Positions 1 to 64,000 of a DNA stretch of 64,000 bases are shown here, piece by piece. Made by a program: the position numbers and the translations under genes. Origin of the DNA: Parasphingorhabdus sp. (GTDB lineage Bacteria; Pseudomonadota; Alphaproteobacteria; Sphingomonadales; Sphingomonadaceae); NCBI GenBank assembly GCA_039978835.1, contig JBDWAQ010000005.1, positions 586,631 through 650,630 of the forward strand. The letters run 5' to 3'. The notes under the pieces were generated by a model. The model saw only the letters and a program-made list of their open reading frames with translations, did not search any database and was not told the origin of the DNA. Each line of letters starts with the position of its first letter. Positions within the stretch are counted from its first letter, which is position 1.

Positions 1-1
1 T

Positions 2-661
2 GGGGAAAGCGAATATGCAAAGGACAGCAAAACCTACCATCCGAAATCCTATGTCGCTGATATCATCAAATTGATGGATGAATTGGATATCCCAAAAGCA
101 ATTTTCTTGGGGACATCTTTGGGCGGGATCGTGACAATGGTATTGGCGGCTTCCCATCCGTCGCGTGTGGCCGGAGCCATGTTAAATGATATCGGACCCG
201 AAGTTGATCCAAAGGGACTTGAACGCATCGGCAACTATGTTGGGCAGGGACGTAGTTTTGAAACATGGGCGCATGCAGCGCGTGATATGGCGTCGACGAG
301 TAACGACATATTTCCGGATTACAGTTTGAATGACTGGATAGCTTTTTCGAAAAAACTGTACCGAATGAATAGCTCCGGTCGCATCAAACTAGATTACGAT
401 TTGAAAATTGCAGAGCCATTTGATTCCAAGGGTGGTGGCAGTGCCGCTCTGTGGAAGGCGTTAGAAGCATTGAAAAATAGCCCGACTCTATTGCTGCGAG
501 GAGAATTGTCGGATTTGTTTAGCGATGAAACTGCCGCAAAGATGTTGGAAGTGCTTGATGATGGTGAATTGGCAATCATTCCAAAAGTGGGCCACGCTCC
601 AACGTTGGAGGAGCCCGTTGCACTCGAAGCGATATCGGGTTTTCTAGAACGGATGGCTTGA
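2..661 (+). CDS. Alpha/beta-fold hydrolase, 5'-partial (frame open to the window edge)
   Basis: Nucleophile motif GTSLGG and C-terminal GHAP His motif. The frame is open from base 2 (GESEYAKDSKTY...), upstream of the ORF-track start at 71. Confidence 0.85.
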   Translation, partial: GESEYAKDSKTYHPKSYVADIIKLMDELDIPKAIFLGTSLGGIVTMVLAASHPSRVAGAMLNDIGPEVDPKGLERIGNYVGQGRSFETWAHAARDMASTSNDIFPDYSLNDWIAFSKKLYRMNSSGRIKLDYDLKIAEPFDSKGGGSAALWKALEALKNSPTLLLRGELSDLFSDETAAKMLEVLDDGELAIIPKVGHAPTLEEPVALEAISGFLERMA

Positions 662-1800
662 TGAAACCATCTAAAATTCTCCATCTGCACAGTACCTTTA
701 ACCTCGGCGGAAAAGAGGCGAGGGCGGTACGCCTGATGAATCATTTCGGTGATAAGGCAGAGCATATAATTTTGTCTGCCGAACCAGAGCAATTGTCTGC
801 GCGCGAAGCGTTGGACAAGAGCATCAAGGTGGACTTTCCAAAAGGTGCACCGTCGTTGGCAGGCAAGCCGTCACTCGGCCGCTACCGAGAATTTGTTGAA
901 TATTTCCGGCAGTTTGACTTGATCCTATCATACAATTGGGGTTCGATGGATGGTGTGATGGCCCGTACGCTGTTCGCGCGGGTTGGAGGCTTACCCCCGC
1001 TGATCCATCATGAAGATGGGTTTAATGAGGATGAACGTGAAAAACTGAACTGGAAACGGAATCTATTTCGCAAATTTGCGCTGGGCGGCAGTATGGCATT
1101 GGTTGTCCCGTCCATTCGATTGGAGGATATCGGGAAAAATATCTGGAAACAGCCGGCAAGTAAAATACAGCGTATTCCCAATGGCATAGATGTTAAGCGG
1201 TTTGAGAAGAAACCACAGCGGGGATCAATCCCTGGATTCAAGAAAGCCGATGACGAACTTGTTGTAGGAACGATTGCTGGATTGCGAACGATTAAGAACT
1301 TGCCACGGCTTGTCCGTGCCGCCGCCGCTGGCGGTGATAAGGTAAAGTTAGTAATCGTCGGGGAGGGACCAGAGAAAGAGAATATCTTAGCGGAGGCAGA
1401 AAAGCATGGCATGTCGGATCGACTGCTGATGCCGGGTTTCCTTCCTGACCCCGCCCGTTATGCCGGACTTTTTGATGTATTTGCTCTCTCTTCCGATAGT
1501 GAGCAATTTCCCATCTCGCTGATTGAGGCAATGGCTGCTGGGTGCCCAGTAGTGGCGACCGACGTGGGCGATGTAAAATCCATGGTGTCACAGCCCAATC
1601 AGGGCTTCATAAAGTCGCCATCAAATGAAAAACAGTTTGCAGAAGCTCTGGTGACACTGGTTCAGCATAAACAACTACGCGAAGATATAGGCGCGCAAAA
1701 CAAGATGAAGGCGCAGGCAGAGTATAACGAAAGCAAAATGCTTGGTCGCTATGCACAATTGTACGGACATGCTCTAGGCCGGAGTGATTTGGGAGTCTAA
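661..1800 (+). CDS. Glycosyltransferase family 4 (GT-B)
   Basis: IPNGID motif and the GT4 signature SEQFPISLIEAMAAGCPVVATDVG. Start overlaps the upstream stop (TGATG). Confidence 0.88.
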   Translation: MKPSKILHLHSTFNLGGKEARAVRLMNHFGDKAEHIILSAEPEQLSAREALDKSIKVDFPKGAPSLAGKPSLGRYREFVEYFRQFDLILSYNWGSMDGVMARTLFARVGGLPPLIHHEDGFNEDEREKLNWKRNLFRKFALGGSMALVVPSIRLEDIGKNIWKQPASKIQRIPNGIDVKRFEKKPQRGSIPGFKKADDELVVGTIAGLRTIKNLPRLVRAAAAGGDKVKLVIVGEGPEKENILAEAEKHGMSDRLLMPGFLPDPARYAGLFDVFALSSDSEQFPISLIEAMAAGCPVVATDVGDVKSMVSQPNQGFIKSPSNEKQFAEALVTLVQHKQLREDIGAQNKMKAQAEYNESKMLGRYAQLYGHALGRSDLGV

Positions 1801-1890
1801 AAGAGTGGGACGCACCCAAGGTTCGTTTTTTTGGAGATTTTTCGAAATAGAGTGCCTATAGCGGCGCCAAGGGGAACGCAGGAGATTTCA

Positions 1891-3294
1891 TTGTTTAAGG
1901 GTTTAAAACCCATCCAATATGGCGGTCGCGAAGTTTGGCCGTTAATTGAGGGTGGAAAAGGGGTCGCTGCAACCAATCATGCCAGCTCAGGAGCCTGGGC
2001 TGCCGCGGGCGGAATCGGAACGGTTTCAGCTGTAAATGCGGATAGCTATGATGAAGATGGCAACGTCATTCCGCAGATATATCATGGCCGGAAGCGCGAA
2101 GAACGGCATGAGGAATTGGTGCAATATGGCATTGATGGAGCAGTAACGCAGGTTACCAAGGCCTATGAAATCGCCAATGGAAAAGGCGCTATCAACATCA
2201 ACGTCCTATGGGAAATGGGCGGTGCAGAACAGATTTTGCACGGTGTTTTGGAGCAAACCAAAGGCATGATTGCCGGTGTTACATGTGGGGCTGGAATGCC
2301 TTACAAACTTGCCGAGATTGCCAAGCAATATGGCGTCAATTACTTGCCTATTATCAGTTCAGCCCGAGCCTTTAGAGCGCTCTGGAAGAGATCTTATAAG
2401 AAGGTGCCTGAACTGATGGCTGCCGTGGTCTATGAAGACCCTTGGTTGGCTGGCGGACATAATGGTCTCTCCAATGCCGAAGATCCGTTAATGCCCGAGG
2501 ATCCTTACCCGCGCGTCAAAGCTTTGCGGGATGTTATGCGAGGGGAAGGTATATCGGATGATGTTCCTATCATCATGGCAGGTGGTGTTTGGCACTTGCG
2601 TGATTGGGAAAACTGGATCGATAGCGAAGAACTTGGTCAAATCGCTTTCCAATTTGGAACGCGACCATTGTTGACTAAGGAAAGTCCAATTCCGGAGAGC
2701 TGGAAGAGTGAGTTGATCAAGATTAATGAAGGCGATGTTCTGCTTCATAAATTTTCACCAACTGGTTTTTATTCATCTGCAGTACGCAACGAGTTTTTGC
2801 GTAGCTTGGAAGCTCGGTCAGAGCGCCAAATTCCTTACTCAACTGAAAAAGATGAACAGCATACACACCAACTTGATGTTGGGGTGAAGGGTAAGAATTT
2901 TTGGGTAACGCGAAACGATCTTTTGCGCGCCCGTGAATGGCATGGTCTAGGTTTTACCATGGCGATGAAAACGCCAGATAGCTCCGTGATTTTCGCAACA
3001 CCGGAAGAGGCAAAAATGGTTCGCAAGGATCAGGCCGACTGCATGGGTTGCCTGTCACATTGCGGCTTTTCGTCGTGGAAAGATCATGACAATAACAGCA
3101 CAGGTCGATTGGCCGATCCCCGTAGTTTCTGCATCCAAAAAAGCTTGCAGGAAATTGTGCACGGAGCTCCGGTAGAAGAACATTTGATGTTCGCGGGTCA
3201 TGGTGCCTATAATTTTGGCAAAGACCCCTTCTATTCCAACGGCTTTGTTCCGACAGTGAAGCAATTGGTTGATCGCATACTGACTGGCGATTGA
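1891..3294 (+). CDS. NAD(P)H-dependent flavin oxidoreductase, nitronate monooxygenase family
   Basis: PLIEGGKG, GAGMP, AGGHNG, MAGGV and FGTRPL FMN TIM-barrel motifs. TTG start with GGAG at 1881. Confidence 0.8.
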   Translation: MFKGLKPIQYGGREVWPLIEGGKGVAATNHASSGAWAAAGGIGTVSAVNADSYDEDGNVIPQIYHGRKREERHEELVQYGIDGAVTQVTKAYEIANGKGAININVLWEMGGAEQILHGVLEQTKGMIAGVTCGAGMPYKLAEIAKQYGVNYLPIISSARAFRALWKRSYKKVPELMAAVVYEDPWLAGGHNGLSNAEDPLMPEDPYPRVKALRDVMRGEGISDDVPIIMAGGVWHLRDWENWIDSEELGQIAFQFGTRPLLTKESPIPESWKSELIKINEGDVLLHKFSPTGFYSSAVRNEFLRSLEARSERQIPYSTEKDEQHTHQLDVGVKGKNFWVTRNDLLRAREWHGLGFTMAMKTPDSSVIFATPEEAKMVRKDQADCMGCLSHCGFSSWKDHDNNSTGRLADPRSFCIQKSLQEIVHGAPVEEHLMFAGHGAYNFGKDPFYSNGFVPTVKQLVDRILTGD

Positions 3295-3339
3295 ATTCAA
3301 GCGAATATTAACAGTTCCTTTCCTTTTGAACGTTACAGT

Positions 3340-3690
3340 TTGACGGAATTGGGGATTATTGTGGCTTTGAAATCGACACGATATCAAAAGGTAAAACCGG
3401 CGGCGCTAAACCGTCGCGCGATGGCGCGTCACCAAGTCAATGTTACCGGCTCTTTTGTGAAACGCAGCCAGAAAAACAAAATCCAAGCAACCATATTGGA
3501 CGTTTCGATATATGGCTGTAAATTGGCCCTCGACGCCATTTTACCGGAGGGCGAGGTGATCCAGATACAGATTGCTGATACAGATACAGTGGATGCTACC
3601 ATTGTATGGCAAAAGGCCCGGGAGGTTGGTTGCCGGTTCGCCGATGCGATTTCTCCACAAAAAATGAAAGCACTCACACCTTCAAGTTAA
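3340..3690 (+). CDS. PilZ-domain protein
   Basis: RxxxR (RAMAR) and DxSxxG (DVSIYG) c-di-GMP-binding motifs, and C-terminal VGCRF. Start uncertain. Confidence 0.75.
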   Translation: MTELGIIVALKSTRYQKVKPAALNRRAMARHQVNVTGSFVKRSQKNKIQATILDVSIYGCKLALDAILPEGEVIQIQIADTDTVDATIVWQKAREVGCRFADAISPQKMKALTPSS

Positions 3691-3766
3691 CCTGGCAGGT
3701 AATTGCATCTTTCAGTTGTTTCCCCCTACTGTGAACAACCATGATATAGGTTGCGTGGAGGGGAAA

Positions 3767-4123
3767 ATGCTGGAGCGAGTTTGTTGGGTAGTACTGGCGT
3801 TGATTCATCTATCGCCATTTGCGGCCTTCTTTGCGCCAACGATGATCACTCGCTTATACTCTGTTGAAACAGGCGATCCAAGTTTCGCGATATTGCATCA
3901 TCGGGCGGCGTTGTTTGGTTTGATTGTCATCGCATGCCTCTGGGCAGTTTTCGATCCGAATGTCCGGAAATTGGCCGTAGTTTTAACCTCCCTATCAATG
4001 TTCAGTTTTCTGTTAATCTACATGGCCTACGGACAACCGCTGCCGCTCAAAGCAATAGCGATTGTCGACATTTTAGGGTTACCCTTTTTGGCTCTTGTCG
4101 CCTGGAAAGCTTTTAGTGTTTAA
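3767..4123 (+). CDS. Small membrane protein, function unknown
   Basis: About 4 hydrophobic segments. ATG preceded by GGAGGGG. Confidence 0.6.
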   Translation: MLERVCWVVLALIHLSPFAAFFAPTMITRLYSVETGDPSFAILHHRAALFGLIVIACLWAVFDPNVRKLAVVLTSLSMFSFLLIYMAYGQPLPLKAIAIVDILGLPFLALVAWKAFSV

Positions 4124-5433
4124 TCCAAATCCCAAGCGCGTTCGCCATGGTTAGCAATGTCTAAACCATCGCGTTCATCATCTTCACTAACCCGCATGGG
4201 CAGTATGAAGCTGATACCGAAACCAAGTAGGAAAGTTGCGAATGCGGACCAGAGTGCAACTGTTGCCACACCGATTAACTGGGCCACAAACTGGCTGCCA
4301 AAGGCCATGTTTTCGGCATAGCCTGTTCCACCAAATCCTTCGCTGATGAAAAGAGCCAAAAGCAATGATCCCAGTATTCCGCCGATTCCGTGAACAGCAA
4401 ATACATCGAGGCTATCATCGATCCCAAAACCATTTTTAACCAGACCCACTGCGAAGAAGCAGACCAACCCGGCCAAAGCGCCAATAATGATGGACGCTCC
4501 CGGGCCCACAAAACCAGCCGCTGGCGTGATAGTCGCTAGACCTGAAATTGCACCGGTTGCAATACCGATTGCTGTGGATTTCCCGACCTTTATTTTCTCT
4601 ATAACTATCCACATCAGAGCCGCCATTGATGCGGCGATATGCGTGTTGATTATCGCCTGTGAAGCGTCATCGGTGGCTGTTAATGCTGAGCCACCATTAA
4701 ATCCAAACCAGCCAACCCAAAGCAAGCCGGCACCGGCTACGGTGAGAGCAGGGCTATGCGGCAACATAAGTGTCTTCGGCCAGCCTATCCGCTTGCCTAG
4801 CATGATAGCCACTACCAAAGCGGATACGCCAGCTGTCGTGTGCACTACGATACCGCCGGCAAAATCTAGCACACCCAGTCCGGATAGCCAGCCTCCGCCC
4901 CAAACCCAATGGGTGACCGGAGCATAAACGACGAGCAACCATAATGCTGAAAAAGCGACGACCCAACCAAAGCGCGCCCGTTCAACCCAAGCACCGACCA
5001 TAAGCGCGGGGGTAATGACTGCAAAAGTCATCTGGAACATCGCGAATGTTGATTCCGGAATAGTAGTGGATTCGCGCACATTGCCGAGATTGAGGAACAT
5101 CCAGTTCAGGCCACCGCCTAAAAATCCGTTGGTTACGGGACCGAATGCCAGCGTATAGCCCACAATGACCCAGAGTATGGAGCAGATTCCGCCAACTGCC
5201 ATGCATTGGATGAGAACGGACAGAAAGTTTTTGGATCGGACCAGACCGCCATAGAACAGCGCGAGGCCGGGGAGGGTCATCAGTAATACCAACGCGGTTG
5301 CGGTAATAATCCAAGCTGTGTCACCGCTATCATTGACGGCTGCTGTTGGATCAATCACATCCTGAGCAAGTGCTGGTGTGGCCAATAAAAAAGTCACGAG
5401 CATAGCGCTCAGATATTTGCTCAATTTATTCAT
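4120..5433 (-). CDS. amtB: Ammonium transporter
   Basis: Signal peptide, DFAGGIVVH, WVGWFGFNGGS and DDSLDVFAVHG motifs. Confidence 0.95.
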   Translation of the reverse strand: MNKLSKYLSAMLVTFLLATPALAQDVIDPTAAVNDSGDTAWIITATALVLLMTLPGLALFYGGLVRSKNFLSVLIQCMAVGGICSILWVIVGYTLAFGPVTNGFLGGGLNWMFLNLGNVRESTTIPESTFAMFQMTFAVITPALMVGAWVERARFGWVVAFSALWLLVVYAPVTHWVWGGGWLSGLGVLDFAGGIVVHTTAGVSALVVAIMLGKRIGWPKTLMLPHSPALTVAGAGLLWVGWFGFNGGSALTATDDASQAIINTHIAASMAALMWIVIEKIKVGKSTAIGIATGAISGLATITPAAGFVGPGASIIIGALAGLVCFFAVGLVKNGFGIDDSLDVFAVHGIGGILGSLLLALFISEGFGGTGYAENMAFGSQFVAQLIGVATVALWSAFATFLLGFGISFILPMRVSEDDERDGLDIANHGERAWDLD

Positions 5434-5502
5434 GATCTTCCCCGAAGAATCCTAGATGGGCAGTTAACTAGTCGAGAGAATTGGTTGGTTCAACTAATAT
5501 AC

Positions 5503-6501
5503 TTAGGCCCAGCCTTCCAACACTTGATCCGGAGGACGGTGACCATCGGCCCACACGCGAATATTGGCTATTACACGTTCGCCCGAAGCTTCGCGCCCCT
5601 CAAACGTTGCACTGCCCATATGAGGCAGGAGGACCGTATTTTTGAGATCCAGAAATCTCGCGTCAACATTGGGTTCTTGTTGATAAACATCTAGTCCTGC
5701 GCCGCCAATTTTCTCTTCTTGAAGCGCATTAATCAAAGCATCCTCGTCGATCAGATCCCCGCGCGCTGTATTGATCAAATAAGCGGACGGTTTCATCGCT
5801 GCTATTCGCCCTGAATTGATCATCTCATGGGTTTCTTCGGTATGCGGGCAATGCAATGAAATAATATCGCATTCCCGGATCAATGTATCGAGATCTTCAA
5901 TATAGTTTGCGTTGAGTGATTCCTCCACAGCCGGGGGTAACTGTCTGCGGTTATGATAGCATATCGACATGCCAAATCCGGATGCGCGGCGAGCAACGGC
6001 CTGGCCAATGCGACCCATGCCAACAATGCCCAATTTTTTGCCGCCTATACAATGTCCCAACATTCCGCCAGGACGCCAGCCAGTCCACTTTCCGGATCGC
6101 ATAATTTTTTCACCTTGGGCCAACCGACGGGGAACAGAGAGGATCAACGCCATGGTCATATCGGCGGTATCTTCGGTAAATACGCCCGGTGTATTGGTAA
6201 CCAATATCTTCTTGGCTCTAGCTGCAGCAAGATCAATATGATCCACACCTGCGCCAAAGCTTGCAATTAATTTTAGCCGATCCGGCGCTTGTTCGATCAT
6301 TTCAGCGTCGATCTGATCTGTAACGGTTGGAACCAGCACGTCGCAGTCTGCCATCGCTGCGATCAGTTCCGCCCTAGAAAACTCTTTGTCTTTATAGTTC
6401 GGAACAGCATCGAAAAGTTCGCACATACGATCCTGATTGCTGTCAGCCAGTTCACGTGTGATGATAACGCGGGGTTGTGTGGGACGTTCATATTCAGCCA
6501 T
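5503..6501 (-). CDS. D-isomer-specific 2-hydroxyacid dehydrogenase (glyoxylate reductase/D-glycerate dehydrogenase-like)
   Basis: GIVGMGRIG, INTARG, LDVYQQEP and LLPHMGSAT motifs. Confidence 0.9.
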   Translation of the reverse strand: MAEYERPTQPRVIITRELADSNQDRMCELFDAVPNYKDKEFSRAELIAAMADCDVLVPTVTDQIDAEMIEQAPDRLKLIASFGAGVDHIDLAAARAKKILVTNTPGVFTEDTADMTMALILSVPRRLAQGEKIMRSGKWTGWRPGGMLGHCIGGKKLGIVGMGRIGQAVARRASGFGMSICYHNRRQLPPAVEESLNANYIEDLDTLIRECDIISLHCPHTEETHEMINSGRIAAMKPSAYLINTARGDLIDEDALINALQEEKIGGAGLDVYQQEPNVDARFLDLKNTVLLPHMGSATFEGREASGERVIANIRVWADGHRPPDQVLEGWA

Positions 6502-6603
6502 AGCGCAACGCTATGCCCGAAAATTTTGACAGGTCAAGCAGGCGGGCCTTGATGAAGAATCCCTTTTCAGTTTAAGAGCAAATTGTCGGGGGACAGTTTG
6601 AGT

Positions 6604-7077
6604 ATGACCATGCGCATTATAATAGCCTTTACTCTTGGTTCGATGGTCGTTTCGCCTGCTTTGGCGCAGCGTGAACCGCCCTATTGGGGCTCGATAGACG
6701 AACCAGAGGCCAGAATGCGCACCGGCCCAAGCACCGAGTATCCCACAATGTGGATATACAAACGTGAACGGATGCCAGTCAAAATACTGGCTCGATACAA
6801 GGCTTGGCGTAAAATTGAGGATGTTGATGGTGTGCAAGGATGGATGCATGCGCGGCTTCTGAGTGCGAGCAGAACAGCATTGGTGCAAGGTGAGGCCGAA
6901 AAGGTACTTGTTCTGAGATCAAACCCTAGTGGTGATGCCAAAGTGACCTGGCGCGTTCAACCCGGGGTGCTGGGTAACATTAGCCAGTGTCAAAGCGGCT
7001 GGTGCCTGTTCGACGTTACCGGTCGCCAGGGGTATATTAAATTTGATCAGATTTGGGGTGAAGAGGCACTGAAGTGA
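6604..7077 (+). CDS. Secreted bacterial SH3-domain protein
   Basis: Signal peptide, then RMRTGPSTEYP and WRKIEDVDGVQGWMH, with a second SH3-like repeat. Confidence 0.8.
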   Translation: MTMRIIIAFTLGSMVVSPALAQREPPYWGSIDEPEARMRTGPSTEYPTMWIYKRERMPVKILARYKAWRKIEDVDGVQGWMHARLLSASRTALVQGEAEKVLVLRSNPSGDAKVTWRVQPGVLGNISQCQSGWCLFDVTGRQGYIKFDQIWGEEALK

Positions 7078-7091
7078 CAAGTGCTTTGGCG

Positions 7092-8282
7092 TTAGTCCGC
7101 CAATTCAACCGCAACCGCCGTTGCTTCGCCGCCACCAATGCACAATGCTGCTACGCCCTTTTTTAGACCGCGTTTCTTAAGAGCAGCAACCAATGTAACC
7201 ATTATCCGCGCACCACTGGCGCCGATGGGATGGCCGAGCGCCGTCGCACCGCCATTTACGTTCAATTTGTCGCGGGTGATGCCAATATCCTGCATCGCAA
7301 ACATGGCAACACAGGCAAATGCTTCGTTTACTTCCCAAAGGTCTACGTCGCCAACTTCCCATCCTGCATTTTTAAGAACCTTTTGAATGGCCGAAACGGG
7401 AGCAGTGGTGAATTTAGCTGGTGCATGAGCATGCGCGGCATGCGCAACAATTTTTGCAACTGGCTTTAGGCCTTTTTCTTCCGCAACGCTGGAACGGGAA
7501 AGTACCATCGCAGCGGCACCATCGGAAATCGACGAAGCATTGGCAGCTGTAATGGTACCGTCTTTAGCAAAAGCAGGTCGCAATTGTGGTATTTTATCCG
7601 GACGTCCTTTGAGAGGTTGTTCATCTTTGTCGACAGTCACGGTGCCTTTTCGGGTTTTTACTTCGACTGCAACAACCTCATCGTCGAACGCATCGCCTTC
7701 TACAGCGGCCTTTGCCCGGGCTAGCGATTCGATTGCATATTCATCCTGCGCTTCGCGGGTCAATTGATATTCGCCGGCCGTTTCTTCGGCAAAGCTTCCC
7801 ATTGCGCGACCTGGCTCATAAGCATCTTCCAAGCCGTCGAGGAACATATGGTCCTTTACTTCAGCGTGGCCCAACCGCGCGCCACCGCGCATCTTTGGTA
7901 ACAAATATGGAGCATTGGTCATGCTTTCCATGCCGCCTGTGACGATCATATCAACTGAACCCGCGGCAAGGGCTTCTGCACCCATGATGGCGGTCTGCAT
8001 GCCCGACCCGCACATTTTGTTCACGGTGGTAGCTTCCACTGATTGCGGCAAGCCGCCCAATATGGCTGCCTGACGGGCAGGGGCTTGTCCCTGACCGGCT
8101 GACAGTACGTTGCCCATATAAATGCGCTCAACATCTCCACCATCGATGCCCGCGCGTTCGACCGCAGCTCTGACCGCGGTCGCGCCCAAATCTGACGCGC
8201 TCACTTCACCAAGCGTTCCTTGCATGCCGCCCATAGGAGTGCGAGCGTATGAAAGAATGACAATGGGATCGGGGTTAGACAT
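7092..8282 (-). CDS. Acetyl-CoA C-acyltransferase (thiolase)
   Basis: NKMCGSG, NEAF, GHPIGASG and CIGGG motifs. Start set at MSNPDPIV (8282), not the longer ORF-track start. Confidence 0.93.
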   Translation of the reverse strand: MSNPDPIVILSYARTPMGGMQGTLGEVSASDLGATAVRAAVERAGIDGGDVERIYMGNVLSAGQGQAPARQAAILGGLPQSVEATTVNKMCGSGMQTAIMGAEALAAGSVDMIVTGGMESMTNAPYLLPKMRGGARLGHAEVKDHMFLDGLEDAYEPGRAMGSFAEETAGEYQLTREAQDEYAIESLARAKAAVEGDAFDDEVVAVEVKTRKGTVTVDKDEQPLKGRPDKIPQLRPAFAKDGTITAANASSISDGAAAMVLSRSSVAEEKGLKPVAKIVAHAAHAHAPAKFTTAPVSAIQKVLKNAGWEVGDVDLWEVNEAFACVAMFAMQDIGITRDKLNVNGGATALGHPIGASGARIMVTLVAALKKRGLKKGVAALCIGGGEATAVAVELAD

Positions 8283-8411
8283 GGGAGTGGCCTTTCTTTT
8301 TTCGCTTGTTGCGAAATCTGATTTATCTTTGGCGCAGACATAGGGGCGGCTGCTCCAGTTTTCAATCGCGAGATTGCACAGAATGGTTGCGCGTGGCAAA
8401 TCTGAAAAACC

Positions 8412-9191
8412 ATGATTCTCGATGTTGACCTGCCATTTTTTGCTTTACCGATAGCAGGAGCGATCCTGGGTTTGATTGTTGGTAGTTTTTTAGCAACGTT
8501 GGCGGTGCGTTGGCCGCAAGGGCAATCTGTCATGAAGGGTCGTTCAAAATGCGATGCGTGTGACCGGCAACTTGGTTCCTTGGAATTGATTCCCATTATC
8601 AGCTGTGTTTGGCAGAGAGGCAAATGCGTGAAGTGTGGGGTACCCATAAACAAACGCCATTTGGCTGTTGAACTTACAGCAGGCTTAATCGGTGGATTGG
8701 CTCTGATAGTTGCCCCTGATGCAGTCGGATTGACGGGCGCTGTTTTCGGATGGATACTGCTGACCTTGGCAATGCTCGACATAGATCATTATTGGTTGCC
8801 GGACAGATTAACCGCTTTGTTAGCGGCGCTGGGGTTACTGTCTGTACTCATTGTGGAACAGCCAACGGTAGTGGATCGCCTGCTCGGCGGTTTAATTGGT
8901 TATTTTTCGTTGCTTTTGATTGCGATAGTTTATCGTACAATCCGAGGACGAGACGGGCTTGGCGGTGGCGACCCCAAGATGTTGGGAGCAATTGGGTTGT
9001 GGCTCGGGTGGCAGTATTTGCCGTTCATTCTATTAGGTGCATCAATCATTGGGTTAGTAATTGCAATCGTGCTCAAGTCGAGAAACCAACCTGTTGGGTT
9101 GGAGAGTCAATTTCCATTGGGTAGTTTGATGGCGATAGCAGCATTTCCAATCTGGCTAATCCATTCGGCAGGCGTGAATCTTCTGGGCTAG
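8412..9191 (+). CDS. Prepilin peptidase, A24 family (PilD-like)
   Basis: N-terminal CxxC...CxxC zinc site (CDAC, CVKC), DIDHYWLPD and GLGGGDPK aspartate motifs. Confidence 0.9.
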   Translation: MILDVDLPFFALPIAGAILGLIVGSFLATLAVRWPQGQSVMKGRSKCDACDRQLGSLELIPIISCVWQRGKCVKCGVPINKRHLAVELTAGLIGGLALIVAPDAVGLTGAVFGWILLTLAMLDIDHYWLPDRLTALLAALGLLSVLIVEQPTVVDRLLGGLIGYFSLLLIAIVYRTIRGRDGLGGGDPKMLGAIGLWLGWQYLPFILLGASIIGLVIAIVLKSRNQPVGLESQFPLGSLMAIAAFPIWLIHSAGVNLLG

Positions 9192-9212
9192 CTGACAACC
9201 TTCTAAAAACCA

Positions 9213-9241
9213 TTGCCAGCCCGCAACCAAGTCGCTAACAG
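9213..9241 (+). promoter_or_regulatory. Putative sigma70 promoter of the host tRNA-Leu
   Basis: TTGCCA (9213-9218), 17 nt, then TAACAG within GCTAACAG, about 45 nt upstream of the tRNA 5' end. Confidence 0.45.
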
Positions 9242-9285
9242 AGCGGCGTTTTGATGGTCGCTAGATAGCGACCTAGTCAATAAGT

Positions 9286-9324
9286 GCCCCTGTGGTGGAA
9301 TTGGTAGACGCGCTCGACTCAAAA
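9286..9324 (+). pseudogene. 5' half of host tRNA-Leu(CAA), ending at the anticodon loop (attL)
   Basis: GCCCCTGTGGTGGAATTGGTAGACGCGCTCGACTCAAAA is followed by non-tRNA sequence (GGTTGAGTATAT). It pairs exactly with the 3' half at 63730-63783. Confidence 0.92.
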
Positions 9325-9408
9325 GGTTGAGTATATAAGGAGGAACGAGACTAAAGCATTTCCGAATTACATTTAAAAACAATGACTTAGTGAAGCATGC
9401 AGGGCGAT

Positions 9409-9440
9409 TTGACATATACGCGCCCGACAATGTGTAGATC
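9409..9440 (+). promoter_or_regulatory. Possible island-borne promoter for the internal tRNA-Leu
   Basis: Consensus TTGACA at 9409-9414. The -10 candidate (GTAGAT, about 9434-9439) has non-ideal spacing. Confidence 0.3.
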
Positions 9441-9477
9441 GAAGTTGGGCGCGGCTAAGGTGGTCACGTCATGATGT

Positions 9478-9562
9478 GCGGGCGTGGTGGAATTGGTAGA
9501 CGCGCGGGATTCAAAATCCCGTTCCGCAAGGAGTGTGGGTTCGATTCCCACCGCCCGCACCA
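9478..9562 (+). tRNA. Complete island-borne tRNA-Leu(CAA), copy A
   Basis: 85 nt. Acceptor GCGGGCG/CGCCCGC, anticodon stem CGGGA/TCCCG with loop TTCAAAA (CAA at 9512-9514), variable arm TCC-GCAA-GGA, T arm GTGGG-TTCGATT-CCCAC, encoded ACCA. Confidence 0.95.
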
Positions 9563-10211
9563 TCAAATAGCGATAATATTCGGAAATGTTTAGCTAGTGC
9601 CTATTAGAATCGACTTTTCGGGTGGTTTTTGTCGATTATTTTTGCCATCAAAATTGGTCGATAGAATGGCAGAGCATCGATAATTGACTTTATCTATTTT
9701 TTGGAAGGCTTCTGGGCCGATTGTAGACTGTCCGGTTTGTACCTCGACATCAGACAAATCGACATTCGACTTACGCCCCAGTTGCCGTCGTTTCCGCTGA
9801 TTTTTCATCTACCTGAAAGCTGTCTTAGTTATCGTCAGTTGATTCAAAAATTGTAATAAAGATGAAGTTACATGATAATAAATAATTAACTGACCAAATA
9901 TTGATGAAATATTTTGATTGAAATAAGTTCCCAATGAGATGGAATTAGAATATCTTACAATATGACGATTATTTGTCTTGTGTTTAAGATTTTCCGTACT
10001 TGCTTGGGGATGTTCAAAGAAGAGTTGCTCGATACCGACTGGGCGTCAGGCCCGTTTCGCGCTTAAATGCCTTGATGAAATGAGCTTGGCTAGAAAACCC
10101 GCTTTTGAACGCGACGTTTACAAAGGTCTGTCGTTTGTCAGCAATTAGTTTTTTGGCCAAGTTCAATTTCTGAGCAGTAACATACTGGTGGGGAGTTACG
10201 CCGACATTTTT

Positions 10212-10411
10212 TTAAAGGTTCTCGAGCAGAAAGGCGTTTTAGTCAGGCTGAGCTTGCAGAGATGGTGGGGGTTTCCGGAAACTCGATCAATTCTATTGAG
10301 AATGGAAAATTCGATCCTTCATTGCCGCTGCCATTTCGTATCGCTCATGTTTTTGATCATTCGGTCGAGGAGGCGTTCGAAAAGGTCGAAGCAGTAGCAG
10401 AGATCAAGTAA
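10212..10411 (+). pseudogene. Frameshifted XRE/Cro-type HTH regulator
   Basis: Restoring one base at about 10223 (CTC-GA-GCA) gives LKVL(R)AERRFSQAELAEMVGVSGNSINSIENGKFDPSLPLPFRIAHVF...*, a typical small XRE protein. No clear start codon. Confidence 0.7.
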
Positions 10412-10428
10412 ACGCGGTCGGAACGGCC

Positions 10429-10637
10429 GTCCACAACTGGGGTCGAAAGCCGCCACTACCGCTTCAGTGAGTTTGCGTCTGCTTTCGCCGTCTTCAGTTC
10501 CCAAAGCAGACCGTCGGTTTACCACCCCATAAGCTGACGCTGTAATGCAAACTAGCGCGTTCTGGTAGCTGACTGGCTGTTAGCGTGATTTAGCTGCTGA
10601 GAGCGGCATTTCTTCCAACGACCCAATTGCGGACATT
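10429..10637. repeat. Cluster of short dispersed-repeat units
   Basis: GTCCACAACTGGGGTCGAAAGCCGCC (10429-10454) resembles 59630-59654. ACCCAATTGCGGACATT (10621-10637) is the exact reverse complement of 58971-58987. Confidence 0.6.
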
Positions 10638-10722
10638 CAAGGTCGATGGCCGCGGCAGCTCCTGCCAACTATAGCGGGCTGCATCTAATATTTGATCACG
10701 TATTGAGTGCAGCCCGATCAAG

Positions 10723-10980
10723 TCAGTCAAGACGTAAGCGGCCAGCGGCGAGCGCCTCAGTCAGTTCTGCTAGCGTTACAAACCCGTCTCTATTTACGTC
10801 TGTCACCCTGAATTCGGCAAGGGTTGCCTTGCATCTAAGGGCTTCTTTCTCTGTGATTTTTCCATCTTTGGAACGATCACACTGTTCCATCAAATGTGGC
10901 GCTGCGTTCGTCTGCGACGGCGTCGCACACCCCGTTAGTGGGGCGAGGATTACGACTAAAATGAGAGAATTTCTAATCAT
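10723..10980 (-). CDS. Small EF-hand lipoprotein
   Basis: Lipobox LTGC and two EF-hand-like loops, DRSKDGKITEKE and DVNRDGFVTLAE. Confidence 0.7.
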   Translation of the reverse strand: MIRNSLILVVILAPLTGCATPSQTNAAPHLMEQCDRSKDGKITEKEALRCKATLAEFRVTDVNRDGFVTLAELTEALAAGRLRLD

Positions 10981-11026
10981 TATCGATACTCCGGCAATGA
11001 AGATACTGTGGGCAATAGGATAGTCA

Positions 11027-11065
11027 CCGCGACAGGGCTGGAGCGGTCCCCCGGCCCTGTCGCGG
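11027..11065. terminator. GC-rich hairpin after the beta-barrel gene
   Basis: 12-bp stem CCGCGACAGGGC/GCCCTGTCGCGG just 3' of the minus-strand stop at 11073. No clear U-tract. Confidence 0.55.
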
Positions 11066-11072
11066 CTATCGG

Positions 11073-11672
11073 CTAGAAACGAACGAGCGCACCGACCGAT
11101 ATTTTGCTCTGCTTGAAATCCTGATCGAAATTGGTGCGATTATATTCCGCCCGGACGGCGAGATTTTCGGACAAGGCGAGCTCAATGCCGCCGCCATAAG
11201 TGAAGCCCTTCTGCGTGATCGTGTTTGAGAAATTGCCGGCGGCTTGGTCCACCACGGATTCCTCAACCCTCAGCCAGCGGTAACCGCCACGCCCATAGAC
11301 AACGAGACCATTTGTGGGCGTAATGCCTGCACGCGCCGTTGCGTCATATGAAAGGCCCGGATCAGCTTTGTAGCGGCCGGGCGCAGTTAGAGACAGCTGG
11401 TCAACCGTACGGCCACCCAGGCCTACGCCGACCTCGGCACCGACCAGTAGGAAGTTACCGAGGACCAAATCATAACCGGCATGAACGCGTCCGCCGAAGC
11501 CTTTGCGCGAAGCCTCAGTGGTGCTTGTCGGTTGACTGACCTCGTTGGAATCTCGTGTTGCATCAATACCGAAATGCAACCCTTGCAGTTGGTTTTCAGA
11601 ATTGTCCTGCGCGGATACCGCAGCTGGCGCGGCCAGCAGTGCAGTTGCCAAGAAGATAAAGGGGGATTTCAT
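11073..11672 (-). CDS. Outer-membrane beta-barrel (porin-family, OmpA-like) protein
   Basis: Signal peptide, alternating amphipathic strands, GGGIE...VRAEY motif and C-terminal Phe. Confidence 0.8.
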   Translation of the reverse strand: MKSPFIFLATALLAAPAAVSAQDNSENQLQGLHFGIDATRDSNEVSQPTSTTEASRKGFGGRVHAGYDLVLGNFLLVGAEVGVGLGGRTVDQLSLTAPGRYKADPGLSYDATARAGITPTNGLVVYGRGGYRWLRVEESVVDQAAGNFSNTITQKGFTYGGGIELALSENLAVRAEYNRTNFDQDFKQSKISVGALVRF

Positions 11673-11747
11673 TGTCTACTCCATTTTCATATGGCGGCGG
11701 GCTGCCAACCATAGCGGAGTAACTGAACCTGGATCGTCGAGTTTGTG

Positions 11748-12962
11748 TCAGTTCTTTGTGGAGAATTGTTGGAGATCGGATGAGTGCGGCAGTCTCATTT
11801 CGACGACCGTTCCGCCTTCGTCGGCATTCCTGATAAAGACGTGTCCGCGGTGCGCTTCCACTATGGTTCTTACGACCGCAAGCCCCAATCCGGACCCACC
11901 AGTATTTCGATTTCGCGATGCTTCGCCCCGCCAGAAGCGATCAAAGGCTAGGGTTTCTGCGCCAGACGGCAGGCCCGGTCCTGAGTCGGTTATCTGTAGA
12001 ACCGCATCGTCGCCCGCAACGAAGGTCGCAATTTTCAACATGCCGCTATCGGGCGCGTAGCGCACGACGTTCGATAATACCGCTATGATAACTTGCCGCA
12101 CCCGCATCCCGTCGGCAGCCAATGGCACCGCGTCCAGCTTCAACGACGCCTCCAGATTTGCTTTTTCCAGATCAGGACCGACTACAGCCAAAACTCGGTG
12201 TACTTCTTCAGCCAAATCGATCTCTTCCAGCGTGAGCACCAGCCGCTGCGAGTTAGCCAAGCTAAGCGTTTGCAAATCGTCAACAAGCCGACCCAGCCCT
12301 TCGACTTGCAGAATAAGTCCGGTAATTTCGCCGGGCTCGAGGTCAAAAACCCCGTCCGCAATCCCATGCAAACGTCCCCTAAGGACGGTAAGCGGCGTTC
12401 GGAGTTCATGCGCGATCGAAGCAGTGCTTTCGGCAAGCTCTCTTTCCGCCCTCTCTAGTGAAGCCGCCATCGCGTTGAAATCATCGGCCAATCGAGATTC
12501 TTCGGACGATGTAAATTTTGACCTTCTGGCCCGAACGGAAAGGTCACCTTCGGAGATGCTTCGCGCTGCGGCGCCAACATTGCTCAACCCGCGGCCTAAA
12601 CGGCCGACAGCAAGATATCCGATGCCATAGGTTGCCGCAGCCGCGACAAGTACCATTGTGTAGAGAATTAAGTCGGATTGATCATCGAGCTCTGCAACAA
12701 TGGTTTCCAGTTCCGGACTTAACTTTTCCCATTCTTCTGGGGTTGGAATTTGCCCATCGTTCGATTTCTGCAGGATTTCCCTCACGTCGGGCGGCAGTTC
12801 TGAAACGCCCTGAACAAATGCGTAGTTGCCCCAGGCATCCGTCGCTACAATGATCAGCATGGCATTACCGACCATCGCAACCGCGAACAACAGTGATATC
12901 TGCCGAGTAAGGGGCCAGCGCCGCAATCTGGCTGCTAGCGCACTTAAAATGCCGCCGCTCAT
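11748..12962 (-). CDS. Sensor histidine kinase, BaeS/AdeS-like
   Basis: Two TM segments, HAMP domain, H-box IAHELRTPL, DSGPG, FDRFWRGEASR and GSGLGLAVV. Confidence 0.92.
   Translation of the reverse strand: MSGGILSALAARLRRWPLTRQISLLFAVAMVGNAMLIIVATDAWGNYAFVQGVSELPPDVREILQKSNDGQIPTPEEWEKLSPELETIVAELDDQSDLILYTMVLVAAAATYGIGYLAVGRLGRGLSNVGAAARSISEGDLSVRARRSKFTSSEESRLADDFNAMAASLERAERELAESTASIAHELRTPLTVLRGRLHGIADGVFDLEPGEITGLILQVEGLGRLVDDLQTLSLANSQRLVLTLEEIDLAEEVHRVLAVVGPDLEKANLEASLKLDAVPLAADGMRVRQVIIAVLSNVVRYAPDSGMLKIATFVAGDDAVLQITDSGPGLPSGAETLAFDRFWRGEASRNRNTGGSGLGLAVVRTIVEAHRGHVFIRNADEGGTVVEMRLPHSSDLQQFSTKN
11759..11775 (-). promoter_or_regulatory. Candidate OmpR-family response-regulator box
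   Basis: On the minus strand TCTCCA-N5-TCTCCA (11-bp period), about 90 nt upstream of the beta-barrel gene and inside the kinase 3' end. Confidence 0.45.
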
Positions 12963-13651
12963 GCCGCGATCAGCCGATATCCAACACCGCGAACGACAAC
13001 GCAGTGGCCGGGCGCCCCGACCGTGGTTAGTTTGCGTCGCAAATTGCTGACATGGCTATCGACAGTGCGCTCCAATGCGTCGCTTTCGGGCATACAGACA
13101 TCGACCAGCTCTGCGCGGCTGAAAACCCGGCGCGGCGCTCGGGCCATGTGTTCCAGAATTCGGTATTCCGTCAGGGTCAGTTCTAATGTTTTGTGTTCGT
13201 TCCCGATCGCTACACGGGCGATGTAACATTGGGTGTCGATCTCGATGGAGCCGACGCGGATCATCGTCGAATCTTCAGCTCCGCCACTGGTGCGTCGCAA
13301 AACCGCCTTTACCCGTGCGACGACCTCCATCGGATTGAATGGCTTGACAACATAATCATCTGCCCCAACGTGGAGCGCGGATAACTTATCCAAATCGTCC
13401 GCGCGTGCTGTCGCCATAATAACCGGCGTACTGCCCCGGCGCCTCAATTCCGCAAGAACCGAAAATCCATCACGGATCGGCATTTGCACATCCAGCAACA
13501 CCAGATCGGGTTTTAACAGTTGATGGTGCATCAAAGCTGTATGACCGTCGTTCGCAGTCACCGTGCGAAACCCATCACGCTCCAGATATGACACGAGAAT
13601 CGTGGCAATCTCTTGCTCATCTTCTGCCACCAATATTAGAGCATTTTCCAC
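12959..13651 (-). CDS. OmpR-family response regulator, BaeR/AdeR-like
   Basis: AEDE, LLDVQMP, GADDYVVKPF and winged helix ending VRGVGYRL. GTG start at 13651 follows GAGAAAGG. Confidence 0.92.
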   Translation of the reverse strand: MENALILVAEDEQEIATILVSYLERDGFRTVTANDGHTALMHHQLLKPDLVLLDVQMPIRDGFSVLAELRRRGSTPVIMATARADDLDKLSALHVGADDYVVKPFNPMEVVARVKAVLRRTSGGAEDSTMIRVGSIEIDTQCYIARVAIGNEHKTLELTLTEYRILEHMARAPRRVFSRAELVDVCMPESDALERTVDSHVSNLRRKLTTVGAPGHCVVVRGVGYRLIAA

Positions 13652-13849
13652 GACCGGAGCCTTTCTCACTTGGGTCCACGACACTCGGTAATCTATAGCG
13701 ACGCAAGTGTCGAGATCGCGTGGAGTAATGGCCGAGATTTATCGAGATCGGAATTTACCGCGAGTTTCGCACCGCCTTAATGCAATCTCCACTCTCTCTT
13801 CGCACACTCGCCCTTTTGTCAGTCGCAATCATGAAGAGGGCGTGCCGAT

Positions 13850-14944
13850 ATGCAGAAACTTGGACTCTATATTTGCACCGGTGCGGTAGCATTTCTTTTA
13901 GCGTTCTCTGCACCTGCATCGGCTCAACACACAGAGTCAGACGATTGGCCTAGGGCATCAAGTGCGGAGCTATCTGTCCTGACATATAACGTGCGCGGAT
14001 TGCCTTGGCCGATTGCCAAGAACCGTTCACGCGCACTCAGAAAAATCGCAGCAACGCTTCGTCAAATGCGCGAAAATGATGAGCACCCGCAAATTGTATT
14101 GCTGCAAGAAGCATTTACTGGCTCTGCGCGCGCGATTGGCAGGTTAGCTGGGTATAAATACGTAATCTCTGGACCTTCGTCGAAGGAGAAAAACAATGCT
14201 ATTGCCAGCCCTGCCGACAGAGAGTTTTTGACGTCGGCACAATGGGACAAGGGCGAGGGATTGGGAAAAATCTTTGGCAGCGGCTTGCAGATCCTGTCTG
14301 ACTATCCGGTCACCGAAATCCATAAATTGGCGTTTCCAAAATATGCGTGCGCAGGCTTTGATTGTCTCGCAAACAAGGGTGTTGTGCTGGTCACCGTGGA
14401 CATTCCGCGGCTCGGCTCGACGGTTCAGATCGCCAATGCCCACCTGAATGCAAAACGCAGCTCAAGAGTAAGCGAAGAACGTCGGAAGTTTGCTGTCCAG
14501 CGTCAGATCGAGGCTGCTCACGCGTTCATTGGGCAACATCTCGGGCTAGGCAGCCCGCTCATTTTCGGTGGTGACTTTAACGTCGGCAACGTCGCTTGGC
14601 GCAGGGAACTGCTGTTTGGGATGGATTGGCCGATCAAGCTCAATGCAGATGCCCTGCGAAGGCTTGCGGCCAACACAGAGTTAGAAGCCGACGCACAGGA
14701 GGCGTTGGACCGTGCGACCGATTGGCAGTTTTTCCATTCGGGCAAATCACTACAGATTATCCCTCAGCGCGTATCAATCCCTTTCGGGCGCGACGTCGAT
14801 GGCAATATGCTTTCAGATCATGTCGGTTATACGATTATATACAAGCTCACTAATATTGGAACTGAGAGTCCAGAGGTCGCGGTTCCGACTCGAGAAAGCG
14901 GACTTACTAGACCGGCATCTACGAGATTTGCTGGGACTCGATAA
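13850..14944 (+). CDS. Secreted endonuclease/exonuclease/phosphatase-family protein (sphingomyelinase-like)
   Basis: Signal peptide, TYNV, LQEAF, GSGL, NAHL, GGDFN and SDH catalytic motifs. Confidence 0.85.
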   Translation: MQKLGLYICTGAVAFLLAFSAPASAQHTESDDWPRASSAELSVLTYNVRGLPWPIAKNRSRALRKIAATLRQMRENDEHPQIVLLQEAFTGSARAIGRLAGYKYVISGPSSKEKNNAIASPADREFLTSAQWDKGEGLGKIFGSGLQILSDYPVTEIHKLAFPKYACAGFDCLANKGVVLVTVDIPRLGSTVQIANAHLNAKRSSRVSEERRKFAVQRQIEAAHAFIGQHLGLGSPLIFGGDFNVGNVAWRRELLFGMDWPIKLNADALRRLAANTELEADAQEALDRATDWQFFHSGKSLQIIPQRVSIPFGRDVDGNMLSDHVGYTIIYKLTNIGTESPEVAVPTRESGLTRPASTRFAGTR

Positions 14945-15453
14945 ACCGAACTGGGTCTGGTTCAATAATGTAAAAATGAACTTGCGGCCGGATGCCCGAC
15001 TTCCCTAGGCTTGACGAGCAAAGCACTTTCACGCGGCGTTTCCTTCTTATTACTGGGCGATCACCGTCCCCGCTCTACAATGCTCAATCCGAATGAATGT
15101 CGGTTTCCGCCCATTACCTGCCGTTGCAATGGGATCAGTAGAATGGCAGCCTCCTACCCCAATGTCTGTCGTTTCGCTGCCGCTCGAAGTGGGCCGATTG
15201 CACACTGTCTGCTGCGAGAGGCAGTGAAGCCATAAACTGCCATTCATCTAATACCACATTTGCAGACGTTCATTCCACGAAGATAAAGCAGTCGATATCG
15301 CATCGACGCGGACTTTCCGCATTCGCTGGTGACCTAGTCCAAATTGGCCCGGACCGCCGCAATCATCTGTTCACGCCCACTTTCATATTCGCCAAGGAAA
15401 GTATCAGGCGCATTGGATTGAATCTGTCTGATGCATCAGGCGTGGCCGGCGGC

Positions 15454-15647
15454 TTACAGTCGGTTCCAGCTTGCATCCGAAGCGCCGTAGAAGTACTCGC
15501 CGATCTTGCCGACGGTCTGGACACTGCCGTGGTCTGGACCGGCTTGGCCTCAATTCCCATGGTTTCGAGATCGTGGACCGTATCGGCACTGATGCCGAGT
15601 TCGACCTTGATCTGGTGGTTATTGTCACGCTTAAAACATCTCACCAT
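15454..15647 (-). pseudogene. Possible decayed C-terminal fragment of a gamma-glutamyltransferase-like gene
   Basis: HQIKVELGISADTVHDLETMG, then after a frameshift at about 15540 GPDHGSVQTVGKIGEYFYGASD. This resembles the GGT C-terminus; by-eye similarity only. Confidence 0.35.
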
Positions 15648-16071
15648 TCAATAGATTGGGCGCAGACTTTCAAGTATCATCTTGATGGTATTTTTGGCGT
15701 GTTCGACCTTTATCGCATCGTCGAGGAGTGGGATTATCTGATCAGGGCTCTCCCCAGCGGGACCTATACAGCACTCTGTCCTGGGCATCTAGAGCTGCGG
15801 TCCTGAGTGTGCGGTGTTCTTTTATTGGCGCGGCCCGCACTCTGGATCAGCGACAACGGATTGAAGTGCCGCCGGGCAGGCGACAGATCCCGCCTAAACC
15901 AGCGGCGCGGGAAACCAAATAGCAGGGACCTAGTTTGCAACAACAATGAATACTTTAGAACGAGCAAGGAAATCTCGGAAGAGCTTCAAAACCATATGGA
16001 ATTTAGTGTACCGTCAATGTCGTCAATCTAAGTTTGTCACAAAAAGCAACTACAATGATGATCAGTACAAT

Positions 16072-16722
16072 TTAAATTTCATAATGGGCAGAGGTTTTGG
16101 TTGCCACGTTTTCTGTTGAGACCCCGGGAGCCAGCTCTACTAATTTGAACGAGTTTTGGTGGTCGGCGCGTTGCATGACGCATAAATCACTTATGATCAT
16201 ATCCACGACATTTTGCCCGGTCAGTGGCAGCGTGCACTCGGGAATGAGTTTTGGACTGCCGTCCTTGGAACAGTGATCCATGACTACGATGATTTTTTTC
16301 ACACCGGCGACCAGGTCCATGGCGCCGCCCATCCCTTTGACCATCTTGCCCGGTATCATCCAATTGGCAATATCTCCGTTTTCGGCAACCTGCATCGCGC
16401 CCAGCACGGCGAGATCAATATGACCACCGCGGATCATCGCAAAACTGTCGCCGCTCGAGAAGAAGCTCGATGTTGGTAGTGCACTGACGGTTTGTTTCCC
16501 GGCGTTGATCAAGTCCGGGTCTTCCTCGCCCTCAAATGGGAACGGCCCGATACCGAGCATCCCATTTTCCGATTGCAGAGTTACCTCGACTCCATCGGGA
16601 ATATGATTGGCCACCAGCGTCGGAATACCAATACCCAGATTGACATAAAAACCATCCTGCAATTCCTGCGCGGCCCGCGCCGCCATTTCATCGCGTGTCC
16701 AACCTTTTTGCAATACAGTCAT
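16072..16722 (-). CDS. 3-oxoacid CoA-transferase subunit B (ScoB/PcaJ-like)
   Basis: [15 protein letters not shown] (catalytic Glu) and GMGGAMDLV motifs. Confidence 0.92.
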
Positions 16723-16974
16723 CCATCGTCCTTCCCGACCATTTGTACAGGGTCTTTCAATGGCACATGAATAGCCCAGCGGTCCTGTGCAGGATAGATC
16801 GACACAGCCAAATATCGTTCAGATCATGCGCTCAAAAAACTAATCCGAAGTCGCAGGATAACGGGGTGAAATGCAGCTCCTTTAGCGAATCTAATCCGGC
16901 ATAAGAGAAAATCTAAGATGCAATATGGGTTGAGTCCGATCATTGTGACGAGGTGTATTTTGGGTGATGGGATA

Positions 16975-18090
16975 ATGGCGAAAATCGACAATATCAGGGT
17001 GGTCATTGCGGATATTCCGACCATTCGCCCACATGTACTCGCCATGACCACGATGATGTCGCAAACCATGGTGCTGGTTTTTGTCCGGCGTGATGATGGC
17101 ATTGTCGGGGTAGGTGAGGCCACAACCATAGGCGGGCTAGCCTATGGAGAAGAAAGCCCGGAAAGCATCAAGACCAATATCGATACCTATTTTGCACCAA
17201 TGTTGATCGGGCAGGATGCCGATAATCCGGCGGCGGCTATGGCGCGGCTCGCCGGACTAATCGTCGGTAATCGCTTTGCCAAATGTGCGATAGAAACCGC
17301 GCTGCTGGATGGATTGGGTCAAGCAAAGAACCGGCCGGTGAGTGCCTTGTTGGGTGCGGTACAGCATGAAAAACTGCCGATTGCCTGGACGCTCGCCAGC
17401 GGCAATACCGAAGAGGATATAGAGGAAGGCGAGCGTGTTTTGAGCGCGCAGCTCCACAGGGATTTCAAACTGAAAATCGGCACGCGCAATGTTGCTGATG
17501 ACTGTGCTCATGTTGCGGCCATCGCCCGCGCTTTCGAAGGACGAGCCAGCATTCGGGTTGATGTGAATCAGCATTGGACTCGGGAACAGGCTGACGAGGG
17601 CGCAGCGCTGCTGCAAGATGCTGGCGTTGATCTGATCGAGCAACCTCTGGTTGGTCATGATGTCGCGGGGATGAAGGCGTTATGCGATCAGTTTGATATC
17701 GCGATCATGGCGGATGAGGCTCTGACCGGACCGGTCAGCGCGCAGCGTTTTGCGGATGAACAGGCCGCCGATGTCTTTGCCCTCAAAATCGCGCAATCGG
17801 GAGGCTTGACGGCTGGACGCGAAGTGGCTGCCATCGCGAATAGCGCCGCCATCGCGCTGTATGGCGGGACGATGCTGGAAGGGGCGGTCGGGACCGCTGC
17901 GTCGGCGCACCTGTTTGCCACACTGGGCCCGATGCAATGGGGAACGGAGTTGTTTGGTCCATTGCTGATGACTGAAGAAATACTGGAAGAGTCGCTCGAA
18001 TATGGTGACTTTTCACTCAGCGTACCGGCCGGGCCGGGGTTGGGAGTAAAAGTGGATGAGGACAAATTGGCGCGATTTGCCCGCAGCTGA
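16975..18090 (+). CDS. catB: Muconate cycloisomerase
   Basis: Enolase superfamily: GEATTIGGLAYGEESPE, FKLKIG, RVDVNQ, IEQP, MADE and LYGGTMLE. Start set at ATG 16975. Confidence 0.93.
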   Translation: MAKIDNIRVVIADIPTIRPHVLAMTTMMSQTMVLVFVRRDDGIVGVGEATTIGGLAYGEESPESIKTNIDTYFAPMLIGQDADNPAAAMARLAGLIVGNRFAKCAIETALLDGLGQAKNRPVSALLGAVQHEKLPIAWTLASGNTEEDIEEGERVLSAQLHRDFKLKIGTRNVADDCAHVAAIARAFEGRASIRVDVNQHWTREQADEGAALLQDAGVDLIEQPLVGHDVAGMKALCDQFDIAIMADEALTGPVSAQRFADEQAADVFALKIAQSGGLTAGREVAAIANSAAIALYGGTMLEGAVGTAASAHLFATLGPMQWGTELFGPLLMTEEILEESLEYGDFSLSVPAGPGLGVKVDEDKLARFARS

Positions 18091-18104
18091 CAGACAAGGA
18101 GAAG

Positions 18105-18392
18105 ATGATGTTGTTCATGGTAGAGATGGTAGTGAATCCACCGCTGGATATCGACAAGGATGAATTTGAAGCGTTGAAAGCGACGGAAAAGGCGCGCGCG
18201 GAAGAACTGCAGAATAGTGGAAAATGGCGACATTTATGGCGGGTGACAGGGCAATATGCCAATGTCAGCATTTTCGATGTTGCCGACGCGCAGGAACTAC
18301 ATGACATTATGATGAGCCTGCCGCTTTATCCCTTCATGGATGTGCACGTCACATCACTTTGCCAGCATCCATCCGCAATTGAACAGATTTAA
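18105..18392 (+). CDS. catC: Muconolactone delta-isomerase
   Basis: MLFMVEM...GKWRHLWRVTGQYANVSIFDV...LPLYPFM...HPS, located between catB and catA. Confidence 0.93.
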   Translation: MMLFMVEMVVNPPLDIDKDEFEALKATEKARAEELQNSGKWRHLWRVTGQYANVSIFDVADAQELHDIMMSLPLYPFMDVHVTSLCQHPSAIEQI

Positions 18393-18406
18393 TCAGGAGA
18401 GCAATC

Positions 18407-19294
18407 ATGACTGACATAGTAAAAGGCGCAGCCGTTCAGGATCTTCTCGATCGCGCTAGCGGACTGAGCGAGGATGATAGCACGCCCCGCCTGAAGGCGA
18501 TCACCCGGGACCTGCTGGAAGCCATCATGGCTATTGTTGAGAAGCACGATATTACCGAAAGTGAATTTTGGGAAGCCACGGCCTTTTTGCAGGGCGGGGC
18601 AGAGGAATTTGGTTTAATCGTCCCCGGTGTCGGACTGGAGCATTTTCTGGATCTGCATATGGATGCCAAAGATGCTGAAAATGGCTATGAAGGCGGGACG
18701 CCCCGCACCATTGAGGGACCTCTTTATGTTGAAGGCGCACCGCTGGCAGAAAATGGTGTGAATCTCTCCACCGACCCGGATGATACCGAAACATTGACCA
18801 TGTCCGGAGTATTACGCGGACCGGATGGTGAACCGGTAAAGGATGCCATCCTGCATGTATGGCATGCCAATTCCAAAGGTTTCTATTCGCACTTCGATCC
18901 AACCGGTGAACAATCACCGTTCAACAATCGCCGCCGTATCCAGTTGGGCGATGACGGGCGCTATGCGTTTGAATCGAAAATGCCGCGCGGTTACAGCTGT
19001 CCTCCTGGCGGTGCGACCGAGAAGCTGATGCAGCTGCTTGGTCGTCATGGCGACCGGCCGGCCCATGTGCATTTCTTTGTTGAAGCTCCCGGTTACCGCG
19101 CATTGACCACGCAGATTAATTTCGGAGATGACCCGCTGGCCCGCAGCGATTTCGCTTTCGGGACACGAGATGGTTTGTTGCCTGTGCCAAATCGAGATGG
19201 CGATACCGCCCATGTCGAATTTGATTTCGAGCTTCAGAAAGCCAAATCATCGGACGATGAAAAATTCTCAGCTCGACCGCGTTTGAGCGCTTAG
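18407..19294 (+). CDS. catA: Catechol 1,2-dioxygenase
   Basis: GTPRTIEGPLYV, WHANSKGFYS and RPAHVHF intradiol dioxygenase motifs. Confidence 0.93.
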   Translation: MTDIVKGAAVQDLLDRASGLSEDDSTPRLKAITRDLLEAIMAIVEKHDITESEFWEATAFLQGGAEEFGLIVPGVGLEHFLDLHMDAKDAENGYEGGTPRTIEGPLYVEGAPLAENGVNLSTDPDDTETLTMSGVLRGPDGEPVKDAILHVWHANSKGFYSHFDPTGEQSPFNNRRRIQLGDDGRYAFESKMPRGYSCPPGGATEKLMQLLGRHGDRPAHVHFFVEAPGYRALTTQINFGDDPLARSDFAFGTRDGLLPVPNRDGDTAHVEFDFELQKAKSSDDEKFSARPRLSA

Positions 19295-20002
19295 ATGGTA
19301 CAGAAAGTCTTTGATAATCCGGAAGCTGCTCTGGAGGGCGTGCTGTTCGATGGCATGACAATAATGTCCGGCGGTTTTGGTCTTTCGGGAAACCCGGAAA
19401 GCCTGATCCCTGCCATTCGGGACGTGGGCGTCAAGGACCTGACAATAATCTCGAACAATTGCGGAGCGGATGGCTTTGGGCTGTGGATGTTGCTCAATAA
19501 TGGTCAGATCAAAAAGATGATCAGCTCTTATGTCGGTGAGAATAAACTTTTTGAAAGCCTGTATCTGGAAGGCAAGCTGGAACTGGAGCTCAGCCCGCAA
19601 GGAACATTGGCTGAGCGTATTCGTGCCGGTGGTGCCGGAATTCCAGCGTTCTTTACCAGGACCGGCGTTGGAACAGTGGTTGCTGAAGGGAAACCGGTCG
19701 AAGAGTTTGACGGGGAGCTTTATGTGCGCGAGAAATGGCTGCGTGCGGATTTGTCGATCATAAAGGCATGGCGTGCGGACACGGCCGGTAATTTGATGTT
19801 CCGCAAAACTGCGCGTAACTTCAATCCCAATATGGCAACCGCGGGGAAAGTGACAGTGGTGGAAGTGGAGGAGATTGTTGAACCCGGAGCATTCGATCCG
19901 GACTGCATCCATATTCCCGGCATTTATGTCGACCGGATCATTCAAAGCACGATCAACGAGAAACGCATCGAAAAGCTGACCACAAGGCCGCGACCGGTAT
20001 GA
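19295..20002 (+). CDS. 3-oxoacid CoA-transferase subunit A (ScoA/PcaI-like)
   Basis: SGGFGLSGNPE, PQGTLAERIRAGGAGIPAF and KTARNFNP motifs. Confidence 0.92.
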   Translation: MVQKVFDNPEAALEGVLFDGMTIMSGGFGLSGNPESLIPAIRDVGVKDLTIISNNCGADGFGLWMLLNNGQIKKMISSYVGENKLFESLYLEGKLELELSPQGTLAERIRAGGAGIPAFFTRTGVGTVVAEGKPVEEFDGELYVREKWLRADLSIIKAWRADTAGNLMFRKTARNFNPNMATAGKVTVVEVEEIVEPGAFDPDCIHIPGIYVDRIIQSTINEKRIEKLTTRPRPV

Positions 20003-20793
20003 CGGCGGGCAGCTTCCTCACCGACGACGGTTGCCGGATAGTCTATGATTATCAGCCCCGGACAGGCACACCGGTTATTCTGTTCTCTCCTTCGCTAGGT
20101 ACGGCAATGGCGCTTTTCGACGCGCAGGCAGAGGCGTTGGGAGCGCATTTTTCCGTGCTGCGCTATGATATGCGTGGCCATGGCGCATCCGATGCACCGG
20201 ATGGCGGCTATGCAATGGACCGGCTGGGCAGGGATGTTGTCGAGCTGCTTGATCATCTCGAGATTGAAAAAGCGCATTTTCTGGGCGTTTCGCTGGGCGG
20301 TATGACCGGACAATGGTTAGGTTACCGCGCGCCGGAGCGGATTGATCGGCTGATACTGGCCAATACTTCGGCCTATATGGGACCCCCGGCCGGCTGGGAG
20401 GATCGCATCGCGGCGGTTCTGGAAAGTGGGATGGGGCCGATGGTTGAACCGGTTCTGGAGCGTTGGTTCACACCAGATTTTCGGGAGTCCGGCGATGCAG
20501 CAGTAGAGAAAATAGGCCAGCTTCTGGAACGGACCAAAGCGACGGGCTATGCCGGTTGTTCTGCTGCCATTCGGGACATGGATATGCGCCCGATCCTGTC
20601 GTTGATTTCTGTTCCTACCTTAGTCGTTGCGGGACTCAGAGACCCGGCAACACCGCCGGAACATGCACAGTATCTCGCAAATAATATTCCGGATGCAAGT
20701 TTCGTTGAACTGAATGCCGCGCATCTTAGCAACGTTGAGTTACCTGACGAGTTCTCGGTTGCAGTGCGCAATTTTCTGGGGGTTCCATCGTGA
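19999..20793 (+). CDS. pcaD: 3-oxoadipate enol-lactonase
   Basis: YDMRGHG, GVSLGG and AAHLSNVE motifs; in the cat operon. Confidence 0.88.
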   Translation: MTAGSFLTDDGCRIVYDYQPRTGTPVILFSPSLGTAMALFDAQAEALGAHFSVLRYDMRGHGASDAPDGGYAMDRLGRDVVELLDHLEIEKAHFLGVSLGGMTGQWLGYRAPERIDRLILANTSAYMGPPAGWEDRIAAVLESGMGPMVEPVLERWFTPDFRESGDAAVEKIGQLLERTKATGYAGCSAAIRDMDMRPILSLISVPTLVVAGLRDPATPPEHAQYLANNIPDASFVELNAAHLSNVELPDEFSVAVRNFLGVPS

Positions 20794-21968
20794 CCGACCT
20801 CAAACAGGATTTTCTGCAAGGCATGAGCTTTGCGGCCGCGACCGTCAACATTGTGACGACCGGCGGTCCAGCTGGGCGCTCTGGTGTGACTGTCTCGGCC
20901 ATGTCATCGGTATCGGCGGACACGGAAAACCCGACATTGCTCGTCTGTGTCAATGATGCCAGCTCTGGCGCTGCGCCGATCATGGAAAATGGGGTGTTCT
21001 GCGTGAATATCTTGCGTGATGATCAATCGTTTATTTCAGACACATTTGCCGGGCGCTATGGTGACAAAGGCGAAGCCAAATTTGCGTGCGGGAATTGGCA
21101 GGAATTAGCCACTGGCGCACCTGCGTTGGAAAACGCGCTGGTTTCGTTTGACTGCCGCCTGACCAATGACGTGGTCGTTGGAACCCATCATGTGTTCTTC
21201 GGTGAAGTACAGGCGATGAAACTCGCGGATACGGGCTTGCCGCTGATTTACGCCAATCGTTCCTATGGTACCCCTTTCAGCTTACCCAATGCCGCACTCG
21301 AAAAATCCTCCCGACAGGAGAAAGTGGACAGGGTCAGGCTCGGTTGCCTCAATTCCTTCGGCCCATTTATACTGCCCGAGCTGCTGACCGGTATTCAAAA
21401 AAAGCAACCGTCCCTGCAGATTGAAGTGATCGAAGGGGATCAGGCGCAGGCGGTTGATGCAGCAGCCAGTCACGATGTGGATTTTTCGATCGTTTATGAT
21501 CGGCATTTGCCGGATAGTTTATCTGTAAAACCGCTGGCCGAGCTGCGACCCTATATTCTGCTTCCCGAAAGTCATATTTTGGCGAACGAGAAATCCGTTT
21601 CATTGGCGCAGCTTCAAACAGATCCGCTCATTCTTCTCGATGCACCACTCAGTCGCGAATATTTCCTGTCGCTATTTGAGGCCGCCGGTCTGAAACCTCA
21701 AATCGGAATGCGAACGTCGTCGTTTGAGCTGGTTCGTTCGATGGTGGCCAATGGTGCGGGCTATGCGTTGCTAGTGACCAAGCCAGCCAATATGATGAGT
21801 TATGATGGCAAGCCGTTGGTCACCAAACAGATTACCGATGATGTCGAAAAAATTGGCATCTCAATCGCCGGCCGTGCCGACACTGATCTGTCCGAAGCGG
21901 CAAAATCGGTCGAATTATATTGTCAGGAATATTTTGCGGAACTGCGAAACAGTAACAACACACCCTAG
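20790..21968 (+). CDS. Flavin reductase (IacG/HpaC-like) fused to a LysR substrate-binding domain, no HTH
   Basis: About aa 1-160: GRSGVTVSAMSSVS...PTLLVCVN...GTHHVFFGEV...PLIY. After a linker of about 25 aa comes a LysR effector domain (RLGCLNSFGPFILPELL...EGDQ...DFSIVYD...LVRSMVANGAGYALL). Confidence 0.8.
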   Translation: MTDLKQDFLQGMSFAAATVNIVTTGGPAGRSGVTVSAMSSVSADTENPTLLVCVNDASSGAAPIMENGVFCVNILRDDQSFISDTFAGRYGDKGEAKFACGNWQELATGAPALENALVSFDCRLTNDVVVGTHHVFFGEVQAMKLADTGLPLIYANRSYGTPFSLPNAALEKSSRQEKVDRVRLGCLNSFGPFILPELLTGIQKKQPSLQIEVIEGDQAQAVDAAASHDVDFSIVYDRHLPDSLSVKPLAELRPYILLPESHILANEKSVSLAQLQTDPLILLDAPLSREYFLSLFEAAGLKPQIGMRTSSFELVRSMVANGAGYALLVTKPANMMSYDGKPLVTKQITDDVEKIGISIAGRADTDLSEAAKSVELYCQEYFAELRNSNNTP

Positions 21969-22711
21969 CGCAGATACAGTCCGCCATTGACGTCATAGGT
22001 TGCACCTATGGCCGATACTGCAGCAGGGTCGGCCAATAACAGAACCAGCTTTGCGATATAATCGGGATCGCCGAGAACACCGGCGGGAATGGATCTGGTT
22101 ACGGCTTCCAACTTGTCGGGCGGCAGCAGGGAGCGAACGGAATCCAGGTCCAGCGGCCCTGGCGATATTGCATTGACGGTCACGCCATCGGCGGCGAGAT
22201 CGCGGGCAAAGACCTTGGTGAGAGTCATGATGCCGCCCTTGGACGCTGCATAGTGGGCGCCCGTTGCCGCGCCACCATTTTGACCGGCCAAAGAGGCCAT
22301 ATTGATGATCCGTCCATAGCCGCTTTCACGCATATGCCGTCCCAGCACCTGACAGCCGACAAACGTACCTTTCAGCGCAATTGCGGTAACTGCGTCAAAT
22401 TCTTCGGGAGAAATGTCGAACAGCGGCGTTGTTTTTGTCAGTGCCGCGTTGTTGATTAGAACGCCGACACCGCCCCATTTTTCGCTGGCCAGTTCTACGA
22501 CCGCACGAAAGCTCTCGGGATCGCGCACGTCCAATATGGTGGTTGTTACCTCTCCGCCTATCTCCGCCGCAGCAGATTCAAGACCACTGGCATCAACATC
22601 AGTCATGACAACCCGATATCCTGCACCAGCAAGGCGATTGGAGATTACCGCACCCAGTCCGCCTGCGGCCCCGGTGACAATAGCCACGTTATGATGCGCG
22701 GGTATCGTCAT
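21965..22711 (-). CDS. iacE: Short-chain dehydrogenase of the IAA pathway
   Basis: TGAAGGLG, NNAA and YAASKGG motifs; position directly after the dioxygenase beta subunit. Confidence 0.8.
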   Translation of the reverse strand: MTIPAHHNVAIVTGAAGGLGAVISNRLAGAGYRVVMTDVDASGLESAAAEIGGEVTTTILDVRDPESFRAVVELASEKWGGVGVLINNAALTKTTPLFDISPEEFDAVTAIALKGTFVGCQVLGRHMRESGYGRIINMASLAGQNGGAATGAHYAASKGGIMTLTKVFARDLAADGVTVNAISPGPLDLDSVRSLLPPDKLEAVTRSIPAGVLGDPDYIAKLVLLLADPAAVSAIGATYDVNGGLYLR

Positions 22712-23196
22712 AGCAAAAAAGTTATCCCGGCAAGGGCGTCCGTAGAGTTTATCAAACGCACGATTTTCCGGACGACTTTAAAGCTATCGCCGTAAGGTCG
22801 TAAAGACCATGTAACGTTGGCCGCATAGATACCATGCTTGTCGAATTTATACTGCACCAGATTTTGTGCACAGCGAATATGGATGTTGTCGTCGCCGTCA
22901 TTTTCAAGCCGGCGAAACCGTGAAACCGTACGCAATGTGTGGGCCGCGTGAGCAGCCGACATCGATTGCCCGCTGGACAATCTGCGTACGCGCATGTCGC
23001 GCATGGCGCCGCCGTCATAGGCATAATTCAGACTATTCTCGAAATCCGTTTCGAGTGGATCAATCGGGATGATATATTTCCCGTCATCGTCCCACAATGT
23101 GAGCCATTCCTGATAGTCCTTCTGGTCGAGCAAATCCGCCTCAAACCAGATAAATTCTGCTGCGGCGGCCAGATCGGTTTTCAGCTTCTGGTTCAT
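22708..23196 (-). CDS. iacD: Aromatic ring-hydroxylating dioxygenase beta subunit
   Basis: EFIWFEADLLD...WLTLW...YIIP. ATGA overlap with the alpha subunit. Confidence 0.85.
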   Translation of the reverse strand: MNQKLKTDLAAAAEFIWFEADLLDQKDYQEWLTLWDDDGKYIIPIDPLETDFENSLNYAYDGGAMRDMRVRRLSSGQSMSAAHAAHTLRTVSRFRRLENDGDDNIHIRCAQNLVQYKFDKHGIYAANVTWSLRPYGDSFKVVRKIVRLINSTDALAGITFLL

Positions 23197-24428
23197 GCGA
23201 CCATCATCCTTTTCCACATTTGATAGGCGGCCCGCATCCCGGTTTCAGCGGTTACATCGCCGGCATTGGTGGTGGTTTTGTCCTCTCCGCGATTGAGCAT
23301 GATCCAGATGTCATCCTCTCCGGCTTCGGAACCGCGCTGGACACGCTCCCATGCTTCCGCATCATCGGGCGTACCAAAGCCCATGGGTCCCTGAAAATGT
23401 TCGTGCAGCCGCAGCCGTGCCTGATTGGCTGCAGCCGGGCCGCCGTCCATGCCAATGGCGATATGGCGAATTTCGGTTTCCTCGACCGAAAGGGGTCGCA
23501 GCACCCGGAAAAAGGCCATGGAACAGGCCAGATTGGGAAACAGGTTGACGTTGAATCCGGTTCCGGTGACCGCGCGAACGATCCGACGAACTTCCTCTTC
23601 GCTATGATCCTGACGCAAATCTTCCGCCAGTTCGGCAAAGCGTTCTGGAATGGGATCATCAAGATTGGCTTCCAGATCCACCAGTTCGGGGATCATCACC
23701 ATGACGCTGTGACCATTGCCAAGATCTTCGACATAGCCGCCTGCATCCATAAAGGAAAATAGCTGTTCCGTGTCGCCATCCAGCGAGGTCAGGAAGCTTT
23801 TGTGAACCACCGGAAAATGATAGGCGTCGGTGGTGTTCTCCAGCTGGATTTTCCAGTTACCAGGGAAGGTAAACTTATGTTCACCCATGGTTTTGACCGG
23901 AAACCCGCCGCCCTGTTTCATGAACAGGTCGATCCACGGTTTTGCCCGACCCAAAAATTCATCGAGCGGTTGTACATCATCATTCATGGTCGCAAAGATC
24001 AGACCATTATAGCTTTCGGTCCGCAGCGTGATCAGGCCATATTCCGACTTGTCAAAATCCTTATAGCCTTTGGGCAAAGGCAAGCCTTTCAGGCTTCCAT
24101 CCTGTCCATAAGTCCACGCGTGGTAGGGACAGACAAAGCCAACCGCATTGCCCTTCTTATGCTCGCAAATCGTCGCGCCGCGATGGCGGCAGCGGTTGAG
24201 CATCACGCGTATTTCACCCTTTTTGTCGCGATTGACGATCACTGGCTGGCGGCCAATATGAGTGGTTACAAAGTCACTGGGATTGGGCAGTTCGCTTTCA
24301 TGAGCAACCCAGACCCAGGTCTGGTTGAAGATGCGATCAATCTCTTCCTCAAAAATTGCAGGATCTTTGTAAAGTGATGTGTGAACGCGATCTGGTTTCA
24401 CAAGGTCTTCATAGGACACGGATGTCAT
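23193..24428 (-). CDS. iacC: Rieske ring-hydroxylating dioxygenase alpha subunit
   Basis: CRHRG...CPYH Rieske ligands and DAYHFPVVH mononuclear-iron motif; cluster context. Confidence 0.88.
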   Translation of the reverse strand: MTSVSYEDLVKPDRVHTSLYKDPAIFEEEIDRIFNQTWVWVAHESELPNPSDFVTTHIGRQPVIVNRDKKGEIRVMLNRCRHRGATICEHKKGNAVGFVCPYHAWTYGQDGSLKGLPLPKGYKDFDKSEYGLITLRTESYNGLIFATMNDDVQPLDEFLGRAKPWIDLFMKQGGGFPVKTMGEHKFTFPGNWKIQLENTTDAYHFPVVHKSFLTSLDGDTEQLFSFMDAGGYVEDLGNGHSVMVMIPELVDLEANLDDPIPERFAELAEDLRQDHSEEEVRRIVRAVTGTGFNVNLFPNLACSMAFFRVLRPLSVEETEIRHIAIGMDGGPAAANQARLRLHEHFQGPMGFGTPDDAEAWERVQRGSEAGEDDIWIMLNRGEDKTTTNAGDVTAETGMRAAYQMWKRMMVA

Positions 24429-24961
24429 TTTATCGCTCCATCTTTTGAATTATCTGGTACCGGAATATCTTCGGCGTCGGTCCAGCGATCGACACGACGC
24501 GCAAAAATATTGGTGCTGCGGAAACGGGAAATACGCCACGTGCCATCTTCATTCCGGAAATCGATATTCAGACAGGCACTACGCAAATCCGATTTGTCAT
24601 CTGCATAAGTCGAACATTGGAGCATCATCCAGGCACCGCTTGCAGTGGCGCCGGAGACCTGAATATCTTCCGCAGAAAAGAAATGGCCGGTCATCGCAAA
24701 ATGTGGGTCGGGCGCGCAATAACTACCAATCATGGCGACAATCGCGTCGCGGCCTTGATAACCACCAAAGGCCTTTGCATATCGCCCCTTGCCTTCCCAC
24801 AAGGCATCGATCGTGAACAATTCGCCCAGATCATCCAGCGGAGTGTCCGGTCCCAGATCATCGCAGATCTGGAAATAGCGCGCCATCAACTGCCGGATTG
24901 CACTTTCCGATTCCAATCGCTCCAAACGTTGGCTCAGGTCCGAAAGAGAGATGTCACTCAT
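24425..24961 (-). CDS. iacI: SnoaL/NTF2-like protein
   Basis: RLESESAIRQLMARY...LFT.DA.W.G pattern; lies between iacB and iacC as in iacHABICDE clusters. Confidence 0.72.
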   Translation of the reverse strand: MSDISLSDLSQRLERLESESAIRQLMARYFQICDDLGPDTPLDDLGELFTIDALWEGKGRYAKAFGGYQGRDAIVAMIGSYCAPDPHFAMTGHFFSAEDIQVSGATASGAWMMLQCSTYADDKSDLRSACLNIDFRNEDGTWRISRFRSTNIFARRVDRWTDAEDIPVPDNSKDGAIK

Positions 24962-25317
24962 TCAGGCATCACCAGTTCGCGGCCAATGCGGGCTTCGACG
25001 CGCATATATTTCCATAAGCGATAGTCACTCACTTCGGTGGTGCGAAACAGGTTACAGGCTTCTACAACGGTTTCACGCGTGTCGACATGGGCCAATATGT
25101 AAAAGGTCCATGGAAAACCGGTTGGCGATGTGCCGACCATGGTTTCATCATCATCCATCGTGCCAATCACTTCGACACCAGGGATCTCGCGCATGATACG
25201 GAGCATTTTTCCGGTCGCTTTCAAAACGTCCATGATATCTGCGGAGGGCAGATCAAAAAACGATTGCAGTACTGCACCGCAAAAGAGCACACGTAGTTTT
25301 TCAGGTTGGTCATTCAT
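24958..25317 (-). CDS. iacB: IacB-family protein
   Basis: 119 aa, LRVLFC...FFD...DDDETMVG...FPWTFYIL...LWKY..VEARIGR, directly after iacA. Confidence 0.78.
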   Translation of the reverse strand: MNDQPEKLRVLFCGAVLQSFFDLPSADIMDVLKATGKMLRIMREIPGVEVIGTMDDDETMVGTSPTGFPWTFYILAHVDTRETVVEACNLFRTTEVSDYRLWKYMRVEARIGRELVMPE

Positions 25318-25348
25318 CAGTCGATCCTTTGTCTGTTATGCTGTTCGC

Positions 25349-26494
25349 TTATGGATATCCCGGAGGCGCTCCGTTGCCGAGCAATACGGAGCCGCCCGAT
25401 TGCCAAGTTTCATCGTTCATAAAGGCGTGCTGGGCGACAACCATCGCGTCTTGCACGTGACGGGATAGCGGGTGTGTGTTGAAGATACCGGTAGTGCCCG
25501 ACATCTCGAAAGCGCGGCGCGTGACATCGGCGCCAACGCGTGCCGCATTGGTTGATGCAATGCGGATCATCGCCAGTTCCTTTTGCGACAACTCGTCGCC
25601 AGCGACAATCACCTCCCACGCCTTTTCAGTCACTTCATAGAACCACGCCCGAGCTGACCCCAAAGCGGCTTCCATTTGCGAATAAGCGATCTGAAAATTG
25701 GGTCGATCCGACATGGACGGTGCGCCGGTGATGGAATTTTTACGGGTGGCGAGGCGGACGATCTCATCAATGGCCTCACGTGCGACACCCAATCCGACAA
25801 CCGCGAGCACTTGTGCGGCAATGCCCATGCTTGGGTAACGATAGGCCGGTGTATCGATGGTTGGTGCGGCGCCGCGAATGAGCGTATAATGCTCGGGGAC
25901 AAGAACGTTATCTACAACCAGATCATGACTGCCGGTGGCCAGCATGCCCATAACGTCCCAGTTTTCCTCGATTGAAATTTTGCTGCGCGGCATGACGGCC
26001 ATACGCGGCAGGCCTCCACCTTCGCCTTCGATCTTTATACCAACGCCGATCAGCGAGGCACCCATTGAACCGCTGCCAAAGCCCCAACGGCCTTTGACCC
26101 GGTAGCCACCTGCTTCCTTGACCGCCAATTGTGGCGGGAAAACCGCACCGGCAAAGACGATATCAGGTGTATCGGCATATATTTCAGCCAGTGTGTCGGC
26201 GGGAAGCGAGGAGAGATATTTGGTTGCAAAGCCAAAGCTGGCAACCCAACCGGTCGATCCATCGGCGGAGGAAATTTGCTCAATCACGCGAAGGAATTCC
26301 ATTGGCGTCTTCTCGGTTCCGCCAAATTGTTTCGGAACAAAGGCGCGATAAATTCCGGCAGACTGAAACCGCTCGATGATATCCTGTGAGATATGCCCCT
26401 GCTCATGAAATTCCGAACGCCGTGCGCGGATATCATCCAGCAGAGCGGAAAAATCGCTATCCTGATCTTCTTCCTTCAGTTTCACTACGCTCAT
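25349..26494 (-). CDS. iacA: Flavin-dependent monooxygenase, acyl-CoA dehydrogenase fold (indole-3-acetate oxygenase)
   Basis: GIYRAFVPKQFGG, DGSTGWVASFG, W.VMGMLATGSHD motifs. Start set at ATG 26494 after GAGGAG. Confidence 0.82.
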   Translation of the reverse strand: MSVVKLKEEDQDSDFSALLDDIRARRSEFHEQGHISQDIIERFQSAGIYRAFVPKQFGGTEKTPMEFLRVIEQISSADGSTGWVASFGFATKYLSSLPADTLAEIYADTPDIVFAGAVFPPQLAVKEAGGYRVKGRWGFGSGSMGASLIGVGIKIEGEGGGLPRMAVMPRSKISIEENWDVMGMLATGSHDLVVDNVLVPEHYTLIRGAAPTIDTPAYRYPSMGIAAQVLAVVGLGVAREAIDEIVRLATRKNSITGAPSMSDRPNFQIAYSQMEAALGSARAWFYEVTEKAWEVIVAGDELSQKELAMIRIASTNAARVGADVTRRAFEMSGTTGIFNTHPLSRHVQDAMVVAQHAFMNDETWQSGGSVLLGNGAPPGYP

Positions 26495-26507
26495 ATTCTC
26501 TCTCTCC

Positions 26508-27641
26508 TCATCCTTCAATCGGCACCAGGCCAGCAAGCGCGCAAAGCGCTTCGTCCTGGTTCATTTTTCCCACAAGCTGCATGGCAACCGGACTTCCCTC
26601 AATCTCTCCGATGGGAAGCGATATGGCCGGATGCCCTGACAGATTAAACGGACGGCATGTTGTGGTAATGGGAATGGCTGCTGCAGCATCCTTCGCCGCG
26701 ATCAATGTGGGTACGGGGCAAGGCATGCTTGGCAGGACCAGCGCGTCGACCAGTTCCAATGCGGCATCAACCTGGGCGCGAAAAGCGATCCGGATATCCT
26801 CCGCTTTTTGTAATTGTGCATCGGTAATCTGTTTCGCAGCGGTCAGCCGATCGGCAACATCCTGCCCGACCTGTCCTGTTTCCAGCAAGTGAGCAAAGGC
26901 ATTTGCAGTTTCATGTCCGATGATTTTCATGCCCGCATCGACGGCATCCATGAACAAAGGTAACGTAACTTCAGTAACATTGAAAATCGCCTTGGCCTGC
27001 TTCCGGACCATGTTCGCAATCGGCGCATCGGATTGGGTCGTCACAAAACCAACGCGTCCCGGTGTAATGGGACCTACCGGTTTCCAATTCGGGACCAGTA
27101 TTGCCATGGCCCGGGCAATCATATCAACCGACATGGCAAAGGGGCCGATGCAATCCAGGCTGCTTTTATCTGGCACGGCGCCAATCCTGCTAACCCGTCC
27201 ATATGTGGGTTTCAGGCCGGCAATACCGCAACATGTGGCAGGTACGCGGATCGAGCCGCCAGTATCTGTACCAATCGCGAAGTCGACGATATTGGCGGCG
27301 ACCGCAGCAGCAGATCCACTAGAGGAACCACCCGGGATCAGATCAGGATATCTGGGGTTTATCGGAGTCCCGGTCCAATGATTGACGCCGGTGACACCAA
27401 AGGCCAGCTCATGCATATTGGTGCGACCGATCAATCGGCAGCTTGCGGTTTCAAGAGCTGAGATAACATCGGCTGAATCATTTGCGGGTTCAGCATTGGA
27501 AAGAGCCTCGCATCCTCCGCCGGTCACTTCGCCTTTGCGGTTGAGAACGTCCTTGTATGCGACGCGCAGTCCATCCCCTGAAGCAGGAAATTGCTCCAGA
27601 AAAATGACTGATTGATCGCACATTAAGGCCATAGCTGTCAT
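26508..27641 (-). CDS. iacH: Amidase-signature family protein
   Basis: [14 protein letters not shown] and [12 protein letters not shown] (Ser-cisSer-Lys triad); first gene of the iac operon. Start uncertain. Confidence 0.78.
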
Positions 27642-27770
27642 TGGCTCCCAATATTTCAATGGCCCTGTACGGCCATTCAACAGAAGCAACATAAACCATC
27701 ACAGCACTATCGGGACATGAGTTCTACTTATGCGGTTGCCTGAATCTATTTTGTTCCAGGCTGGGAAAAA

Positions 27771-29108
27771 TCAAGGGCAGCGTGTTTCCTCGCATTTGAA
27801 AACTTCGCCATTTTTCATTACGAATTTCACCGATTGTAGCGTTGAAATATCGGTGAGAGGGTTTCCTTCAACGGAAATGATGTCAGCCAGTTTTCCCACT
27901 TCCAGTGTCCCGAGATCTTTGCTTTTGTCAATCAAATCGGCGGCATGTACTGTTGCTGACTTGATCGCATCGGATGCGGGCATTCCGGCCTTAACGTAAA
28001 AAACGAGTTCATCTGCATTTTTACCATGCTTCGTTACACCAGCATCGCTTCCAGCAGCAATTTTTACACCTGCTCGATAGGCCGCCATGAAGTTCTTGGC
28101 ATGACCATCAATGAAACCTTGCATTACAGTGCGCATTGGACCTTGCGCCTTCTTTAACCCTGCACGGACGTTATTTTCGACAACTGCTGTTGTAGGGACC
28201 AGGAAGCCACCGTTCCTTTTCAAAATGTCTCTCGCCTCTTGTGGCATAAAAGAACCATGTTCGATTGAATCAGCTCCGGCTTTTACCGAGCGTAAAATAC
28301 CGTCACTGGCATGGCCATGAGCCGCAACCCGCATCTGGCGCGAACGGGCGGTTGCGATTATCGCATCCAATTCATCGTCTAGAAATATTCCCGGAGCATC
28401 TTTCTGACCACAAGGTTTGCTGCCGCTGCAAGTGGCATAGATTTTTATGAGATCGGCGCCCATATCAATTTGCCGGCGAACCGCACGGCGGCAACCTTCC
28501 ACGCCGGAACACGCGCCCGGATCATCACCGGAACCGGGATGAAGTGTGTGCATGGCCGTTAAAATCCGTGGTCCATCAATTCGGCCAGCATTGATTGCCT
28601 GTTTTAGTGCCGGTATATGCCATCCGAAGCTGCCAACATTGCGTACAGTTGTATAGCCAGCCATCAGCGTTTTGTTGGCATAGCCAATTGCATTGATCAT
28701 CCCGGAAACATCATCTTTTTGGTTTTTATCAAGTCCGGCGATTTCATCTGCTACGCCTCTTAGTTTGAAATCATTGGCATCATACTGAAAAGAAAGATGC
28801 ACGTGCATGTCCATCAGACCGGGTAGAACAAACCGGTCCTTCATATCGATGACATGGTTATCATCTTCATTGTCCTGCGGCGGTGAAACAAACCCGTCTG
28901 CAATCGATTCAATGCGGTCGTTGCGAACTATAATGGTCTTGTTTGACAGCACGGATTGGCCAGGTTCAGCTAGCAACTGGCCTGCATGGACATATGTCAC
29001 CCGGTCCGGTTTCTCAGCCTCCGTCTGTTCGGCATCTTCCGCCTCAGCCATTGCGGGAGAGGACAGGATTGTCGCAGCAACAAGTGCACTGGCCAAAATA
29101 TTTCTCAT
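27771..29108 (-). CDS. Secreted metal-dependent amidohydrolase (Xaa-Pro dipeptidase-like)
   Basis: Signal peptide, PGLMDMHVH, GADLIKIYA, AAHGH, IEHG and AGSDAG motifs. Confidence 0.85.
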   Translation of the reverse strand: MRNILASALVAATILSSPAMAEAEDAEQTEAEKPDRVTYVHAGQLLAEPGQSVLSNKTIIVRNDRIESIADGFVSPPQDNEDDNHVIDMKDRFVLPGLMDMHVHLSFQYDANDFKLRGVADEIAGLDKNQKDDVSGMINAIGYANKTLMAGYTTVRNVGSFGWHIPALKQAINAGRIDGPRILTAMHTLHPGSGDDPGACSGVEGCRRAVRRQIDMGADLIKIYATCSGSKPCGQKDAPGIFLDDELDAIIATARSRQMRVAAHGHASDGILRSVKAGADSIEHGSFMPQEARDILKRNGGFLVPTTAVVENNVRAGLKKAQGPMRTVMQGFIDGHAKNFMAAYRAGVKIAAGSDAGVTKHGKNADELVFYVKAGMPASDAIKSATVHAADLIDKSKDLGTLEVGKLADIISVEGNPLTDISTLQSVKFVMKNGEVFKCEETRCP

Positions 29109-29109
29109 A

Positions 29110-32100
29110 TTATTTACTCCGTTTGTCCGGGTTCCATTCACCAGCTTTCTGAAACTCCGGTGCGGGCACGGGTTGGTAGTTCTCCAGTTGCTTCATCATT
29201 TCTGCGATCGCCCGATCCAGTTGTTGATCGACGCCGTTTGCAAGCTGAGCCGGGTCATTGGCAACTTCAATATTGGGACGCACGCCTTCATTGCCTTCTG
29301 CCCACTTTCCATTGACTGTTGCTACGCGAATAGGGGGAGCGGAGATGAAACCGCCATTGATCAGCGGCAATGACAATCCGGGGCCGATTAACCCGCCCCA
29401 TGTCCGCTCTCCAATGAGCGGGCCAAGTTTGGCTGTTTTGAACAGCAAGGGAAATCCGTCGCCTCCTGAATAGCTCCATCCATTGATCAGCATAGCCTTG
29501 GGACCGCGAAACGCGTTTTCCGGCAGTGGATAGGATGTGCTGTTGCGGGCCCGGAAATAAATCAGTGGAGGACGGTTTAGCAGTTCGACGAACCTGTCAC
29601 CCAAGGCTCCACCGGTGTTGAAACGCTCGTCTATGATGAGCGCATCCTTGTCGATCTGGGATCGATACTGGATCATCAATTCGTTTTGGCCTTCGCGACC
29701 GGTGTTCGGCACATAGATATAGCCGATACGGCCACCGCTAGCCTTTTCGACCTTTTTCCGGTTTTCCTCGACCCATACCAGTTCGCGCAACTTGCGCTCA
29801 CTTTTGAGTGTTTTGACTTTTACAGTTCGCGCATCCGAACCATCGGGCGAACTGGCGATTCGCAATTCTACGGTTTTGTCAGCCAGACCCTCAAAAGGTT
29901 GCCATGGATTTGTTGCCGTTGTGATGGGTTTATCATTAACGGCCAAGATAACGGTTCCCTCATTGATCGCCAATGCAGGATCATCCAGTGGAGAATGATG
30001 TTCAAGATGCCGATTACCGGTTCGGATTATCTTGCCGACACGATAAACATCGCCATCAGGAACGAAATCGATCCCCAACAGACCTACATTGTCAGCATCG
30101 CTGCGACGACGCGGGGCGGTCGCGGACGCATAAACATGGCCGCCTTCCAGTTCACCCTCCATCTCTCGGACAATAAAGGTCAAATCATCGTCGATATAGG
30201 CATAGGGTAGCAGCGCTTCATAGCGGGAGCGAACTGCATTCCAATCCACACCGTGAATCGTTGGATCATAATAAAAATCGCGAGGATAGCGCCATGCATC
30301 TGCAAACATCTGCCGATATTCTGCCTGCCGATCAACGGTCGCGGTCAAACCATCGGTTTTCAGGGCTTTGACTTTGCCTTTCTTGGCGGTGTTGACAATG
30401 AACAGCTTTTTATCCGCTTTAGTCAGCATGTAAGGGCCCGCCGCGCTGGCCAACGACAATTGAGTTTCTTCCTGAAGCGTCACTGGTTTATCGGAACCAA
30501 ACACATATTTCTCTAGGATACTCTTGGTTCCTTGAGATCTATCGCCTTGCCGCAGCAATGCATAACCATCATCGGTAGCGGCAAGAGCTGCGATATTGCC
30601 CGGTTTGGCTCCGAGAAGCGCAAGCCGCCGTTCTGCGTTTCGGGGGGATATCGTTACGCGTTCCGGTTTCCCGGGCATGGCCCAATCCTCCGAGCCGGGA
30701 CTTGGCACGGCGGGATTGAGCGGCAGGATTACGGCAGCGACACTATTGGTATAGGTCCATGTTGCATCAACAATAAAATCGCCATAGGTCGCGGAAAAAT
30801 TGCGGTTGGACAGAAACATCAGATAATTGCCACTGTCATCAAAAACCGGCGAAAAGTCGTTGTACAGACCAGATGTAAGCTGGTGCTTCCGTGCGGTTTC
30901 TATCTCATAGGCGAAGATAGCGTGATTACGATTGTCGAGGCCATTGGCATAGCTGATCCACCGGCTGTCTGGTGACCATGCGATTGGCAATGTGCCCAGA
31001 TCCCAATGAAACCACCACTTGCCCTGATCGACGCGTGTTTTGATGCCAGTTTCAATATCAACCAGCCACAAGACCTGTTGATAGTCCATTAATGCGACCC
31101 GTTTCCCATCCGGCGACCAATAAGGATTGTAGCGGAGCCCGGGTCCAAAATCGGCGACTTTGCGTTCCACGCCATCGGAGCTGCGAACATATAGTGCATA
31201 TTCGCCATCACTATCGCTGAAATAGGCGACGCGACCATCGGCAGAAATTTGCGGATATCGCTCCGCAGAACCGGACGATTGCGTTATATTTGCAGCGTTC
31301 TTCTTGCGGCCCTTATAGCGGAAAATATCCCCCCGGGCTTCGATAACAACATCGCCATCGCCATTAATCGCTGCATTACTAATCCGGTCTGCAACTTTTT
31401 GCTGTTTGGGTTTCCATTTCACCATGTCCATTTCGGTGCTGAGAGAAATGCGTTCCGGGCTGGATTTAGTGGATGGATCCAGGCGATAAAGCTGTCCGCC
31501 AGCCTCAAAGATTATTTGCCTACCATCGGCAGACGGACGACGGACATCCGTGTCTGTAAAATGGGTAACCTGAACGGGTTCCTGACCGTCCTGACCCAGC
31601 CGCCAGATGTTGGACCGGCCATTATCGTCTCGCTCGGTAAGATAATAGACGGCATCTCCGACCTGCATCGGAGTAGAATCAGAAGCTTCATGATTGGTGA
31701 GCTGGTTTCCGCTTCCGGTTACCGGATCATAGGACCATAGGTCCGGTGCGCGCCCCCCGCGATACCGTTTCCATGCTTCCTCCTGAAAATCCCGCAAATA
31801 GCTGTAGAGGATGGTTTTACCATCATTGGCATAGGTGGCTGTTTCGCCATATGGAACAGGTAGCTTTTTTGGCAGGCCGCCTTGTGCCGGCACAATATGC
31901 AGTTGGTTGTACACAGCACGTGGACTGGACATGGTGGATGCGAATAACACGCCTGTGCCATCTGGTGACCAATCCAGAGCATAATCTTTGGCTGGATGGT
32001 GTGTTATCCGCTTAGGTTCGCCGCCTGCTGCGGGAATGACATAGATGTCGAGATTGCCGTCTACCTTTGCCGAAAACGCAATTTGGGAACCGTCGGTCGA

Positions 32101-32322
32101 AAACTTCGGTCGGCTCAATTCAGTGCCGAATTCTGTCAAGGATTTTGCAGCCCCGCCGTTCGCGTTCGCGATCCAGATCTTGTCGGCATAAGCAAATGTT
32201 ATCTGGTCTTGATGGATATCGGGATACCGAGCCAGTCCGATATTTTTGGCTGCACTTGGAAATGAAATACAAAGTAGCGAAGATATTATGGCTGAGTATC
32301 CAAGTTGTTTGGAATATGGCAT
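29110..32322 (-). CDS. Tricorn-like S41 family peptidase
   Basis: Signal peptide, beta-propeller repeats (FSTDG, WSPDG), PDZ-like region, GYIYVPN, IIDERFNTGG, SGGD and IGERTWGG motifs. Confidence 0.88.
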   Translation of the reverse strand: MPYSKQLGYSAIISSLLCISFPSAAKNIGLARYPDIHQDQITFAYADKIWIANANGGAAKSLTEFGTELSRPKFSTDGSQIAFSAKVDGNLDIYVIPAAGGEPKRITHHPAKDYALDWSPDGTGVLFASTMSSPRAVYNQLHIVPAQGGLPKKLPVPYGETATYANDGKTILYSYLRDFQEEAWKRYRGGRAPDLWSYDPVTGSGNQLTNHEASDSTPMQVGDAVYYLTERDDNGRSNIWRLGQDGQEPVQVTHFTDTDVRRPSADGRQIIFEAGGQLYRLDPSTKSSPERISLSTEMDMVKWKPKQQKVADRISNAAINGDGDVVIEARGDIFRYKGRKKNAANITQSSGSAERYPQISADGRVAYFSDSDGEYALYVRSSDGVERKVADFGPGLRYNPYWSPDGKRVALMDYQQVLWLVDIETGIKTRVDQGKWWFHWDLGTLPIAWSPDSRWISYANGLDNRNHAIFAYEIETARKHQLTSGLYNDFSPVFDDSGNYLMFLSNRNFSATYGDFIVDATWTYTNSVAAVILPLNPAVPSPGSEDWAMPGKPERVTISPRNAERRLALLGAKPGNIAALAATDDGYALLRQGDRSQGTKSILEKYVFGSDKPVTLQEETQLSLASAAGPYMLTKADKKLFIVNTAKKGKVKALKTDGLTATVDRQAEYRQMFADAWRYPRDFYYDPTIHGVDWNAVRSRYEALLPYAYIDDDLTFIVREMEGELEGGHVYASATAPRRRSDADNVGLLGIDFVPDGDVYRVGKIIRTGNRHLEHHSPLDDPALAINEGTVILAVNDKPITTATNPWQPFEGLADKTVELRIASSPDGSDARTVKVKTLKSERKLRELVWVEENRKKVEKASGGRIGYIYVPNTGREGQNELMIQYRSQIDKDALIIDERFNTGGALGDRFVELLNRPPLIYFRARNSTSYPLPENAFRGPKAMLINGWSYSGGDGFPLLFKTAKLGPLIGERTWGGLIGPGLSLPLINGGFISAPPIRVATVNGKWAEGNEGVRPNIEVANDPAQLANGVDQQLDRAIAEMMKQLENYQPVPAPEFQKAGEWNPDKRSK

Positions 32323-32748
32323 AGAATCTGGTTCCTCAATGCTACTTATACCCGCAGTGCCGGGTTCGGCATTTTCCTTGTTGCGGACCATATTGTCGAC
32401 TGAAACCAACTGACAATCAAATACTGCTCATTGGATATATCAGCGCAGGTAATGACCCAACCAGTTTCGTAAAATTGAACTCGATACAGCCGAGAACTCT
32501 GCAAATCAGTCTGTTTGGAGTGCATGAGTAATATTGTTGTCAATCCCATGAGGACAGGTAATGCAGAGTGCAAATTTATCTAGATTGTGGTTTCGATGCC
32601 TCCATTCGTAAATTGCAGGCAATGACTGATGCGGCGTTTTCGGCATCTTATCCAAGTTTAGGCCGGGGCAACAAAAGCATCAGTCAGCAAACCAGTTTGG
32701 AATTGTCGGTGCGGTCGGAGAACCGTATTGGCGCTTAGGGAGGTTAAT

Positions 32749-35247
32749 ATGGCTGCAAGAGTAAATAGTTTTTCCGGTTTGCGCAGTACTATCATGGGTG
32801 GAATTTCAGCAGTTGCTTTATCGGCAACCATTGCAATTCCAGCACAAGCGCAAGATGCTGCCGCGGAGGAGAAAGACAGTGGTGTCGGTATCATTGTTGT
32901 AACGGCACAGCGACAACAACAGACCATCTTGGATGTGCCGGTGAGCGCTACTGTGCTAACTGAAACGGCGCTAGAGCAGACCAATTCCCAAAGCGCGTTG
33001 GATTATTTGAAGCTTACCCCGAACGTTAGTTTTCGGCAGTCAGGCCGGAACGGTGCGCGTGAGATTGTTATTTCCATTCGCGGTATTGCTGATTTGAAGG
33101 GCGGCGAGAAAGTTAGTACACAAAGTGCGTTCACAACCTTTGTCGATGATTTCAGTCTCGGTACATTGGCAACTAGTCAAGCCAACCCCAATATCTATGA
33201 CGTTGAGGCGGTTGAAGTACTACGCGGCCCGCAAGGCGTGTTTTTCGGACGTAATGCCGAAGGCGGAGCCATCAATATTCGCACCAAGCGGCCGGAACCG
33301 GAGCTGGGCGGCCGGGTTGATGTGGGCTGGGGACGTTTTGATAGTTTTGAACTGGCTGGTGTCGCTAATATCCCCATTTCGGACACGGTGTTTACTCGCT
33401 TTTCCGCGCAAGGGACGAAAACGGATAGCTTTTTGACAAACTTGCACCCGACCGGCGGTGATGGCGGTAATGAGTATCTCAATATTCGTGGCCAGATACG
33501 CTGGGTTCCAACGGATGCAACGACGATTGATCTGCAGGTCAATCATACTACAGACAATCAGAATTACACGCCCAAGCTTTCAACCTGTGTCAATCCGAGT
33601 TTCGGTTTTAACCCGTTTGATGGTAACATATTGGGTGGTATCGGTTGTTACAGCCCAAATGGAGCATTGGCGACCGAAGTAGCTGCGGGGCGTGTCACGC
33701 TGCCTGCTGGTGTTACTCTGGCTTCTATAGCGGACAACCGTAGCCTTACCTATCAGAACTCTCCAGAATACACTCGTAACAAAACCAATTATTTTATTGG
33801 CCAGATCGAGCATGTCTTTAATGATTCAGTCGTGCTTAATGCGGTTTCGGGTTATTCCGAATCGAAAAGTGACCAATATCTTGATCTCGACAAATCGGGA
33901 CTCGATTCGGTCGACCGTTCCGGGTTTTTTGAGACAGAATCCTATAGTCAGGAGATAAGGCTGGCTTCCGTCGGTGAAAATACTATCGATTGGACCATTG
34001 GCGGTATTTATTACAGTGAAAAATCTGATGCACAGAACAAAATTCGTATCAAAGGTTTCTTGGGCCCATGGCTAAGAGGCGATTTTGCCAACGAAAACCG
34101 TATTGGTGTTGAACGCGATGGTTGGGGTATTTTCGGTAATGCGGAATGGCATGTCAGTGATCAGTTCTCGATCATGGGTGGTTTGCGTTATTCCCAAGAT
34201 AAAGATTCTCAGAATTGGACGGAAGTCTTTGCTGCTTGTCCTCGCAGACCGATCGGAACACCATTGGCTGCTGGCTGTACACTACGTCCGGATCAATTGC
34301 TGATCAATACAGCGCAAGTGGATGCTATGGGCAATGTGTTCGTCTCTGGTGGACGGCAATCGCAAACCACCGGAACATTCGGAGAGGGTAAAACAAAAGA
34401 TCTCTCTGGCCGTGCGGCTGTAAACTGGAAGCCCAATGATGAAATAAACCTCTACGCTTCAGTTTCCAAAGGCTATAAGCCGGGCGGTGCTCGGGCTAAC
34501 CCCGATGCGGGAACTTTGGCCAATGTCAGTATCTTCGGCAAAGAGACTTTATGGAACTATGAAATTGGCGGAAACGCCTATCTCTGGGACCGTAAGGCCT
34601 TACTTCAGTTTGCTGTATTCTACATGGATTGGCGCGATATGCAGGTCGAACTGCGAGAGCAATTCTGCACGAACGATCCTGCCAATCCTGTACCCATTGA
34701 TCAGTTTGTAGGAACAGGCTGTGTTATCACGCCGCTTGATCGGACGGTCAATGCCAACAAGGCGCGGTCCAAGGGCTTCGAATTGGCCGCGGTCGTTAAG
34801 CCACTTGACGGCCTAACGCTGCGCGGCGCTCTCGGCTTCACGGATGCCAAGTTTGTCGATTTCCGTGACACTGTTCGCAACACGCCGGCGGATTTGTCAG
34901 GTCAAAGGATCGGTCTTGCTCCCAAGTGGACTGGCTCCGCCGGTGCGCAATATGATTTTGCCGTTGGCGATGCCGAAGCAAATATCGGCATAGATTGGAG
35001 CATCCGCAGTTCGGCAGACCTTGGCTTGGTCCAGCGAGCAGCAAACAACTTTCCCGGTAAAATCCCGGCCTATGGAACGGTCGATATACGCGGCGGCATT
35101 GATTTCGGGAATCATCGCCTAAACATCAAGTTCGAGAATATATTAGGCAGTGACTATTATACCGGTACTGATGGCTTCAGCTTTGGCGGTGCTCAGGTAG
35201 ACTATCACCCAACCAGCTACTTTATTAGCTGGACGGCCGAAATGTAG
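32749..35247 (+). CDS. TonB-dependent receptor
   Basis: IIVVTAQR TonB box, VEVLRGPQGVFFGRNAEGGAINI plug motif, C-terminal barrel strand. ATG after GGAGG. Confidence 0.93.
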   Translation: MAARVNSFSGLRSTIMGGISAVALSATIAIPAQAQDAAAEEKDSGVGIIVVTAQRQQQTILDVPVSATVLTETALEQTNSQSALDYLKLTPNVSFRQSGRNGAREIVISIRGIADLKGGEKVSTQSAFTTFVDDFSLGTLATSQANPNIYDVEAVEVLRGPQGVFFGRNAEGGAINIRTKRPEPELGGRVDVGWGRFDSFELAGVANIPISDTVFTRFSAQGTKTDSFLTNLHPTGGDGGNEYLNIRGQIRWVPTDATTIDLQVNHTTDNQNYTPKLSTCVNPSFGFNPFDGNILGGIGCYSPNGALATEVAAGRVTLPAGVTLASIADNRSLTYQNSPEYTRNKTNYFIGQIEHVFNDSVVLNAVSGYSESKSDQYLDLDKSGLDSVDRSGFFETESYSQEIRLASVGENTIDWTIGGIYYSEKSDAQNKIRIKGFLGPWLRGDFANENRIGVERDGWGIFGNAEWHVSDQFSIMGGLRYSQDKDSQNWTEVFAACPRRPIGTPLAAGCTLRPDQLLINTAQVDAMGNVFVSGGRQSQTTGTFGEGKTKDLSGRAAVNWKPNDEINLYASVSKGYKPGGARANPDAGTLANVSIFGKETLWNYEIGGNAYLWDRKALLQFAVFYMDWRDMQVELREQFCTNDPANPVPIDQFVGTGCVITPLDRTVNANKARSKGFELAAVVKPLDGLTLRGALGFTDAKFVDFRDTVRNTPADLSGQRIGLAPKWTGSAGAQYDFAVGDAEANIGIDWSIRSSADLGLVQRAANNFPGKIPAYGTVDIRGGIDFGNHRLNIKFENILGSDYYTGTDGFSFGGAQVDYHPTSYFISWTAEM

Positions 35248-35384
35248 TCCAACACCAATGGCGATGAGCGTCTCCATTTAAACGTCTTGCGTGATGATCG
35301 CATGAAGGAATTCTCATCCCGGGAATCGTTCATGCGGTCATTGCGATATAAAGCGCCCGCGACATGGAGTTTTGGGAGAGTGAA

Positions 35385-36980
35385 ATGAACGACACCTATT
35401 CTTTGGCAAAATGGTTTAGCTTCATTTTTTTTGCGGCACTTCTTTTTGTGAATCCCTTGGGAGCAAGATCGGCGGAGGCGAAGGCCGGCAAAATCAAACG
35501 CCCCAATATCATCCTCATTGTCACTGATAATCAAAGTGAGCGGCTGTTGGGAGCCTATGGAAACACCCATATCAAAACGCCTCATATCGATCAGCTTGCG
35601 GCGGAGGGAAGCCTTGTTGCAAATGCCTTTGCAGCCAGCGGTGTATGCTCCCCAACCCGCGCCGCTCTGTTGACCGGATTGATGCCGTCTCAGACCGGCA
35701 TTCATGTTGCGCTGCCGCCGGTTGTGGATTTGGAGAATTGGTCCGCGATAGAGGAATTTCGCAATCTACCGTCTGCGCTGTCGGCGGCAGGTTATGTAAC
35801 CGGTCTGGTTGGCAAATATCATTTGGGAAATCATTATAAGCCTCAGATTGGCTTTGATCATTGGGTCACATTCCATGGCGGGCATACGACGACATTCTGG
35901 GATCAGGAAGTTGTCGATAATGGCGAAACTTATAGAATGCAGGGCCATCTGACGGATTTCTGGACCGACAAAGCGATAGAATTTGTCCGTGACCAAACGG
36001 ACAAAAAACCGTTTTTTCTGATGCTCGCCTATAACGGCCCCTATATGTTACCGCCAACGGTACTGATGGAACCGCGCGGGAAACACGCCGCTTACTATAG
36101 CAAAAATATTCCCCCGATGCCGCAGACACCGATCCACCCCTATCTGGAATCCTGGGCTCGGGGCAAAGGTCCGACGGGACAGATGGTAAAGGATGGAACA
36201 ACCGCCTGGCGGGCGATACGCGCGTTGAACAATCCGATTGCGATGATCAATACAGCGGCCGAAATGTCCTTGCTCGATGATGGTATTGGTCGTCTAGTGG
36301 CTTCCTTAAAAGCGCAAGGATTGGATGAAGATACGTTGATCGTCTTCACATCGGATCAGGGCAGTTCCTATGGCCAACATGGCCTGTGGGGTAACACCTC
36401 GTGGTCATTTCCTTTTGCCGCCTATAATATGAACATGCGGGTTCCATTGATCGTGCGTTATCCGCGCTTGATAGCCGCGGGGCAAACCACCGATCGCATC
36501 GTTAATCAGGTCGATATTTTTCCAACCATATTGGACTATGCGAATGTTGCGGACAAAAACATTCCCAATTCATCGGGAAAAAGCATTGTGTCTATATTGG
36601 AAGGCAAAAATACTGACTGGGACGATGTTGCTTTCTTTGAATTTGTGACGGTTCGGGTGATAGAGACGCCCAAATGGAAGTATAGCAAAAGCTATCATGA
36701 TGATGTGACGGCTGAATTATATGATTTAGAAGCCGATCCGGAGGAGCTTAACAATCTGATTGCTGTGTCTGAACATACGAAGATCATAGAACAGCTGGAT
36801 CAGCAGTTGGATGCCTATTTCACGAAATATTCAGACAGCAAATATGATCTGTGGCGTGGCGGCACGGCAAAGGCACAATTGCTCGGCAATCATTACGGCA
36901 AAGATTATATTTTCTCAGACCGGTTTCCCGATTGGAAGACTCCCAAAGTTGAAAAGCTGTCTCCCTATGTTGAGAAATGA
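35385..36980 (+). CDS. Exported Cys-type sulfatase
   Basis: Signal peptide, RPNIILIVTD, CSPTRAALLTG (formylglycine motif), GKYHLG and FTSDQG. Confidence 0.9.
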   Translation: MNDTYSLAKWFSFIFFAALLFVNPLGARSAEAKAGKIKRPNIILIVTDNQSERLLGAYGNTHIKTPHIDQLAAEGSLVANAFAASGVCSPTRAALLTGLMPSQTGIHVALPPVVDLENWSAIEEFRNLPSALSAAGYVTGLVGKYHLGNHYKPQIGFDHWVTFHGGHTTTFWDQEVVDNGETYRMQGHLTDFWTDKAIEFVRDQTDKKPFFLMLAYNGPYMLPPTVLMEPRGKHAAYYSKNIPPMPQTPIHPYLESWARGKGPTGQMVKDGTTAWRAIRALNNPIAMINTAAEMSLLDDGIGRLVASLKAQGLDEDTLIVFTSDQGSSYGQHGLWGNTSWSFPFAAYNMNMRVPLIVRYPRLIAAGQTTDRIVNQVDIFPTILDYANVADKNIPNSSGKSIVSILEGKNTDWDDVAFFEFVTVRVIETPKWKYSKSYHDDVTAELYDLEADPEELNNLIAVSEHTKIIEQLDQQLDAYFTKYSDSKYDLWRGGTAKAQLLGNHYGKDYIFSDRFPDWKTPKVEKLSPYVEK

Positions 36981-36999
36981 TAGCATCGCAGAGCCTTCC

Positions 37000-38133
37000 T
37001 CAACCCAATAGCTTGAACATTCCCAGACCGAAGAAATTCCCTATGGCATAGCCCAGCATGCCGGTTGCGATGGCGGGTGTGACAAGGTTTTTCCATCCTT
37101 TGGCTGAAGCAATACCAGCAGCCGGTGCTGCTCCGACAATATTGGCACCCGACCCGATGATGGTTTCCGCCAGGTCGAATTTGAAAATCTTCGCGACCAG
37201 TAACATCAACCCGATATGACCAAAAATTATGATCAGTCCGTAGAGAAAGAATATGGGCGCCTTGGTAACGAAAGTGATCGCATCCGTGCTGGCCCCGATG
37301 GCGGCGAAAAACAGATACATGCCAAACATTCCAAACTCGAAATCACCCTTCAACTTGTTAAGAGATGCGGAGAATATGTTCGCTAACAGCACGGCGATGA
37401 TTGTGATGAGAAACAAGAGATAGTTACCAAGATCGAAATAGTCGGTAATCATCTCGCTAACGACGCAAATAATTGCGCTCAGAGCCAAAGCCCCGGCAAC
37501 ATGCGTCAGCTTAAACGACACATGTTCAGCCTGCATCGACGGCATGTTTTTGTCTTCAGCCTGCTCATCCATAATTTTGGATGAAAAGTGCCGGCGAATG
37601 AAAGGTATCTGAGGTAGAATCGCGAGAGTGCTAAGACCAATAATACTCACTGGCGCACTGGCGCTTACCACTACAGAAAATTCTGATGGTGACATCTGGG
37701 TAAGCTCTGACAGGGCAACGAGATTTACCATGCCGCCGACCCACGCTGCGGTGTAGGTCGCAGCTACTTTTGGTCCCAGTTCACCGAGATCGAGAATATA
37801 ATAGCCGAGTAGTGCAGCAATAAAAACGGCCACTGATCCGATGAGGAATATCGGTAATACCATGCCACTTTCCTTGAGGATTTTGGTGAGCGTGGCTTTG
37901 TACAGAAGGAGGGGGACTGCAAGCGGCAGAATATACCCAAATATCACGCCATACAGATCGGACTCAAAAGGAAGAATTCCGGTGTTTGATAAGGCCACTC
38001 CCAATATCAGTATCCACACAACTCCGGGAATTTTGCAAGCGATCGGATGGGTTTCGGACCAGAATCCAAACCAGACCAGGCTCAGGAGCACAGCCAATTG
38101 AAGAAAATAGTCTTCCGCACCAATTAGTGTCAT
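37000..38133 (-). CDS. DUF819-like multi-pass membrane protein
   Basis: About 11 TM segments; GG.VN, SGANIVGA and GMLGYAIGN motifs. Confidence 0.7.
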   Translation of the reverse strand: MTLIGAEDYFLQLAVLLSLVWFGFWSETHPIACKIPGVVWILILGVALSNTGILPFESDLYGVIFGYILPLAVPLLLYKATLTKILKESGMVLPIFLIGSVAVFIAALLGYYILDLGELGPKVAATYTAAWVGGMVNLVALSELTQMSPSEFSVVVSASAPVSIIGLSTLAILPQIPFIRRHFSSKIMDEQAEDKNMPSMQAEHVSFKLTHVAGALALSAIICVVSEMITDYFDLGNYLLFLITIIAVLLANIFSASLNKLKGDFEFGMFGMYLFFAAIGASTDAITFVTKAPIFFLYGLIIIFGHIGLMLLVAKIFKFDLAETIIGSGANIVGAAPAAGIASAKGWKNLVTPAIATGMLGYAIGNFFGLGMFKLLG

Positions 38134-38157
38134 TTTCCGTCCTCCCCAACGTCGCTT

Positions 38158-38892
38158 CTACGACTTCAACCACCCGTTGCCGGTGATTTTTCTTACAATT
38201 GATTCTGCTCTAACACCTCTATCGAGATCAAGTTGATCCGACACAAACTGACCCGTATTGCCAAGTGGATATCGCATTTCGGGCCCGGGCTGTTCCACAA
38301 TGTCGGCAATTTGACGGGCCACCGTGTCCGGATCATCGCCGGTTTCATTCCCTGCAAAGCCCGTTGCTATCGCACCGGGTTCAATCACAAGTACGCGAAT
38401 GGCGCGCGGGGCCAGTTCGGCGGCGAGGCTCTGGCTCATACCTTCTAGCGCAAATTTGCTTGCAGCATAGGCTCCGTCGCGCGGAAGTCCGACCAGACCC
38501 GACAGTGATGAAATCATAACGATCGTACCGCCATCTGGCATGTAAGGCAGAGCCGCCTTGGTAAGGCGCCAGACACCAAGCAGATTCACATCCAGAATAT
38601 GTTTGAAATCATCTTGTTCCAGATCCTCCAACCGACCATCCATATGTATCCCGGCATTGTTGATAAGGATATCCAGAGCGCCTTCGGCGGCACTATTACC
38701 GCATGCGTTAGCAGTGGATTCGAGATCACGAACATTTAGTGAGACCGGAGAGATTGTCCCGTTCGAGCTATGATCAAATTGCGGTTTGTTGGAATAATAG
38801 CCTGCGTGAACGTGATCGCCGCGCTGTGCGAATTCCTGGGCCAGCGCCCGCCCCAGGCCGCGTGATGCGCCACTAATCAATATATTCGCGAT
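38158..38892 (-). CDS. Short-chain dehydrogenase/reductase with an apparent ATC start codon
   Basis: SGASRGLG, NNAG and YAASKFALEG motifs. GGGAG, 8 nt, then ATC GCG AAT ATA TTG ATT gives (M)ANILISG. Confidence 0.8.
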   Translation of the reverse strand: MANILISGASRGLGRALAQEFAQRGDHVHAGYYSNKPQFDHSSNGTISPVSLNVRDLESTANACGNSAAEGALDILINNAGIHMDGRLEDLEQDDFKHILDVNLLGVWRLTKAALPYMPDGGTIVMISSLSGLVGLPRDGAYAASKFALEGMSQSLAAELAPRAIRVLVIEPGAIATGFAGNETGDDPDTVARQIADIVEQPGPEMRYPLGNTGQFVSDQLDLDRGVRAESIVRKITGNGWLKS

Positions 38893-39080
38893 GGAGCCTA
38901 CTCCCGATCAATATTGTTTTCCGAAGACGAGATTACCGGAATTTCGTGTATTACGATGCATTTTTATTTTTAGGCACCCATGAATATTGCTCACGCGGCC
39001 TATCAGCGTGACTAATTTCCCACTGCGTCCAATTATCGATACATTCGAGATCACGTTCAAAAAATTGGATTGGGGAAACG

Positions 39081-40655
39081 ATGGCGGATTTTGATGTCGT
39101 GGTTGCCGGCGGCGGCGTAAATGGCCTTGCCTGTGCAGCGACGCTTTCCCGCAAGGGATTGAAAGTCTGTGTGGTGGAGCGCAATCCGTGGGTCGGTGGC
39201 GGCGCCGTTACGCAGGAAGTAACGCTCCCCGGATTCAAGCATGATCTTTACGGATCATCGCATGTCTGGATTCAGTGTAACCCCGACTTCAAGGAAATTC
39301 AGCCTGACCTTGAACGGCTTGGTTTGAAATATCTGGAACCCGATGATCATATCACCGGTCATCCCGACAAAAATGGTGGGCCAGGCATTGTTATCTACAA
39401 GTCCATCGACAAGACCTGCGAATCCATCGCCGCCTATTCAGAGGCCGATGCCGCGCGATACAAATCAGTCTATGCGGATTTCGAACAGGTTCGGGAAGGC
39501 TTTATCAAAGCCTTTTTCTCGCCTCCCGCGGCACCGTCCGCGCTATCCAGTGCGCTGGAAACCAGCGAGGCGGGGCTTCGCCGACTGCGGGAGTTTTCCA
39601 TGTCGGCGCGTGCCTGGGTAGAATCGAATTTTGAAAATGATTTTGTCAAAGCAGTCATGCTCAATTGGGCACTGGCTCCGCAGATACTGCCGGATCAGGA
39701 GGGTGCAGGCCAATCCTTCTACATCATGATCCCCGCTATCCACTATTACGGACAGGCTATTCCCGAAGGCGGCAGCATGGAATTGCCAATCGCCATGGCG
39801 AAGCTGGTGGAGGAGCAGGGCGGAAAAGTGATGACTGAAGCTCCGATCGACAAGATTATCGTCGAAGATGGTCAGGCGAAAGGTGTGCGGTTGGAAAGCG
39901 GCGAAACGATCATGGCGAGCCGTGCCGTTGTCTCGGCGCTGGAACCCAAACAGATGTTCCACAAATTTATCGGCGAAGAGCATTTTGAGCCGGAATTCAA
40001 CGATATGGTGAAAAGCTATTCTTTCGGCAAGATCAGCATCTGTCGTGCACAGCTAGCACTCAGCGAAGCGCCTGAGTTCACCAACGGCGCGGATATGAGC
40101 AAATGTCCGTTCCACCGGATCGTGGATTCGATGGATCAGATGATCAACTTCTATGCCGAACTGGCTACCGGCAAGCCGCCCAGTGATCCCTTTCTCTGGT
40201 CGGCTTGCTGGACCAAGCTGGATCCCACGCGTGCACCCGAGGGACAACATACGTTGATCTTTGACACTTATGTTTCGAACTGGCTTGCGGATGGACGGAC
40301 GTGGGACGAGATCGGCGAGGAATATACCAAGACGGTCTTGCTGCCAAAGCTTCAGGAATATGCGCCCAATATCAATGAGAAAACTATATTGGGAATGCAC
40401 ATTCAACACAGACACACACTCGAGGATGCCAATCCCAGCTTTGTCGACGGAACGACAAATGGCGGGGAACGGATTGCCGCACAATTGGGAAGTTTCCGGC
40501 CTTTCCCCGGATATGCCCATTACCGCTCACCGATCAAGGATTTGTACATGACCGGGCCGCATTGCCATCCGGGCGGCGGAATTTCGGCAATGGGAACGAT
40601 TACGGCACGCGTGATGCTTGACGATATGGGAATTGAACCTGCGGACTTCTGGTAG
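39081..40655 (+). CDS. FAD-dependent oxidoreductase, phytoene dehydrogenase-like
   Basis: VVVAGGGVNGL...VERNPWVGG, PEGGS and C-terminal DLYMTGPHCHPGGGI motifs. Confidence 0.85.
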   Translation: MADFDVVVAGGGVNGLACAATLSRKGLKVCVVERNPWVGGGAVTQEVTLPGFKHDLYGSSHVWIQCNPDFKEIQPDLERLGLKYLEPDDHITGHPDKNGGPGIVIYKSIDKTCESIAAYSEADAARYKSVYADFEQVREGFIKAFFSPPAAPSALSSALETSEAGLRRLREFSMSARAWVESNFENDFVKAVMLNWALAPQILPDQEGAGQSFYIMIPAIHYYGQAIPEGGSMELPIAMAKLVEEQGGKVMTEAPIDKIIVEDGQAKGVRLESGETIMASRAVVSALEPKQMFHKFIGEEHFEPEFNDMVKSYSFGKISICRAQLALSEAPEFTNGADMSKCPFHRIVDSMDQMINFYAELATGKPPSDPFLWSACWTKLDPTRAPEGQHTLIFDTYVSNWLADGRTWDEIGEEYTKTVLLPKLQEYAPNINEKTILGMHIQHRHTLEDANPSFVDGTTNGGERIAAQLGSFRPFPGYAHYRSPIKDLYMTGPHCHPGGGISAMGTITARVMLDDMGIEPADFW

Positions 40656-40679
40656 GCCGCACTGAAAGAGGAAACAAAG

Positions 40680-41834
40680 ATGACAGCACCGAAGATTGAC
40701 AAATATACCGCATTGATAATGCAACCTCATGTTGTGGTTGCTGATGATCGTGACGGGATTAAACAAAACCTCGATCGCGCAATGAACATGATCGATTTTG
40801 GCGTCGGGTACTTTTGGGAATTGCCATCGCGTCTGGTCGTTTTTCCGGAATATTTCATGCAGGGTGTGACAACGCCTGGCAAAGGTGAGCATGGCATTGA
40901 CAGCTTCATGAAGAAGGCCATTACAATTGACGGTCCGGAAATGCAGGCGCTTGGTGAAAAGGCCAAGGAATATAATCTCTACATTGCTGGTGGCGGGGTC
41001 ATTGAAAAGGTACCGGAATTTCCGGATCGCTGGTTCAATACCGCATTCATTATCGGGCCATCCGGGGACGTTGTTCTAAAATATCACAAATGGCATATTC
41101 CGGCTTCCATTGGCCTTGGTACCAGCCCGCACGATATTTTTGACGAGTATAAAGAGGTCTTCGGTGGCGATATCAGGGACCTGTTCCCGGTTATCGATAC
41201 CGACATTGGTAAGCTGGGCACCATGACCTGTCACGATGGCTGCACACCCGAAGTATCGCGGGCGCTGGGTTACAATGGCGCTGAAGTCATCTGCCATCCG
41301 GTGGCACTGCAAGAAGTCGAAGGCGTTTCCGAGCCTTGGGATTTCTGGATGTTCACACGCCGCACACGCGCGCATGATAATATGGCTTATGTGCTGGGAT
41401 CCAACTGGGGAACGGTGGATTATGATTTTTACCCCAAAGCTTTTTGCCCCGGCAACAGCTTTGCGATTGATTATCAAGGCATGGTGATGCGTCATTCGCC
41501 CTATCCGCAGGAACAGGTAATGGGTGTCACCATCGATATCGAAGGTTTGCGTGAGCATCGTTCGCGCTGCAATCACAATACATGGGTGGACGTGCGGACC
41601 GAAGGCTTCCGTCAGATTTACGAGAATCCGATTTATCCGGCCAATCAATTTCCGAGCGGAAAGCCGCCGCGGACATTGGCCGATAAAATGGATCCCGTTA
41701 AGGAAGTGTTCCGTGACATTTATGGCCGCGGGCAGTTTACTCCCCCAGCCGGCAAGACCGTCGACGACATGGCCAATCAGCATGCAGAACGTGTGAAACG
41801 GGCGCAGGATATTGGTACGTTGAAACGCGACTAA
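40680..41834 (+). CDS. Nitrilase-superfamily C-N hydrolase, formamidase-like
   Basis: Triad FPEYF (E), YHK (K), TCHDG (C). The CHDG context resembles AmiF-type formamidases. Confidence 0.8.
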   Translation: MTAPKIDKYTALIMQPHVVVADDRDGIKQNLDRAMNMIDFGVGYFWELPSRLVVFPEYFMQGVTTPGKGEHGIDSFMKKAITIDGPEMQALGEKAKEYNLYIAGGGVIEKVPEFPDRWFNTAFIIGPSGDVVLKYHKWHIPASIGLGTSPHDIFDEYKEVFGGDIRDLFPVIDTDIGKLGTMTCHDGCTPEVSRALGYNGAEVICHPVALQEVEGVSEPWDFWMFTRRTRAHDNMAYVLGSNWGTVDYDFYPKAFCPGNSFAIDYQGMVMRHSPYPQEQVMGVTIDIEGLREHRSRCNHNTWVDVRTEGFRQIYENPIYPANQFPSGKPPRTLADKMDPVKEVFRDIYGRGQFTPPAGKTVDDMANQHAERVKRAQDIGTLKRD

Positions 41835-41847
41835 GGAAGGGTTACTA

Positions 41848-42138
41848 ATGCGTGTAGTCAGTTCTCTTGCTGATATTGATTTTAGCATAGGCCGTATCGT
41901 CCGTCGCGGCGGCAATATGGTCATTGAAAGCAGTGCGGACAGCACGCTGGAAACAATTGTGACCGTTACCCCGCGAGATGCTTTGAAGTCTCTGGTGGCA
42001 TTGGCCGTCAGCCCGTCGGCGTGGATATTTGTCTTAACGCTGCCCTTTGCTCTGCTTGTAAGGGGGAATGGATCAACCGCTTCCGATGATGATTGGGAGG
42101 AGCGGCGGTCACGCATAGGTTTGAACAAGCCGTGGTAG
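41848..42138 (+). CDS. Small hypothetical protein with one hydrophobic segment
   Basis: 96 aa, RBS AAGGAAGG, co-oriented within the operon; overlaps the eda start by 7 nt. Confidence 0.6.
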   Translation: MRVVSSLADIDFSIGRIVRRGGNMVIESSADSTLETIVTVTPRDALKSLVALAVSPSAWIFVLTLPFALLVRGNGSTASDDDWEERRSRIGLNKPW

Positions 42139-42767
42139 AACCGGGTGCTTTCGATCGAATTGCACAGGATCGCATTGTTCCGGTGGTCATTCCCGGTGAA
42201 CCCATACAGATGGAGGGACTTGTTGAAGCGCTTTTTCTGGGAGGGCTGGGAACGATAGAAATCACCCTGCGTTCCGAAACTGCAATTGATGCCATTTCCA
42301 TTGCGGCAAAACAAAATAATCTGATTGTTGGCGCGGGAACCGTCTTGAGCGTTGAGCAGGCGGAAAATGCGGTTGGAGCCGGAGCAAGATTTCTGGTTAG
42401 CCCGGGCTTCGATCCGGCAGTTGTTGGCTGGGCAAAGCGCAATGATGTACCGATAATTCCTGGAATTGCGACAGTTAGCGAAGCGATGCGTGCGATCGGT
42501 TCGGGCCTGCATTTTGTGAAATTGTTCCCGGCTGAGCAACTGGGCGGTGCGAAAACGGTACAAGCCATGGGTGCCGTGCTCCCGGACCTTAAAATCATGC
42601 CAACTGGTGGTGTTACGCTGAAAAACCTGACGGATTATCTTTCTGTGCCAGCAGTTGGAGCCGTCGGTGGAACCTGGATCGCGCCAGCTGATGATATTGT
42701 GAATGGCCATTTTGCCAAAATCACCGAACGAGCGAAAGCCGCCGTGGCTTTGTCACTTTCCCTATAA
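42132..42767 (+). CDS. eda: KDPG/KHG aldolase
   Basis: IEITLRS, VGAGTVL, FLVSPG, VKLFPA and MPTGGV motifs. GTG start at 42132. Confidence 0.9.
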   Translation: MVEPGAFDRIAQDRIVPVVIPGEPIQMEGLVEALFLGGLGTIEITLRSETAIDAISIAAKQNNLIVGAGTVLSVEQAENAVGAGARFLVSPGFDPAVVGWAKRNDVPIIPGIATVSEAMRAIGSGLHFVKLFPAEQLGGAKTVQAMGAVLPDLKIMPTGGVTLKNLTDYLSVPAVGAVGGTWIAPADDIVNGHFAKITERAKAAVALSLSL

Positions 42768-43774
42768 TGTCCGTTTCACGATCAATTATCTGTTTCGGTG
42801 AAATGCTACTCAGACTTTCTGCCTCGGAAACTGATCAGGAGTTGATAAGCTCATCACATTATTCCTCTCGCGTTGCCGGTGCGGAAGCAAATGTCGCTAT
42901 CTCCCTGGCTTCGTTAGGACTGCAATCCCGTATGGCAACGATCCTTCCTGACAATATGCTGGGTGATCGCGCTTTGAAGACCTTGTCGGATCACGGCGTT
43001 AACACCGGACCGGTCGTTCGCAAGCCGGGCCGAATGGGACTGTTTTTCCTGAACTCGCAAATCGCTGGCCGGGAAGGGGGCTTGATTTACGACCGGGAGG
43101 GTTCGGCATTTGCCTCGGCTGCTCCTGACGAGATCGATTGGACGAAAGCATTATCGAATGCGACATGGCTACATATCTCCGGTATTACCGCCGCTTTGGG
43201 AGAGGGTCCTTTACAAGCACTGCATAATGCCTGCACCGCTGCCAAAGATGCTGGCGTCAAAATCTCTTTTGATTGCAACTATCGGCCATTGCTCTGGCAA
43301 TACAGGGAACAGGAGGCGCCAGCAATCTTGGCGGCATTGGCACAGCATGCAGATCTACTCTTTGCCGGGCCTTGGGATGTATCACTTATGACTGGTACGC
43401 CACAGAGTGAAGAAAAAGCGTTGGATGCGTTTGAGAGTTCTGCGGAAGCGGCCTTTCGAGAATTCCCCAATCTGGCTATGATTGCAGCCACTTCACGAAC
43501 CATCGTCGGAAGCGAACATCATCAACTTGGTGCGCATATCGGCACACGATCGGGAGCAGTTCACGAGCCTCCGCAAACAATAAACCCGGTAATTGATCGT
43601 ATAGGCAGTGGTGATGCTTTCGCTGCGGCGGTGCTTTATGGTGTCACGCATGATTGGGATGCTACACGGATCGCGAGATTTGCCCTGCAGGCTTGTGTCA
43701 TGAAACACGCAATTCATGGTGATTTTAGCAATCTGAATGCAAGGGAAGTCGAAGCAGCATTGTCAGCTGAGTAA
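42767..43774 (+). CDS. kdgK: 2-keto-3-deoxygluconate kinase (PfkB family)
   Basis: FGEMLLRLS, AGAEANVA, SFDCNYRPLLW and DRIGSGDAFAA motifs. Confidence 0.85.
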   Translation: MSVSRSIICFGEMLLRLSASETDQELISSSHYSSRVAGAEANVAISLASLGLQSRMATILPDNMLGDRALKTLSDHGVNTGPVVRKPGRMGLFFLNSQIAGREGGLIYDREGSAFASAAPDEIDWTKALSNATWLHISGITAALGEGPLQALHNACTAAKDAGVKISFDCNYRPLLWQYREQEAPAILAALAQHADLLFAGPWDVSLMTGTPQSEEKALDAFESSAEAAFREFPNLAMIAATSRTIVGSEHHQLGAHIGTRSGAVHEPPQTINPVIDRIGSGDAFAAAVLYGVTHDWDATRIARFALQACVMKHAIHGDFSNLNAREVEAALSAE

Positions 43775-43776
43775 AT

Positions 43777-45048
43777 TTAACTGGATTCTGCCTCTTGATC
43801 TTCCAGCTTTAGTCCCCCCGCAATCATGGTGGCTATTGCTGCAAACCCGGCAAGCGTAAACAGCACACCCTGTTCGCCAAACGGTTCGATCAATGGACCA
43901 AGCATGGCCGCACCGAACACTAGCGCGATATTCCCGCAGACCATTGTGAAAGAGAATTGGGTCGCGGCGATCATCTTCCAGCATTGCCTCATGGTGGCTG
44001 CAAAAAACGCGATGAAAATGAACACCAGCAGCATTTCAAAAGCAGCAAGATAAAGCCCGCCGAGTTGAAACCGAAGTGCCATTGCCATTGCAAAATTAAC
44101 GGCCATAAGTGTTGCAAAAAGTGTGACCAGTGATCGTCGATGTCCCAGGTAATCCACCAGCACTCCGCCGGCAAATATACCGGCAACACCGGCAACAAGT
44201 TTGAGGCTGGATCGAAACTGGGAATAGTCGGTTTCGTTCCAGTGAAATTCCTGCACCAGCAATACGGGCAGCAAGGCACCTGACAATCCGGCGATCAATC
44301 CTATGCAGATCGAAATTCCAATCAAACGCATCGCAGACGGACGGCGGATGGCAGCAAATAACTGGGCCAGCAGTATCTTCCAGCTGGAAGTCTGTCTTGC
44401 TGCGGTTTCGGCGCTAGTCGCGCCAGCAGTCCAGGGCAGAAAGCGCTCACCTGACCGTTCTTTCACAGCAAGAACAAATATTAGCACCACAAGCAATATT
44501 GCAGCGGCAAAATAGGCCATGGCTTCAAATCCGGCAAAGGCGAGTATTGCCGCGCCGCTGGCTCCGGCAGCAGCGGTGCCAAGGGTTTTGCTGCCCCACA
44601 TGATCCCATTGGCGCGGCCCTGCTCATGAGACGGCACAACATCCATCACCATTCCGTCAGTCGCAACGTCCTGAAACACCGTCGCCAATGTGATGCAAAA
44701 GGCACCAATAGCGAACAGACTGAGGTTATCCGCTGGTTCACCAATGGAGGCGAGAAACAGAAAACTGATGGCTATTCCGAACTGGCCAAAAATTACCCAG
44801 GGTCGCCGTCGCCCCATCGGTAGATAGGCCACGCGATCAATGAGCGGTCCGACAAATAATTTTGCCGAGTTTGGCAACATTGCAGTCGCCAGAAAAGTTC
44901 CGATAGCAGCTGCTGTCATCCCATTTGCGGCCAGATAGGCCGGAAAGATGATCAACACCATTGCATCGGGAATACCCTGTGCCGCGTAAAGTGTTGCAAA
45001 TGCGGAATACCGCAGCCATTTATTCTGACTGAGATCGAATTCCGTCAT
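43777..45048 (-). CDS. MFS transporter (AmpG-like)
   Basis: 12 TM segments; LYAAQGIP, GRRRPW and QDVATDG motifs. Confidence 0.8.
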   Translation of the reverse strand: MTEFDLSQNKWLRYSAFATLYAAQGIPDAMVLIIFPAYLAANGMTAAAIGTFLATAMLPNSAKLFVGPLIDRVAYLPMGRRRPWVIFGQFGIAISFLFLASIGEPADNLSLFAIGAFCITLATVFQDVATDGMVMDVVPSHEQGRANGIMWGSKTLGTAAAGASGAAILAFAGFEAMAYFAAAILLVVLIFVLAVKERSGERFLPWTAGATSAETAARQTSSWKILLAQLFAAIRRPSAMRLIGISICIGLIAGLSGALLPVLLVQEFHWNETDYSQFRSSLKLVAGVAGIFAGGVLVDYLGHRRSLVTLFATLMAVNFAMAMALRFQLGGLYLAAFEMLLVFIFIAFFAATMRQCWKMIAATQFSFTMVCGNIALVFGAAMLGPLIEPFGEQGVLFTLAGFAAIATMIAGGLKLEDQEAESS

Positions 45049-45075
45049 CCTACAATGTTGTGGAGCGGTTGAACA

Positions 45076-46284
45076 TCACCAGTGCCAAAGCGTTCCGTCT
45101 TCCAGGCGGTTTACCGGCAAATAGGCGGGTTTGTAGGGATATTTCGCAGCGAGCTCTTCATCGATATCGACGCCATGGCCCGAAGTATCTCCCGGGAAGA
45201 GCGCTCCGTCCTTGAAGCTGTAACTATGGGGGAAGACCGCATCGGTTTCTTCGGTGTGACGCATGTATTCCTGAATACCGAAATTGGGCACCCAGATATC
45301 GAAGTTCAGAGCTGCTCCCATGCATACCGGCGACAGATCGGTTGCGCCGTGGCAGCCGGTCCGGATCTGATACATGGCCGCAAGATCGGCAATGCGCCGC
45401 AAATGGGTTATCCCGCCAGCATGGACGACCGTCGCGCGGATATAATCGATCAACTGATTCTGGATGAGATCTTTGCAATCCCAGATTGTGTTGAATATCT
45501 CACCGACAGCAAGCGGTGTCACCGTATGTTGCCGGATCAGGCGAAAGGCCTCCTGATTTTCTGCGGGCGTGGCATCTTCCATCCAGAATAGTCTGTAAGG
45601 TTCGAGCGATTTTCCCAATCTGCCAGCTTCAATCGGGGTCAGCCGGTGGTGCACATCGTGCAGAAAATGAGGTTCGAAACCAAAGCGTTCACGCAGATGC
45701 TCAAAAAGCTTTGGCGTGTGATCAAGATATTTTTCTGTCGACCAGACGTTTTCCGACGGTAGTTCGGCATCAGCAGGCTCGTAATACATCTTGTCCTGTG
45801 ACACGCCGTATGTAGACGCCAATCCCGGAATACCAGTTTGCGCCCGAATGGCTTTATAGCCCATCTCGATATATCGAGAGACTTCATCCGAAGTTTCTTC
45901 AATGTCGCGTCCATTGGCATGGCCGTATACCATCACCGATTCCCGGCTTTTTCCTCCCAACAACTGGTAAAGGGGCATCCCGGCGGCTTTGGCTTTGATG
46001 TCCCACAATGCCGTATCAACGGCGGCTATGGCGGCCATCGTGATCGGCCCGCGACGCCAATAGGCTCCGCGATACAGATAGTGCCAGATATCCTCAATTC
46101 GACTCGCATCCTTACCAATCAAACAGGGGATTACATGATCATCAAGATAGGACACAACCGATAGCTCGCGCCCGTTGACGGTAGCATCCCCGAGTCCGTA
46201 GATTCCCTCGTCTGTTTCGATTTTCAGCGTAACAAAATTGCGCCCAGGACAGGTGACGATCGTTTTTGCGGATATGATTTTCAT
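45076..46284 (-). CDS. manD: D-mannonate dehydratase (RspA/ManD family)
   Basis: [36 protein letters not shown] and [12 protein letters not shown] motifs. Confidence 0.92.
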
Positions 46285-46398
46285 AATGTGTACCATCTCA
46301 GTAACAGGCTGTGACTCAATTGACTAAAGCAACCGGGGGTCGCTTTACAAACTGGGGTTAGTCATTCAAAAGATTAGCCTAACTTATGTGGTAGAAAA

Positions 46399-47316
46399 AT
46401 GACCCGCCGCTTACCTCCTCTTTTGGCTTTGCGTGTCTTCGAATGCGCCGGTCGACATCTCAGCTTCACCAAAGCTGCCGAGGAGCTATGTGTAACACAG
46501 GCTGCAGTTAGCCATCAGATAAGAGCCCTCGAAACATGGTTTGGAAAACCGTTGTTCAAGCGCCTCAACCGATCATTGAAATTGACCGTCGAGGGTGAAC
46601 GGATGCTGGGTCCGATGACTGAAGCGCTGGATATAATGGCTACGGCAACATCTGAAATCGCGCAGGATGACGATAGTCAGGTTTTGAATGTCTCTGTGCT
46701 GGATTCGTTTGCCAGTGTCTGGATATTGCCGCGGTTGCAGAGTTTTCATCAGCGCTTTCCTGATATTGATGTCCGCTTTGACTCGTCGCCGGTCGAAGAA
46801 GATAGTTTGGGCAGCGGTCATTCGGATCTGGAAATCCGTTATGGCAATGGTACTTGGCCAGGGCTGCATGTCTACAAGTTCATGGATGAGGAAATTTTCC
46901 CCGTTTGCAGTCCGAAATTGCTGGAAGGACGGGATTGCCCGACCAGTCTTGACGAGTTGGAGGAGTTTGAGTTGCTCCACGATGTCATGTCGATCGACTG
47001 GGAACTGTTCCTGAAGAATTTTGGTGTGAAAGCAATGAACGTCCGGCGCGGTTTCGGGTTCAACCATTCCCAACTTGTCGTTCAGGCCTGTATTGAAGGG
47101 AATGGATTTGCGCTGGGCCGCGGTGCTTTGGTTGCCGACGCGATAAAAACAGGCAAACTGGTAAGGCCGTTTAAGGAATCAATGCCGGCAGGACTGGCCT
47201 ATTACGTTGTTTGCCGGCCCGGAGACTCTGACGATGCTGCGATCAAGGCATTTTCCTATTGGTTGATGGATGAAATAGAGGCAGAAAATGCGTTGGAAAC
47301 TAAAGACGCATCATGA
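46399..47316 (+). CDS. LysR-family regulator, GcvA-like
   Basis: LPPLLALRVFECAGRHLSFTKAAEELCVTQAAVSHQIR HTH plus effector domain. Confidence 0.92.
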   Translation: MTRRLPPLLALRVFECAGRHLSFTKAAEELCVTQAAVSHQIRALETWFGKPLFKRLNRSLKLTVEGERMLGPMTEALDIMATATSEIAQDDDSQVLNVSVLDSFASVWILPRLQSFHQRFPDIDVRFDSSPVEEDSLGSGHSDLEIRYGNGTWPGLHVYKFMDEEIFPVCSPKLLEGRDCPTSLDELEEFELLHDVMSIDWELFLKNFGVKAMNVRRGFGFNHSQLVVQACIEGNGFALGRGALVADAIKTGKLVRPFKESMPAGLAYYVVCRPGDSDDAAIKAFSYWLMDEIEAENALETKDAS

Positions 47317-48775
47317 CCGATCGTGTTTCGGTAAACGCTTTTAACCCCTGAAGACCGTGCTCCCGTCCGATGCCGGATTGCTTAACACCGCCTATCGGCA
47401 TGGCCAGCTCCGGGATTCCATGATCGTTGATCCAGATTATACCTGATTCAATATCCGCCGAGAGGCGCAGTGCACGGGACAGATCCTTGGTCCAGATGCT
47501 GGCGGCCAGACCATATTTGCTATCGTTGGCAAGCCGCAAAGCATCGGCCTCGTCATCAAAGGGTGTTATTGTCACAACCGGCCCAAAGACTTCCTCTTGC
47601 ACGACGGCGCAGCTTTGCTCCGCCCCGGTCAACACTGTTGGCGCATAGAAAAATCCGGCGCCGTCCAGTATTTTTCCGCCTGTCACGATGCTGGCACCAT
47701 CAGCTGCTGCTTGTTCGACCATCGCATGAACACCGTTTCGGTGATTGCTGCTGATTAGCGGACCCATAGTGGTGTTGGGGTCAACCCCTGGTCCAACCTG
47801 ATGACCCTCCGCAATGGCAGTGATGCCGGAGACAATTTTATCAAAGATACCGCGCTGCGCATAAATGCGCGAGCCAGCCACACAGACTTGCCCGGCATTT
47901 CCAAAAATCGCGTCGGCAGCGGTCGGGATGGCGATGTCGAGGTCGGCATCATCGAAGATCAATACCGGCGACTTGCCGCCGAGTTCCAGCGATAGCCGGG
48001 TGATATCGTCTTTGCTATCCGCCAGCAGTTGTTTGCCAACGCTGGTTGATCCGGTGAACGAGACTTTCGACACCAGCGGATGTTTAACCAGAGCTGCGCC
48101 AACATCCCGCCCTTTTCCGGGCAAGACGTTGACAACGCCGTCCGGAACGCCCGCTTCCATTAGCAACCGGCCCAGGTAAAGCGACGACAAAGGTGTCAAT
48201 TCCGCTGGTTTTAAAATACAGCTGCAACCCGCCGCCAGAGCAGGGGCTAGTTTCCAAGCGGCCGATACCAGCGCGCCGTTCCATGGTGTAATCAACGCCG
48301 CAACTCCAACCGCGTCCTCCCGGACAAAGGCGTGATATTCGCGACCGGGTACAGAGGGTTCAAAAACCTGTCCACCCAGCTTCGTGACCCATCCGGCATA
48401 ATATCGAAACGTCTCCGCACAATGCGGAATTTCGCCATGAAGCGCACCTCCATAGGGCTTGCCGCCATTTATGGTCTCAAGCTCCGCCAATATTTGGGCA
48501 TCACGTTCAATCAGATCGGCCACACGCAACAAAATCCGCTGTCGTTCCGCCGGGGTTTTTCCGCGCCAGCGTTTGTCGACGAATGCGCGGCGCGCGGCAA
48601 TCGCGGCACGATCGGCATCGACTGCCGTGGCCAGCGCCGCGCTGCCGATCTCTGTCCCGGTGGCGGGATCAAGACACGGGATAACAGACGCGCTGTCTCC
48701 CATCTCCCATTTTCCATCAATCAGGAAGGGCTGTGTTTCGTTTAGGAAAGACGTCGCGGCGGAAATGCTGTGCAT
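47300..48775 (-). CDS. Aldehyde dehydrogenase, aryl-acetaldehyde dehydrogenase-like
   Basis: TPWNG, KPAELTP, FTGST, LELGGKSP, GQVC and EEVFGPV motifs. Confidence 0.88.
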   Translation of the reverse strand: MHSISAATSFLNETQPFLIDGKWEMGDSASVIPCLDPATGTEIGSAALATAVDADRAAIAARRAFVDKRWRGKTPAERQRILLRVADLIERDAQILAELETINGGKPYGGALHGEIPHCAETFRYYAGWVTKLGGQVFEPSVPGREYHAFVREDAVGVAALITPWNGALVSAAWKLAPALAAGCSCILKPAELTPLSSLYLGRLLMEAGVPDGVVNVLPGKGRDVGAALVKHPLVSKVSFTGSTSVGKQLLADSKDDITRLSLELGGKSPVLIFDDADLDIAIPTAADAIFGNAGQVCVAGSRIYAQRGIFDKIVSGITAIAEGHQVGPGVDPNTTMGPLISSNHRNGVHAMVEQAAADGASIVTGGKILDGAGFFYAPTVLTGAEQSCAVVQEEVFGPVVTITPFDDEADALRLANDSKYGLAASIWTKDLSRALRLSADIESGIIWINDHGIPELAMPIGGVKQSGIGREHGLQGLKAFTETRSVMMRL

Positions 48776-48792
48776 GATATTCCTCTATCCGC

Positions 48793-49920
48793 TTAGCTTG
48801 CCATAAATTCACGCAGTACCGCAATGACGCGATCATTTTGCTCGGGAAGGCCGACCGTGATGCGTAGGCAATTCTCCGGACCACCGGCATTGACCGGGCG
48901 TGGAATTATGCCATTGGCCTCCAGATAGGCGCCCGCACCAGCAGGCGTTTTTGCATCGCTGGTAAATTTCAGTAGATAGAAATTCGCCACCGACGGGATG
49001 AACTCTATGCCCATTTCGGTTGTTGCAGCCGCAATGCGTTCCAATTCCCTATTGTTCATATTGCGCATCTGCTTGGCATAATCCTGATCCAGTACCGCGG
49101 CTTCCGCAGCGGCCAGAGCGGCGGCATTGGCGTTAAACGGTGTGCGGATGCGTTGCACCGCGTCAATGATCGCGCTGGGCGCATACATCCAGCCGATCCG
49201 CAGAGCTGCAAGGCCGTAGAGTTTGGAAAAAGTTCGGGTCATCACCGTGTTTTCACCTGCCGATACCAGCGCTGAACCGTCCTCATAGTCGTCATTTTCG
49301 ACATAATCGGCATAGGCGGAATCACACAGTAAGATGATGTGAGGCGGCAGACCATCGCGCAGGCGCTGCAACTCGCTGCGAGAAATATATTGCCCCACCG
49401 GATTATTGGGGGAGGCGAGTACTACCATTTTGGTTTTGTCCGTTACTTTTGCCAACATGGCATCGGTATCCGGTTTCAGATCATCCTCTGGTGCGGTAAC
49501 GGGCGTCGCGCCCTGGGCGATGGCATGAACATAGGCCATGCCAAAACTATATTGGCTGACGACCACCTCATCGCCCGGAGACAGATAGGCTCGCATCAAC
49601 AACTGAATCAGTTCATCGGATCCATTGCCACAGACAATGTTATCAGGGTCGATATCAAAAGTGCTGCCAATAGCGGAACGTAAGGCAAATTGGCTTCCAT
49701 CCGGATAACAGCTCAAGCCATTGTCGTCGGTAAAAGCAGCATAAGCGGCCTTGGCCTTCGGGCTGGGCCCGGACATGGATTCATTGGAAGAGAGTTTGAG
49801 CGGTTTTTCTACCCCTTCGATCGCGCCTTTCCCCTGTACATAGGGAGATAGGCTCAGGACGCCGGTTGTCGGTTGGGGCGTATTGCTGTCCGATATGATG
49901 TTGAGATTATTTGTGGCCAT
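48793..49920 (-). CDS. HisC-family (class I/II) PLP aminotransferase
   Basis: LKLSSNE, GNGSDELI, SPNNPVG, DSAY and RTFSKLYGLAALRIGW (PLP Lys) motifs. Confidence 0.88.
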   Translation of the reverse strand: MATNNLNIISDSNTPQPTTGVLSLSPYVQGKGAIEGVEKPLKLSSNESMSGPSPKAKAAYAAFTDDNGLSCYPDGSQFALRSAIGSTFDIDPDNIVCGNGSDELIQLLMRAYLSPGDEVVVSQYSFGMAYVHAIAQGATPVTAPEDDLKPDTDAMLAKVTDKTKMVVLASPNNPVGQYISRSELQRLRDGLPPHIILLCDSAYADYVENDDYEDGSALVSAGENTVMTRTFSKLYGLAALRIGWMYAPSAIIDAVQRIRTPFNANAAALAAAEAAVLDQDYAKQMRNMNNRELERIAAATTEMGIEFIPSVANFYLLKFTSDAKTPAGAGAYLEANGIIPRPVNAGGPENCLRITVGLPEQNDRVIAVLREFMAS

Positions 49921-49923
49921 CGA

Positions 49924-51570
49924 CTAACCCCTTTTGCAACCATCTTCAAACACCGGCTCGCGTATGATGAATGGCCAAGGTGTTGCCATATCCTCTGTCG
50001 GGACCTCTATCAAGCAAGGTTCGCGCCGTTCGAGAGCAGCTTTTACGGCTCTCTCCAACGCTTCAGGTGAGGTTACGCGCTCGGCTCTTATACCAAAGCT
50101 ATCTGCATATTTGATAAAATCAGGATTATGCAGGTCAGAAGCGATCAATCTTCCATCAAACCACTCCTTTTGCTGACGCTGAACATTCTGGAACTTATTA
50201 TTGTTGAACAGCACAGTGACGAGCGGCAGGTTGTAAGCTGCTGCCGTTGCCATTTCATTGGCGGTAAACATGAAACCGCCGTCACCAACGATATTCACAA
50301 CAGCTTTGTCGGGATGAGCAGCCTGCACACCCAATGCCGTGGCATAACCATAGCCCAATGTCCCTTGATAACCGCAGCTAACGTGGTGGCGTGGTTCATA
50401 TACCGGGAATGCATACCAAGAGGCATAACCGGCCTGCGTGATTTCATCCACGAAAAACCCATCATCAGGTAGGGCGCGGCGGATGGCATCGAGAAAACCG
50501 ACCTGCGGTTGAACTTGTTCCTCAATCTGACGACGCAGATTGGCTTTAACACCAGTGAGCTCCTCTTCACGCGATGCTTTCGGCTCGCTGATCTTCTCGA
50601 GCGCTGCGAGCAGGGCAGGGACTGCATCTGCGGCGTCGGCATGGATCGAAACTTCGGGGACGTCGATACGGTCGAGTTCCTCCTCGTCAATATCAATGCG
50701 GATGATCTTCATATCCGGGCCGATACCCCAATAGAGATATTGTTGCTCCATCCGGGTACCCAGGCCAATAATAACATCGGCCTGTTTCCACATATCATTT
50801 CCGGCTGGGAACATTTGCGACAGATAGCCGCGATCACTAATCACGCCGCGTCCGCTGCGGAAACTGACCACCGGTGCTTGCAGGAAAGTTGCGAGTTGCT
50901 CCAATGCGGGACCAGCTGCAACTGCGCCGCCACCGGCAATGATCATGGGTTTTTTCGCACCTGCCAAGAGTTTTGCCGCGCGGTCAATGGCATCGGTATC
51001 CAGTGCTGGCCCAGCCGGTATATCGGCGGCGGGTAAAAGCGACACATCGACTTTCTCTGCCATGATATCCATCGGCATTTCCAGACTGATCGGACGTGGG
51101 CGTCCGCCGCACATGTAATTAAACGCTTCATTTACCAATCCCGGAGCCTCTTGCGGTGTCATCGCACGGTCCGCCCATTTGGTCAGGCTGCGCATGGTCG
51201 CCAATTGATCGGGCAGTTCGTGCAGATAGCCGATGCCCTTTCCAAGGCCGACAGTCGGAATTTGACCGGTCAGGCAAAATACCGGCGCGTTGGTGGCATA
51301 GGCCGAACAGATCGCGGCTGTGCTGTTCAATACGCCAGGACCCGGGACAACCGCATATACGCCTGGCTTGCCGGTGGAGCGGGCATAGCCAAATGCCATA
51401 TAGGCAGCGCCCTGTTCGTGCCGTGTACAATAAGTCGTGATCGTATCACCGGCATTATACATCGCATCAAAAAAGTAATCTAGCTGTCCACCGGGAAGAC
51501 CAAATACCGTATCTACACCGTTAGCCATAATTTGACCCAATATTGCTTCGGCACCTGTCATTTCAGTCAT
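49924..51570 (-). CDS. ThDP-dependent enzyme (acetolactate synthase-like / 2-oxoacid decarboxylase)
   Basis: FGLPGGQ, RHEQGAAYMA, VPGPG and GDGGFMF...NN ThDP-binding motif. Confidence 0.88.
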   Translation of the reverse strand: MTEMTGAEAILGQIMANGVDTVFGLPGGQLDYFFDAMYNAGDTITTYCTRHEQGAAYMAFGYARSTGKPGVYAVVPGPGVLNSTAAICSAYATNAPVFCLTGQIPTVGLGKGIGYLHELPDQLATMRSLTKWADRAMTPQEAPGLVNEAFNYMCGGRPRPISLEMPMDIMAEKVDVSLLPAADIPAGPALDTDAIDRAAKLLAGAKKPMIIAGGGAVAAGPALEQLATFLQAPVVSFRSGRGVISDRGYLSQMFPAGNDMWKQADVIIGLGTRMEQQYLYWGIGPDMKIIRIDIDEEELDRIDVPEVSIHADAADAVPALLAALEKISEPKASREEELTGVKANLRRQIEEQVQPQVGFLDAIRRALPDDGFFVDEITQAGYASWYAFPVYEPRHHVSCGYQGTLGYGYATALGVQAAHPDKAVVNIVGDGGFMFTANEMATAAAYNLPLVTVLFNNNKFQNVQRQQKEWFDGRLIASDLHNPDFIKYADSFGIRAERVTSPEALERAVKAALERREPCLIEVPTEDMATPWPFIIREPVFEDGCKRG

Positions 51571-52207
51571 TGGGTTCTAGCTTCTTTCTCATTTGCAGCA
51601 TTTAGCTGCTTGTTGCAAATTGTTGAACTCAAAGCGGACACTTTCCCACTTCAGAGCGCTATGTTCGAGAAGAAGCCCGATAAGCACAATTGAATCAATC
51701 TAACGCTATCGGATTAGCTGACCTAATCACTGACTGTAAAATCGAGAATATCGCTTTTGTCGTCAGCTGAGTTACTGACAACTGTCGCTGTTTTATGATG
51801 GGGAAAGCGCAGCGTGCCTGCAGACACTTGCGGCAGAGGTAGCAGTGAAAGAACCTGGTCTGCCAACGTTGTCCACCAGCAAGGCGTTTAACTATGCCCC
51901 AGCCTAAAGGCACTGCGGATTACAACAGGCACTAAGGGCCGCATGTGGCCCTATCCTGATCTTCTGCCGACGCCGGAGGCATCGGCTCAACCCAAACCGG
52001 TCAGTCATTGGCAATTGGAGTGATCTAGCGGTTGGTTCGATTTCAGAGTGTGCATGAGTGGAAAGCGGACAATAAGCGGACGTCGATGTTGCCAGTTTAA
52101 GGTTGCTATTGCTATTTCATTTAGAGGAACACCATAATAGGCTCGGAACGCGAGTTCTTTTCCTGCTTCGAACCTCGGAAACGAATGCAAATTCGTTTGT
52201 AGTATGC

Positions 52208-52930
52208 TTAAAGCGACCATGCCCGTCTGAATTGTGAGGGAGTGAAACCGGTAGCCTTACGAAACTGGCGCGTGAATGCACTCTGATCAGCATAGCCGGT
52301 ATCCAAAGAAATTGATGCAATCGGCTTGTTAGTCTTAAGCAACTCTTGACGGGCGAATTCCAACCTTTGCTTCAAGATCCATTGCCCGGTTGTGAGCCCA
52401 AAAATATCTCGTATTCGGCGATCAACTTGATAGGCTGAAAGGCAAGCCATCTTTGCTAAGGAATCGATTTCTGGAGCCTCCGACAGATTCTCCATGACAT
52501 GATCAATCGCCACAACCAGTCGTTCATATTCAGAGTGGGAAGTGTCGGGAGCACGCAAGTCTTGGGATACGCCGGCAATTCCAATCAGTATGTCATTCTC
52601 ATCAAACAGAGCATGTTTATTGGTTAGGCACCAGCCAACCTTGCGGTTAGGATAGATGTGCATTTCCAGCTTGTTGGTGATAGCCTGACCAGTGCTAATC
52701 ACCTGTTGGTCCTGACCCTCATAGCTTGCACCAAGGCGTGCGCCCAAAACTTGTGATGGGCGGCGTCCAATAAGCTCAGACTTGTGCTGCAGGCCGGATC
52801 GCTCGACCAATGTGTTATTCACGCTCATATAATCGCCGTCGATGTCTTTGGTGAAGAACACGGTGTCAGGAAGGCAGTCAAACAATCCTTCCAATGTCGA
52901 GATTTGATTGCGCTCGTTCACTTCGCCCAT
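52208..52930 (-). CDS. AraC-family regulator with an N-terminal PAS-like domain
   Basis: FDCLPDTVFFTKD PAS segment and GYADQSAFTRQFRKATG AraC signature; divergent from the hydroxyproline operon. Confidence 0.85.
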   Translation of the reverse strand: MGEVNERNQISTLEGLFDCLPDTVFFTKDIDGDYMSVNNTLVERSGLQHKSELIGRRPSQVLGARLGASYEGQDQQVISTGQAITNKLEMHIYPNRKVGWCLTNKHALFDENDILIGIAGVSQDLRAPDTSHSEYERLVVAIDHVMENLSEAPEIDSLAKMACLSAYQVDRRIRDIFGLTTGQWILKQRLEFARQELLKTNKPIASISLDTGYADQSAFTRQFRKATGFTPSQFRRAWSL

Positions 52931-53051
52931 CGACCACCTTGTCTATAAATTGTGCAAAAACACTAGTTTTCATTCTTCTTCTGGTCAAGACATTGTCCGC
53001 GCTTAGGCTATCATCGTGCACAATATGATCGCTGAAGAATTGGAATTGAAT

Positions 53052-53999
53052 ATGACTGACGGTGAAAATGTATTCTCTGGGTGCATGCCCGCCCTGATGA
53101 CACCCTGCGATGCTGCTGGTGTGCCTGATTTCGGGGCGTTGGTCGCAAAGAGCCAAGAGTTAATAGCGGCCGGTATGGAGGCGGTCATTTATTGCGGCTC
53201 AATGGGCGATTGGCCTTTGTTGACGGACGAGCAGCGCTGTGAAGGTGTGCAAAAACTATGCGAAAATGGTATCCCAGTGATTGTAGGTACCGGTGCGCAA
53301 AATACGCAGCGCGCAACTACCATCGCGGCCCATGCCGAGAAAGTTGGCGCAGCCGGACTGATGATTATCCCACGGGTTCTGTCGCGTGGGACATCTCATG
53401 CAGCGCAACGCATACATTTTGCGTCTGTTCTGGATGCTGCGCCCACTTTGCCCTCGGTAATTTATAATAGCCCCTATTACGGTTTTGAAACGAAGGCGGA
53501 GCTGTTCTCTAGTCTTCGGACCGATCACAAGAATCTCGTCGGGTTTAAGGAGTTTGGTGGGTCGGATTCGCTTAGCTACGCGGCTGAAAATATCACCGCC
53601 GGTGACCCTGATTTAACCTTGATGGTCGGCGTGGACACGCAGGTCTATCACGGCTTTGTCAATTGCGGGGCCAGCGGTGCGATTACCGGTGTAGGTAACG
53701 CATTGCCACGCGAGGTGCTGCGCCTCGTGGATCTATGCGAGAAGGCCGCTACGGGAGATGCCGAAGCCCGCAAGTTGGCTTATGAATTGGATACTGCCTT
53801 GCATGTCTTGGCCACGTTCGATGAAGGGCCTGATCTGGTACTGTATTACAAGCATCTGATGGTTCTTGAGGGAAGCCCGGAATATGAGCATCACTTCTAC
53901 GGAACGGATAAGCTCAGCTCAACTCAGAAAGCCTATCTTGAGCAGCATTGGAAGCTATTCCGCAATTGGTGGGAAAGCTGGCCAGGCGGCACCTTTTGA
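53052..53999 (+). CDS. DHDPS-family protein, probable pyrroline-4-hydroxy-2-carboxylate deaminase
   Basis: PALMTP, GSMGDW, YNSPYY and GFKEFGG motifs; adjacent to the hydroxyproline epimerase. Confidence 0.82.
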   Translation: MTDGENVFSGCMPALMTPCDAAGVPDFGALVAKSQELIAAGMEAVIYCGSMGDWPLLTDEQRCEGVQKLCENGIPVIVGTGAQNTQRATTIAAHAEKVGAAGLMIIPRVLSRGTSHAAQRIHFASVLDAAPTLPSVIYNSPYYGFETKAELFSSLRTDHKNLVGFKEFGGSDSLSYAAENITAGDPDLTLMVGVDTQVYHGFVNCGASGAITGVGNALPREVLRLVDLCEKAATGDAEARKLAYELDTALHVLATFDEGPDLVLYYKHLMVLEGSPEYEHHFYGTDKLSSTQKAYLEQHWKLFRNWWESWPGGTF

Positions 54000-54033
54000 G
54001 CGCCTTTTCCAATAGTAAACTGAGCGACAGACT

Positions 54034-54969
54034 GTGCATGTAATCGACTCACACACCGGTGGGCAGCCAACACGAGTGATCGTTGACGGCGGTCCTGACT
54101 TGGGAACTGGAACGCTGGCAGAGCGCAAGCTCCGATTTGGCGAACGGTTTGATGATTATCGTATGAAAGCGGTTTTGGAGCCGAAATGCTCCGACGCAAT
54201 GGTTGGTGCGCTGTTGTGCCCGCCGACATTGCCTGATGGTGATTGTTGTGCAGGAGTGATATTCTTCAACAATAGCGGTTATCTGGACATGTGCGGCCAC
54301 GGAACAATCGGTCTGATGGTCACGCTTGGGTATCTGGACAAGATAGGTCTCGGCAAACACTTGTTGGAAACGACAGTTGGCATTGTTGAAACTGAATTGC
54401 TTTCATCGAACACCGTTTCGGTCGAAAATGTGGCAAGCTACTGCCTGAAAAAAGACGTCACCATTGACGTGGACGGATTGGGGCCCGTGGCCGGGAACGT
54501 AGCTTGGGGCGGCAATTGGTTCTTTCTCGTGGAGCAAGCACCGATTCCTCTCAATAGATCAAACATTCGGGCCTTGTCCGAAGCTGCTACAGAAATACGC
54601 CGGGCATTGGTCCAGCAGTCCATCACCGGCGTCGATGGCGCGGAGATCGACCACATCGAGTTTTTCGAAACACCGGAGGATGGGCCTGCCGACAGCCGCA
54701 ATTTCGTCCTTTGTCCGGGGCTGGCTTATGATCGCTCGCCATGCGGAACCGGCACTAGCGCAAAAATCGCCTGCCTTGCCGAGTCCGGAAAACTTGCACC
54801 AGCCGAGGAATGGACCCAAGAAAGCATCATCGGCAGCCGCTTTCGCGGAGTATACCGCCGAGACGATGCTGGACGGATCATTCCCACCATCACTGGTGAG
54901 GCACATATCTACTCTGACACTCAACTGATTTTTCAAACTGGCGATCCTTTTATGCACGGGATCGGGTAA
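54034..54969 (+). CDS. 4-hydroxyproline 2-epimerase (proline racemase family)
   Basis: IDSHTGG, MCGHGTIG and DRSPCGTGTSA, with both catalytic Cys present. Confidence 0.88.
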   Translation: MHVIDSHTGGQPTRVIVDGGPDLGTGTLAERKLRFGERFDDYRMKAVLEPKCSDAMVGALLCPPTLPDGDCCAGVIFFNNSGYLDMCGHGTIGLMVTLGYLDKIGLGKHLLETTVGIVETELLSSNTVSVENVASYCLKKDVTIDVDGLGPVAGNVAWGGNWFFLVEQAPIPLNRSNIRALSEAATEIRRALVQQSITGVDGAEIDHIEFFETPEDGPADSRNFVLCPGLAYDRSPCGTGTSAKIACLAESGKLAPAEEWTQESIIGSRFRGVYRRDDAGRIIPTITGEAHIYSDTQLIFQTGDPFMHGIG

Positions 54970-54970
54970 G

Positions 54971-56227
54971 ATGAAGTCGGGTCAAGAAGCGGTGATCATT
55001 ATCGGTGGCGGGATCATCGGAATTTCCTGCGCTCATTATCTTGTAGATGCTGGGTACAAGGTGACGGTGATCGAGCAGGGCACCATTGCCGGTGCATGTT
55101 CACACGGGAATTGCGGGTATATCTGCCCCAGTCATGTCCTCCCGCTGACCACATCAGATGCGATCTGGGATGCGGCAAGATCGCTGTTTAACTCGGCTGC
55201 TACTTTCCGCGTGAAACCGCGTTTCGATGCTGCCTTTGTCAGTTGGATGTGGCAGTTCGTTAAACGCTGTAACCAGCGCGATATGCTGAAGGCTGCGGGT
55301 CACCTTCACGCTATTCTAAGCTCGTCGATGGCGGAGTATCACAAGTTACTGGGTGAAGACGAGATGGGTAGCCAGTGGCGTCGGAGCGGCCTTATGTATG
55401 TATTCCAGACGGAAGTTGGGCTGAGCGATTTCGCCAATACAGACGAATTGCTCACCGACCAATTCGGCGTGACCGCCCGGCGGATCGAGAGCGCGGAATT
55501 ACCAGAATTGGATGTAGCACTTCGCCCGGATCTGGCGGGTGCGTACCTGTATGAAGGCGATGCTAGCATTCGGCCGGATCGCTTGAGCAAGGCTTGGACG
55601 GAAAAGTTAATCCGTGCCGGTGTGCAATTTGTCGAAGGTTGTACTTTTTTGGGTCTTGAGAAAAAGACGGACGCAGTCAGTCAAATCATAACCTCGCATG
55701 GGACGATGCAAGCTGACCACTTTGTTTTAGCCACAGGTGCGGTTAGCGCCAAGCTTGCCAAGCATTTCGGCACCGACATACCGATCGAGCCGGGCAAAGG
55801 CTATTCCATTACTATGGAAAAGCCACAGGATGGGCCAGAGTATCCCATGCTTCTGCCTGAACATCATGTTGGTGTCACGCCCTTTGACGATGGATTGCGG
55901 CTCGGATCGATGATGGAATTCGTCGGTTATGATCGGTCAATTCCTAAATCGAGATTGCAGCAGCTTAGGCAGTCAACACAGCTCTATTTGCAGTCTCAAT
56001 TGCCTACGACTAACTTGGAAGAATGGTACGGTTGGCGTCCGATGACATGGGATAGCTTGCCAATTATCGGACAAGTTCCCGGGTTCGCAAATGCCTATCT
56101 TGCGACCGGACATAACATGCTTGGCCTGACCCTGGCGCCGGCGACAGGGAAACTCATTAGTGAAACAGTTCAGAGGCAAACGCCTCATATCGATCCGGAG
56201 CCATTTTCTCCGGACAGGTTTAGATAA
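54971..56227 (+). CDS. FAD-dependent D-amino acid dehydrogenase, probable D-hydroxyproline dehydrogenase
   Basis: IIGGGIIG, CSHGNCG, PGKGYS, WYGWRP and ATGHNMLG motifs. Confidence 0.83.
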   Translation: MKSGQEAVIIIGGGIIGISCAHYLVDAGYKVTVIEQGTIAGACSHGNCGYICPSHVLPLTTSDAIWDAARSLFNSAATFRVKPRFDAAFVSWMWQFVKRCNQRDMLKAAGHLHAILSSSMAEYHKLLGEDEMGSQWRRSGLMYVFQTEVGLSDFANTDELLTDQFGVTARRIESAELPELDVALRPDLAGAYLYEGDASIRPDRLSKAWTEKLIRAGVQFVEGCTFLGLEKKTDAVSQIITSHGTMQADHFVLATGAVSAKLAKHFGTDIPIEPGKGYSITMEKPQDGPEYPMLLPEHHVGVTPFDDGLRLGSMMEFVGYDRSIPKSRLQQLRQSTQLYLQSQLPTTNLEEWYGWRPMTWDSLPIIGQVPGFANAYLATGHNMLGLTLAPATGKLISETVQRQTPHIDPEPFSPDRFR

Positions 56228-56263
56228 CCGCATCTTACAACGGCCAACAAAAAGGAACTAGCA

Positions 56264-57700
56264 ATGTCAGTTTTTAGAAACTTTATCGACGGTGATTGGA
56301 TACTGTCGGAATCGACAGTCAAGAACATCAATCCAGCTGACACTAATGATATCATTGGTGAATATGCGCAGGCCGATGCTGATCAAGTGGAACAGGCGAT
56401 TGCTGCGGCGAATGACGCCTTTACGGGCTGGTCGCGCGGTAGCATTCAGCAGCGTTTTGATTGTCTAGACGCGATCGGCACTGAAATTCTGGCTCGGAAG
56501 GCGGAGCTGGGCGAGCTACTGTCGAGAGAAGAAGGCAAGAGCCTAGCCGAAGGCGTCGGTGAGGCTGCGCGTGCTGGCCAAATATTCAAGTTCTTTGCTG
56601 GCGAAACACTTAGGCTACAGGGCGAATTGGTTGCGTCGGTCAGGCCGGGTGTCGATGTTGAAATGACCAGAGAGGCTGTTGGCTCGATTGGCATTATAAC
56701 GCCTTGGAACTTCCCCATTGCCATTCCGGCTTGGAAGATCGCACCGGCGCTCGCCTATGGTAACACCGTAATATTCAAACCGGCCAATCTCGTTCCCGGC
56801 AGTGCTTGGGCGATAGCGGAGATTATTGCCCGTTCGGGTTTACCAAAGGGCGTGTTTAACTTGATCATGGGATCGGGCAGCTCGGTTGGAGGCGCTCTTC
56901 TCAACGATAAGCGCGTAAAGGCGATCAGCTTCACTGGTTCGGTGCAGACAGGCGGTATTGTCGCTGCTGCATGCAGTAAACGGAACGCAAAATATCAGTT
57001 GGAAATGGGCGGTAAGAATCCGCTTATCGTTCTTGCCGATGCAGATATTGATAATGCGGTAAACTGCGCATTGAACGGCGCATTCTTCTCGACCGGTCAA
57101 CGTTGCACCGCATCGTCGCGGCTTATCGTCGAAGCTTCCGTCCACGATGCGTTTGTTGATGCGTTAAAGCTGGCCATTGAAGATTTGACAGTGGGGGATC
57201 CACGCAAAGATGGCACCCAGATCGGTCCGGTAATTGATGAAAAACAGCTGAAGCAGAATCTGGAATATGTTGAAATCGGTAAGGCAGAGGGAGCTACCCT
57301 GCTTACCGGTGGGAGCCGATTGGATCGCGAGACGCCCGGTTTTTATCAGGCACCCGCACTGTTTGTTGATACTCATAACGATATGCGCATCAACCGTGAG
57401 GAAGTGTTTGGTCCTGTCGCTACTGTCATCAAGGTGGCGGATTTTGACGAGGCAATTGCGATTGCTAACGATACAGAATTCGGCCTTTCTGCAGGCATTT
57501 GCACCACATCTTTGAGATTGGCGGGTCGGTTTAAGCGTGAGAGCCAAGCGGGCATGGTGATGGTGAATTTGCCGACTGCTGGTGTCGACTATCACGTACC
57601 ATTTGGCGGTACAAAAGGGTCCAGCTTTGGATCCCGCGAACAGGGAAGTTATGCGCGCGAATTTTATACGACGGTCAAAACCGCCTATATTTGCCCCTGA
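56264..57700 (+). CDS. Aldehyde dehydrogenase, probable 2-oxoglutarate semialdehyde dehydrogenase
   Basis: TPWNFP, LEMGGKNP, STGQRCTASSR and EEVFGP motifs; hydroxyproline operon context. Confidence 0.83.
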   Translation: MSVFRNFIDGDWILSESTVKNINPADTNDIIGEYAQADADQVEQAIAAANDAFTGWSRGSIQQRFDCLDAIGTEILARKAELGELLSREEGKSLAEGVGEAARAGQIFKFFAGETLRLQGELVASVRPGVDVEMTREAVGSIGIITPWNFPIAIPAWKIAPALAYGNTVIFKPANLVPGSAWAIAEIIARSGLPKGVFNLIMGSGSSVGGALLNDKRVKAISFTGSVQTGGIVAAACSKRNAKYQLEMGGKNPLIVLADADIDNAVNCALNGAFFSTGQRCTASSRLIVEASVHDAFVDALKLAIEDLTVGDPRKDGTQIGPVIDEKQLKQNLEYVEIGKAEGATLLTGGSRLDRETPGFYQAPALFVDTHNDMRINREEVFGPVATVIKVADFDEAIAIANDTEFGLSAGICTTSLRLAGRFKRESQAGMVMVNLPTAGVDYHVPFGGTKGSSFGSREQGSYAREFYTTVKTAYICP

Positions 57701-57776
57701 CATTTTTGGCATGGTACCGGCTGTTGGACTACTTCACGGACTTATCTGGTCTCCAATAGGAATTTTTGCTGTGACT

Positions 57777-58934
57777 ATGCCGTCACTTCCACCCTTTGTC
57801 GACGATATCGAGAGGGGACAGAGGATAAACAATCTTCGGGTCGCTATGGCGGGCACCGGTCAAGATGTGGTTATTTTGACTCCCAGCGCCAATATGCGGT
57901 ATTTCCTCGGTCAGACTTTTTATGAAAGAGAACGGTTTCACGGAGCGATCATTACAAGTGATCGTGCGATATTCATCTGTCCGAAATTTGAAGATACGGC
58001 GGTAACTGCCAGGCTTGCGGTGCCAATGGAGATGGCATTTTGGGAAGAGCATGAGAACCCCTATGCGCTTGTTGCAGCCATACTGGCTGACCGTGGCGTC
58101 AAGCTGTGTTCGTTAGATACCAATTGTTCGTATGGACACGCCTCGCAAATCTTTGATGTTCTTACGTCATTGAATCAGCCGGTTCGCTATGGCTCGGCAA
58201 ACTCGGTCATCTCACCGTTGAGAACTTGAAAGTCCGATGTCGAACTGGCACTCATGTCGGCGGCTAAACAACTCACTTTGGGTATCCACCGGACAATCTT
58301 CAGCTGGATACAACCGGGCATGAAAGCCAGTGTGGTGATTGCAGAGATCGATCGCCTACACCGCGATGGCGGTGCGGATAACGGTAGCTCTTTTTGTGCC
58401 GTTCAATTTGGCGAAGCGACGTCGCATCCTCACGGCGTCCCCGGTGATCCTGTGTTGCAGAATGGCGACCTTATCTTGATCGACACCGGCTGCACAATTG
58501 ATGGCTATAATTCTGACATCACCCGGACATACGCCCTGAACAAGGTGGATGATGAAATCGAGGATCTTTGGCAAGTCGAGAAGGAAGCGCAGGAGGCCGC
58601 GTTCGATCTGGCAGCGCCCGGCATCGCCTGCGAAGATGTAGACAAGGCTGCGCGCGATGTCCTGATTAGCCATGGATTGGGCCCGGACTATGATCTGCCG
58701 GGCCTACCTCATCGCACGGGCCATAGCATTGGTCTGGAGATTCATGAACAACCCTATCTGGTAAAAGGTGACCAAACGTCGCTGGCCGAGGGCACGTGCT
58801 TTTCCAATGAACCTATGATCGTGGTTTCGGAGAGGTTTGGTATCCGGTTGGAGGATCATTTTTACGTCACACCCACAGGTTCAGCGTGGTTCACTAAGCC
58901 GCAACACGGCCTGTACCAGCCATTTGAAGAATAA
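57777..58934 (+). pseudogene. M24 Xaa-Pro peptidase interrupted by one in-frame TGA (58227-58229)
   Basis: ORFs 57582-58229 and 58254-58934 are in the same frame (SPLRT*KSDVELALMS). Metal ligands IDTG, SDITRT, HRTGH, NEP and RLED are intact. Confidence 0.8.
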
Positions 58935-58970
58935 TGTTTTCAACGGAGGAGGTCGCGACGTGTGGGAACT

Positions 58971-58987
58971 AATGTCCGCAATTGGGT
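58971..58987 (+). repeat. Dispersed repeat AATGTCCGCAATTGGGT
   Basis: 17/17 match to the reverse complement of 10621-10637 and 16/17 match to 63319-63335. Confidence 0.65.
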
Positions 58988-59044
58988 TGAATCATTGCCG
59001 ATATCTCTTGCGGGCGGGATAAACGGGGCTGGCTGCAAAGGTAC

Positions 59045-59129
59045 GCGGGCGTGGCGGAATTGGTAAATGCGCGGGATTCAAAATCCCGTGCCGCAAGGAG
59101 TGTGGGTTCGATTCCCACTGCCCGCACCA
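59045..59129 (+). tRNA. Second complete island-borne tRNA-Leu(CAA), copy B
   Basis: 85 nt, 80/85 identical to copy A, same CGGGA-TTCAAAA-TCCCG anticodon arm and ACCA end. It has a G-U pair in the acceptor stem and a mismatch in the variable arm. Confidence 0.88.
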
Positions 59130-59163
59130 TCAAAACTGGCAGACAGTTTCGTAGGCATTCGCG

Positions 59164-59595
59164 CGGAACATCGGCGATTTGGTTAGTGGTCCAGAAATCA
59201 GAACTCGAGCGACAATCACGCAGCGTAAGACAGGTCGGCCTTTCCAGTTTGAGATCGCGGCAGACGCCAGAGCAAGCCTGTTCGCCTGGCTGGAACTCAG
59301 AGGTGGTGACGTCGAGGACTTTGTGTTTCCAAGCCGTGTGGATCACGCACGGCATCTCAGCACTCGGCAATATGCAAGGCTGGTCGATGAGTGGGTTGAA
59401 GCGATTGGCCTGCGACCTGGGGAATATGGCACGCATTCGCTGCGCCGAACTAAAGCTTCAATCATCTACAAAGCCACAGGCAACATCCGGGCAATCCAAA
59501 TATTGCTCGGGCACTCCAAGATCGAGAATACCGTGCGATACCTTGGCGTCGATATTGAAGACGCTCTCACGCTTGCCGAGAAGACTGAGATCTGA
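59164..59595 (+). pseudogene. 5'-truncated tyrosine recombinase (phage integrase family)
   Basis: IGDLVSGPEIRTRA...QRKTGRP, then HSLRRTKA and LLGHSKIENTVRY (H-x-x-R, H, Y). An in-frame TAG at 59152 lies upstream, and the N-terminal part with the first catalytic Arg is absent. Confidence 0.8.
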
Positions 59596-59939
59596 CCGAT
59601 GTTGGATGCCAGCCTTGTCCGGGCTGGCTTCCGCAACTGGGGGTGGAAGCTGACGATGGCGTTCAGTCCGAAGTGTAGCGGCTCCATTCCAATGGAGAAA
59701 CGTGACTTCGAGGATGTAGGACGAGCTTAAGTTCACACAGTTTTGATTAGGCTTGTCGATATTCCGACGGCAATACGCCTGTCCAGCGAACGAATGCGCG
59801 TCTAAAATTTGCAGATTCGCTTACTTGCAATTCGGGAGCTCGAGGGAGCATTTTTTTCTCTTCTTTGTGGTGAAAATGTTGGTCAGAGGATCAACAGCCC
59901 ATAGAATGACCGTCGATCCTCTCAATCCGTTGCGGAGCG

Positions 59940-60824
59940 TTAAGCGCTACTCAGCTCTGTCAGCATCGTTTTGAGACGCGTTTGCGCGTCAGACGATAGC
60001 GGCAGAAGCGGCCGACGAGGCGCTCCGACATCTGCGCGTTGAAGAGCAAGGCCTGCTTTGACAGCAGCGGCAAGACCCGATGTCACAATGAATTCGAGAA
60101 ACTCGAATTGCTTGTAAAATAGACTGCGCGCTTGATCATCATTGCCCGCCTGAATGGCAGTGAACAACCGACCCGGCAGATCCCCGATGAGGCACGGTGC
60201 AGCGGTGCACCAACCGCTTGCGCCTGCATTGATCGCTTCGAGCGCCATGTGGTTGCACCCATTGAAGAACGGGACTTCACCACCCGATAGCTTATAGATC
60301 TTGTGCATGCGTTGAATGTCGCCAGTGCTTTCCTTGATCATAGTGGCATTGTCGATTTCATCGACCATGCCCAGCATGAATTCGGGTGACATATCGACGC
60401 CGCAAGTCGCCGGATTGTTGTAAATCATGATCGGCAGTGGGGTCGCGTTCGACACGGTCTGATAGTGCTGGAATATCTCTTCTTCGCTCAGCTTGTAGTA
60501 TGAGAAAGGAGACAGCATGATCGCGTCGGCTCCGATGGAATGCGCATGTTTGACGCGTTTCACCGCTTGCTCCGTCGTCAGTTCGGCAACTCCAATAACG
60601 ACCGGGACCTTGCCAGCCACATAGGTCACCGTTTTCTCAGCAACCGCATTCCATTCCGCTTCGCTCAGATAGGCCGCTTCGCCAGCGCTACCCAGCGCTG
60701 CGATGGCATCCACTTTGGCAGCGAGCAAGGTATCGATCACCGTTTCAAGCTTGCCAAGATCGACATTCGTATTGTCATCGGTGAACGGGGTGACGGGGTA
60801 TGCAATAATTCCTGAAAGGTTCAT
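59940..60824 (-). CDS. DHDPS/N-acetylneuraminate lyase-family protein
   Basis: AYPVTPF, LGSAGE, IYNNPATCG and IKESTGD (Schiff-base Lys) motifs. Confidence 0.85.
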   Translation of the reverse strand: MNLSGIIAYPVTPFTDDNTNVDLGKLETVIDTLLAAKVDAIAALGSAGEAAYLSEAEWNAVAEKTVTYVAGKVPVVIGVAELTTEQAVKRVKHAHSIGADAIMLSPFSYYKLSEEEIFQHYQTVSNATPLPIMIYNNPATCGVDMSPEFMLGMVDEIDNATMIKESTGDIQRMHKIYKLSGGEVPFFNGCNHMALEAINAGASGWCTAAPCLIGDLPGRLFTAIQAGNDDQARSLFYKQFEFLEFIVTSGLAAAVKAGLALQRADVGAPRRPLLPLSSDAQTRLKTMLTELSSA

Positions 60825-60835
60825 ATTCTTAGTCC

Positions 60836-61612
60836 TTAGATACAATCTGTGTGTGTTTTGAGCGCTTGGCGCACGAAGTAGGCGAAATTCACTTTGTTGC
60901 GTTTGTCGGTTGAGACCCAGTCATGCGCTTCTTGAGCGAGTTCATGAGAGACAGGCTGGATCTGCCCAGCAGCCATGGCGAGCAGTTGAAGCTTTGCGGC
61001 GCGCTCTATCAGAACGGCCAGGTTGCATGCTTCTTCGATGGTCTTGCCGGTGACGAGTTGACCGTGATGAGCCAAGAACAGCGCGCGATTTTTGCCCAGT
61101 GCTTCTGAGATCAACTCGCCTTCCTCATTGCCAACCGGCACGCCGGGCCATTCCGCCAAGAAGGAACAATCATTGTAGAGCGCGCAGGTGTCCATTTGAG
61201 AGATCATCAAAGGAACCTTCAGCATTGAAAGCGCGGCAATGTTCGTGGGGTGTGTATGGATGATGCAATTCACATCCGGATGCTCTTTGTAGACCCAGGT
61301 GTGAAAGCGATTGGCAGGGTTCGCCATGCCTTTGCCGTCCAGCGGATTGAGATCTTCATCAACCTCAATCAAATTGTCCGCGGTGATCTCGTCAAAGCCA
61401 AGGCCAAAGCGCTGGGTGAGGAAAGTTTTGGGCTGTTCGCTGCGACAGGTGATCTGTCCGGCAAGGCCGGAATCATGGCCTTTGTCGAACAGAATTCGGC
61501 AGGTGATGGCCAGTTTCTGGCGATCGGTTAAAGCGACATCCTGAAGAAGATCGCTCATAGCGCTTTGAGCGCTATGCATCAGATCATCCTTGGTTGCGGT
61601 TGCTGTTTTCAT
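60836..61612 (-). CDS. Class II aldolase/adducin-family protein
   Basis: AGQIT, NRFHTWVY, IIHTHP and LAHHG zinc ligands. Confidence 0.85.
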   Translation of the reverse strand: MKTATATKDDLMHSAQSAMSDLLQDVALTDRQKLAITCRILFDKGHDSGLAGQITCRSEQPKTFLTQRFGLGFDEITADNLIEVDEDLNPLDGKGMANPANRFHTWVYKEHPDVNCIIHTHPTNIAALSMLKVPLMISQMDTCALYNDCSFLAEWPGVPVGNEEGELISEALGKNRALFLAHHGQLVTGKTIEEACNLAVLIERAAKLQLLAMAAGQIQPVSHELAQEAHDWVSTDKRNKVNFAYFVRQALKTHTDCI

Positions 61613-61730
61613 TTCTAATTTCCTTAGGGATTCGGAGAGTTTTTATTGACAATGATTATCAACTAGAGATAAACAGGCCCAATAGTAAGGCCCAGTTTGG
61701 CAAATATGACTGGTCCAGATTGGAGTGGCG

Positions 61731-63200
61731 ATGTCGAGAGCTTGGGACGTCCAATTTTCGCTGGAGAGAATGGCAGGCAAAACGCTGCATGCCAGCCTGC
61801 TCGAGCAGCTCATATCTGACATAACAAGCGGGCGACTGCTGCCGGGGAGTATGCTTCCAGGAACACGGGCATTGGCCCAGCAGCTAGGCATCAACCGCAA
61901 GACAGTGCAGCAAGTGTATGAAGAGCTTGAGGCGCAAGGCTGGCTGGAAACGCGCAGCCGTTCGGGCACTTTTGTATCACAAAGTCTGCCTGAGAATGGC
62001 CTGACACAAAGCGACGCAGCTCTGGTTGAAACGGCCACGAGCGCCAAAATGCCCTCGCAGCTCTTGGAGGGTTTGTATAACGAAGCCTTATCAAGCTTCC
62101 AGCATGCCAATATGGTGAATGACGGTACGCCGGACCAGCGCAATATCCCCTATGAACTTCTTGCACGCACATACCGCCGCGTTTGCATGGGCATGAGGCA
62201 AGGCTTTGAACTCGGCTATGGTGACCCCAAAGGCACGCATGGCTTTCGCAAGTCCGTCTGCACAATGTTAAACAGTGATCGGTTCATGAATTGCGATCTG
62301 GATCAGGTGTGCATTGTACGCGGAAGCCAGATGGGCATTTACCTGACTGCAAAGGTCCTAGACCCGCAAGCCGGGGCGATCGTGATGGAGGAGCTCTCCT
62401 ATCTGCCCGCCAAAGCCGCGTTTCAATCGAACGGTTTTGAAGTGATTGATTGCCGTCTCGACGAGAACGGGCTTGAGATCGACCATTTGCGTAACATTCT
62501 TGAACGGCAACCGATTGCAGGGATCTATCTAACTCCGCATCACCAATATCCGACGACCGTATGCCTTCCAATGGACCGGCGCTTGGAGCTGCTCGATTTG
62601 TCGCGAACATACGGCTTTGCAGTGATCGAGGATGATTACGATCACGAGTTTCACTATGCGGCTAACCCGATTCCACCACTCGCAAGCCTGCCGAACTCGG
62701 AAAATGTCATCCATATCGGCTCAATGTCCAAGGTGTTTTCACCAGGATTGAGGCTCGGGTATGTTGCTACCAGTGCACAGTTCATAGAACGTATCGCACA
62801 GGAAATCATTGTGGTTGACCGTCAGGGTAATACGCTGAGCGAACTGGTTCTTTCCGACCTTATGGAAAGCGGCGAGGTGAAGCGTCATATTCGCAAGACG
62901 CGCAAGCTTTACGAGGCGCGGCGTGATTTTGCTGTGGTAGAGTTTCGGCGGGTGTTTGGCGATCAGGTATCATTCACAACGCCGAGCGGTGGTCTGGCGA
63001 TCTGGGCTGACATCTCAAAGCTGACCCATGGATTTTCGTCAGTCGATTTCGGCAGCCGCGATCTGACGTTGAACACATTCTACACCTCCGATGAAACACA
63101 GCCCACGCATGTGCGATTTGGCTTTGGAGGTATCAACGAGCGGGAGATTACCCGTGCAATCGAATTGTTGTCAGAAGCTATTAATCGGAAGGGAGCCTAA
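61731..63200 (+). CDS. MocR/GabR-family regulator (GntR HTH plus PLP aminotransferase domain)
   Basis: LPGTRALAQQLGINRKTV HTH, TPHHQYPT, EDDYDHEF and SMSKVFSPGLRLGY motifs. Confidence 0.9.
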   Translation: MSRAWDVQFSLERMAGKTLHASLLEQLISDITSGRLLPGSMLPGTRALAQQLGINRKTVQQVYEELEAQGWLETRSRSGTFVSQSLPENGLTQSDAALVETATSAKMPSQLLEGLYNEALSSFQHANMVNDGTPDQRNIPYELLARTYRRVCMGMRQGFELGYGDPKGTHGFRKSVCTMLNSDRFMNCDLDQVCIVRGSQMGIYLTAKVLDPQAGAIVMEELSYLPAKAAFQSNGFEVIDCRLDENGLEIDHLRNILERQPIAGIYLTPHHQYPTTVCLPMDRRLELLDLSRTYGFAVIEDDYDHEFHYAANPIPPLASLPNSENVIHIGSMSKVFSPGLRLGYVATSAQFIERIAQEIIVVDRQGNTLSELVLSDLMESGEVKRHIRKTRKLYEARRDFAVVEFRRVFGDQVSFTTPSGGLAIWADISKLTHGFSSVDFGSRDLTLNTFYTSDETQPTHVRFGFGGINEREITRAIELLSEAINRKGA

Positions 63201-63318
63201 GCAAAGAAGGTCTAGTGTAACGCAACCGTTGTTATCGCGGATACATTTGTACGCTGACCCAGTAATAGGTCCCGCAACGGAGCGGAAAACGTATTAGTGC
63301 AACTAAAGGTTACATTTC

Positions 63319-63410
63319 AATGTCCGCAAGTGGGTCGGAAGTCGACTGTCAGCTTTCTGAAGTGCAGGAGCCTAAACAAGACAGTCCGCAAACGGCCCAG
63401 AATCAGCCAT
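63319..63410 (+). repeat. Dispersed-repeat units near the right island end
   Basis: AATGTCCGCAAGTGGGTCGGAAGTCGAC (from 63319) and a second GTCCGCAA unit at about 63385. Confidence 0.55.
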
Positions 63411-63650
63411 AATGGATGCAGCGATTGCAGGTGCTTGCCTAAATTTTGTTTGCGTTACCTATGCCCCGCTTAGACTAGCTGGAGCAGAATAATTGCTGCA
63501 GAACGATCAATTTTATAAAACGCTTGATCAGGTTAATGAGGCAAATTGGGATCAACGATTATATCAATTTGGGTCAAGACAATGGCTACTTTGCTTACTT
63601 TGATTCTTAATGGGAGGGGAGGGTATTAAACCGCATCAGCGAGCACAATA

Positions 63651-63670
63651 CTTACACAAAACCTTACACA
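63651..63670. promoter_or_regulatory. Candidate integrase arm-type sites
   Basis: Tandem direct repeat CTTACACA at 63651-63658 and 63663-63670, 60-80 nt inside the right att core. Confidence 0.4.
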
Positions 63671-63729
63671 CTTTTCAGTTGTGCAAGATAATATGTTATG
63701 TTATCAAATAGTTACGTTAGTCCCGTCTC

Positions 63730-63783
63730 ACTCAAAATCGAGTTCCGCAAGGAGTGTCCGTTCGAGTCGGACCAGGGGCACCA
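63730..63783 (+). pseudogene. 3' half of host tRNA-Leu(CAA), starting at the anticodon loop (attR)
   Basis: ACTCAAAATCGAGTTCCGCAAGGAGTGTCCGTTCGAGTCGGACCAGGGGCACCA, preceded by non-tRNA sequence (GTTAGTCCCGTCTC). Confidence 0.92.
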
Positions 63784-64000
63784 TTTCCCAAATTTGATCG
63801 ATGAACGCGAAGGAGAGGTGTTCTCGGACCTCCTTTACATGATCTCGCTAAGCCGCGAGATTGGATGTCATAATGGTTGTTTTTGCGACGAGACACTGTG
63901 GCTATGTTGCAACATTTACGCTGTCAATTGACTATTTTGTGGTGAAATCATCGAGTGCCGCAACATAATTGCTGGACTTAATCGATTGATTAGTTGAATG

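Follow-up and report, generated by a model that had tools for sequence, protein, structure and literature searches.

Introduction

Textbook tRNA-targeting islands mend the gene that they cut. The leuX tRNA-Leu(CAA) gene is the target of pathogenicity island II in uropathogenic E. coli 536, where excision of the island alters the intactness of the tRNA gene, with regulatory effects that have been discussed. Sublocation classes of tRNA-targeting islands, including one with crossover in the anticodon loop, were reportedly drawn up by Williams in 2002. In canonical islands, the island sequence restores the split gene (Islander database, PMC4383910).

Experimental demonstration of the alternative, in which an element cuts a tRNA gene and brings a spare, dates only from 2024 and is confined to actinobacteriophages, as tRNA-dependent lysogeny, where the tRNA gene is disrupted and replaced (Guerrero-Bustamante & Hatfull, mBio 2024, PMC10865867). 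The phages concerned are Fionnbharth, other subcluster K4 phages and Cluster L phages, and the Lactobacillus prophage Lj965 was named as a further candidate (PMC10865867). Their attP and attB share only ~10 bp, attB overlaps the tRNA gene, and the tRNA is not rebuilt; secondary sites share few core bases, and close relatives such as Boilgate do rebuild the tRNA. Recombination is carried out by a tyrosine integrase of the element, and by the definition given there the survival of the host depends on the element's tRNA. The authors asked how widespread disrupt-and-replace is (PMC10865867). In addition, prophages of two Sinorhizobium strains disrupt and replace a tRNA gene, with the junction in the middle portion of a tRNA-Leu gene and a prophage tRNA-Leu that shows ~80% identity with the host gene and is more similar to tRNAs of other taxa (PMC11476347).

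Here we analyse a window, by which we mean the whole 64,000-nt stretch of Parasphingorhabdus sp. DNA under study (GCA_039978835.1, contig JBDWAQ010000005.1, positions 586,631–650,630 of the forward strand), in which a 54-kb segment splits a tRNA-Leu(CAA) gene. With a probability of roughly 0.78, we read the segment as a decayed, integrase-less island whose ends were made by an alphaproteobacterial family of 'disrupt and replace' tyrosine integrases.

Results

The host tRNA-Leu(CAA) gene is split in its anticodon loop

The 5′ half of the host gene, GCCCCTGTGGTGGAATTGGTAGACGCGCTCGACTCAAAA, contains the acceptor, the D arm, the 5′ strand of the anticodon stem and the entire 7-nt loop, and the displaced 3′ half, ACTCAAAATCGAG...GGGGCACCA, contains the loop, the 3′ strand of the anticodon stem, the variable arm, the T arm, the acceptor and CCA (Table 1). 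As the original prediction stated, the halves share only ACTCAAAA, which corresponds to the last stem base and the loop CTCAAAA. Joined through a single copy of ACTCAAAA, they give 85 nt that ARAGORN calls tRNA-Leu(CAA) and that agree at every position with the intact tRNA-Leu(CAA) lying just downstream of pilD in three related genomes (L004, L009 and L010). Neither half alone is called as a tRNA by ARAGORN or Rfam, and the sequence abutting the halves on the island side is non-tRNA (GGTTGAGTATATAAGG... on the left and ...GTTAGTCCCGTCTC on the right). The predicted position of the island, in the anticodon loop of a host gene that is not rebuilt, is borne out, as neither junction is called as a tRNA. 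A canonical tRNA-restoring island would regenerate the intact target at one junction and leave a displaced tRNA fragment at the other end; here the left junction runs into GGTTGAGTATATAAGG, and the fragment is present as the 3′ half.

The pilD/TonB-receptor loci of the three related genomes are empty sites. Relatives do hold an intact version of this tRNA at this locus, and the original prediction thus survives the refutation test that it set itself. L004 and L009 have the same genes as the window on both sides, with thiolase and pilD on the left and TonB receptor, tRNA-Thr, MS channel, ADH and beta-lactamase on the right, and the flanks of the window match those of L004 at 265/300 (left) and 191/217 (right) positions. 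Because the joined 85 nt and their flanks match the intact relatives, the 54,405 bp at 9325–63729, together with one core copy, constitute an insertion within the anticodon loop; the exact position of strand exchange is inferred.

The genes that neighbour an identical PilD are the same in 7/7 NCBI contigs, and those that neighbour an identical aldolase are the same in 6/7, the seventh ending at a contig edge. Since these contigs agree and both junctions are also spanned by independent Logan contigs of run X1, the split is no mis-assembly, an artefact that would have refuted the original prediction. No empty site occurs among the seven assemblies with identical flanking proteins, all of which carry the island, and no attB-type contig was seen in run X1.

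Table 1. Features of the split tRNA gene and of the island in the window.
Feature	Coordinates	Strand	Basis or remark
Orphan 5′ half of host tRNA-Leu(CAA)	9286–9324	+	Identical to positions 1–39 of the intact tRNA in L004, L009 and L010
Left core copy ACTCAAAA (attL crossover region)	9317–9324	+	Sole stretch common to both junctions
Left spacer	9325–9477	+	Where intact relatives have an arm of ~110 nt and a 1.28-kb integrase gene
Replacement tRNA-Leu(CAA), copy 1	9478–9562	+	ARAGORN; Rfam 57.8 bits
Decayed left-end segment	9563–10439		Short-ORF translations judged by eye
AraC-type C-terminal fragment	10014–10166	−	Short-ORF translation
Frameshifted XRE-type HTH gene	10188–10411	+	Short-ORF translation
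Island body	10440–59023		Pfam scans; collinear with strain B contig
Segment absent from strain B (4.7 kb)	59024–63700		In the strain B contig, only ~180 nt separate 59023 from 63701
Second complete tRNA-Leu(CAA), copy 2	59045–59129	+	ARAGORN; Rfam 57.9 bits
Tyrosine recombinase C-terminal fragment, catalytic domain only	59179–59595	+	Pfam PF00589, E 8e-16
Tandem repeats ACTTACACA / CTTACACA, 12 nt apart (right arm)	63648–63678	+	Putative arm-type integrase sites
Right core copy ACTCAAAA (attR)	63730–63737	+	8-nt match with left core
Displaced 3′ half of host tRNA-Leu(CAA)	63730–63783	+	Identical to positions 32–85 of the intact tRNA in L004, L009 and L010

The island contains two complete tRNA-Leu(CAA) genes

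It had been proposed that attP carries no tRNA segment and that the loss of the host tRNA is uncompensated. The junctions do share only the 8-nt core, but the proposal overlooked a whole tRNA-Leu(CAA) gene lying 153 nt inside the left junction (copy 1), and the two island tRNA-Leu(CAA) genes contradict the claim of an uncompensated loss. Copy 1 is of the element type, with acceptor GCGGGCG and loop TTCAAAA; it is identical to the host tRNA at 67/85 positions (79%), and in an intact relative, L011, the tRNA behind the integrase gene is 100% identical to it across 86 nt. Copy 2 is also of the element type, with loop TTCAAAA, and is identical to copy 1 at 80/85 positions, in flanks unrelated to those of copy 1. 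A promoter scan for the two copies found nothing, and run X1 contains one further tRNA-Leu-like match at similar depth. Because two whole tRNA-Leu(CAA) genes lie within the island, the cell is probably not deprived of this tRNA, its supply having been replaced rather than lost as far as sequence can tell, with copies 1 and 2 presumably expressed and sufficient.

The island is decayed and mosaic

The left spacer opens with GG-TTGAGT and in relatives TTGAGT follows the core immediately, indicating a 2-nt insertion beside the left core of the window. The similarity of the spacer to the corresponding arm of L011 is not significant, and the ACTTACACA repeats that relatives carry in this arm are absent from the left arm of the window. 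At the right end, CTTACAC occurs at 63651 and 63663, its only two occurrences in the whole window, and the local alignment score of this end against the L011 arm was reached by 1/500 shuffles.

A tblastn search with the L011 integrase found nothing of its 428-aa family in the window, and Pfam scans of ORFs together with tblastn revealed no intact recombinase between the halves. The recombinase fragment begins 50 nt after copy 2, covers PF00589 profile positions 55–168 of 172 and has weak XerC/XerD-type NCBIfam matches and no similarity to the 428-aa family. No phage genes were found among the ORFs scanned with Pfam, and such scans detected no mobility genes in the island body, whose cargo comprises a two-component system, cat/pca ortho-cleavage genes, a Rieske dioxygenase, amidases, a tricorn-like protease, a TonB receptor, a sulfatase, and sugar-acid and hydroxyproline catabolism. 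Because there is no integrase gene and two extra bases lie beside the left core, excision of this island is unlikely, and with it the excision-controlled switch of the original prediction, which also faces the broken left-end genes; since replacement tRNAs are present, excision would change little. An excision-regulated interrupted gene of the skin or nifD element kind, whose element encodes its own excising recombinase and whose product is lacking until excision, was considered and rejected, as the locus has no recombinase and the element itself carries two genes for the tRNA species.

In strain B, a close relative, a single contig of 57,396 nt is collinear with the island body at ~80–95% identity by stretch (10440–29000 and 44492–59023 compared). 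Strain B contigs show zero depth over 9668–10334 and are collinear with the window only from 10440. The right-hand segment absent from strain B holds copy 2, the recombinase fragment, a DHDPS-like gene, a class II aldolase, a MocR/GntR regulator and 500 nt of non-coding DNA. With 9325–10439 and 59024–63700 missing in strain B, the island is plainly a mosaic, and 'one element, one event' therefore need not hold. In strain B, moreover, the tRNA linked to pilD continues past the loop as a normal 3′ half, which speaks against the reading that we favour, and the island body and the same right junction are present as well. The body may have arrived with a tRNA-restoring left end, which the replace-type left module joined later.

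An integrase family recurs beside split tRNA genes

L011 contains the same locus in another lineage (PilD 69% identical). Its host-type 5′ half ends ...ACTCAAAA and continues with TTGAGTTCTACC..., and its layout consists of the core, 112 nt, the gene for a 428-aa integrase, 62 nt and a tRNA identical to copy 1. The protein carries the motifs GLRPDE, LRHTY and ERYYGRH, and its PDB fold matches at E ≤ 1e-3 are Cre, XerH, IntI or Tn1549 Int in 29/29 cases; by motifs and fold matches it is a tyrosine recombinase. It has ~6,800 homologues, was unrecognised by the Pfam and NCBIfam profiles searched and has no match in 50,697 phage records; the junction pattern was not found in IMG/VR.

We surveyed 70 metagenome loci with sufficient upstream DNA. 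In 45 of the 70, an orphan 5′ half precedes the integrase gene by ~100–145 nt and ends in the anticodon loop, and among the 40 orphan-half loci with sufficient downstream DNA, 33 have a whole same-anticodon tRNA, or an intron-split Leu-UAA, at most 250 nt after the integrase gene. In nearly all Leu(CAA) pairs (L017 is the exception) the orphan acceptor strand is unable to pair with the 3′ strand of the downstream tRNA, so the latter is a separate, element-borne gene. The targets are anticodon loops of long-arm tRNA genes (Leu-CAA, Leu-UAA, Ser-UGA and Ser-CGA), and the recombination sites of relatives share only 7–8 nt of loop sequence. Just upstream of the integrase gene a tandem ACTTACACA repeat is found across the family, the strict pattern occurring at least twice in 49 of 75 loci. 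Relatives carry defence or ICE-like cargo. One identical integrase with identical cargo stands behind differing left flanks, namely tRNA-Leu(UAA) 5′ halves, sites outside tRNA genes that share CTTAAAA, and a junction resembling attP; comparison of loci thus shows that the intact relatives are mobile.

The replacement tRNAs differ from the targets within the target site. Each of the 22 Leu(CAA) pairs combines a CTCAAAA loop in the target with TTCAAAA in the element tRNA (C32 to T), a relation that is reversed in a more distant element (L083). In the Leu(UAA) branch, the group I intron of the replacement gene lies exactly inside the 7-nt target.

The window resembles these loci, which come from Sphingomonadaceae and relatives, in its orphan long-arm 5′ half ending with the 7-nt loop, as in L011–L015 and others, in its same-strand, same-anticodon tRNA with an acceptor unlike that of the orphan and TTCAAAA against the target CTCAAAA, and in the tandem ACTTACACA of an att arm, here the right one. 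An integrase gene ~100–145 nt after the core is lacking, as the core-to-tRNA distance is just 153 nt and tblastn detects no remnant. Assignment of the window to the family rests on target, core, identical tRNA and arm repeats, the window having no family integrase.

Discussion

Under the preferred reading, intact elements would integrate into long-arm tRNA genes by recombination in the 7-nt anticodon loop, and because attP would share only the loop and a base or two with the target, the tRNA could not be rebuilt; the element would instead bring a complete same-anticodon tRNA gene, placed immediately behind the gene for its integrase. The host gene in the window would have been cut between 9324 and 63730, and copy 1, probably also copy 2, would now supply tRNA-Leu(CAA). 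Later the integrase gene would have been deleted, the left core would have gained two bases, the left-end genes would have decayed and other material would have accreted, events whose order is our reconstruction. In the resulting end state the island would be fixed and the split permanent.

A canonical tRNA-restoring island, with an attP bearing the 3′ half as seemingly in strain B, that was damaged later is an unlikely alternative. The rebuilt 3′ half and the integrase gene would have been lost, and the 5′ half joined to a nearby replace-type module, either through a secondary recombination event at the crossover site or through a deletion after tandem integration. Strain B lends this account its weight: its pilD contig continues 22 nt beyond the loop into the normal 3′ half, it holds the body (10440–59023) with an identical right junction, and its 3′-half unitig, entered by three contigs and left by two, has ~2× single-copy depth, as expected of tandem restoring elements. 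One member of the family, L091, is itself of the restoring kind, with 92 nt between an intact tRNA and the integrase gene that follows it. However, the left junction of the window falls exactly at the family core and continues with TTGAGT as in L011–L014, the tRNA 153 nt away is identical to that of the intact L011 module, and in the more distant strain C both the junction and the tRNA recur at ~88% identity, which argues against a recent accident. Even on such a course of events the junction would still be the product of a replace-type attP, so that the history would change and the mechanism would not.

That the disruption is uncompensated, with tRNA-Leu(CAA) missing during integration and back on excision as a switch, is very improbable. 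The host gene is truly split and precise excision would restore it, but the island contains two complete genes for this tRNA, has no intact recombinase, and combines a 2-nt insertion at the left core with a decayed left end; moreover, run X1 and the 7/7 island-bearing assemblies give no sign of the excised state. We give hardly any credence to a transposon insertion with ACTCAAAA as an 8-bp target-site duplication. The insert is indeed flanked by an 8-bp direct repeat, yet it has no transposase, IS or terminal inverted repeats, and the same 7–8-nt loop junction lies beside a tyrosine integrase in dozens of independent loci, a recurrence that points to site-specific recombination and not to random-target duplication.

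The original prediction of a tRNA-disrupting class of element holds in that the split recurs beside a conserved integrase in dozens of loci; the class itself, and the principle behind it, had already been published (PMC10865867, PMC11476347). What is new is that, in Alphaproteobacteria, a family of islands that are not phages does this, and that the replacement tRNAs have an altered target site (C32 to T or a group I intron). Our survey suggests that disrupt-and-replace is common in Alphaproteobacteria, via non-phage islands with metabolic, defence or ICE-like cargo. Tentatively, and with more doubt than confidence, we consider that the elements shield the replacement tRNA they bring from their own integrase, perhaps driving tRNA gene turnover. 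If the loop and intron changes do block integration, they would be a natural case of a tRNA gene guarded against integrating elements. The idea of such a guard, by a changed anticodon loop or an intron, has so far been argued mostly from archaeal split and intron-containing tRNAs. Serial disrupt-and-replace, if true, would explain the two tRNA-Leu(CAA) sequence types of Sphingomonads. In practice, island finders that seek a regenerated tRNA and a displaced fragment may miss or mis-bound such islands, orphan tRNA halves may escape annotation, and 'extra' tRNA genes beside integrases may be the cell's sole working copy. The window would show the end state, in which the integrase is lost and the host keeps a foreign tRNA gene instead of its own.

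Like tRNA-dependent lysogeny, the system involves a tyrosine integrase (in relatives), an attB overlapping a tRNA gene, a short core, secondary sites with few core bases in common and close relatives that restore the tRNA. The window junctions share 8 nt, too few for rebuilding as is the ~10 bp of the phages, and the window carries two tRNA-Leu(CAA) genes of its own, as tRNA-dependent lysogeny requires; the tyrosine integrase, of which the window has no intact copy, is encoded by intact relatives with the same junction. Unlike the actinobacteriophage systems, the element is no temperate phage but an island with metabolic cargo (defence or ICE-like in relatives) in an alphaproteobacterial host, known from sequence alone. 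Its replacement tRNA comes directly after the integrase gene, in a fixed module, and has an altered target site (C32 to T, or a group I intron), and the copy in the window is without the integrase. With canonical tRNA islands it shares the tyrosine integrase, the anticodon-loop crossover and the marking of the far end by a displaced 3′ tRNA fragment, but here the junction receives no tRNA sequence other than the core. Island II at leuX targets the same tRNA species with reverse polarity, the gene being intact when the island is integrated and truncated on its deletion, and, unlike here, has no replacement tRNA. The Sinorhizobium elements differ in being prophages, the 428-aa integrase being absent from the phage records searched; they resemble the locus described here in the alphaproteobacterial host, the junction in the middle of a tRNA-Leu gene and a replacement tRNA that has diverged from the host gene, to 79% identity in copy 1.

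A 54-kb insertion in the anticodon loop of tRNA-Leu(CAA)

Direct reading of the sequence, together with ARAGORN on the joined halves, confirms the split tRNA-Leu(CAA) as located and described in the original prediction. The 5′ half and the 3′ half have only ACTCAAAA in common, and when joined through one ACTCAAAA they give 85 nt that ARAGORN folds as tRNA-Leu(CAA); neither unjoined half receives a tRNA call from ARAGORN or Rfam. Between pilD and the tRNA, a hairpin with a T-run (GTCGCTAACAGAGCGGC GTTTTGA), conserved in L004 and L009–L011 (comparison loci described below), is probably the pilD terminator, and about 30 nt are left after it for the promoter of the host tRNA gene.

The window lies on contig JBDWHT010000010.1 of assembly GCA_039975115.1, and its PilD has its closest named relatives in Parasphingorhabdus and Sphingorhabdus. 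A PilD scan with one genome per species revealed an uncultured Sphingomonadaceae genome (L004, PilD 83% identical), in which pilD is followed directly by an intact tRNA-Leu(CAA), a TonB receptor gene, tRNA-Thr, and ORFs sized like those of the window's right flank (L002), which itself carries a TonB receptor, tRNA-Thr, an MS channel, an alcohol dehydrogenase and a beta-lactamase-fold gene. Every base of the L004 tRNA agrees with the joined halves, and its flanks match those of the window at 265/300 (left) and 191/217 (right) positions. The tRNA after pilD is likewise identical to the joined halves in a Parasphingorhabdus MAG with the window's gene order on both sides (L009) and in a JGI metagenome contig (L010), so that the intact version on which the original prediction depended exists at this locus in all three. 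Because relatives carry the intact tRNA at the same locus, the 54,405 bp (9325–63729), plus one copy of the 8-nt core common to both junctions, constitute an insertion into the anticodon loop. An apparent inverted match between the right-flank contig and the tRNA 3′ end proved to be the T arm of the neighbouring tRNA-Thr.

Mis-assembly of the two halves is unlikely, because the NCBI contigs agree and contigs of sequencing run X1 independently contain each junction. Specifically, an identical PilD is encoded on seven NCBI contigs with the same neighbours in 7/7, and an identical aldolase, near the right end, is encoded on seven contigs, of which six share the same neighbours and the seventh ends near copy 2, one of the whole tRNA genes described next.

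Whole tRNA genes and cargo inside the island

Two complete tRNA-Leu(CAA) genes, absent from the original prediction, are detected between the halves by ARAGORN and Rfam. Copy 1 and copy 2 are identical to each other at 80/85 positions, and the joined host gene is identical to them at 67/85 and 62/85 positions, respectively. With these two genes in place, the uncompensated loss of the tRNA that had been proposed is not borne out. A promoter scan of 9150–9700, around copy 1, gave no sigma-70-like site, and a search for displaced 3′ fragments of either copy, as signs of later integrations into these genes, found none. An unrelated tyrosine recombinase, of whose catalytic domain only the C-terminal two-thirds is left, begins 50 nt past copy 2, and the pair resembles the remnant of another tRNA-linked element; a search for a displaced tRNA fragment at the far end of that element found none. 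In run X1, a 25,185-nt contig at the depth of the window's genome contains, at 17027–17111, another 85-nt stretch that matches the host tRNA-Leu(CAA) with 10 differences and may represent a third tRNA-Leu(CAA)-like gene elsewhere in the window's genome.

Pfam scans of the island ORFs identified the genes listed in the table; none of the ORFs encodes a phage, conjugation or transposition function or a complete recombinase. A transposon or target-duplication reading was rejected. The first kilobase of the island contains no ORF of at least 80 aa, and by eye it seems to hold the C-terminal part of an AraC-type gene and an XRE-type gene with a frameshift. A creatinase/M24 gene may be broken, because its two domains, which usually share one protein, are found in separate ORFs. 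In another ORF, a flavin-reductase domain is continuous with a LysR substrate-binding domain that lacks the LysR HTH; this ORF represents either an unusual fusion or a pair of genes run together by a frameshift. A 22-nt inverted repeat (20/22 bases), whose arms lie 1.3 kb in from the left end and 0.4 kb in from the right, was set aside as near chance in 64 kb (estimated ~0.2 expected).

Features of the window and of the comparison loci (window coordinates unless a locus is named)
Feature	Location	Basis
Hairpin and T-run	9231-9256	
Host tRNA-Leu(CAA) 5′ half, GCCCCTGTGGTGGAATTGGTAGACGCGCTCGACTCAAAA	9286-9324	sequence
Copy 1, complete tRNA-Leu(CAA)	9478-9562	ARAGORN, Rfam
AraC-type fragment and frameshifted XRE-type gene	9563-10439	by eye
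Inverted repeat	10619-10640 / 63316-63337	
Flavin-reductase/LysR substrate-binding ORF	20790-21968	
Two-component system	island	Pfam scans of ORFs
Catechol/protocatechuate ortho-cleavage genes	island	Pfam scans of ORFs
Rieske dioxygenase; amidases; tricorn-like protease	island	Pfam scans of ORFs
TonB receptor; sulfatase; several regulators	island	Pfam scans of ORFs
Sugar-acid and hydroxyproline catabolic genes	island	Pfam scans of ORFs
Creatinase/M24 gene, possibly broken	57582-58934	
Creatinase/prolidase N-terminal domain	57582-58229	
M24 peptidase domain	58254-58934	
Copy 2, complete tRNA-Leu(CAA)	59045-59129	ARAGORN, Rfam
Copy 2 with recombinase fragment	59045-59595	
Tyrosine recombinase C-terminal fragment, the island's only recombinase sequence	59179-59595	PF00589, profile positions 55-168 of 172
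Host tRNA-Leu(CAA) 3′ half, ACTCAAAATCGAGTTCCGCAAGGAGTGTCCGTTCGAGTCGGACCAGGGGCACCA	63730-63783	sequence
428-aa ORF	L011 11055-12341	
Defence-type cargo	L011 12700-20813	
Group I intron in replacement tRNA-Leu(UAA)	L024 3680-3888; L028 5361-5569	RF00028
Regions around P0234 integrase start	L092 9800-10000; L094 9800-10000; L095 8170-8370	

An integrase family that carries a tRNA gene

A search through PilD homologues also found L011 (ENA ERZ18545485, PilD 69% identical), an intact example at the pilD locus of an element that splits the host tRNA gene and brings its own copy. After pilD, L011 contains the same host-type 5′ half, ending in CTCGACTCAAAA, followed by non-tRNA sequence beginning with TTGAGTTCTACCTTAAAAAATTAGCC and by a 428-aa ORF. 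A complete tRNA-Leu(CAA), 100% identical over 86 nt to copy 1, lies 62 nt past this ORF. The cargo is of defence type and includes KTSC, a DUF87/HerA-like ATPase beside a SIR2-like gene, DUF2130, AbiEii/AbiEi and a CoiA-like protein.

The 428-aa protein gives nothing above threshold in Pfam or NCBIfam, and no match in a PDB sequence search. It contains the tyrosine-recombinase motifs GLRPDE, YSLRHTY and MIERYYGRH, and a fold search with the model of a close homologue (mean pLDDT 62) returned 29 PDB matches at E ≤ 1e-3, all of them tyrosine recombinases (Cre, XerH, the integron integrase and the Tn1549 integrase). The identification of the family as tyrosine recombinases comes from the fold search and the catalytic motifs only. 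More than 6,800 homologues of the protein, P0126–P0245 among them, are detected at E ≤ 1e-10, and many are 82–95% identical across Sphingomonas, Sphingopyxis, Sphingorhabdus and Blastomonas. A search of 50,697 phage records gave no match.

We fetched 80 metagenome loci with flanks that encode integrase relatives 52–95% identical, and searched by pattern for orphan tRNA halves in the 70 loci whose upstream sequence spans 230 nt or more. In 45/70 loci this search finds the orphaned 5′ half of a long-arm tRNA, which ends in the anticodon loop ~100–145 nt before the integrase start: 27 are Leu-CAA, 13 are Leu-UAA, and a few are Ser, which the pattern under-counts. The recurrence of such halves supports a real class of element. 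A single locus, L091, has an intact tRNA upstream of the integrase instead. Downstream DNA was sufficient for 40 of the orphans, and 33 of these are paired with a complete tRNA of the same anticodon, on the same strand, at most 250 nt after the integrase. In the Leu(CAA) pairs, the acceptor strand of the orphan (mostly GCCCCTG) is unable to pair with the downstream 3′ strand (mostly CGCCCGC), with the exception of L017; the downstream tRNA is therefore not a host/element hybrid but a separate gene travelling with the integrase.

The integrase P0234 is found unchanged, together with an unchanged downstream cargo (HipA, PIN, a large Upx-like protein, DUF2958 and ParB), behind several different left flanks (L092–L101). 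These are tRNA-Leu(UAA) 5′ halves of different hosts (L093, L097, L098), non-tRNA sites that have only CTTAAAA in common with the target (L092; L094, L099, L100), and, in three independent samples (L095, L096, L101), a junction that overlaps the stop codon (ACT TAA) of a gene for an SNF2 helicase, which looks like the attP of a circular or tandem form. The P0234 flanks are evidence of recent mobility and of the use of secondary sites. Given these varied flanks, the recombining core is therefore put at the 7-nt anticodon loop plus a base or so, and a core of this size is too short for rebuilding a tRNA.

Altered target sites in the replacement tRNAs

In 22/22 Leu(CAA) pairs the loop of the orphan is CTCAAAA and that of the replacement is TTCAAAA; one reversed case is found in a more distant element. 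A group I intron sits after CTT in the anticodon loop of the replacement tRNA-Leu(UAA), precisely within the 7 nt used as the integration target. The intron scores above the RF00028 gathering score in L024 and L028 (52–53 bits), and a Leu(UAA) gene split in this way is also found just after the integrase in L022, L029, L037–L039, L042, L044, L047 and L092–L101; ARAGORN run without its intron search misses such genes. The Ser pairs have the same loop and differ in the stem alone, and therefore protection of the loop is not universal.

The window as a member of the family

The window has the target and crossover site of the family. The TTGAGT half-site follows its left core, but with GG inserted ahead of TTGAGT, and copy 1, the same tRNA as in the L011 module, has the TTCAAAA loop typical of the family's Leu(CAA) replacements. 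The right end of the window bears the hallmark tandem repeat of the family, ACTTACACA..CTTACACA; CTTACAC occurs just twice in 64 kb, at 63651 and 63663, 67–79 nt before the right core. The same repeat is located just upstream of int in relatives (at least two matches to a strict pattern in 49/75 loci), and the score of the alignment between the right end and the L011 arm was equalled by 1/500 shuffles.

A tblastn search with the family integrase detected no integrase remnant in the window, and the distance from core to copy 1 is 153 nt in the window versus 1,459 nt from core to tRNA in L011. Local alignments of the spacer (9325–9477) with the L011 arm and int-tRNA spacer are no better than shuffles, and blastn of the window end regions against all loci returned nothing; we therefore do not present the spacer as a recognisable remnant. 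Junction patterns (left-junction/attP and right-junction) have no exact match in IMG/VR, nor has the attL pattern in JGI metagenomes. The Logan contigs of run X1, a contig type that drops rare variants, contain integrated junctions only.

Two further strains bear on the history of the island, their structures being inferred from contig pieces and depths. Strain B (runs X5 and X6) is a close relative with a left flank ~97.5% identical to the window. Its pilD contig crosses the loop, continues 22 nt into a normal 3′ half, and breaks off at the very point from which 31-mers are shared. Another contig of equal depth, 57,396 nt long, is collinear with the window over the compared regions 10440–29000 and 44492–59023, has 9.45 kb of other sequence where the window has 9325–10439, omits 59024–63700, and ends in the window's right junction (63701–63754). 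Three entry and two exit contigs surround the strain B 3′ half; the depths and assembly graph suggest tandem elements that rebuild the tRNA. In the more distant strain C (run X8), a contig matches 9228–9737 at ~88%, including the split junction and copy 1 with no integrase between them; a left module devoid of the integrase is therefore conserved in more than one lineage. The island body is found with another left end as well, apparently a tRNA-restoring one, and copy 2 and the unrelated integrase fragment sit on a segment that was accreted separately. The relatives show the island to be mosaic and old.

The runs that hold the window (X1–X4) are mixed samples with contig depths from 20 to >800, and 40–60 Gb PacBio and Illumina runs under the same organism label, X21–X24, contain no reads of the window's bacterium, with zero coverage in the raw-read runs X21–X23. 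Because mixed samples share a label with large runs devoid of it, the bacterium probably accompanies a larger host organism or a culture.

Origin of the island

We assign a probability of about 0.8 to the reading that an integrase of the family made the island by recombining attP with the host anticodon loop, that the element tRNA took over, and that the island was later fixed. In this mechanism, attP would consist of a right arm with ACTTACACA repeats running to GTCTC, then ACTCAAAA, then TTGAGT leading to int and the tRNA. Recombination by the family's tyrosine integrase with the anticodon loop of the host tRNA-Leu(CAA) would leave the island bounded by the host 5′ half on the left and the 3′ half on the right, and decoding would pass to the element's own tRNA-Leu(CAA). 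Later loss of the integrase gene and damage to the left core would have fixed the island in place. The structure, the empty sites, the family layout and the mobility of relatives are observed, and we infer that the replacement tRNAs are expressed and sufficient, in what order the steps took place, and at precisely which position the strands were exchanged.

The main alternative, in which an island that restores the tRNA was fused afterwards to a module of the replace type, would differ from integration by the family only in history, and we consider it unlikely. The original prediction had made the host tRNA a possible switch controlled by excision, a reading that is contradicted by the two internal tRNA-Leu(CAA) genes and by the absence of a recombinase from the island. 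Its proposal of a tRNA-disrupting class of element holds in that the class is real, but the principle was already published, the loss is probably compensated, and no switch is involved.

Comparison with known systems

The principle of disrupting and replacing a host tRNA is already known. In the "tRNA-dependent lysogeny" of actinobacteriophages, the attP/attB core is ~10 bp and the tRNA is not reconstructed, a phage tRNA of the same isotype is required for lysogeny, and both secondary sites and tRNA-restoring relatives exist; the same study also lists the Lactobacillus prophage Lj965 as a candidate (PMC10865867). In addition, two Sinorhizobium meliloti prophages inactivate tRNA-Leu(UAG), with a substitute ~80% identical to the host gene (PMC11476347). 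In the full-text literature searched, we found no description of a non-phage int-tRNA family, of such cargo, or of replacement tRNAs with an altered target. The elements studied here differ from these phage cases at the level of the family, which is the part worth following up: they belong to a very large non-phage integrase family in Alphaproteobacteria with a fixed int-tRNA module, their cargo is metabolic, defensive or ICE-like, and their replacement tRNAs have a target site unlike that of the host.

What the first reader, a model, noticed from the sequence alone, without database searches (positions are those of the whole stretch)
9478..9562. Island brings a complete foreign replacement tRNA-Leu(CAA) that lacks the att sequence
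Seen: copy A starts 153 nt after the broken 5' half, on the same strand and with the same anticodon. It differs from the reconstructed host tRNA at 18 of 85 positions. Sixteen of these form eight compensated base pairs (4 acceptor, 2 anticodon stem, 2 T stem), while the D arm and variable arm are identical. This covariation indicates a functional tRNA from another lineage rather than a target duplication. Its anticodon arm (CGGGA-TTCAAAA-TCCCG) does not contain the ACTCAAAA core or the CTCGA/TCGAG flanks. Inference: the element complements the UUG-decoding function it destroys with a whole gene that cannot itself be targeted, and that gene could be driven by the host promoter (9213-9241) or its own TTGACA (9409).
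Basis: partly seen in the sequence, partly recalled or inferred. Interest (0 to 1): 0.85.

Follow-up and report, generated by a model that had tools for sequence, protein, structure and literature searches.

The report
Island-borne whole replacement tRNA-Leu gene
A 54-kb genomic island split the host's tRNA-Leu(CAA) gene in its anticodon loop without repairing it and instead carries a complete tRNA-Leu(CAA) gene of its own; related sequences show this is the standard design of a large, apparently undescribed family of integrating elements in sphingomonad bacteria.

Summary
Copy A (9478-9562) is a complete tRNA-Leu(CAA), 153 nt after the broken host 5' half (9286-9324). It differs from the host tRNA at 18 positions, 16 of them in eight compensated pairs. 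A related genome (L002) has the intact host tRNA at the empty site and no copy A, so 9325-63729 is a 54.4-kb insertion flanked by an 8-bp core, ACTCAAAA.

In at least 25 other loci the same host 5' half, cut at the same base, is followed by arm-type repeats, a divergent tyrosine integrase (Int1), a promoter-like motif, a complete tRNA-Leu(CAA) and variable, mostly defence-like cargo. The window holds an integrase-less, probably immobile member.

In every element sampled, its own tRNA differs from its target inside the 8-bp core:
- Most have U32 instead of C32.
- One has U31.
- Elements that target tRNA-Leu(UAA) have a group I intron splitting the core.

A second integrase type (Int2) targets the U32 form and brings a C32 tRNA, so "cannot be targeted" holds only for the cognate integrase.

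Expression and charging of copy A remain untested. I rate this a new variant of tRNA-gene-targeting islands, of high interest.

The parts
9213..9241 (+). Promoter-like motif of the host tRNA gene (TTGCCA-N17-TAACAG). It now points into the broken 5' half, the 153-nt spacer and copy A.
   Evidence: Read from the sequence. The same motif is conserved upstream of the orthologous tRNA in L002, L006 and L025. The strict consensus scan did not flag it. Function is inferred.
9286..9324 (+). Displaced 5' half of the host tRNA-Leu(CAA) (attL side). It ends with the 8-bp core ACTCAAAA at 9317-9324.
   Evidence: Identical to nt 1-39 of the intact tRNA in L002. The alignment to L002 stops at 9324. The same break point is seen in about 20 other loci.
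9325..9477 (+). Remnant of the element's left end. Where relatives carry arm repeats and the integrase gene (about 1.46 kb), only 153 nt remain. It includes the TTGACA at 9409.
   Evidence: The first ~30 nt resemble the left ends of integrase-bearing elements. It is 73% identical to the equivalent spacer of L025. tblastn finds no integrase remnant. There are no CTTACACA repeats here.
9478..9562 (+). Copy A: complete element-borne tRNA-Leu(CAA) with anticodon loop UUCAAAA (U32), discriminator A73 and an encoded CCA.
   Evidence: The sequence is identical in 36 metagenomic loci, most of them directly downstream of Int1.
9563..10645 (.). About 1.1 kb of AT-rich sequence after copy A with no ORF of 90 aa or more. 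Relatives have a hairpin terminator and then cargo at this point.
   Evidence: 43% GC in 9001-10000. No Rfam family matches. No terminator-like site follows A.
9325..63729 (.). The inserted island, 54,405 bp. Its cargo is catabolic and regulatory genes: catechol and Rieske dioxygenases, CoA transferases, amidase, tricorn-like protease, TonB receptor, sulfatase, a hydroxyproline-type cluster and others. It has no intact integrase and no conjugation or phage genes.
   Evidence: Pfam scans. Boundaries come from the alignment to the empty site in L002.
59045..59129 (+). Copy B: second complete tRNA-Leu(CAA), 94% identical to A and also U32. It has five changes, one of which breaks a variable-arm pair and two of which create G-U pairs.
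   Evidence: The exact B sequence was not found in the metagenome scan, although the search pattern allowed it.
59179..59595 (+). C-terminal fragment (138 aa) of an ordinary XerC-like or phage-type tyrosine integrase just after copy B. It is unrelated to Int1.
   Evidence: Pfam PF00589, E 8e-16. NCBIfam gives only Xer or integron-integrase partial hits. tblastn with Int1 finds no similarity.
63600..63729 (+). Right end of the element (P arm), with arm-type repeats CTTACACA at 63651-63658 and 63663-63670 and an inverted near-copy at 63680-63687.
   Evidence: These are the only exact CTTACACA copies in the window. The region is homologous to the right-end fragment in L015. The same repeat lies between the core and int in integrase-bearing relatives.
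63730..63783 (+). Second copy of the core (63730-63737) plus the displaced 3' half of the host tRNA-Leu(CAA) (attR side).
   Evidence: The alignment to L002 resumes exactly at 63730.

Best explanation
Copy A is the replacement tRNA-Leu(CAA) gene carried by an integrative element. The family is widespread in Sphingomonadales and uses a divergent tyrosine integrase (Int1). Int1 recombines an attP core, ACTCAAAA, with the identical 8 bp in the anticodon loop of the host tRNA-Leu(CAA) (positions 31-38, C32 form).

Classical tRNA-targeting islands carry a tRNA fragment at attP that rebuilds the gene. This element carries none, so the host gene stays split: the 5' half at attL and the 3' half at attR. 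In its place the element brings a whole tRNA-Leu(CAA) gene just downstream of int, with its own promoter-like motif and a terminator in intact members.

That gene keeps the D arm, variable arm and A73, which are thought to matter for LeuRS, and its stems are fully compensated. Its loop reads AUUCAAAA, with U32. This heterology inside the crossover region should stop Int1 from recombining with the element's own tRNA. Without it, Int1 could delete its own gene or allow self-targeting.

Carrying a whole gene also frees the element from matching the host's stems, so it can enter hosts whose tRNA-Leu(CAA) differs. In the window, int and the left-arm repeats have been lost (153 nt remain), so the 54.4-kb island is probably fixed. 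Copy A, with copy B as a possible spare, then serves as the cell's CAA-anticodon tRNA-Leu, transcribed either from the host tRNA promoter by read-through or from an unverified promoter of its own.

Shown here: the insertion, its boundaries, the family architecture, the core differences and the covariation. Inferred: expression and charging, immunity through core heterology, and loss of mobility.
For: - **Empty site.** L002 holds the intact host tRNA and no copy A. Both flanks align at about 90% and overlap by the 8-bp core.
- **Complete tRNA.** ARAGORN calls it and Rfam scores it 57.8 bits. Host and A differ by eight compensated pairs. Across ten element-borne and host tRNAs, 99.1% of cells pair and 14 of 23 pairs show changes on both sides, reached by 0 of 500 shuffles.
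- **Family architecture.** All 36 metagenomic loci found carry the exact copy-A sequence. About 20 show a host 5' half ending in ACTCAAAA, then CTTACACA repeats, Int1, a promoter-like GTTGCG..TATAGG motif and the tRNA, at a constant spacing of about 1460 nt.
- **Unbiased sampling.** Loci reached through Int1 homologues alone show the same layout and U32: Sphingomonas, Sphingopyxis, Sphingorhabdus.
- **Mobility.** The integrase region is 88-96% identical between loci whose flanks are 73-85% identical or cannot be aligned. One identical integrase protein of a sister element sits in four different genomic contexts. Cargo varies between loci.
- **Canonical attP layout.** The window's right end carries the family's arm repeats, so the right-end repeats, the core, the left-end repeats and int would form a canonical attP. 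No arm repeats lie near A.
- **Integrase nature.** The 29 best Foldseek hits for Int1 are all tyrosine recombinases. Relatives are annotated as tyrosine recombinases, some with PF00589.
- **Core rule.** In every instance the element's own core differs from its target: U32, U31, or an intron.
Against: - There is no integrase or remnant of one in the window, so membership rests on end homology and on L025.
- Nothing shows that A is expressed or charged. The RNA runs with the same species label gave zero reads. Metatranscriptome contigs with the exact A sequence include promoter flanks and could be DNA.
- No consensus promoter or terminator was found around A.
- The metagenome search required the exact A sequence, so "identical in 36 loci" is true by construction. 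Only the integrase-based sampling, about 10 loci, is unbiased.
- UUG may also be read by tRNA-Leu(UAA), so complementation may not be essential.
- The rest of the genome was not available to check for another tRNA-Leu(CAA). Assembly contigs of run X1 showed none at this genome's depth, which is weak evidence.
- The A-type tRNA also occurs without an integrase next to comM (L012, L018), so it may be a native gene of some lineage.
- Immunity through a single-base heterology is inferred from general tyrosine-recombinase behaviour and has not been tested for Int1.
Confidence: 0.78

Rival explanations
1. Tandem of two classical islands. One island carries a 5' tRNA fragment with a promoter and a second carries a 3' tRNA fragment. 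Both integrate into the same anticodon loop, so the complete tRNA between them is a chimera of two element fragments sitting in a hybrid att site. [quoted passage not shown]
For: The gross layout matches: 5' half, short segment, complete tRNA, long segment, 3' half. It parallels the Anabaena case (bioRxiv 10.64898/2025.12.09.693284). Islands that carry 5' tDNA fragments are known (Islander statistics, PMC4383910).
Against: - A hybrid att site would contain the same core as attL and attR, but A has AUUCAAAA, not ACUCAAAA.
- Arm-type repeats lie only at the outer ends and never beside the tRNA.
- The unit from int to the tRNA keeps a constant spacing of about 1460 nt and travels as one piece with varied cargo.
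- Either fragment alone, joined to a host half, would give mismatched acceptor, anticodon and T stems.
Confidence: 0.05
2. Copy A and copy B are non-functional or dispensable passengers. They came in with foreign DNA, and UUG is decoded by tRNA-Leu(UAA) or by another CAA gene elsewhere in the genome. On this view the "replacement" is a coincidence rather than a selected design.
For: Expression was not shown. No consensus promoter was found. Copy B has a mismatch and two G-U changes, which would fit relaxed constraint. Bacterial tRNA-Leu(UAA) can often read UUG (general knowledge).
Against: - Int is linked to a complete tRNA-Leu of the same anticodon as the target in every sampled member. Elements that target tRNA-Leu(UAA) carry tRNA-Leu(UAA).
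- Element tRNAs keep 99% pairing, with 14 compensated pairs.
- Copy A is 85/85 identical between the window and L025, while the adjacent spacer is 73% identical.
- Where the element has decayed (L013, L029), the tRNA survives while int and the host half are lost.
Confidence: 0.1
3. Copy A is a resident second tRNA-Leu(CAA) gene of this chromosome region. On this view the insertion, made by whatever mechanism, lies downstream of it, and the 5' half is a local partial duplication.
For: The 22-nt D-arm stretch is identical in the 5' half and in A. The last 10 nt before each are somewhat alike (family D3).
Against: The nearest empty-site genome has one intact tRNA followed directly by the right flank. 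Its alignment to the window breaks exactly at the core on both sides. The matching 3' half lies 54 kb away. The same break point occurs in many unrelated flanks.
Confidence: 0.03

Closest known systems
Classical tRNA-gene-targeting genomic islands and prophages with an anticodon-loop attP (Williams 2002 classes; Islander database, PMC4383910)
   Same: A tyrosine integrase acts on a short identity block centred on the 7-nt anticodon loop. The island is bounded by tRNA pieces. Arm-type repeats flank the core. The cargo is variable.
   Different: [quoted passage not shown] Here the junction carries no tRNA fragment and the host gene stays broken. A separate, complete gene with its own promoter-like motif lies about 1.3 kb inside the element, and int lies between the host 5' half and that gene.
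Anabaena variabilis 37-kb excision element in tRNA-Cys (bioRxiv 10.64898/2025.12.09.693284)
   Same: Integration occurs in the anticodon loop. The resulting tRNA differs from the native one by compensated stem changes. Partial tRNA copies lie on both sides of a complete one.
   Different: There the complete gene is a recombinant of the chromosomal 5' part and the element's 3' part. Here copy A is self-contained and shares neither half with the host.
Islands that replace the 5' end of their target and supply a promoter (reversed-orientation tRNA element of Mesorhizobium, Zhao & Williams 2002; dusA-specific integrases, PMC4482086). The first is cited from memory, the second from its abstract only.
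   Same: Int lies on the 5' side of the target, co-oriented with it. The element supplies the promoter for the working gene copy.
   Different: Those elements still rebuild a hybrid gene across the crossover point. Here nothing is rebuilt.
tRNA genes carried by phages and other mobile elements as cargo, for codon supply or to counter tRNA-targeting defence such as PARIS (PMC11464382)
   Same: A mobile element encodes a complete, functional-looking tRNA.
   Different: Those tRNAs are not tied to the element's integration site. Here the tRNA always has the same anticodon as the gene the element destroys and differs from it in the crossover core.
Group I introns in bacterial tRNA-Leu(UAA) genes (type Leu.3Ug; bioRxiv 10.1101/2020.01.27.920355)
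   Same: The sister elements' tRNA-Leu(UAA) has an intron at CUU/a...g/AAAA that matches Rfam RF00028.
   Different: Here the intron-bearing gene is the replacement tRNA of an element whose att core (ACTTAAAA) is the very sequence the intron splits. I found no description of that link.

Membership tests
tRNA-gene-targeting integrative island (as defined for Islander) | The target tRNA gene is split, with a short identical core at both island ends, and related genomes have an uninterrupted site. | tested here: met
   The core ACTCAAAA lies at 9317-9324 and 63730-63737. L002 has the intact gene, and both flanks align up to the core.
tRNA-gene-targeting integrative island (as defined for Islander) | A tyrosine integrase gene lies inside the island next to one end. 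| tested here: not met
   The window has no Int1 remnant and no intact integrase among the island ORFs. Only an unrelated 138-aa fragment follows copy B. The feature is met in relatives, so the window holds a decayed member.
tRNA-gene-targeting integrative island (as defined for Islander) | The island carries a tRNA fragment at attP that regenerates a functional hybrid gene. | tested here: not met
   After the core, attL continues GGTTGAGTATATAAGG with no tRNA 3' part. ARAGORN and Rfam call no tRNA at 9286. This is the respect in which the family departs from the known kind.
Int1-type whole-tRNA-replacing elements (family defined here) | The left end after the core is homologous to the family's, and the right end carries CTTACACA arm repeats about 45-80 nt from the core. 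| tested here: met
   The left end resembles the ends of L021, L037 and L041 and matches L025. The right end is homologous to L015 and carries the only exact CTTACACA copies in the window.
Int1-type whole-tRNA-replacing elements (family defined here) | A complete tRNA-Leu(CAA) with U32 lies near the left end, on the same strand as the host half. | tested here: met
   Copy A at 9478-9562 is identical to the tRNA that follows Int1 in the metagenomic loci.
Functional bacterial tRNA-Leu (class II tRNA) | A cloverleaf with a long variable arm, supported by covariation. | tested here: met
   Rfam gives 57.8 bits and ARAGORN calls it. 99.1% of cells pair and 14 of 23 pairs are compensated, reached by 0 of 500 shuffles.
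Functional bacterial tRNA-Leu (class II tRNA) | LeuRS identity features (discriminator A73, D-arm and variable-arm architecture) are shared with the host tRNA. | tested here: met
   Columns 8-27 and 45-57 are identical to the host, and A82 (= A73) and the CCA are present. That these are the identity elements in this organism is taken from knowledge of E. coli.
Functional bacterial tRNA-Leu (class II tRNA) | The gene is transcribed, processed and aminoacylated. | not testable with these tools
   RNA runs with the same species label gave no reads on this stretch. Metatranscriptome contigs hold the sequence but may be DNA.
Tyrosine recombinase superfamily (for Int1 of the relatives) | A sequence match to the catalytic-domain model (Pfam PF00589). 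| tested here: not met
   L006 Int1 has no PF00589 hit at E <= 0.01 and only a weak SAM-like hit. There is no NCBIfam hit and no PDB sequence hit. Some Int2-branch homologues do carry PF00589.
Tyrosine recombinase superfamily (for Int1 of the relatives) | The tyrosine-recombinase fold and catalytic motifs. | tested here: inconclusive
   The AlphaFold model has low confidence (pLDDT 54). Even so, the 29 best Foldseek hits are all XerA, Tn1549 Int, Cre or lambda Int (E 4e-5 to 2e-3, TM about 0.2-0.28). GLRPDE, LRHTY and EKYYGRH motifs are visible by eye.

The most novel reading that the evidence does not exclude
A large superfamily of alphaproteobacterial integrases, mainly in Sphingomonadales with thousands of homologues, breaks the rule that tRNA-targeting islands repair their target. 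These elements leave tRNA-Leu split and carry a whole substitute gene whose crossover core is deliberately different: U32, U31, or a group I intron that splits the core in DNA but is presumably spliced out of the RNA.

Two integrase types have reciprocal specificities. One targets the C32 form and brings U32. The other targets U32 and brings C32. Each integration therefore creates the other's attachment site, which allows unlimited alternating stacking of islands at one locus.
Probability: 0.5. Interest if true: 0.88.

Novelty: new variant of a known kind. Interest (0 to 1): 0.78.

Why it matters
The standard view is that islands integrating into tRNA genes carry a gene fragment that restores the target. 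Island-finding software such as Islander is built on that view. This family shows a different solution: abandon the target and bring a whole gene.

- **Host range.** The element no longer depends on the host's tRNA stem sequences. The host halves seen here have at least four anticodon-stem and three acceptor-stem variants.
- **Detection.** Fragment-based searches are likely to miss or mis-bound such islands.
- **Evolution of tRNA genes.** Whole tRNA genes would be replaced horizontally. Several lineages now appear to use only the element's tRNA, with the integrase long gone.
- **A testable question.** The consistent difference between the element's own core and its target core gives a clean test of how tyrosine integrases avoid self-targeting.
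- **Wider links.** The intron-split and reciprocal-specificity variants, if confirmed, would give a new role to tRNA group I introns and a mechanism for building composite islands.

Tried and rejected
- **Viral contigs.** No exact match to the A/B tRNA pattern, so there is no sign of a phage origin.
- **Plasmid collection.** Only tRNA-length hits at 87% identity or less. The left end of the island is not plasmid-derived in that set.
- **Consensus promoter and terminator scan of 9150-9750.** No promoter. The one terminator-like hit overlaps the host promoter motif and is probably spurious.
- **RNA evidence.** Three RNA-seq runs with the same species label had zero reads on the region and are probably a different organism under that label. 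Four metatranscriptome assemblies hold the exact tRNA, but with promoter flanks, so they could be DNA or read-through.
- **Integrase remnant in the window.** tblastn with Int1 found nothing.
- **Integrase classification by sequence.** Pfam, NCBIfam and PDB sequence searches gave nothing for Int1. Only the fold comparison pointed to tyrosine recombinases.
- **Second complete element.** No right end or host 3' half lies within 10 kb downstream in any fetched relative. The window remains the only example seen with both ends.
- **Transposon reading of the 8-bp repeat.** I considered a target-site duplication and rejected it. There are no terminal inverted repeats, the same 8 bp is used in every locus, and arm repeats and an integrase are present in relatives.
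- **Literature.** Five full-text searches found no description of whole-tRNA replacement by an integrating element. Williams 2002 (PMC100330) is not held.

Full report
**1. The observation**

ARAGORN finds two complete tRNA-Leu(CAA) genes on the + strand: copy A at 9478-9562 and copy B at 59045-59129. Rfam scores them 57.8 and 57.9 bits against a gathering score of 29. The 39 nt at 9286-9324 are the 5' part of a different tRNA-Leu(CAA). Its 3' part lies at 63730-63783. Copy A begins 153 nt after the 5' half.

In the alignment of the reconstructed host tRNA with copy A, 18 of 85 positions differ. Sixteen form eight pairs changed on both sides: four in the acceptor stem, two in the anticodon stem and two in the T stem. 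The other two are position 32 of the anticodon loop and one T-loop base. The D arm and the variable arm are identical.

**2. It is an insertion, and the empty site lacks copy A**

A search with the flanking prepilin-peptidase gene found a related genome, an uncultured Sphingomonadaceae contig (L002; 83% protein identity). At the same place it has one intact tRNA-Leu(CAA) that equals the join of the two window halves. Window 1-9324 aligns to L002 at 89.7% and stops at 9324. Window 63730-64000 aligns at 90.1% and starts at 63730. The two alignments overlap by 8 nt in L002, the core ACTCAAAA.

So 9325-63729 (54,405 bp) is inserted into the anticodon loop, with the core present at both ends.

**3. 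What the island holds**

Pfam scans of the roughly 45 island ORFs give only catabolic, transport and regulatory genes. There is no intact integrase and there are no conjugation or phage genes. The only recombinase trace is a 138-aa C-terminal fragment of an ordinary Xer or phage-type integrase directly after copy B.

**4. The family behind it**

A scan of metagenome contigs for the exact A/B-type tRNA returned 36 loci, all with the copy-A sequence. In about 20 of them a host-type tRNA-Leu 5' half lies upstream, cut at exactly the same base after ACTCAAAA. It is followed, in order, by:

- two CTTACACA repeats;
- a 428-440-aa ORF on the same strand;
- a conserved promoter-like motif (GTTGCG..N..TATAGG);
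- the complete tRNA;
- a hairpin;
- variable cargo such as Fic, helicases and restriction or defence-type genes.

The spacing from the 5' half to the tRNA is a constant ~1460 nt.

The ORF (Int1) has more than 6800 homologues. The closest are annotated as site-specific integrase in Sphingomonas, Sphingopyxis, Sphingorhabdus and Blastomonas. Sequence models do not recognise it. A low-confidence structure model nevertheless matches only tyrosine recombinases at the top of a fold search, and relatives on the Int2 branch carry PF00589.

Loci reached through the integrase alone, which avoids the bias of the tRNA search, show the same layout. The integrase region is 88-96% identical between loci whose flanks are 73-85% identical or cannot be aligned. 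The identical integrase protein of a sister element sits in four different contexts. The elements therefore move horizontally.

**5. Where the window fits**

The window's right end carries the family's arm repeats, which are the only exact CTTACACA copies in 64 kb. It is homologous to a right-end fragment in L015. Its left end matches the family for the first ~30 nt, but the arm repeats and int are missing. Only 153 nt remain, and tblastn finds no remnant.

One metagenomic locus, L025, has the same integrase-less arrangement: 81.7% identity over 9232-9567 and a spacer 73% identical. Other loci show further decay. In L013 only scraps of int and the tRNA remain after the same peptidase gene. L029 keeps the last bases of int before the tRNA.

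The window therefore holds a degenerate, probably immobile member. Its outer ends would form a canonical attP: right-end repeats, core, left end. Copy A is an internal gene and is not part of an att site.

**6. The replacement tRNA never has the target's core**

| Element type | Loci | Target core | Element's own tRNA |
|---|---|---|---|
| Int1 | L006-L041 set, L042, L048-L052 | ACTCAAAA (C32) | ATTCAAAA (U32) |
| Int2-branch relative | L053 (Sphingobium cloacae) | ACTCAAAA | TCTCAAAA (31:39 pair flipped) |
| Int2-branch relatives | L055, L056 | ACTCAAAA | U32 |
| tRNA-Leu(UAA)-targeting | L044-L047, L054 | ACTTAAAA | tRNA-Leu(UAA) split at CTT/AAAA by a group I intron (RF00028, 52 bits, E 2e-12) |
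| Int2 | L051, L052 | ATTCAAAA (the U32 tRNA of an Int1 element, itself cut) | complete C32 tRNA |

In L052 the cut 5' half is the exact first 39 nt of copy A.

"Cannot be targeted" applies only to the cognate integrase, and the two types regenerate each other's target. That a single heterology in the overlap region blocks recombination is established for lambda Int, Cre, Flp and XerCD. Applying it to Int1 is my inference.

**7. Is copy A a working tRNA?**

Across ten element-borne and host tRNAs, 99.1% of pair cells are standard pairs and 14 of 23 pairs show compensatory change, reached by 0 of 500 shuffles. Slid controls give 34-45% pairing. Copy A shares A73, the D arm and the variable arm with the host tRNA. 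It is 85/85 identical between the window and L025, while the neighbouring spacer is 73% identical.

This argues for selection on function, but expression was not shown. RNA runs of the same species label had no reads and metatranscriptome contigs are ambiguous. The host promoter-like motif at 9213-9241 is conserved in orthologous loci and could drive read-through into A, since no terminator lies between them. The TTGACA at 9409 has no convincing -10 element, and the consensus scan found nothing.

**8. Rivals**

- A tandem of two fragment-carrying islands, as in the Anabaena tRNA-Cys locus, is contradicted by the different core in A, by the absence of arm repeats beside it, and by the behaviour of int and the tRNA as one unit.
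- A resident second gene is contradicted by the empty site.
- A dispensable passenger cannot be excluded without RNA data. It fits poorly with the strict match between target anticodon and cargo anticodon and with the survival of the tRNA in decayed elements.

**9. Comparison with what is known**

The closest known kind is the anticodon-loop class of tRNA-gene-targeting islands. The shared features are the recombinase type, the crossover in the anticodon loop, the arm repeats and the variable cargo. The defining difference is that no tRNA fragment is carried and no hybrid gene is rebuilt, which the Islander paper states as the general principle. Five full-text literature searches found no description of whole-gene replacement. 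I therefore rate it a new variant of a known kind. This rests on a limited library and on my own knowledge.

**10. Verdict**

- Observation: confirmed.
- Interpretation: supported, with the qualifications given above.
- Confidence in the best explanation: 0.78.
- Interest: 0.78.

Noticed in passing
L051:11288-12825 and L052:11288-12825: Nested elements. The U32 tRNA that follows Int1 is itself cut right after ATTCAAAA. A second, related integrase (Int2, ~385-390 aa) follows, and then a complete tRNA-Leu(CAA) with C32. The two element types have reciprocal target and cargo cores, so each integration recreates the other's target.
   Followed up: partly
L044:11320-11650 (also L045-L047); L054, downstream of int (4174-4590): Sister elements that insert at ACTTAAAA (tRNA-Leu(UAA)) carry a tRNA-Leu(UAA) gene interrupted at CTT/AAAA by a group I intron (Rfam RF00028, 52 bits). 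The att core is therefore absent from the DNA but would be restored in the spliced RNA. ARAGORN does not call these genes.
   Followed up: partly
L044, L046, L047 at ~9870-9890 or 8240-8260; L056 at ~2860-2890: The same elements also sit at non-tRNA secondary sites that share only the core (CCTTAAAA, ACTTAAAA, GACTCAAAA). The identical integrase protein P0113 occurs in four different genomic contexts.
   Followed up: partly
L053:4255-4338 (Sphingobium cloacae AP017655): This element's tRNA-Leu(CAA) keeps C32 but flips the closing 31:39 pair from A-U to U-A (GGGT-CTCAAAA-ACCC). This is a different way of changing the 8-bp core.
   Followed up: no
window 59045-59595: Copy B (94% identical to A, U32) has one broken variable-arm pair and two new G-U pairs. 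Within 50 nt it is followed by the C-terminal 138 aa of an unrelated Xer or phage-type integrase. It may be the relic of a separate, classical 3'-end integration into B. The exact B sequence was not found in the metagenome scan.
   Followed up: partly
window 9286-9324 versus L025 (oriented) 2644-2682: The broken, presumably useless host 5' half is 37/39 identical between the window and L025, whereas the adjacent spacer is 73% identical. Possible causes are gene conversion with copy A (22 nt are shared), independent integrations, or a role in transcription. This is unresolved.
   Followed up: no
L015 (oriented) 1420-1560: An element right end (four CTTACACA repeats plus the core) is fused into the C-terminal part of an Int1 gene at CCTCAAA/TTCGA, a sequence inside int that resembles the att core. 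It looks like a secondary-site event or a deletion between an attR and this pseudo-site.
   Followed up: no
L014, L036, L040, L029, L052 (efp-inositol monophosphatase locus); L012, L018 (after a comM-like gene): In different hosts tRNA-Leu(CAA) sits in at least three chromosomal contexts. At the efp locus, L052 has the full element and L029 only scraps of int before the A-type tRNA. In L012 and L018 the A-type tRNA follows comM with no integrase, which may be the native source of the A type.
   Followed up: partly
window 57582-58934: The Creatinase_N domain and the Peptidase_M24 domain of what is normally one Xaa-Pro peptidase or creatinase gene fall in two separate ORFs (57582-58229 and 58254-58934). 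The gene may be disrupted just upstream of copy B.
   Followed up: no
window 20790-21968: One ORF combines a flavin-reductase domain (residues 14-160) with a LysR substrate-binding domain (176-381) and has no HTH. It is either an unusual fusion or two genes read as one.
   Followed up: no
window 9150-9750 in run X1: The assembly graph of the source run breaks at the shared D-arm sequence. The sample holds other organisms at 4-6 times higher depth, so the source is a mixed culture or metagenome rather than a pure isolate.
   Followed up: no

Follow-up and report, generated by a model that had tools for sequence, protein, structure and literature searches.

A Sphingomonadales-type iac-cat-pca cassette with a putative effector-gated flavin reductase in Parasphingorhabdus

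Described iac loci and the Parasphingorhabdus gene block

Bacteria that degrade indole-3-acetate (IAA) influence the growth of plants and algae. In published surveys, a linked MarR regulator (a two-component system in Pseudomonas) counts as part of the locus, and the reference iac clusters include IacF. The closest described systems, the iac locus of A. baumannii (iacR / iacHABICDEFG) and those of P. putida 1290 and Marinomonas (PMC11373566), share seven genes, arranged in identical order, with the block described here. Beyond these seven genes, the A. baumannii locus includes iacF, iacG and a divergent MarR gene. IAA degradation has been established by experiment in the genus Acinetobacter, and Sphingomonas strains that carry iac-like operons also degrade IAA (PMC11630574). 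The iac-like cluster of N. aromaticivorans pNL2 is also a sphingomonad iac set devoid of iacF; its IacB and IacA are 70% and 53% identical to those reported here, but it differs by its gene order, a plain 150-aa flavin reductase, a nearby AraC regulator and the lack of adjacent cat genes.

The window, i.e. the whole stretch of 64,000 nucleotides that was analysed, originates from a marine sphingomonad, Parasphingorhabdus sp. Its gene map was built from an ORF listing and from Pfam and NCBIfam scans (Table 1). The first-pass annotation had described iacHABICDE on the minus strand converging on catBCA, pcaI, pcaD and a reductase fusion, and the map confirms this arrangement; that annotation left unnamed pcaJ, which lies within its limits, and ended the block at 27641, whereas the start codon of iacH lies 51 nt further on. 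Apart from pcaF, the genes required for the beta-ketoadipate pathway in its catechol branch (catA, catB, catC, pcaD/catD and pcaIJ) are present. The catB, pcaD, pcaI and pcaJ products exceed the curated family cut-offs, whereas that of catA falls below its own yet displays both dioxygenase domains. The pcaD gene overlaps each of its neighbours by 4 nt. IacA requires reduced flavin.

Table 1. Coordinates and supporting matches of the features of the block and of a thiolase gene outside it
Feature	Position	Strand	Evidence and remarks
pcaJ, 3-oxoacid CoA-transferase subunit B	16072-16722	-	PF01144; TIGR02428 320 bits, cut-off 243.55; cassette left edge
catB, muconate cycloisomerase	16918-18090	+	TIGR02534 507.8 bits, cut-off 334.95
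catC, muconolactone delta-isomerase	18105-18392	+	PF02426 E 1e-38
catA, catechol 1,2-dioxygenase	18407-19294	+	Dioxygenase_C/N; TIGR02439 319.7 bits, below equivalog cut-off 392
pcaI, CoA-transferase subunit A	19295-20002	+	TIGR02429 256 bits, cut-off 128.5
pcaD, 3-oxoadipate enol-lactonase	19999-20793	+	TIGR02427 298.7 bits, cut-off 255.85
Flavin reductase/LysR-effector-domain fusion, putative IacG equivalent	20790-21968	+	PF01613 residues 14-160; PF03466 residues 176-381
iacE, SDR	21965-22711	-	adh_short; 48% identity to A. baumannii gene at iacE position
iacD, Rieske oxygenase beta subunit	22708-23217	-	PF00866; 50% identity to A. baumannii
iacC, Rieske oxygenase alpha subunit	23193-24428	-	Rieske + Ring_hydroxyl_A; 67% identity to A. 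baumannii
iacI, SnoaL-like	24425-24961	-	PF13577; 41% identity to A. baumannii
iacB	24958-25317	-	52% identity to A. baumannii, 70% to N. aromaticivorans pNL2
iacA, ACAD-fold flavin-dependent monooxygenase	25349-26536	-	Acyl-CoA_dh_2; HsaA and C2-HPAH-type matches; 47% identity to A. baumannii
iacH, amidase	26508-27692	-	PF01425; 49% identity to A. baumannii; cassette right edge
Generic thiolase, outside cassette	7092-8399	-	Thiolase_N/C; best family acetyl-CoA C-acetyltransferase

The genes for IacA, IacB, IacI, IacCD, IacE and IacH are all present and clustered, as judged from their domains and from collinearity with A. baumannii (7/7 genes in the order H-A-B-I-C-D-E, 41-67% protein identity). 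These matches support the earlier reading of the block as leading from IAA into the beta-ketoadipate pathway, and indicate that it is a Sphingomonadales-type iac-cat-pca cassette, i.e. a variant of a known pathway. The cluster could conceivably act on another indole or arylacetate, the assignment to IAA being then an error of homology. Indeed, neither an iac-specific curated family nor a solved structure was found as an anchor, and the identities to the A. baumannii proteins are moderate. However, this reading is very unlikely, as the seven genes are collinear with the iac locus of a genus experimentally shown to degrade IAA, as do Sphingomonas strains with iac-like operons (PMC11630574), and as IacB belongs to a family seen here solely in such clusters. 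IacB itself has no match in Pfam, NCBIfam or PDB, and its homologues were found in Acinetobacter, Burkholderia, Caballeronia, Rhodococcus and Novosphingobium. Several of these genera are known IAA degraders.

Mobility of the cassette and functions possibly supplied in trans

The sole close copy of the block was found in a metagenome-assembled genome of Parasphingorhabdus. The two sequences share only the region from 16164 (left border) to 27754 (right border), with 90.7% nucleotide identity; their flanks differ, and a transposase fragment lies at the border of the other copy. Furthermore, of 64 genomes of the genus, only 2 encode an orthologue of IacC, and the fusion was not found in 24 other Parasphingorhabdus genomes. 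Sequence comparison thus indicates that the block is a mobile, horizontally acquired cassette of 11.6 kb and that the cluster moves in this compact form into a marine genus.

Several functions expected from the reference loci are not encoded by this cassette. The first-pass annotation had noted that the window holds no gene for a ferredoxin or a reductase serving IacCD, and that the block holds neither an HTH-bearing regulator nor a 3-oxoadipyl-CoA thiolase; all three statements hold. The missing parts are likewise missing from the related Sphingomonadales loci examined, with the exception of one linked MarR gene, and not from this strain alone.

Concerning regulation, the only HTH-bearing LysR of the window (46399-47316) lies about 19 kb away, no MarR is encoded in the window and the A. 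baumannii IacR query has no match in the genome. Among the related clusters examined, a single one (L150) carries a linked MarR gene, upstream of iacH. The number of promoter-like sites does not exceed that of shuffled sequence.

Concerning thiolysis, no pcaF was found in the cassette, and the best scores in the genome (299 and 289 bits) are far from the TIGR02430 cut-off of 597. The window does encode a generic thiolase 8 kb left of the block, of the acetoacetyl-CoA-thiolase type (about 290 bits against the same cut-off), which is a candidate for the missing step; none of 11 related Sphingomonadales loci has a homologue of it within 10 kb. A housekeeping thiolase would cleave 3-oxoadipyl-CoA.

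The absence of IacF, an FNR-type reductase for IacCD with FAD_binding_6, NAD_binding_1 and Fer2 domains in A. baumannii-type loci, extends from the cassette and the window, where no ferredoxin, ferredoxin reductase or NAD_binding_1 gene was found, to the whole genome. The only two NAD_binding_1 proteins of the genome are a flavohaemoglobin and a PNPOx fusion, no reductase-sized ORF of the genome displays a Fer2 domain, and the A. baumannii IacF query gives no tblastn match in the genome or in the 11 related loci. A genome search for partners, as the first-pass annotation had proposed, nevertheless identified plausible candidates encoded in trans: a ferredoxin reductase (G000:C5:733914-735125; best families HcaD and AndAa) and three small [2Fe-2S] ferredoxins (C7:4735, C8:20437 and C5:771811). 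In a related Sphingomonadaceae cluster (L105), fdx (119 aa), fdr (412 aa) and pcaJ are contiguous, 4 kb from the iac-cat-fusion operon, and the homologues of this pair in the Parasphingorhabdus genome are 57% (reductase) and 58% (ferredoxin) identical. They are unlinked orphan genes, probably housekeeping ones, in a genome encoding about eight Rieske proteins of oxygenase size. As the reductase is present in one copy in each relative examined, the tie of this pair to IacCD rests on the gene neighbourhood of one relative. Sphingomonad Rieske oxygenases commonly share unlinked electron-transfer components, and IacCD may draw its electrons from such partners, namely this ferredoxin reductase and one of the small [2Fe-2S] ferredoxins.

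The earlier annotation had left the choice between a pathway that borrows such host functions and one that stalls at the dioxindole stage. Borrowing is favoured because of the reductase and ferredoxins encoded in trans and of the fdx-fdr-pcaJ operon linked to a related cluster. Stalling is less likely because in two relatives (L039 and L105) the genes are arranged as iacHABICDE-catBCA-pcaI(J)D-fusion, all co-directional and contiguous, which makes sense only if catechol is produced. A truncated pathway, in which IacCD would be inactive, IAA would be converted only to 2-oxindole- or dioxindole-3-acetate (for detoxification or signal interference) and catechol from other sources would be the substrate of the cat and pca products, is an unlikely reading. 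It would fit the lack of an IacF-type reductase in the genome, the orphan status of the ferredoxin and ferredoxin reductase candidates, and one relative (L066) in which the cat-pca-fusion unit lies 31 kb away from iacA. However, besides the arrangement in these two relatives and the fdx-fdr genes linked to pcaJ in one of them, neither iacC nor iacD is disrupted, and both are highly conserved (98% from one Parasphingorhabdus copy to the other, 83-87% to other sphingomonads). Moreover, none of the related Sphingomonadales loci examined has IacF, some of them in genomes devoid of any NAD_binding_1 protein.

A flavin reductase fused to a HinK-type effector domain

In A. baumannii-type iac loci, as here, a flavin reductase gene follows the oxygenase genes. 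In A. baumannii, the product of the gene found where iacG is expected matches over its full length C1 (5zc2; E 1.9e-131), the reductase of the p-hydroxyphenylacetate hydroxylase (HPAH) of this species, which is effector-gated through a MarR-like domain (PMC11618861). In Parasphingorhabdus, the place of iacG is occupied by a fusion gene that, unlike its A. baumannii counterpart, ends a cat-pca operon physically joined to the iac genes. The product is a protein of 392 aa that shares 32% identity with the reductase portion of its A. baumannii counterpart, and its extra domain is of LysR type instead of C1/MarR type. A Flavin_Reduct domain (residues 14-160) is followed by a LysR_substrate domain (residues 176-381; PF03466 E 2e-34), the only sensor-like domain encoded by the block.

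This second domain aligns over its full length with the effector domain of HinK (PDB 3fzv and 6m5f; E 1.5e-39), which also provides the best Foldseek matches (34% identity). HinK (PA0218) is a LysR regulator of histamine/imidazole-4-acetate catabolism that senses imidazole-4-acetate, a heteroaryl-acetate, with a low affinity (1.56 mM; PMC8231116). The fusion has no HTH_1 match, and a flavin reductase (residues 1-160) replaces the winged HTH and linker helix of HinK; the protein therefore cannot bind DNA as LysR regulators do. In the AlphaFold (AF2) model, the linker (155-178) is disordered and no confident contact joins the two domains (pTM 0.56). C1-HPAH displays the same layout, in which a flexible linker joins a Flavin_Reduct domain at the N-terminus to a C-terminal domain that stems from the effector-binding region of a transcription factor (PDB 5zc2; PMC11618861), and its partner is an ACAD-fold oxygenase, as is IacA, which matches C2 (2jbr; E 9.5e-20). 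The sensor of the fusion nevertheless has a LysR periplasmic-binding-protein-like fold and not a MarR/NadR fold, and its allosteric activation is only putative.

The architecture is conserved in all 120 of the top matches listed, and the family was found in at least 447 loci or species genomes, often in hin-like clusters. The copies linked to iac or cat genes group in a single clade (SH-aLRT 100). Among 69 other loci, 31 encode a two-component monooxygenase of HpaB type within 10 kb of the fusion, mostly directly upstream, RidA and DUF1028 genes then following; a full-length HinK-like LysR is also encoded in 17 of these loci. Across two clades, 65 of 160 positions of the reductase domain and 30 of 207 of the effector domain are near-invariant, and both domains are under constraint. 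The effector-domain residues of the iac-linked and hin-linked clades are largely alike, with only 4 clade-specific positions, and do not show a ligand switch from imidazole-acetate to indole-acetate.

From these data, we infer that the fusion is an arylacetate-gated flavin reductase for IacA. It would stand in for IacG: its N-terminal HpaC/TftC-type domain would make reduced flavin for IacA, and its C-terminal HinK-like domain, deprived of any DNA-binding part, would bind an arylacetate, most likely IAA. Ligand binding would turn on flavin reduction only when the substrate is present, which would provide enzyme-level control to a mobile cassette devoid of regulator. Such a sensor is not required, since the pNL2 cluster works with its plain reductase.

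The Rieske N-oxygenase PrnD reportedly obtains reduced flavin from the flavin reductase PrnF. The fusion might likewise replace both IacG and IacF, its free reduced flavin reaching not only IacA but also the IacCD Rieske centre, which it would reduce: it is the sole redox-partner gene of the cassette and of most related clusters, and a 4-nt overlap couples its translation to that of the cat-pca operon. This dual role is improbable, given that one relative has a dedicated fdx-fdr pair beside its cluster and that the Parasphingorhabdus genome encodes homologues of this pair. Even less probable is a mainly regulatory function, in which the fusion would titrate a full-length LysR or join it in mixed oligomers, or sense the redox or flavin state, and thereby affect cassette transcription. 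LysR effector domains do mediate oligomerisation, and a full-length HinK-like LysR is encoded beside the fusion in 17 hin-type loci. However, the Parasphingorhabdus genome encodes no close HinK-like LysR (the proteins closest to the effector domain share 21-26% identity with it), conservation is stronger in the reductase domain than in the effector domain, and the fusion adjoins flavin-dependent oxygenases in both the iac-linked and the hin-linked contexts.

Implications for iac clusters and for the fusion family

Globally, the reading that we favour, with a probability of roughly 0.6, is that of an acquired 11.6-kb cassette that would convert IAA to catechol and then to 3-oxoadipyl-CoA, with a ferredoxin and its reductase encoded in trans, a housekeeping thiolase and an IAA-gated fusion acting as IacG. 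More tentatively, the Flavin_Reduct/HinK-type proteins (at least 447 species genomes) could be a large unstudied class of ligand-gated reductases, convergent with C1-HPAH, in which the sensor of a regulator was fused to a reductase; here, gating by IAA would replace transcriptional control and the fusion might feed both IacA and IacCD.

None of the Sphingomonadales iac-cat clusters examined has a linked IacF and one only, which is not this cassette, has a linked MarR; if the proposed role is confirmed, the scoring of 'incomplete' iac clusters in genome surveys would change. The fusion also suggests a testable design principle, a transcription-factor sensor grafted onto a flavin reductase so that reduced flavin (and H2O2) would be produced only in the presence of the substrate. 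If this is confirmed, the family would constitute ready-made arylacetate-responsive redox switches.

Organization and identity of the iac-cat block

The gene map drawn up by the first-pass annotation was confirmed by the ORF list and by scans with Pfam and NCBIfam profiles (see table). From catA through the gene encoding the flavin reductase-LysR effector fusion, neighbouring genes abut or share 4-nt overlaps, which indicates that they form one operon and are translationally coupled. The stop codons of iacE and of the 392-aa fusion gene overlap. When the cassette was scanned for promoters and terminators, sites were no commoner than in shuffled sequence. The only element retrieved by a search for operators shared with relatives is a short GCATA(A/G)G, located ~35 nt before the starts of catB and iacH; it was rejected as a shared operator and is read as a likely -10 region.

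Features of the iac-cat cassette and its surroundings (window positions)
Feature	Position	Strand	Evidence or remark
thiolase	7092-8399		acetoacetyl-CoA type
tRNA-Leu(CAA), 5' half	9286-9324		interrupted in anticodon loop
tRNA-Leu(CAA), intact	9478-9562		first copy
pcaJ	16072-16722	-	divergent, upstream of catB
catB	16918-18090	+	ORF list + Pfam/NCBIfam scans
catC	18105-18392	+	ORF list + Pfam/NCBIfam scans
catA	18407-19294	+	ORF list + Pfam/NCBIfam scans
pcaI	19295-20002	+	ORF list + Pfam/NCBIfam scans
pcaD	19999-20793	+	ORF list + Pfam/NCBIfam scans
fusion, 392 aa	20790-21968	+	Flavin_Reduct residues 14-160; LysR_substrate 176-381; no HTH
iacH-A-B-I-C-D-E	27692 down to 21965	-	convergent with cat-pca-fusion genes
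LysR	46399-47316		HTH-bearing
tRNA-Leu(CAA), intact	59045-59129		second copy
integrase remnant	59206-59550		after second intact tRNA copy
tRNA-Leu(CAA), 3' half	63732-63784		interrupted in anticodon loop

NCBIfam/Pfam and PDB searches retrieved no curated family and no solved structure for the Iac proteins, and the lack of any of them in the PDB makes a structure-anchored assignment impossible. Homologues of IacB were found by tblastn in Acinetobacter, Burkholderia, Caballeronia, Paraburkholderia, Rhodococcus and Novosphingobium, several of these genera being known degraders of indole-3-acetate (IAA). An Acinetobacter baumannii record carries the seven iac genes in the identical order H-A-B-I-C-D-E, their products being 41-67% identical to those of the window. 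Beyond the shared seven, this locus has three extra genes, encoding IacF (317 aa, with FAD_binding_6, NAD_binding_1 and Fer2 domains), IacG (a 318-aa flavin reductase) and IacR (a divergent MarR); this agrees with the iacABICDEFG layout published for Marinomonas (PMC11373566). IAA degradation has been demonstrated for Sphingomonas strains carrying iac-like operons (PMC11630574).

Two other genes of the window were considered as auxin genes of the IaaM/IpdC type and rejected: 39081-40655 encodes a CrtO-like FAD oxidase, and 49924-51570 a TPP enzyme similar to AHAS/AruI and not to IpdC. The latter belongs to a set of genes (43777-51570 and 40680-41834) encoding an AruI/AHAS-like TPP decarboxylase, a HisC-like aminotransferase, a StyD-like aldehyde dehydrogenase, a GcvA-type LysR, a ManD-like dehydratase and an MFS transporter. 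The set is syntenic, with 66-92% identity, with L066:11355-20656 of a Sphingomonadaceae genome, where it lies directly downstream of the fusion gene. This module could convert an amino acid to an arylacetate feeding the iac pathway.

Insertion site, mobility and regulation

The tRNA-Leu(CAA) gene is interrupted in its anticodon loop, and its two halves bracket a 54.4-kb insertion that includes the cassette; in a relative (G014; L141), the same flanks are joined by an intact tRNA-Leu(CAA). The insertion also holds two intact tRNA-Leu(CAA) copies, which are 94% identical to each other, the second being followed by an integrase remnant.

The closest copy of the cassette (L038) is found in an "uncultured Parasphingorhabdus sp." MAG (G080), labelled as the same genus as the window genome. 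Homology between the two is limited to window positions 16164-27754 (90.7% nucleotide identity), the flanks differ, and a DDE transposase fragment lies at the pcaJ border in L038. Furthermore, an IacC orthologue is present in only 2 of the 64 species genomes of the genus, and 24 other genomes of this genus lack the fusion. Taken together, the comparison of these sequences identifies the block as a mobile 11.6-kb cassette. In the window, a 1.1-kb stretch without convincing ORF (14945-16071) lies at the left border, which corresponds to the one with the transposase fragment in L038. To the right, 27771-36980 encodes an Xaa-Pro-dipeptidase-like amidohydrolase, a 1099-aa tricorn-type protease, a TonB-dependent receptor and a sulfatase.

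The absence from the block of a thiolase and of an HTH-bearing regulator, as first annotated, holds, the thiolase and LysR genes of the window both lying outside it. This thiolase is also outside the tRNA insertion, and no homologue of it occurs within 10 kb in any of the 80 fetched loci; no thiolase of the genome reaches the PcaF cut-off of 597 bits, the top scores being 299 and 289. Only one HTH-bearing LysR and no MarR are encoded in the window, and the window genome has no homologue of the A. baumannii IacR. In a related Altererythrobacter genome, a gene encoding an IacR-like MarR is located upstream of iacH, in divergent orientation. Homology between the Parasphingorhabdus cassettes stops 62 nt upstream of iacH, which is preceded in the window by two genes of the same direction (27771-32409, the amidohydrolase and tricorn-type protease genes), making read-through transcription into iacH possible.

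Electron supply to IacCD

The lack of iacF noticed initially in the block extends, according to profile and tblastn searches, to the whole genome. Only two proteins of this genome carry NAD_binding_1, and both were rejected as a hidden IacF, one being a flavohaemoglobin and the other a PNPOx fusion; none of the seven Fer2 matches lies within a reductase-sized ORF; and tblastn with the A. baumannii IacF gave no match, either in the window genome or in 11 related Sphingomonadales loci. Therefore, an IacF-type reductase is shown to be encoded nowhere in the window genome. IacF is likewise absent from every related locus examined, and two of five related genomes entirely lack NAD_binding_1 proteins.

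The first-pass annotation had proposed that the pathway either borrows host electron-transfer and thiolase functions or stalls at the dioxindole stage. In L105, from an uncultured Sphingomonadaceae genome, three genes form an uninterrupted run (L105:15156-17394) 4 kb beyond an iac-cat-fusion operon: fdx, encoding a 119-aa [2Fe-2S] ferredoxin, fdr, encoding a 412-aa ferredoxin reductase (Pyr_redox_2/Reductase_C), and pcaJ. The link to pcaJ, itself a gene of the pathway, provides the strongest argument so far that such a pair may serve IacCD. The L105 genome encodes a second ferredoxin reductase paralogue elsewhere. The genome search for partners suggested at the outset retrieved one homologue of the L105 reductase (57% identity; G000:C5:733914-735125, 83 kb right of the window; best families HcaD and AndAa) and three of the ferredoxin (58%, 46% and 42% identity). 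All four are orphan genes, and the same genome encodes about eight oxygenase-sized Rieske proteins. Stalling would fit poorly with L039 and L105, where iacHABICDE-catBCA-pcaI(J)D-fusion are contiguous and all in one direction, an order that would make sense only if catechol is produced. This gene order and the homologues of the L105 pair thus favour borrowing of trans carriers by IacCD, the first of the two proposals being probably mostly right.

The sensor-reductase fusion

The two-domain architecture is found in all of the best 120 database matches listed and is encoded at at least 447 loci of species-representative genomes, from Alpha- and Gammaproteobacteria and one Acidimicrobiia MAG. Its occurrence in hundreds of genomes led to rejection of an assembly or frameshift artefact. 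Literature searches for a flavin reductase-LysR effector architecture found nothing. In the AF2 model, both domains are confidently predicted and are joined by a disordered linker (residues 155-178). The reductase domain resembles TftC (46% identity) and CobR (40%). The best solved relative of the effector domain is HinK (3fzv/6m5f; E 1.5e-39 across the full domain, 34% identity, top Foldseek matches), a LysR regulator whose ligand is imidazole-4-acetate (PMC8231116).

In Sphingomonadales, the fusion gene is the last of the cat-pca operon, and the cat-pca-linked fusions form one clade (SH-aLRT 100 in a quick, midpoint-rooted tree). Among the 69 other loci, 31 carry an HpaB-type two-component monooxygenase gene within 10 kb, mostly directly upstream of the fusion, with RidA and DUF1028 genes after it and often an M20 hydrolase gene nearby (for example L048:381-5416, and L051, L054, L063 and L078 for the HpaB-like-fusion-RidA-DUF1028 order). 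Seventeen of these HpaB-linked loci also encode a full-length HinK-like LysR, 30-36% identical to the fusion effector domain. In terms of published gene functions, the arrangement would correspond to that of hinF-hinL-hinH-hinG, which serve imidazole-4-acetate degradation in Pseudomonas (PMC6467879, PMC8231116). The HpaB-linked loci resemble clusters for imidazole-4-acetate (histamine) catabolism into which a sensor-reductase is built.

A precedent for gating is provided by C1, the flavin reductase of A. baumannii p-hydroxyphenylacetate hydroxylase (HPAH), whose C-terminal MarR/NadR-like domain keeps it inactive as long as no oxygenase substrate is bound, saving NADH and avoiding H2O2 (PMC11618861). 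The iacG-position gene of A. baumannii NZ_CP064203 (L149:13480-14436) encodes a 318-aa two-domain protein that matches C1 (5zc2) over its full length (E 1.9e-131), so one iac locus already includes a reductase with a sensor domain. IacA falls into the ACAD-fold oxygenase group that also contains C2, the HPAH oxygenase. By analogy with C1, the fusion would be the IacG of the cassette, gated by an arylacetate. Both domains are under constraint in both the iac-linked and hin-linked clades. The effector domains of these clades differ at only four clade-specific positions, and Novosphingobium aromaticivorans pNL2 uses a plain reductase; both points count against the fusion being an arylacetate-gated IacG. 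The window genome also encodes, outside the window (G000:C5:351233-352081), a two-domain flavin reductase that is C1-HPAH-like and shares 36% identity, over 289 aa, with the product of the A. baumannii iacG-position gene. Globally, the block is a variant, not previously known, of a known pathway (iac), and the uncharacterised sensor-reductase fusion is its most interesting part.
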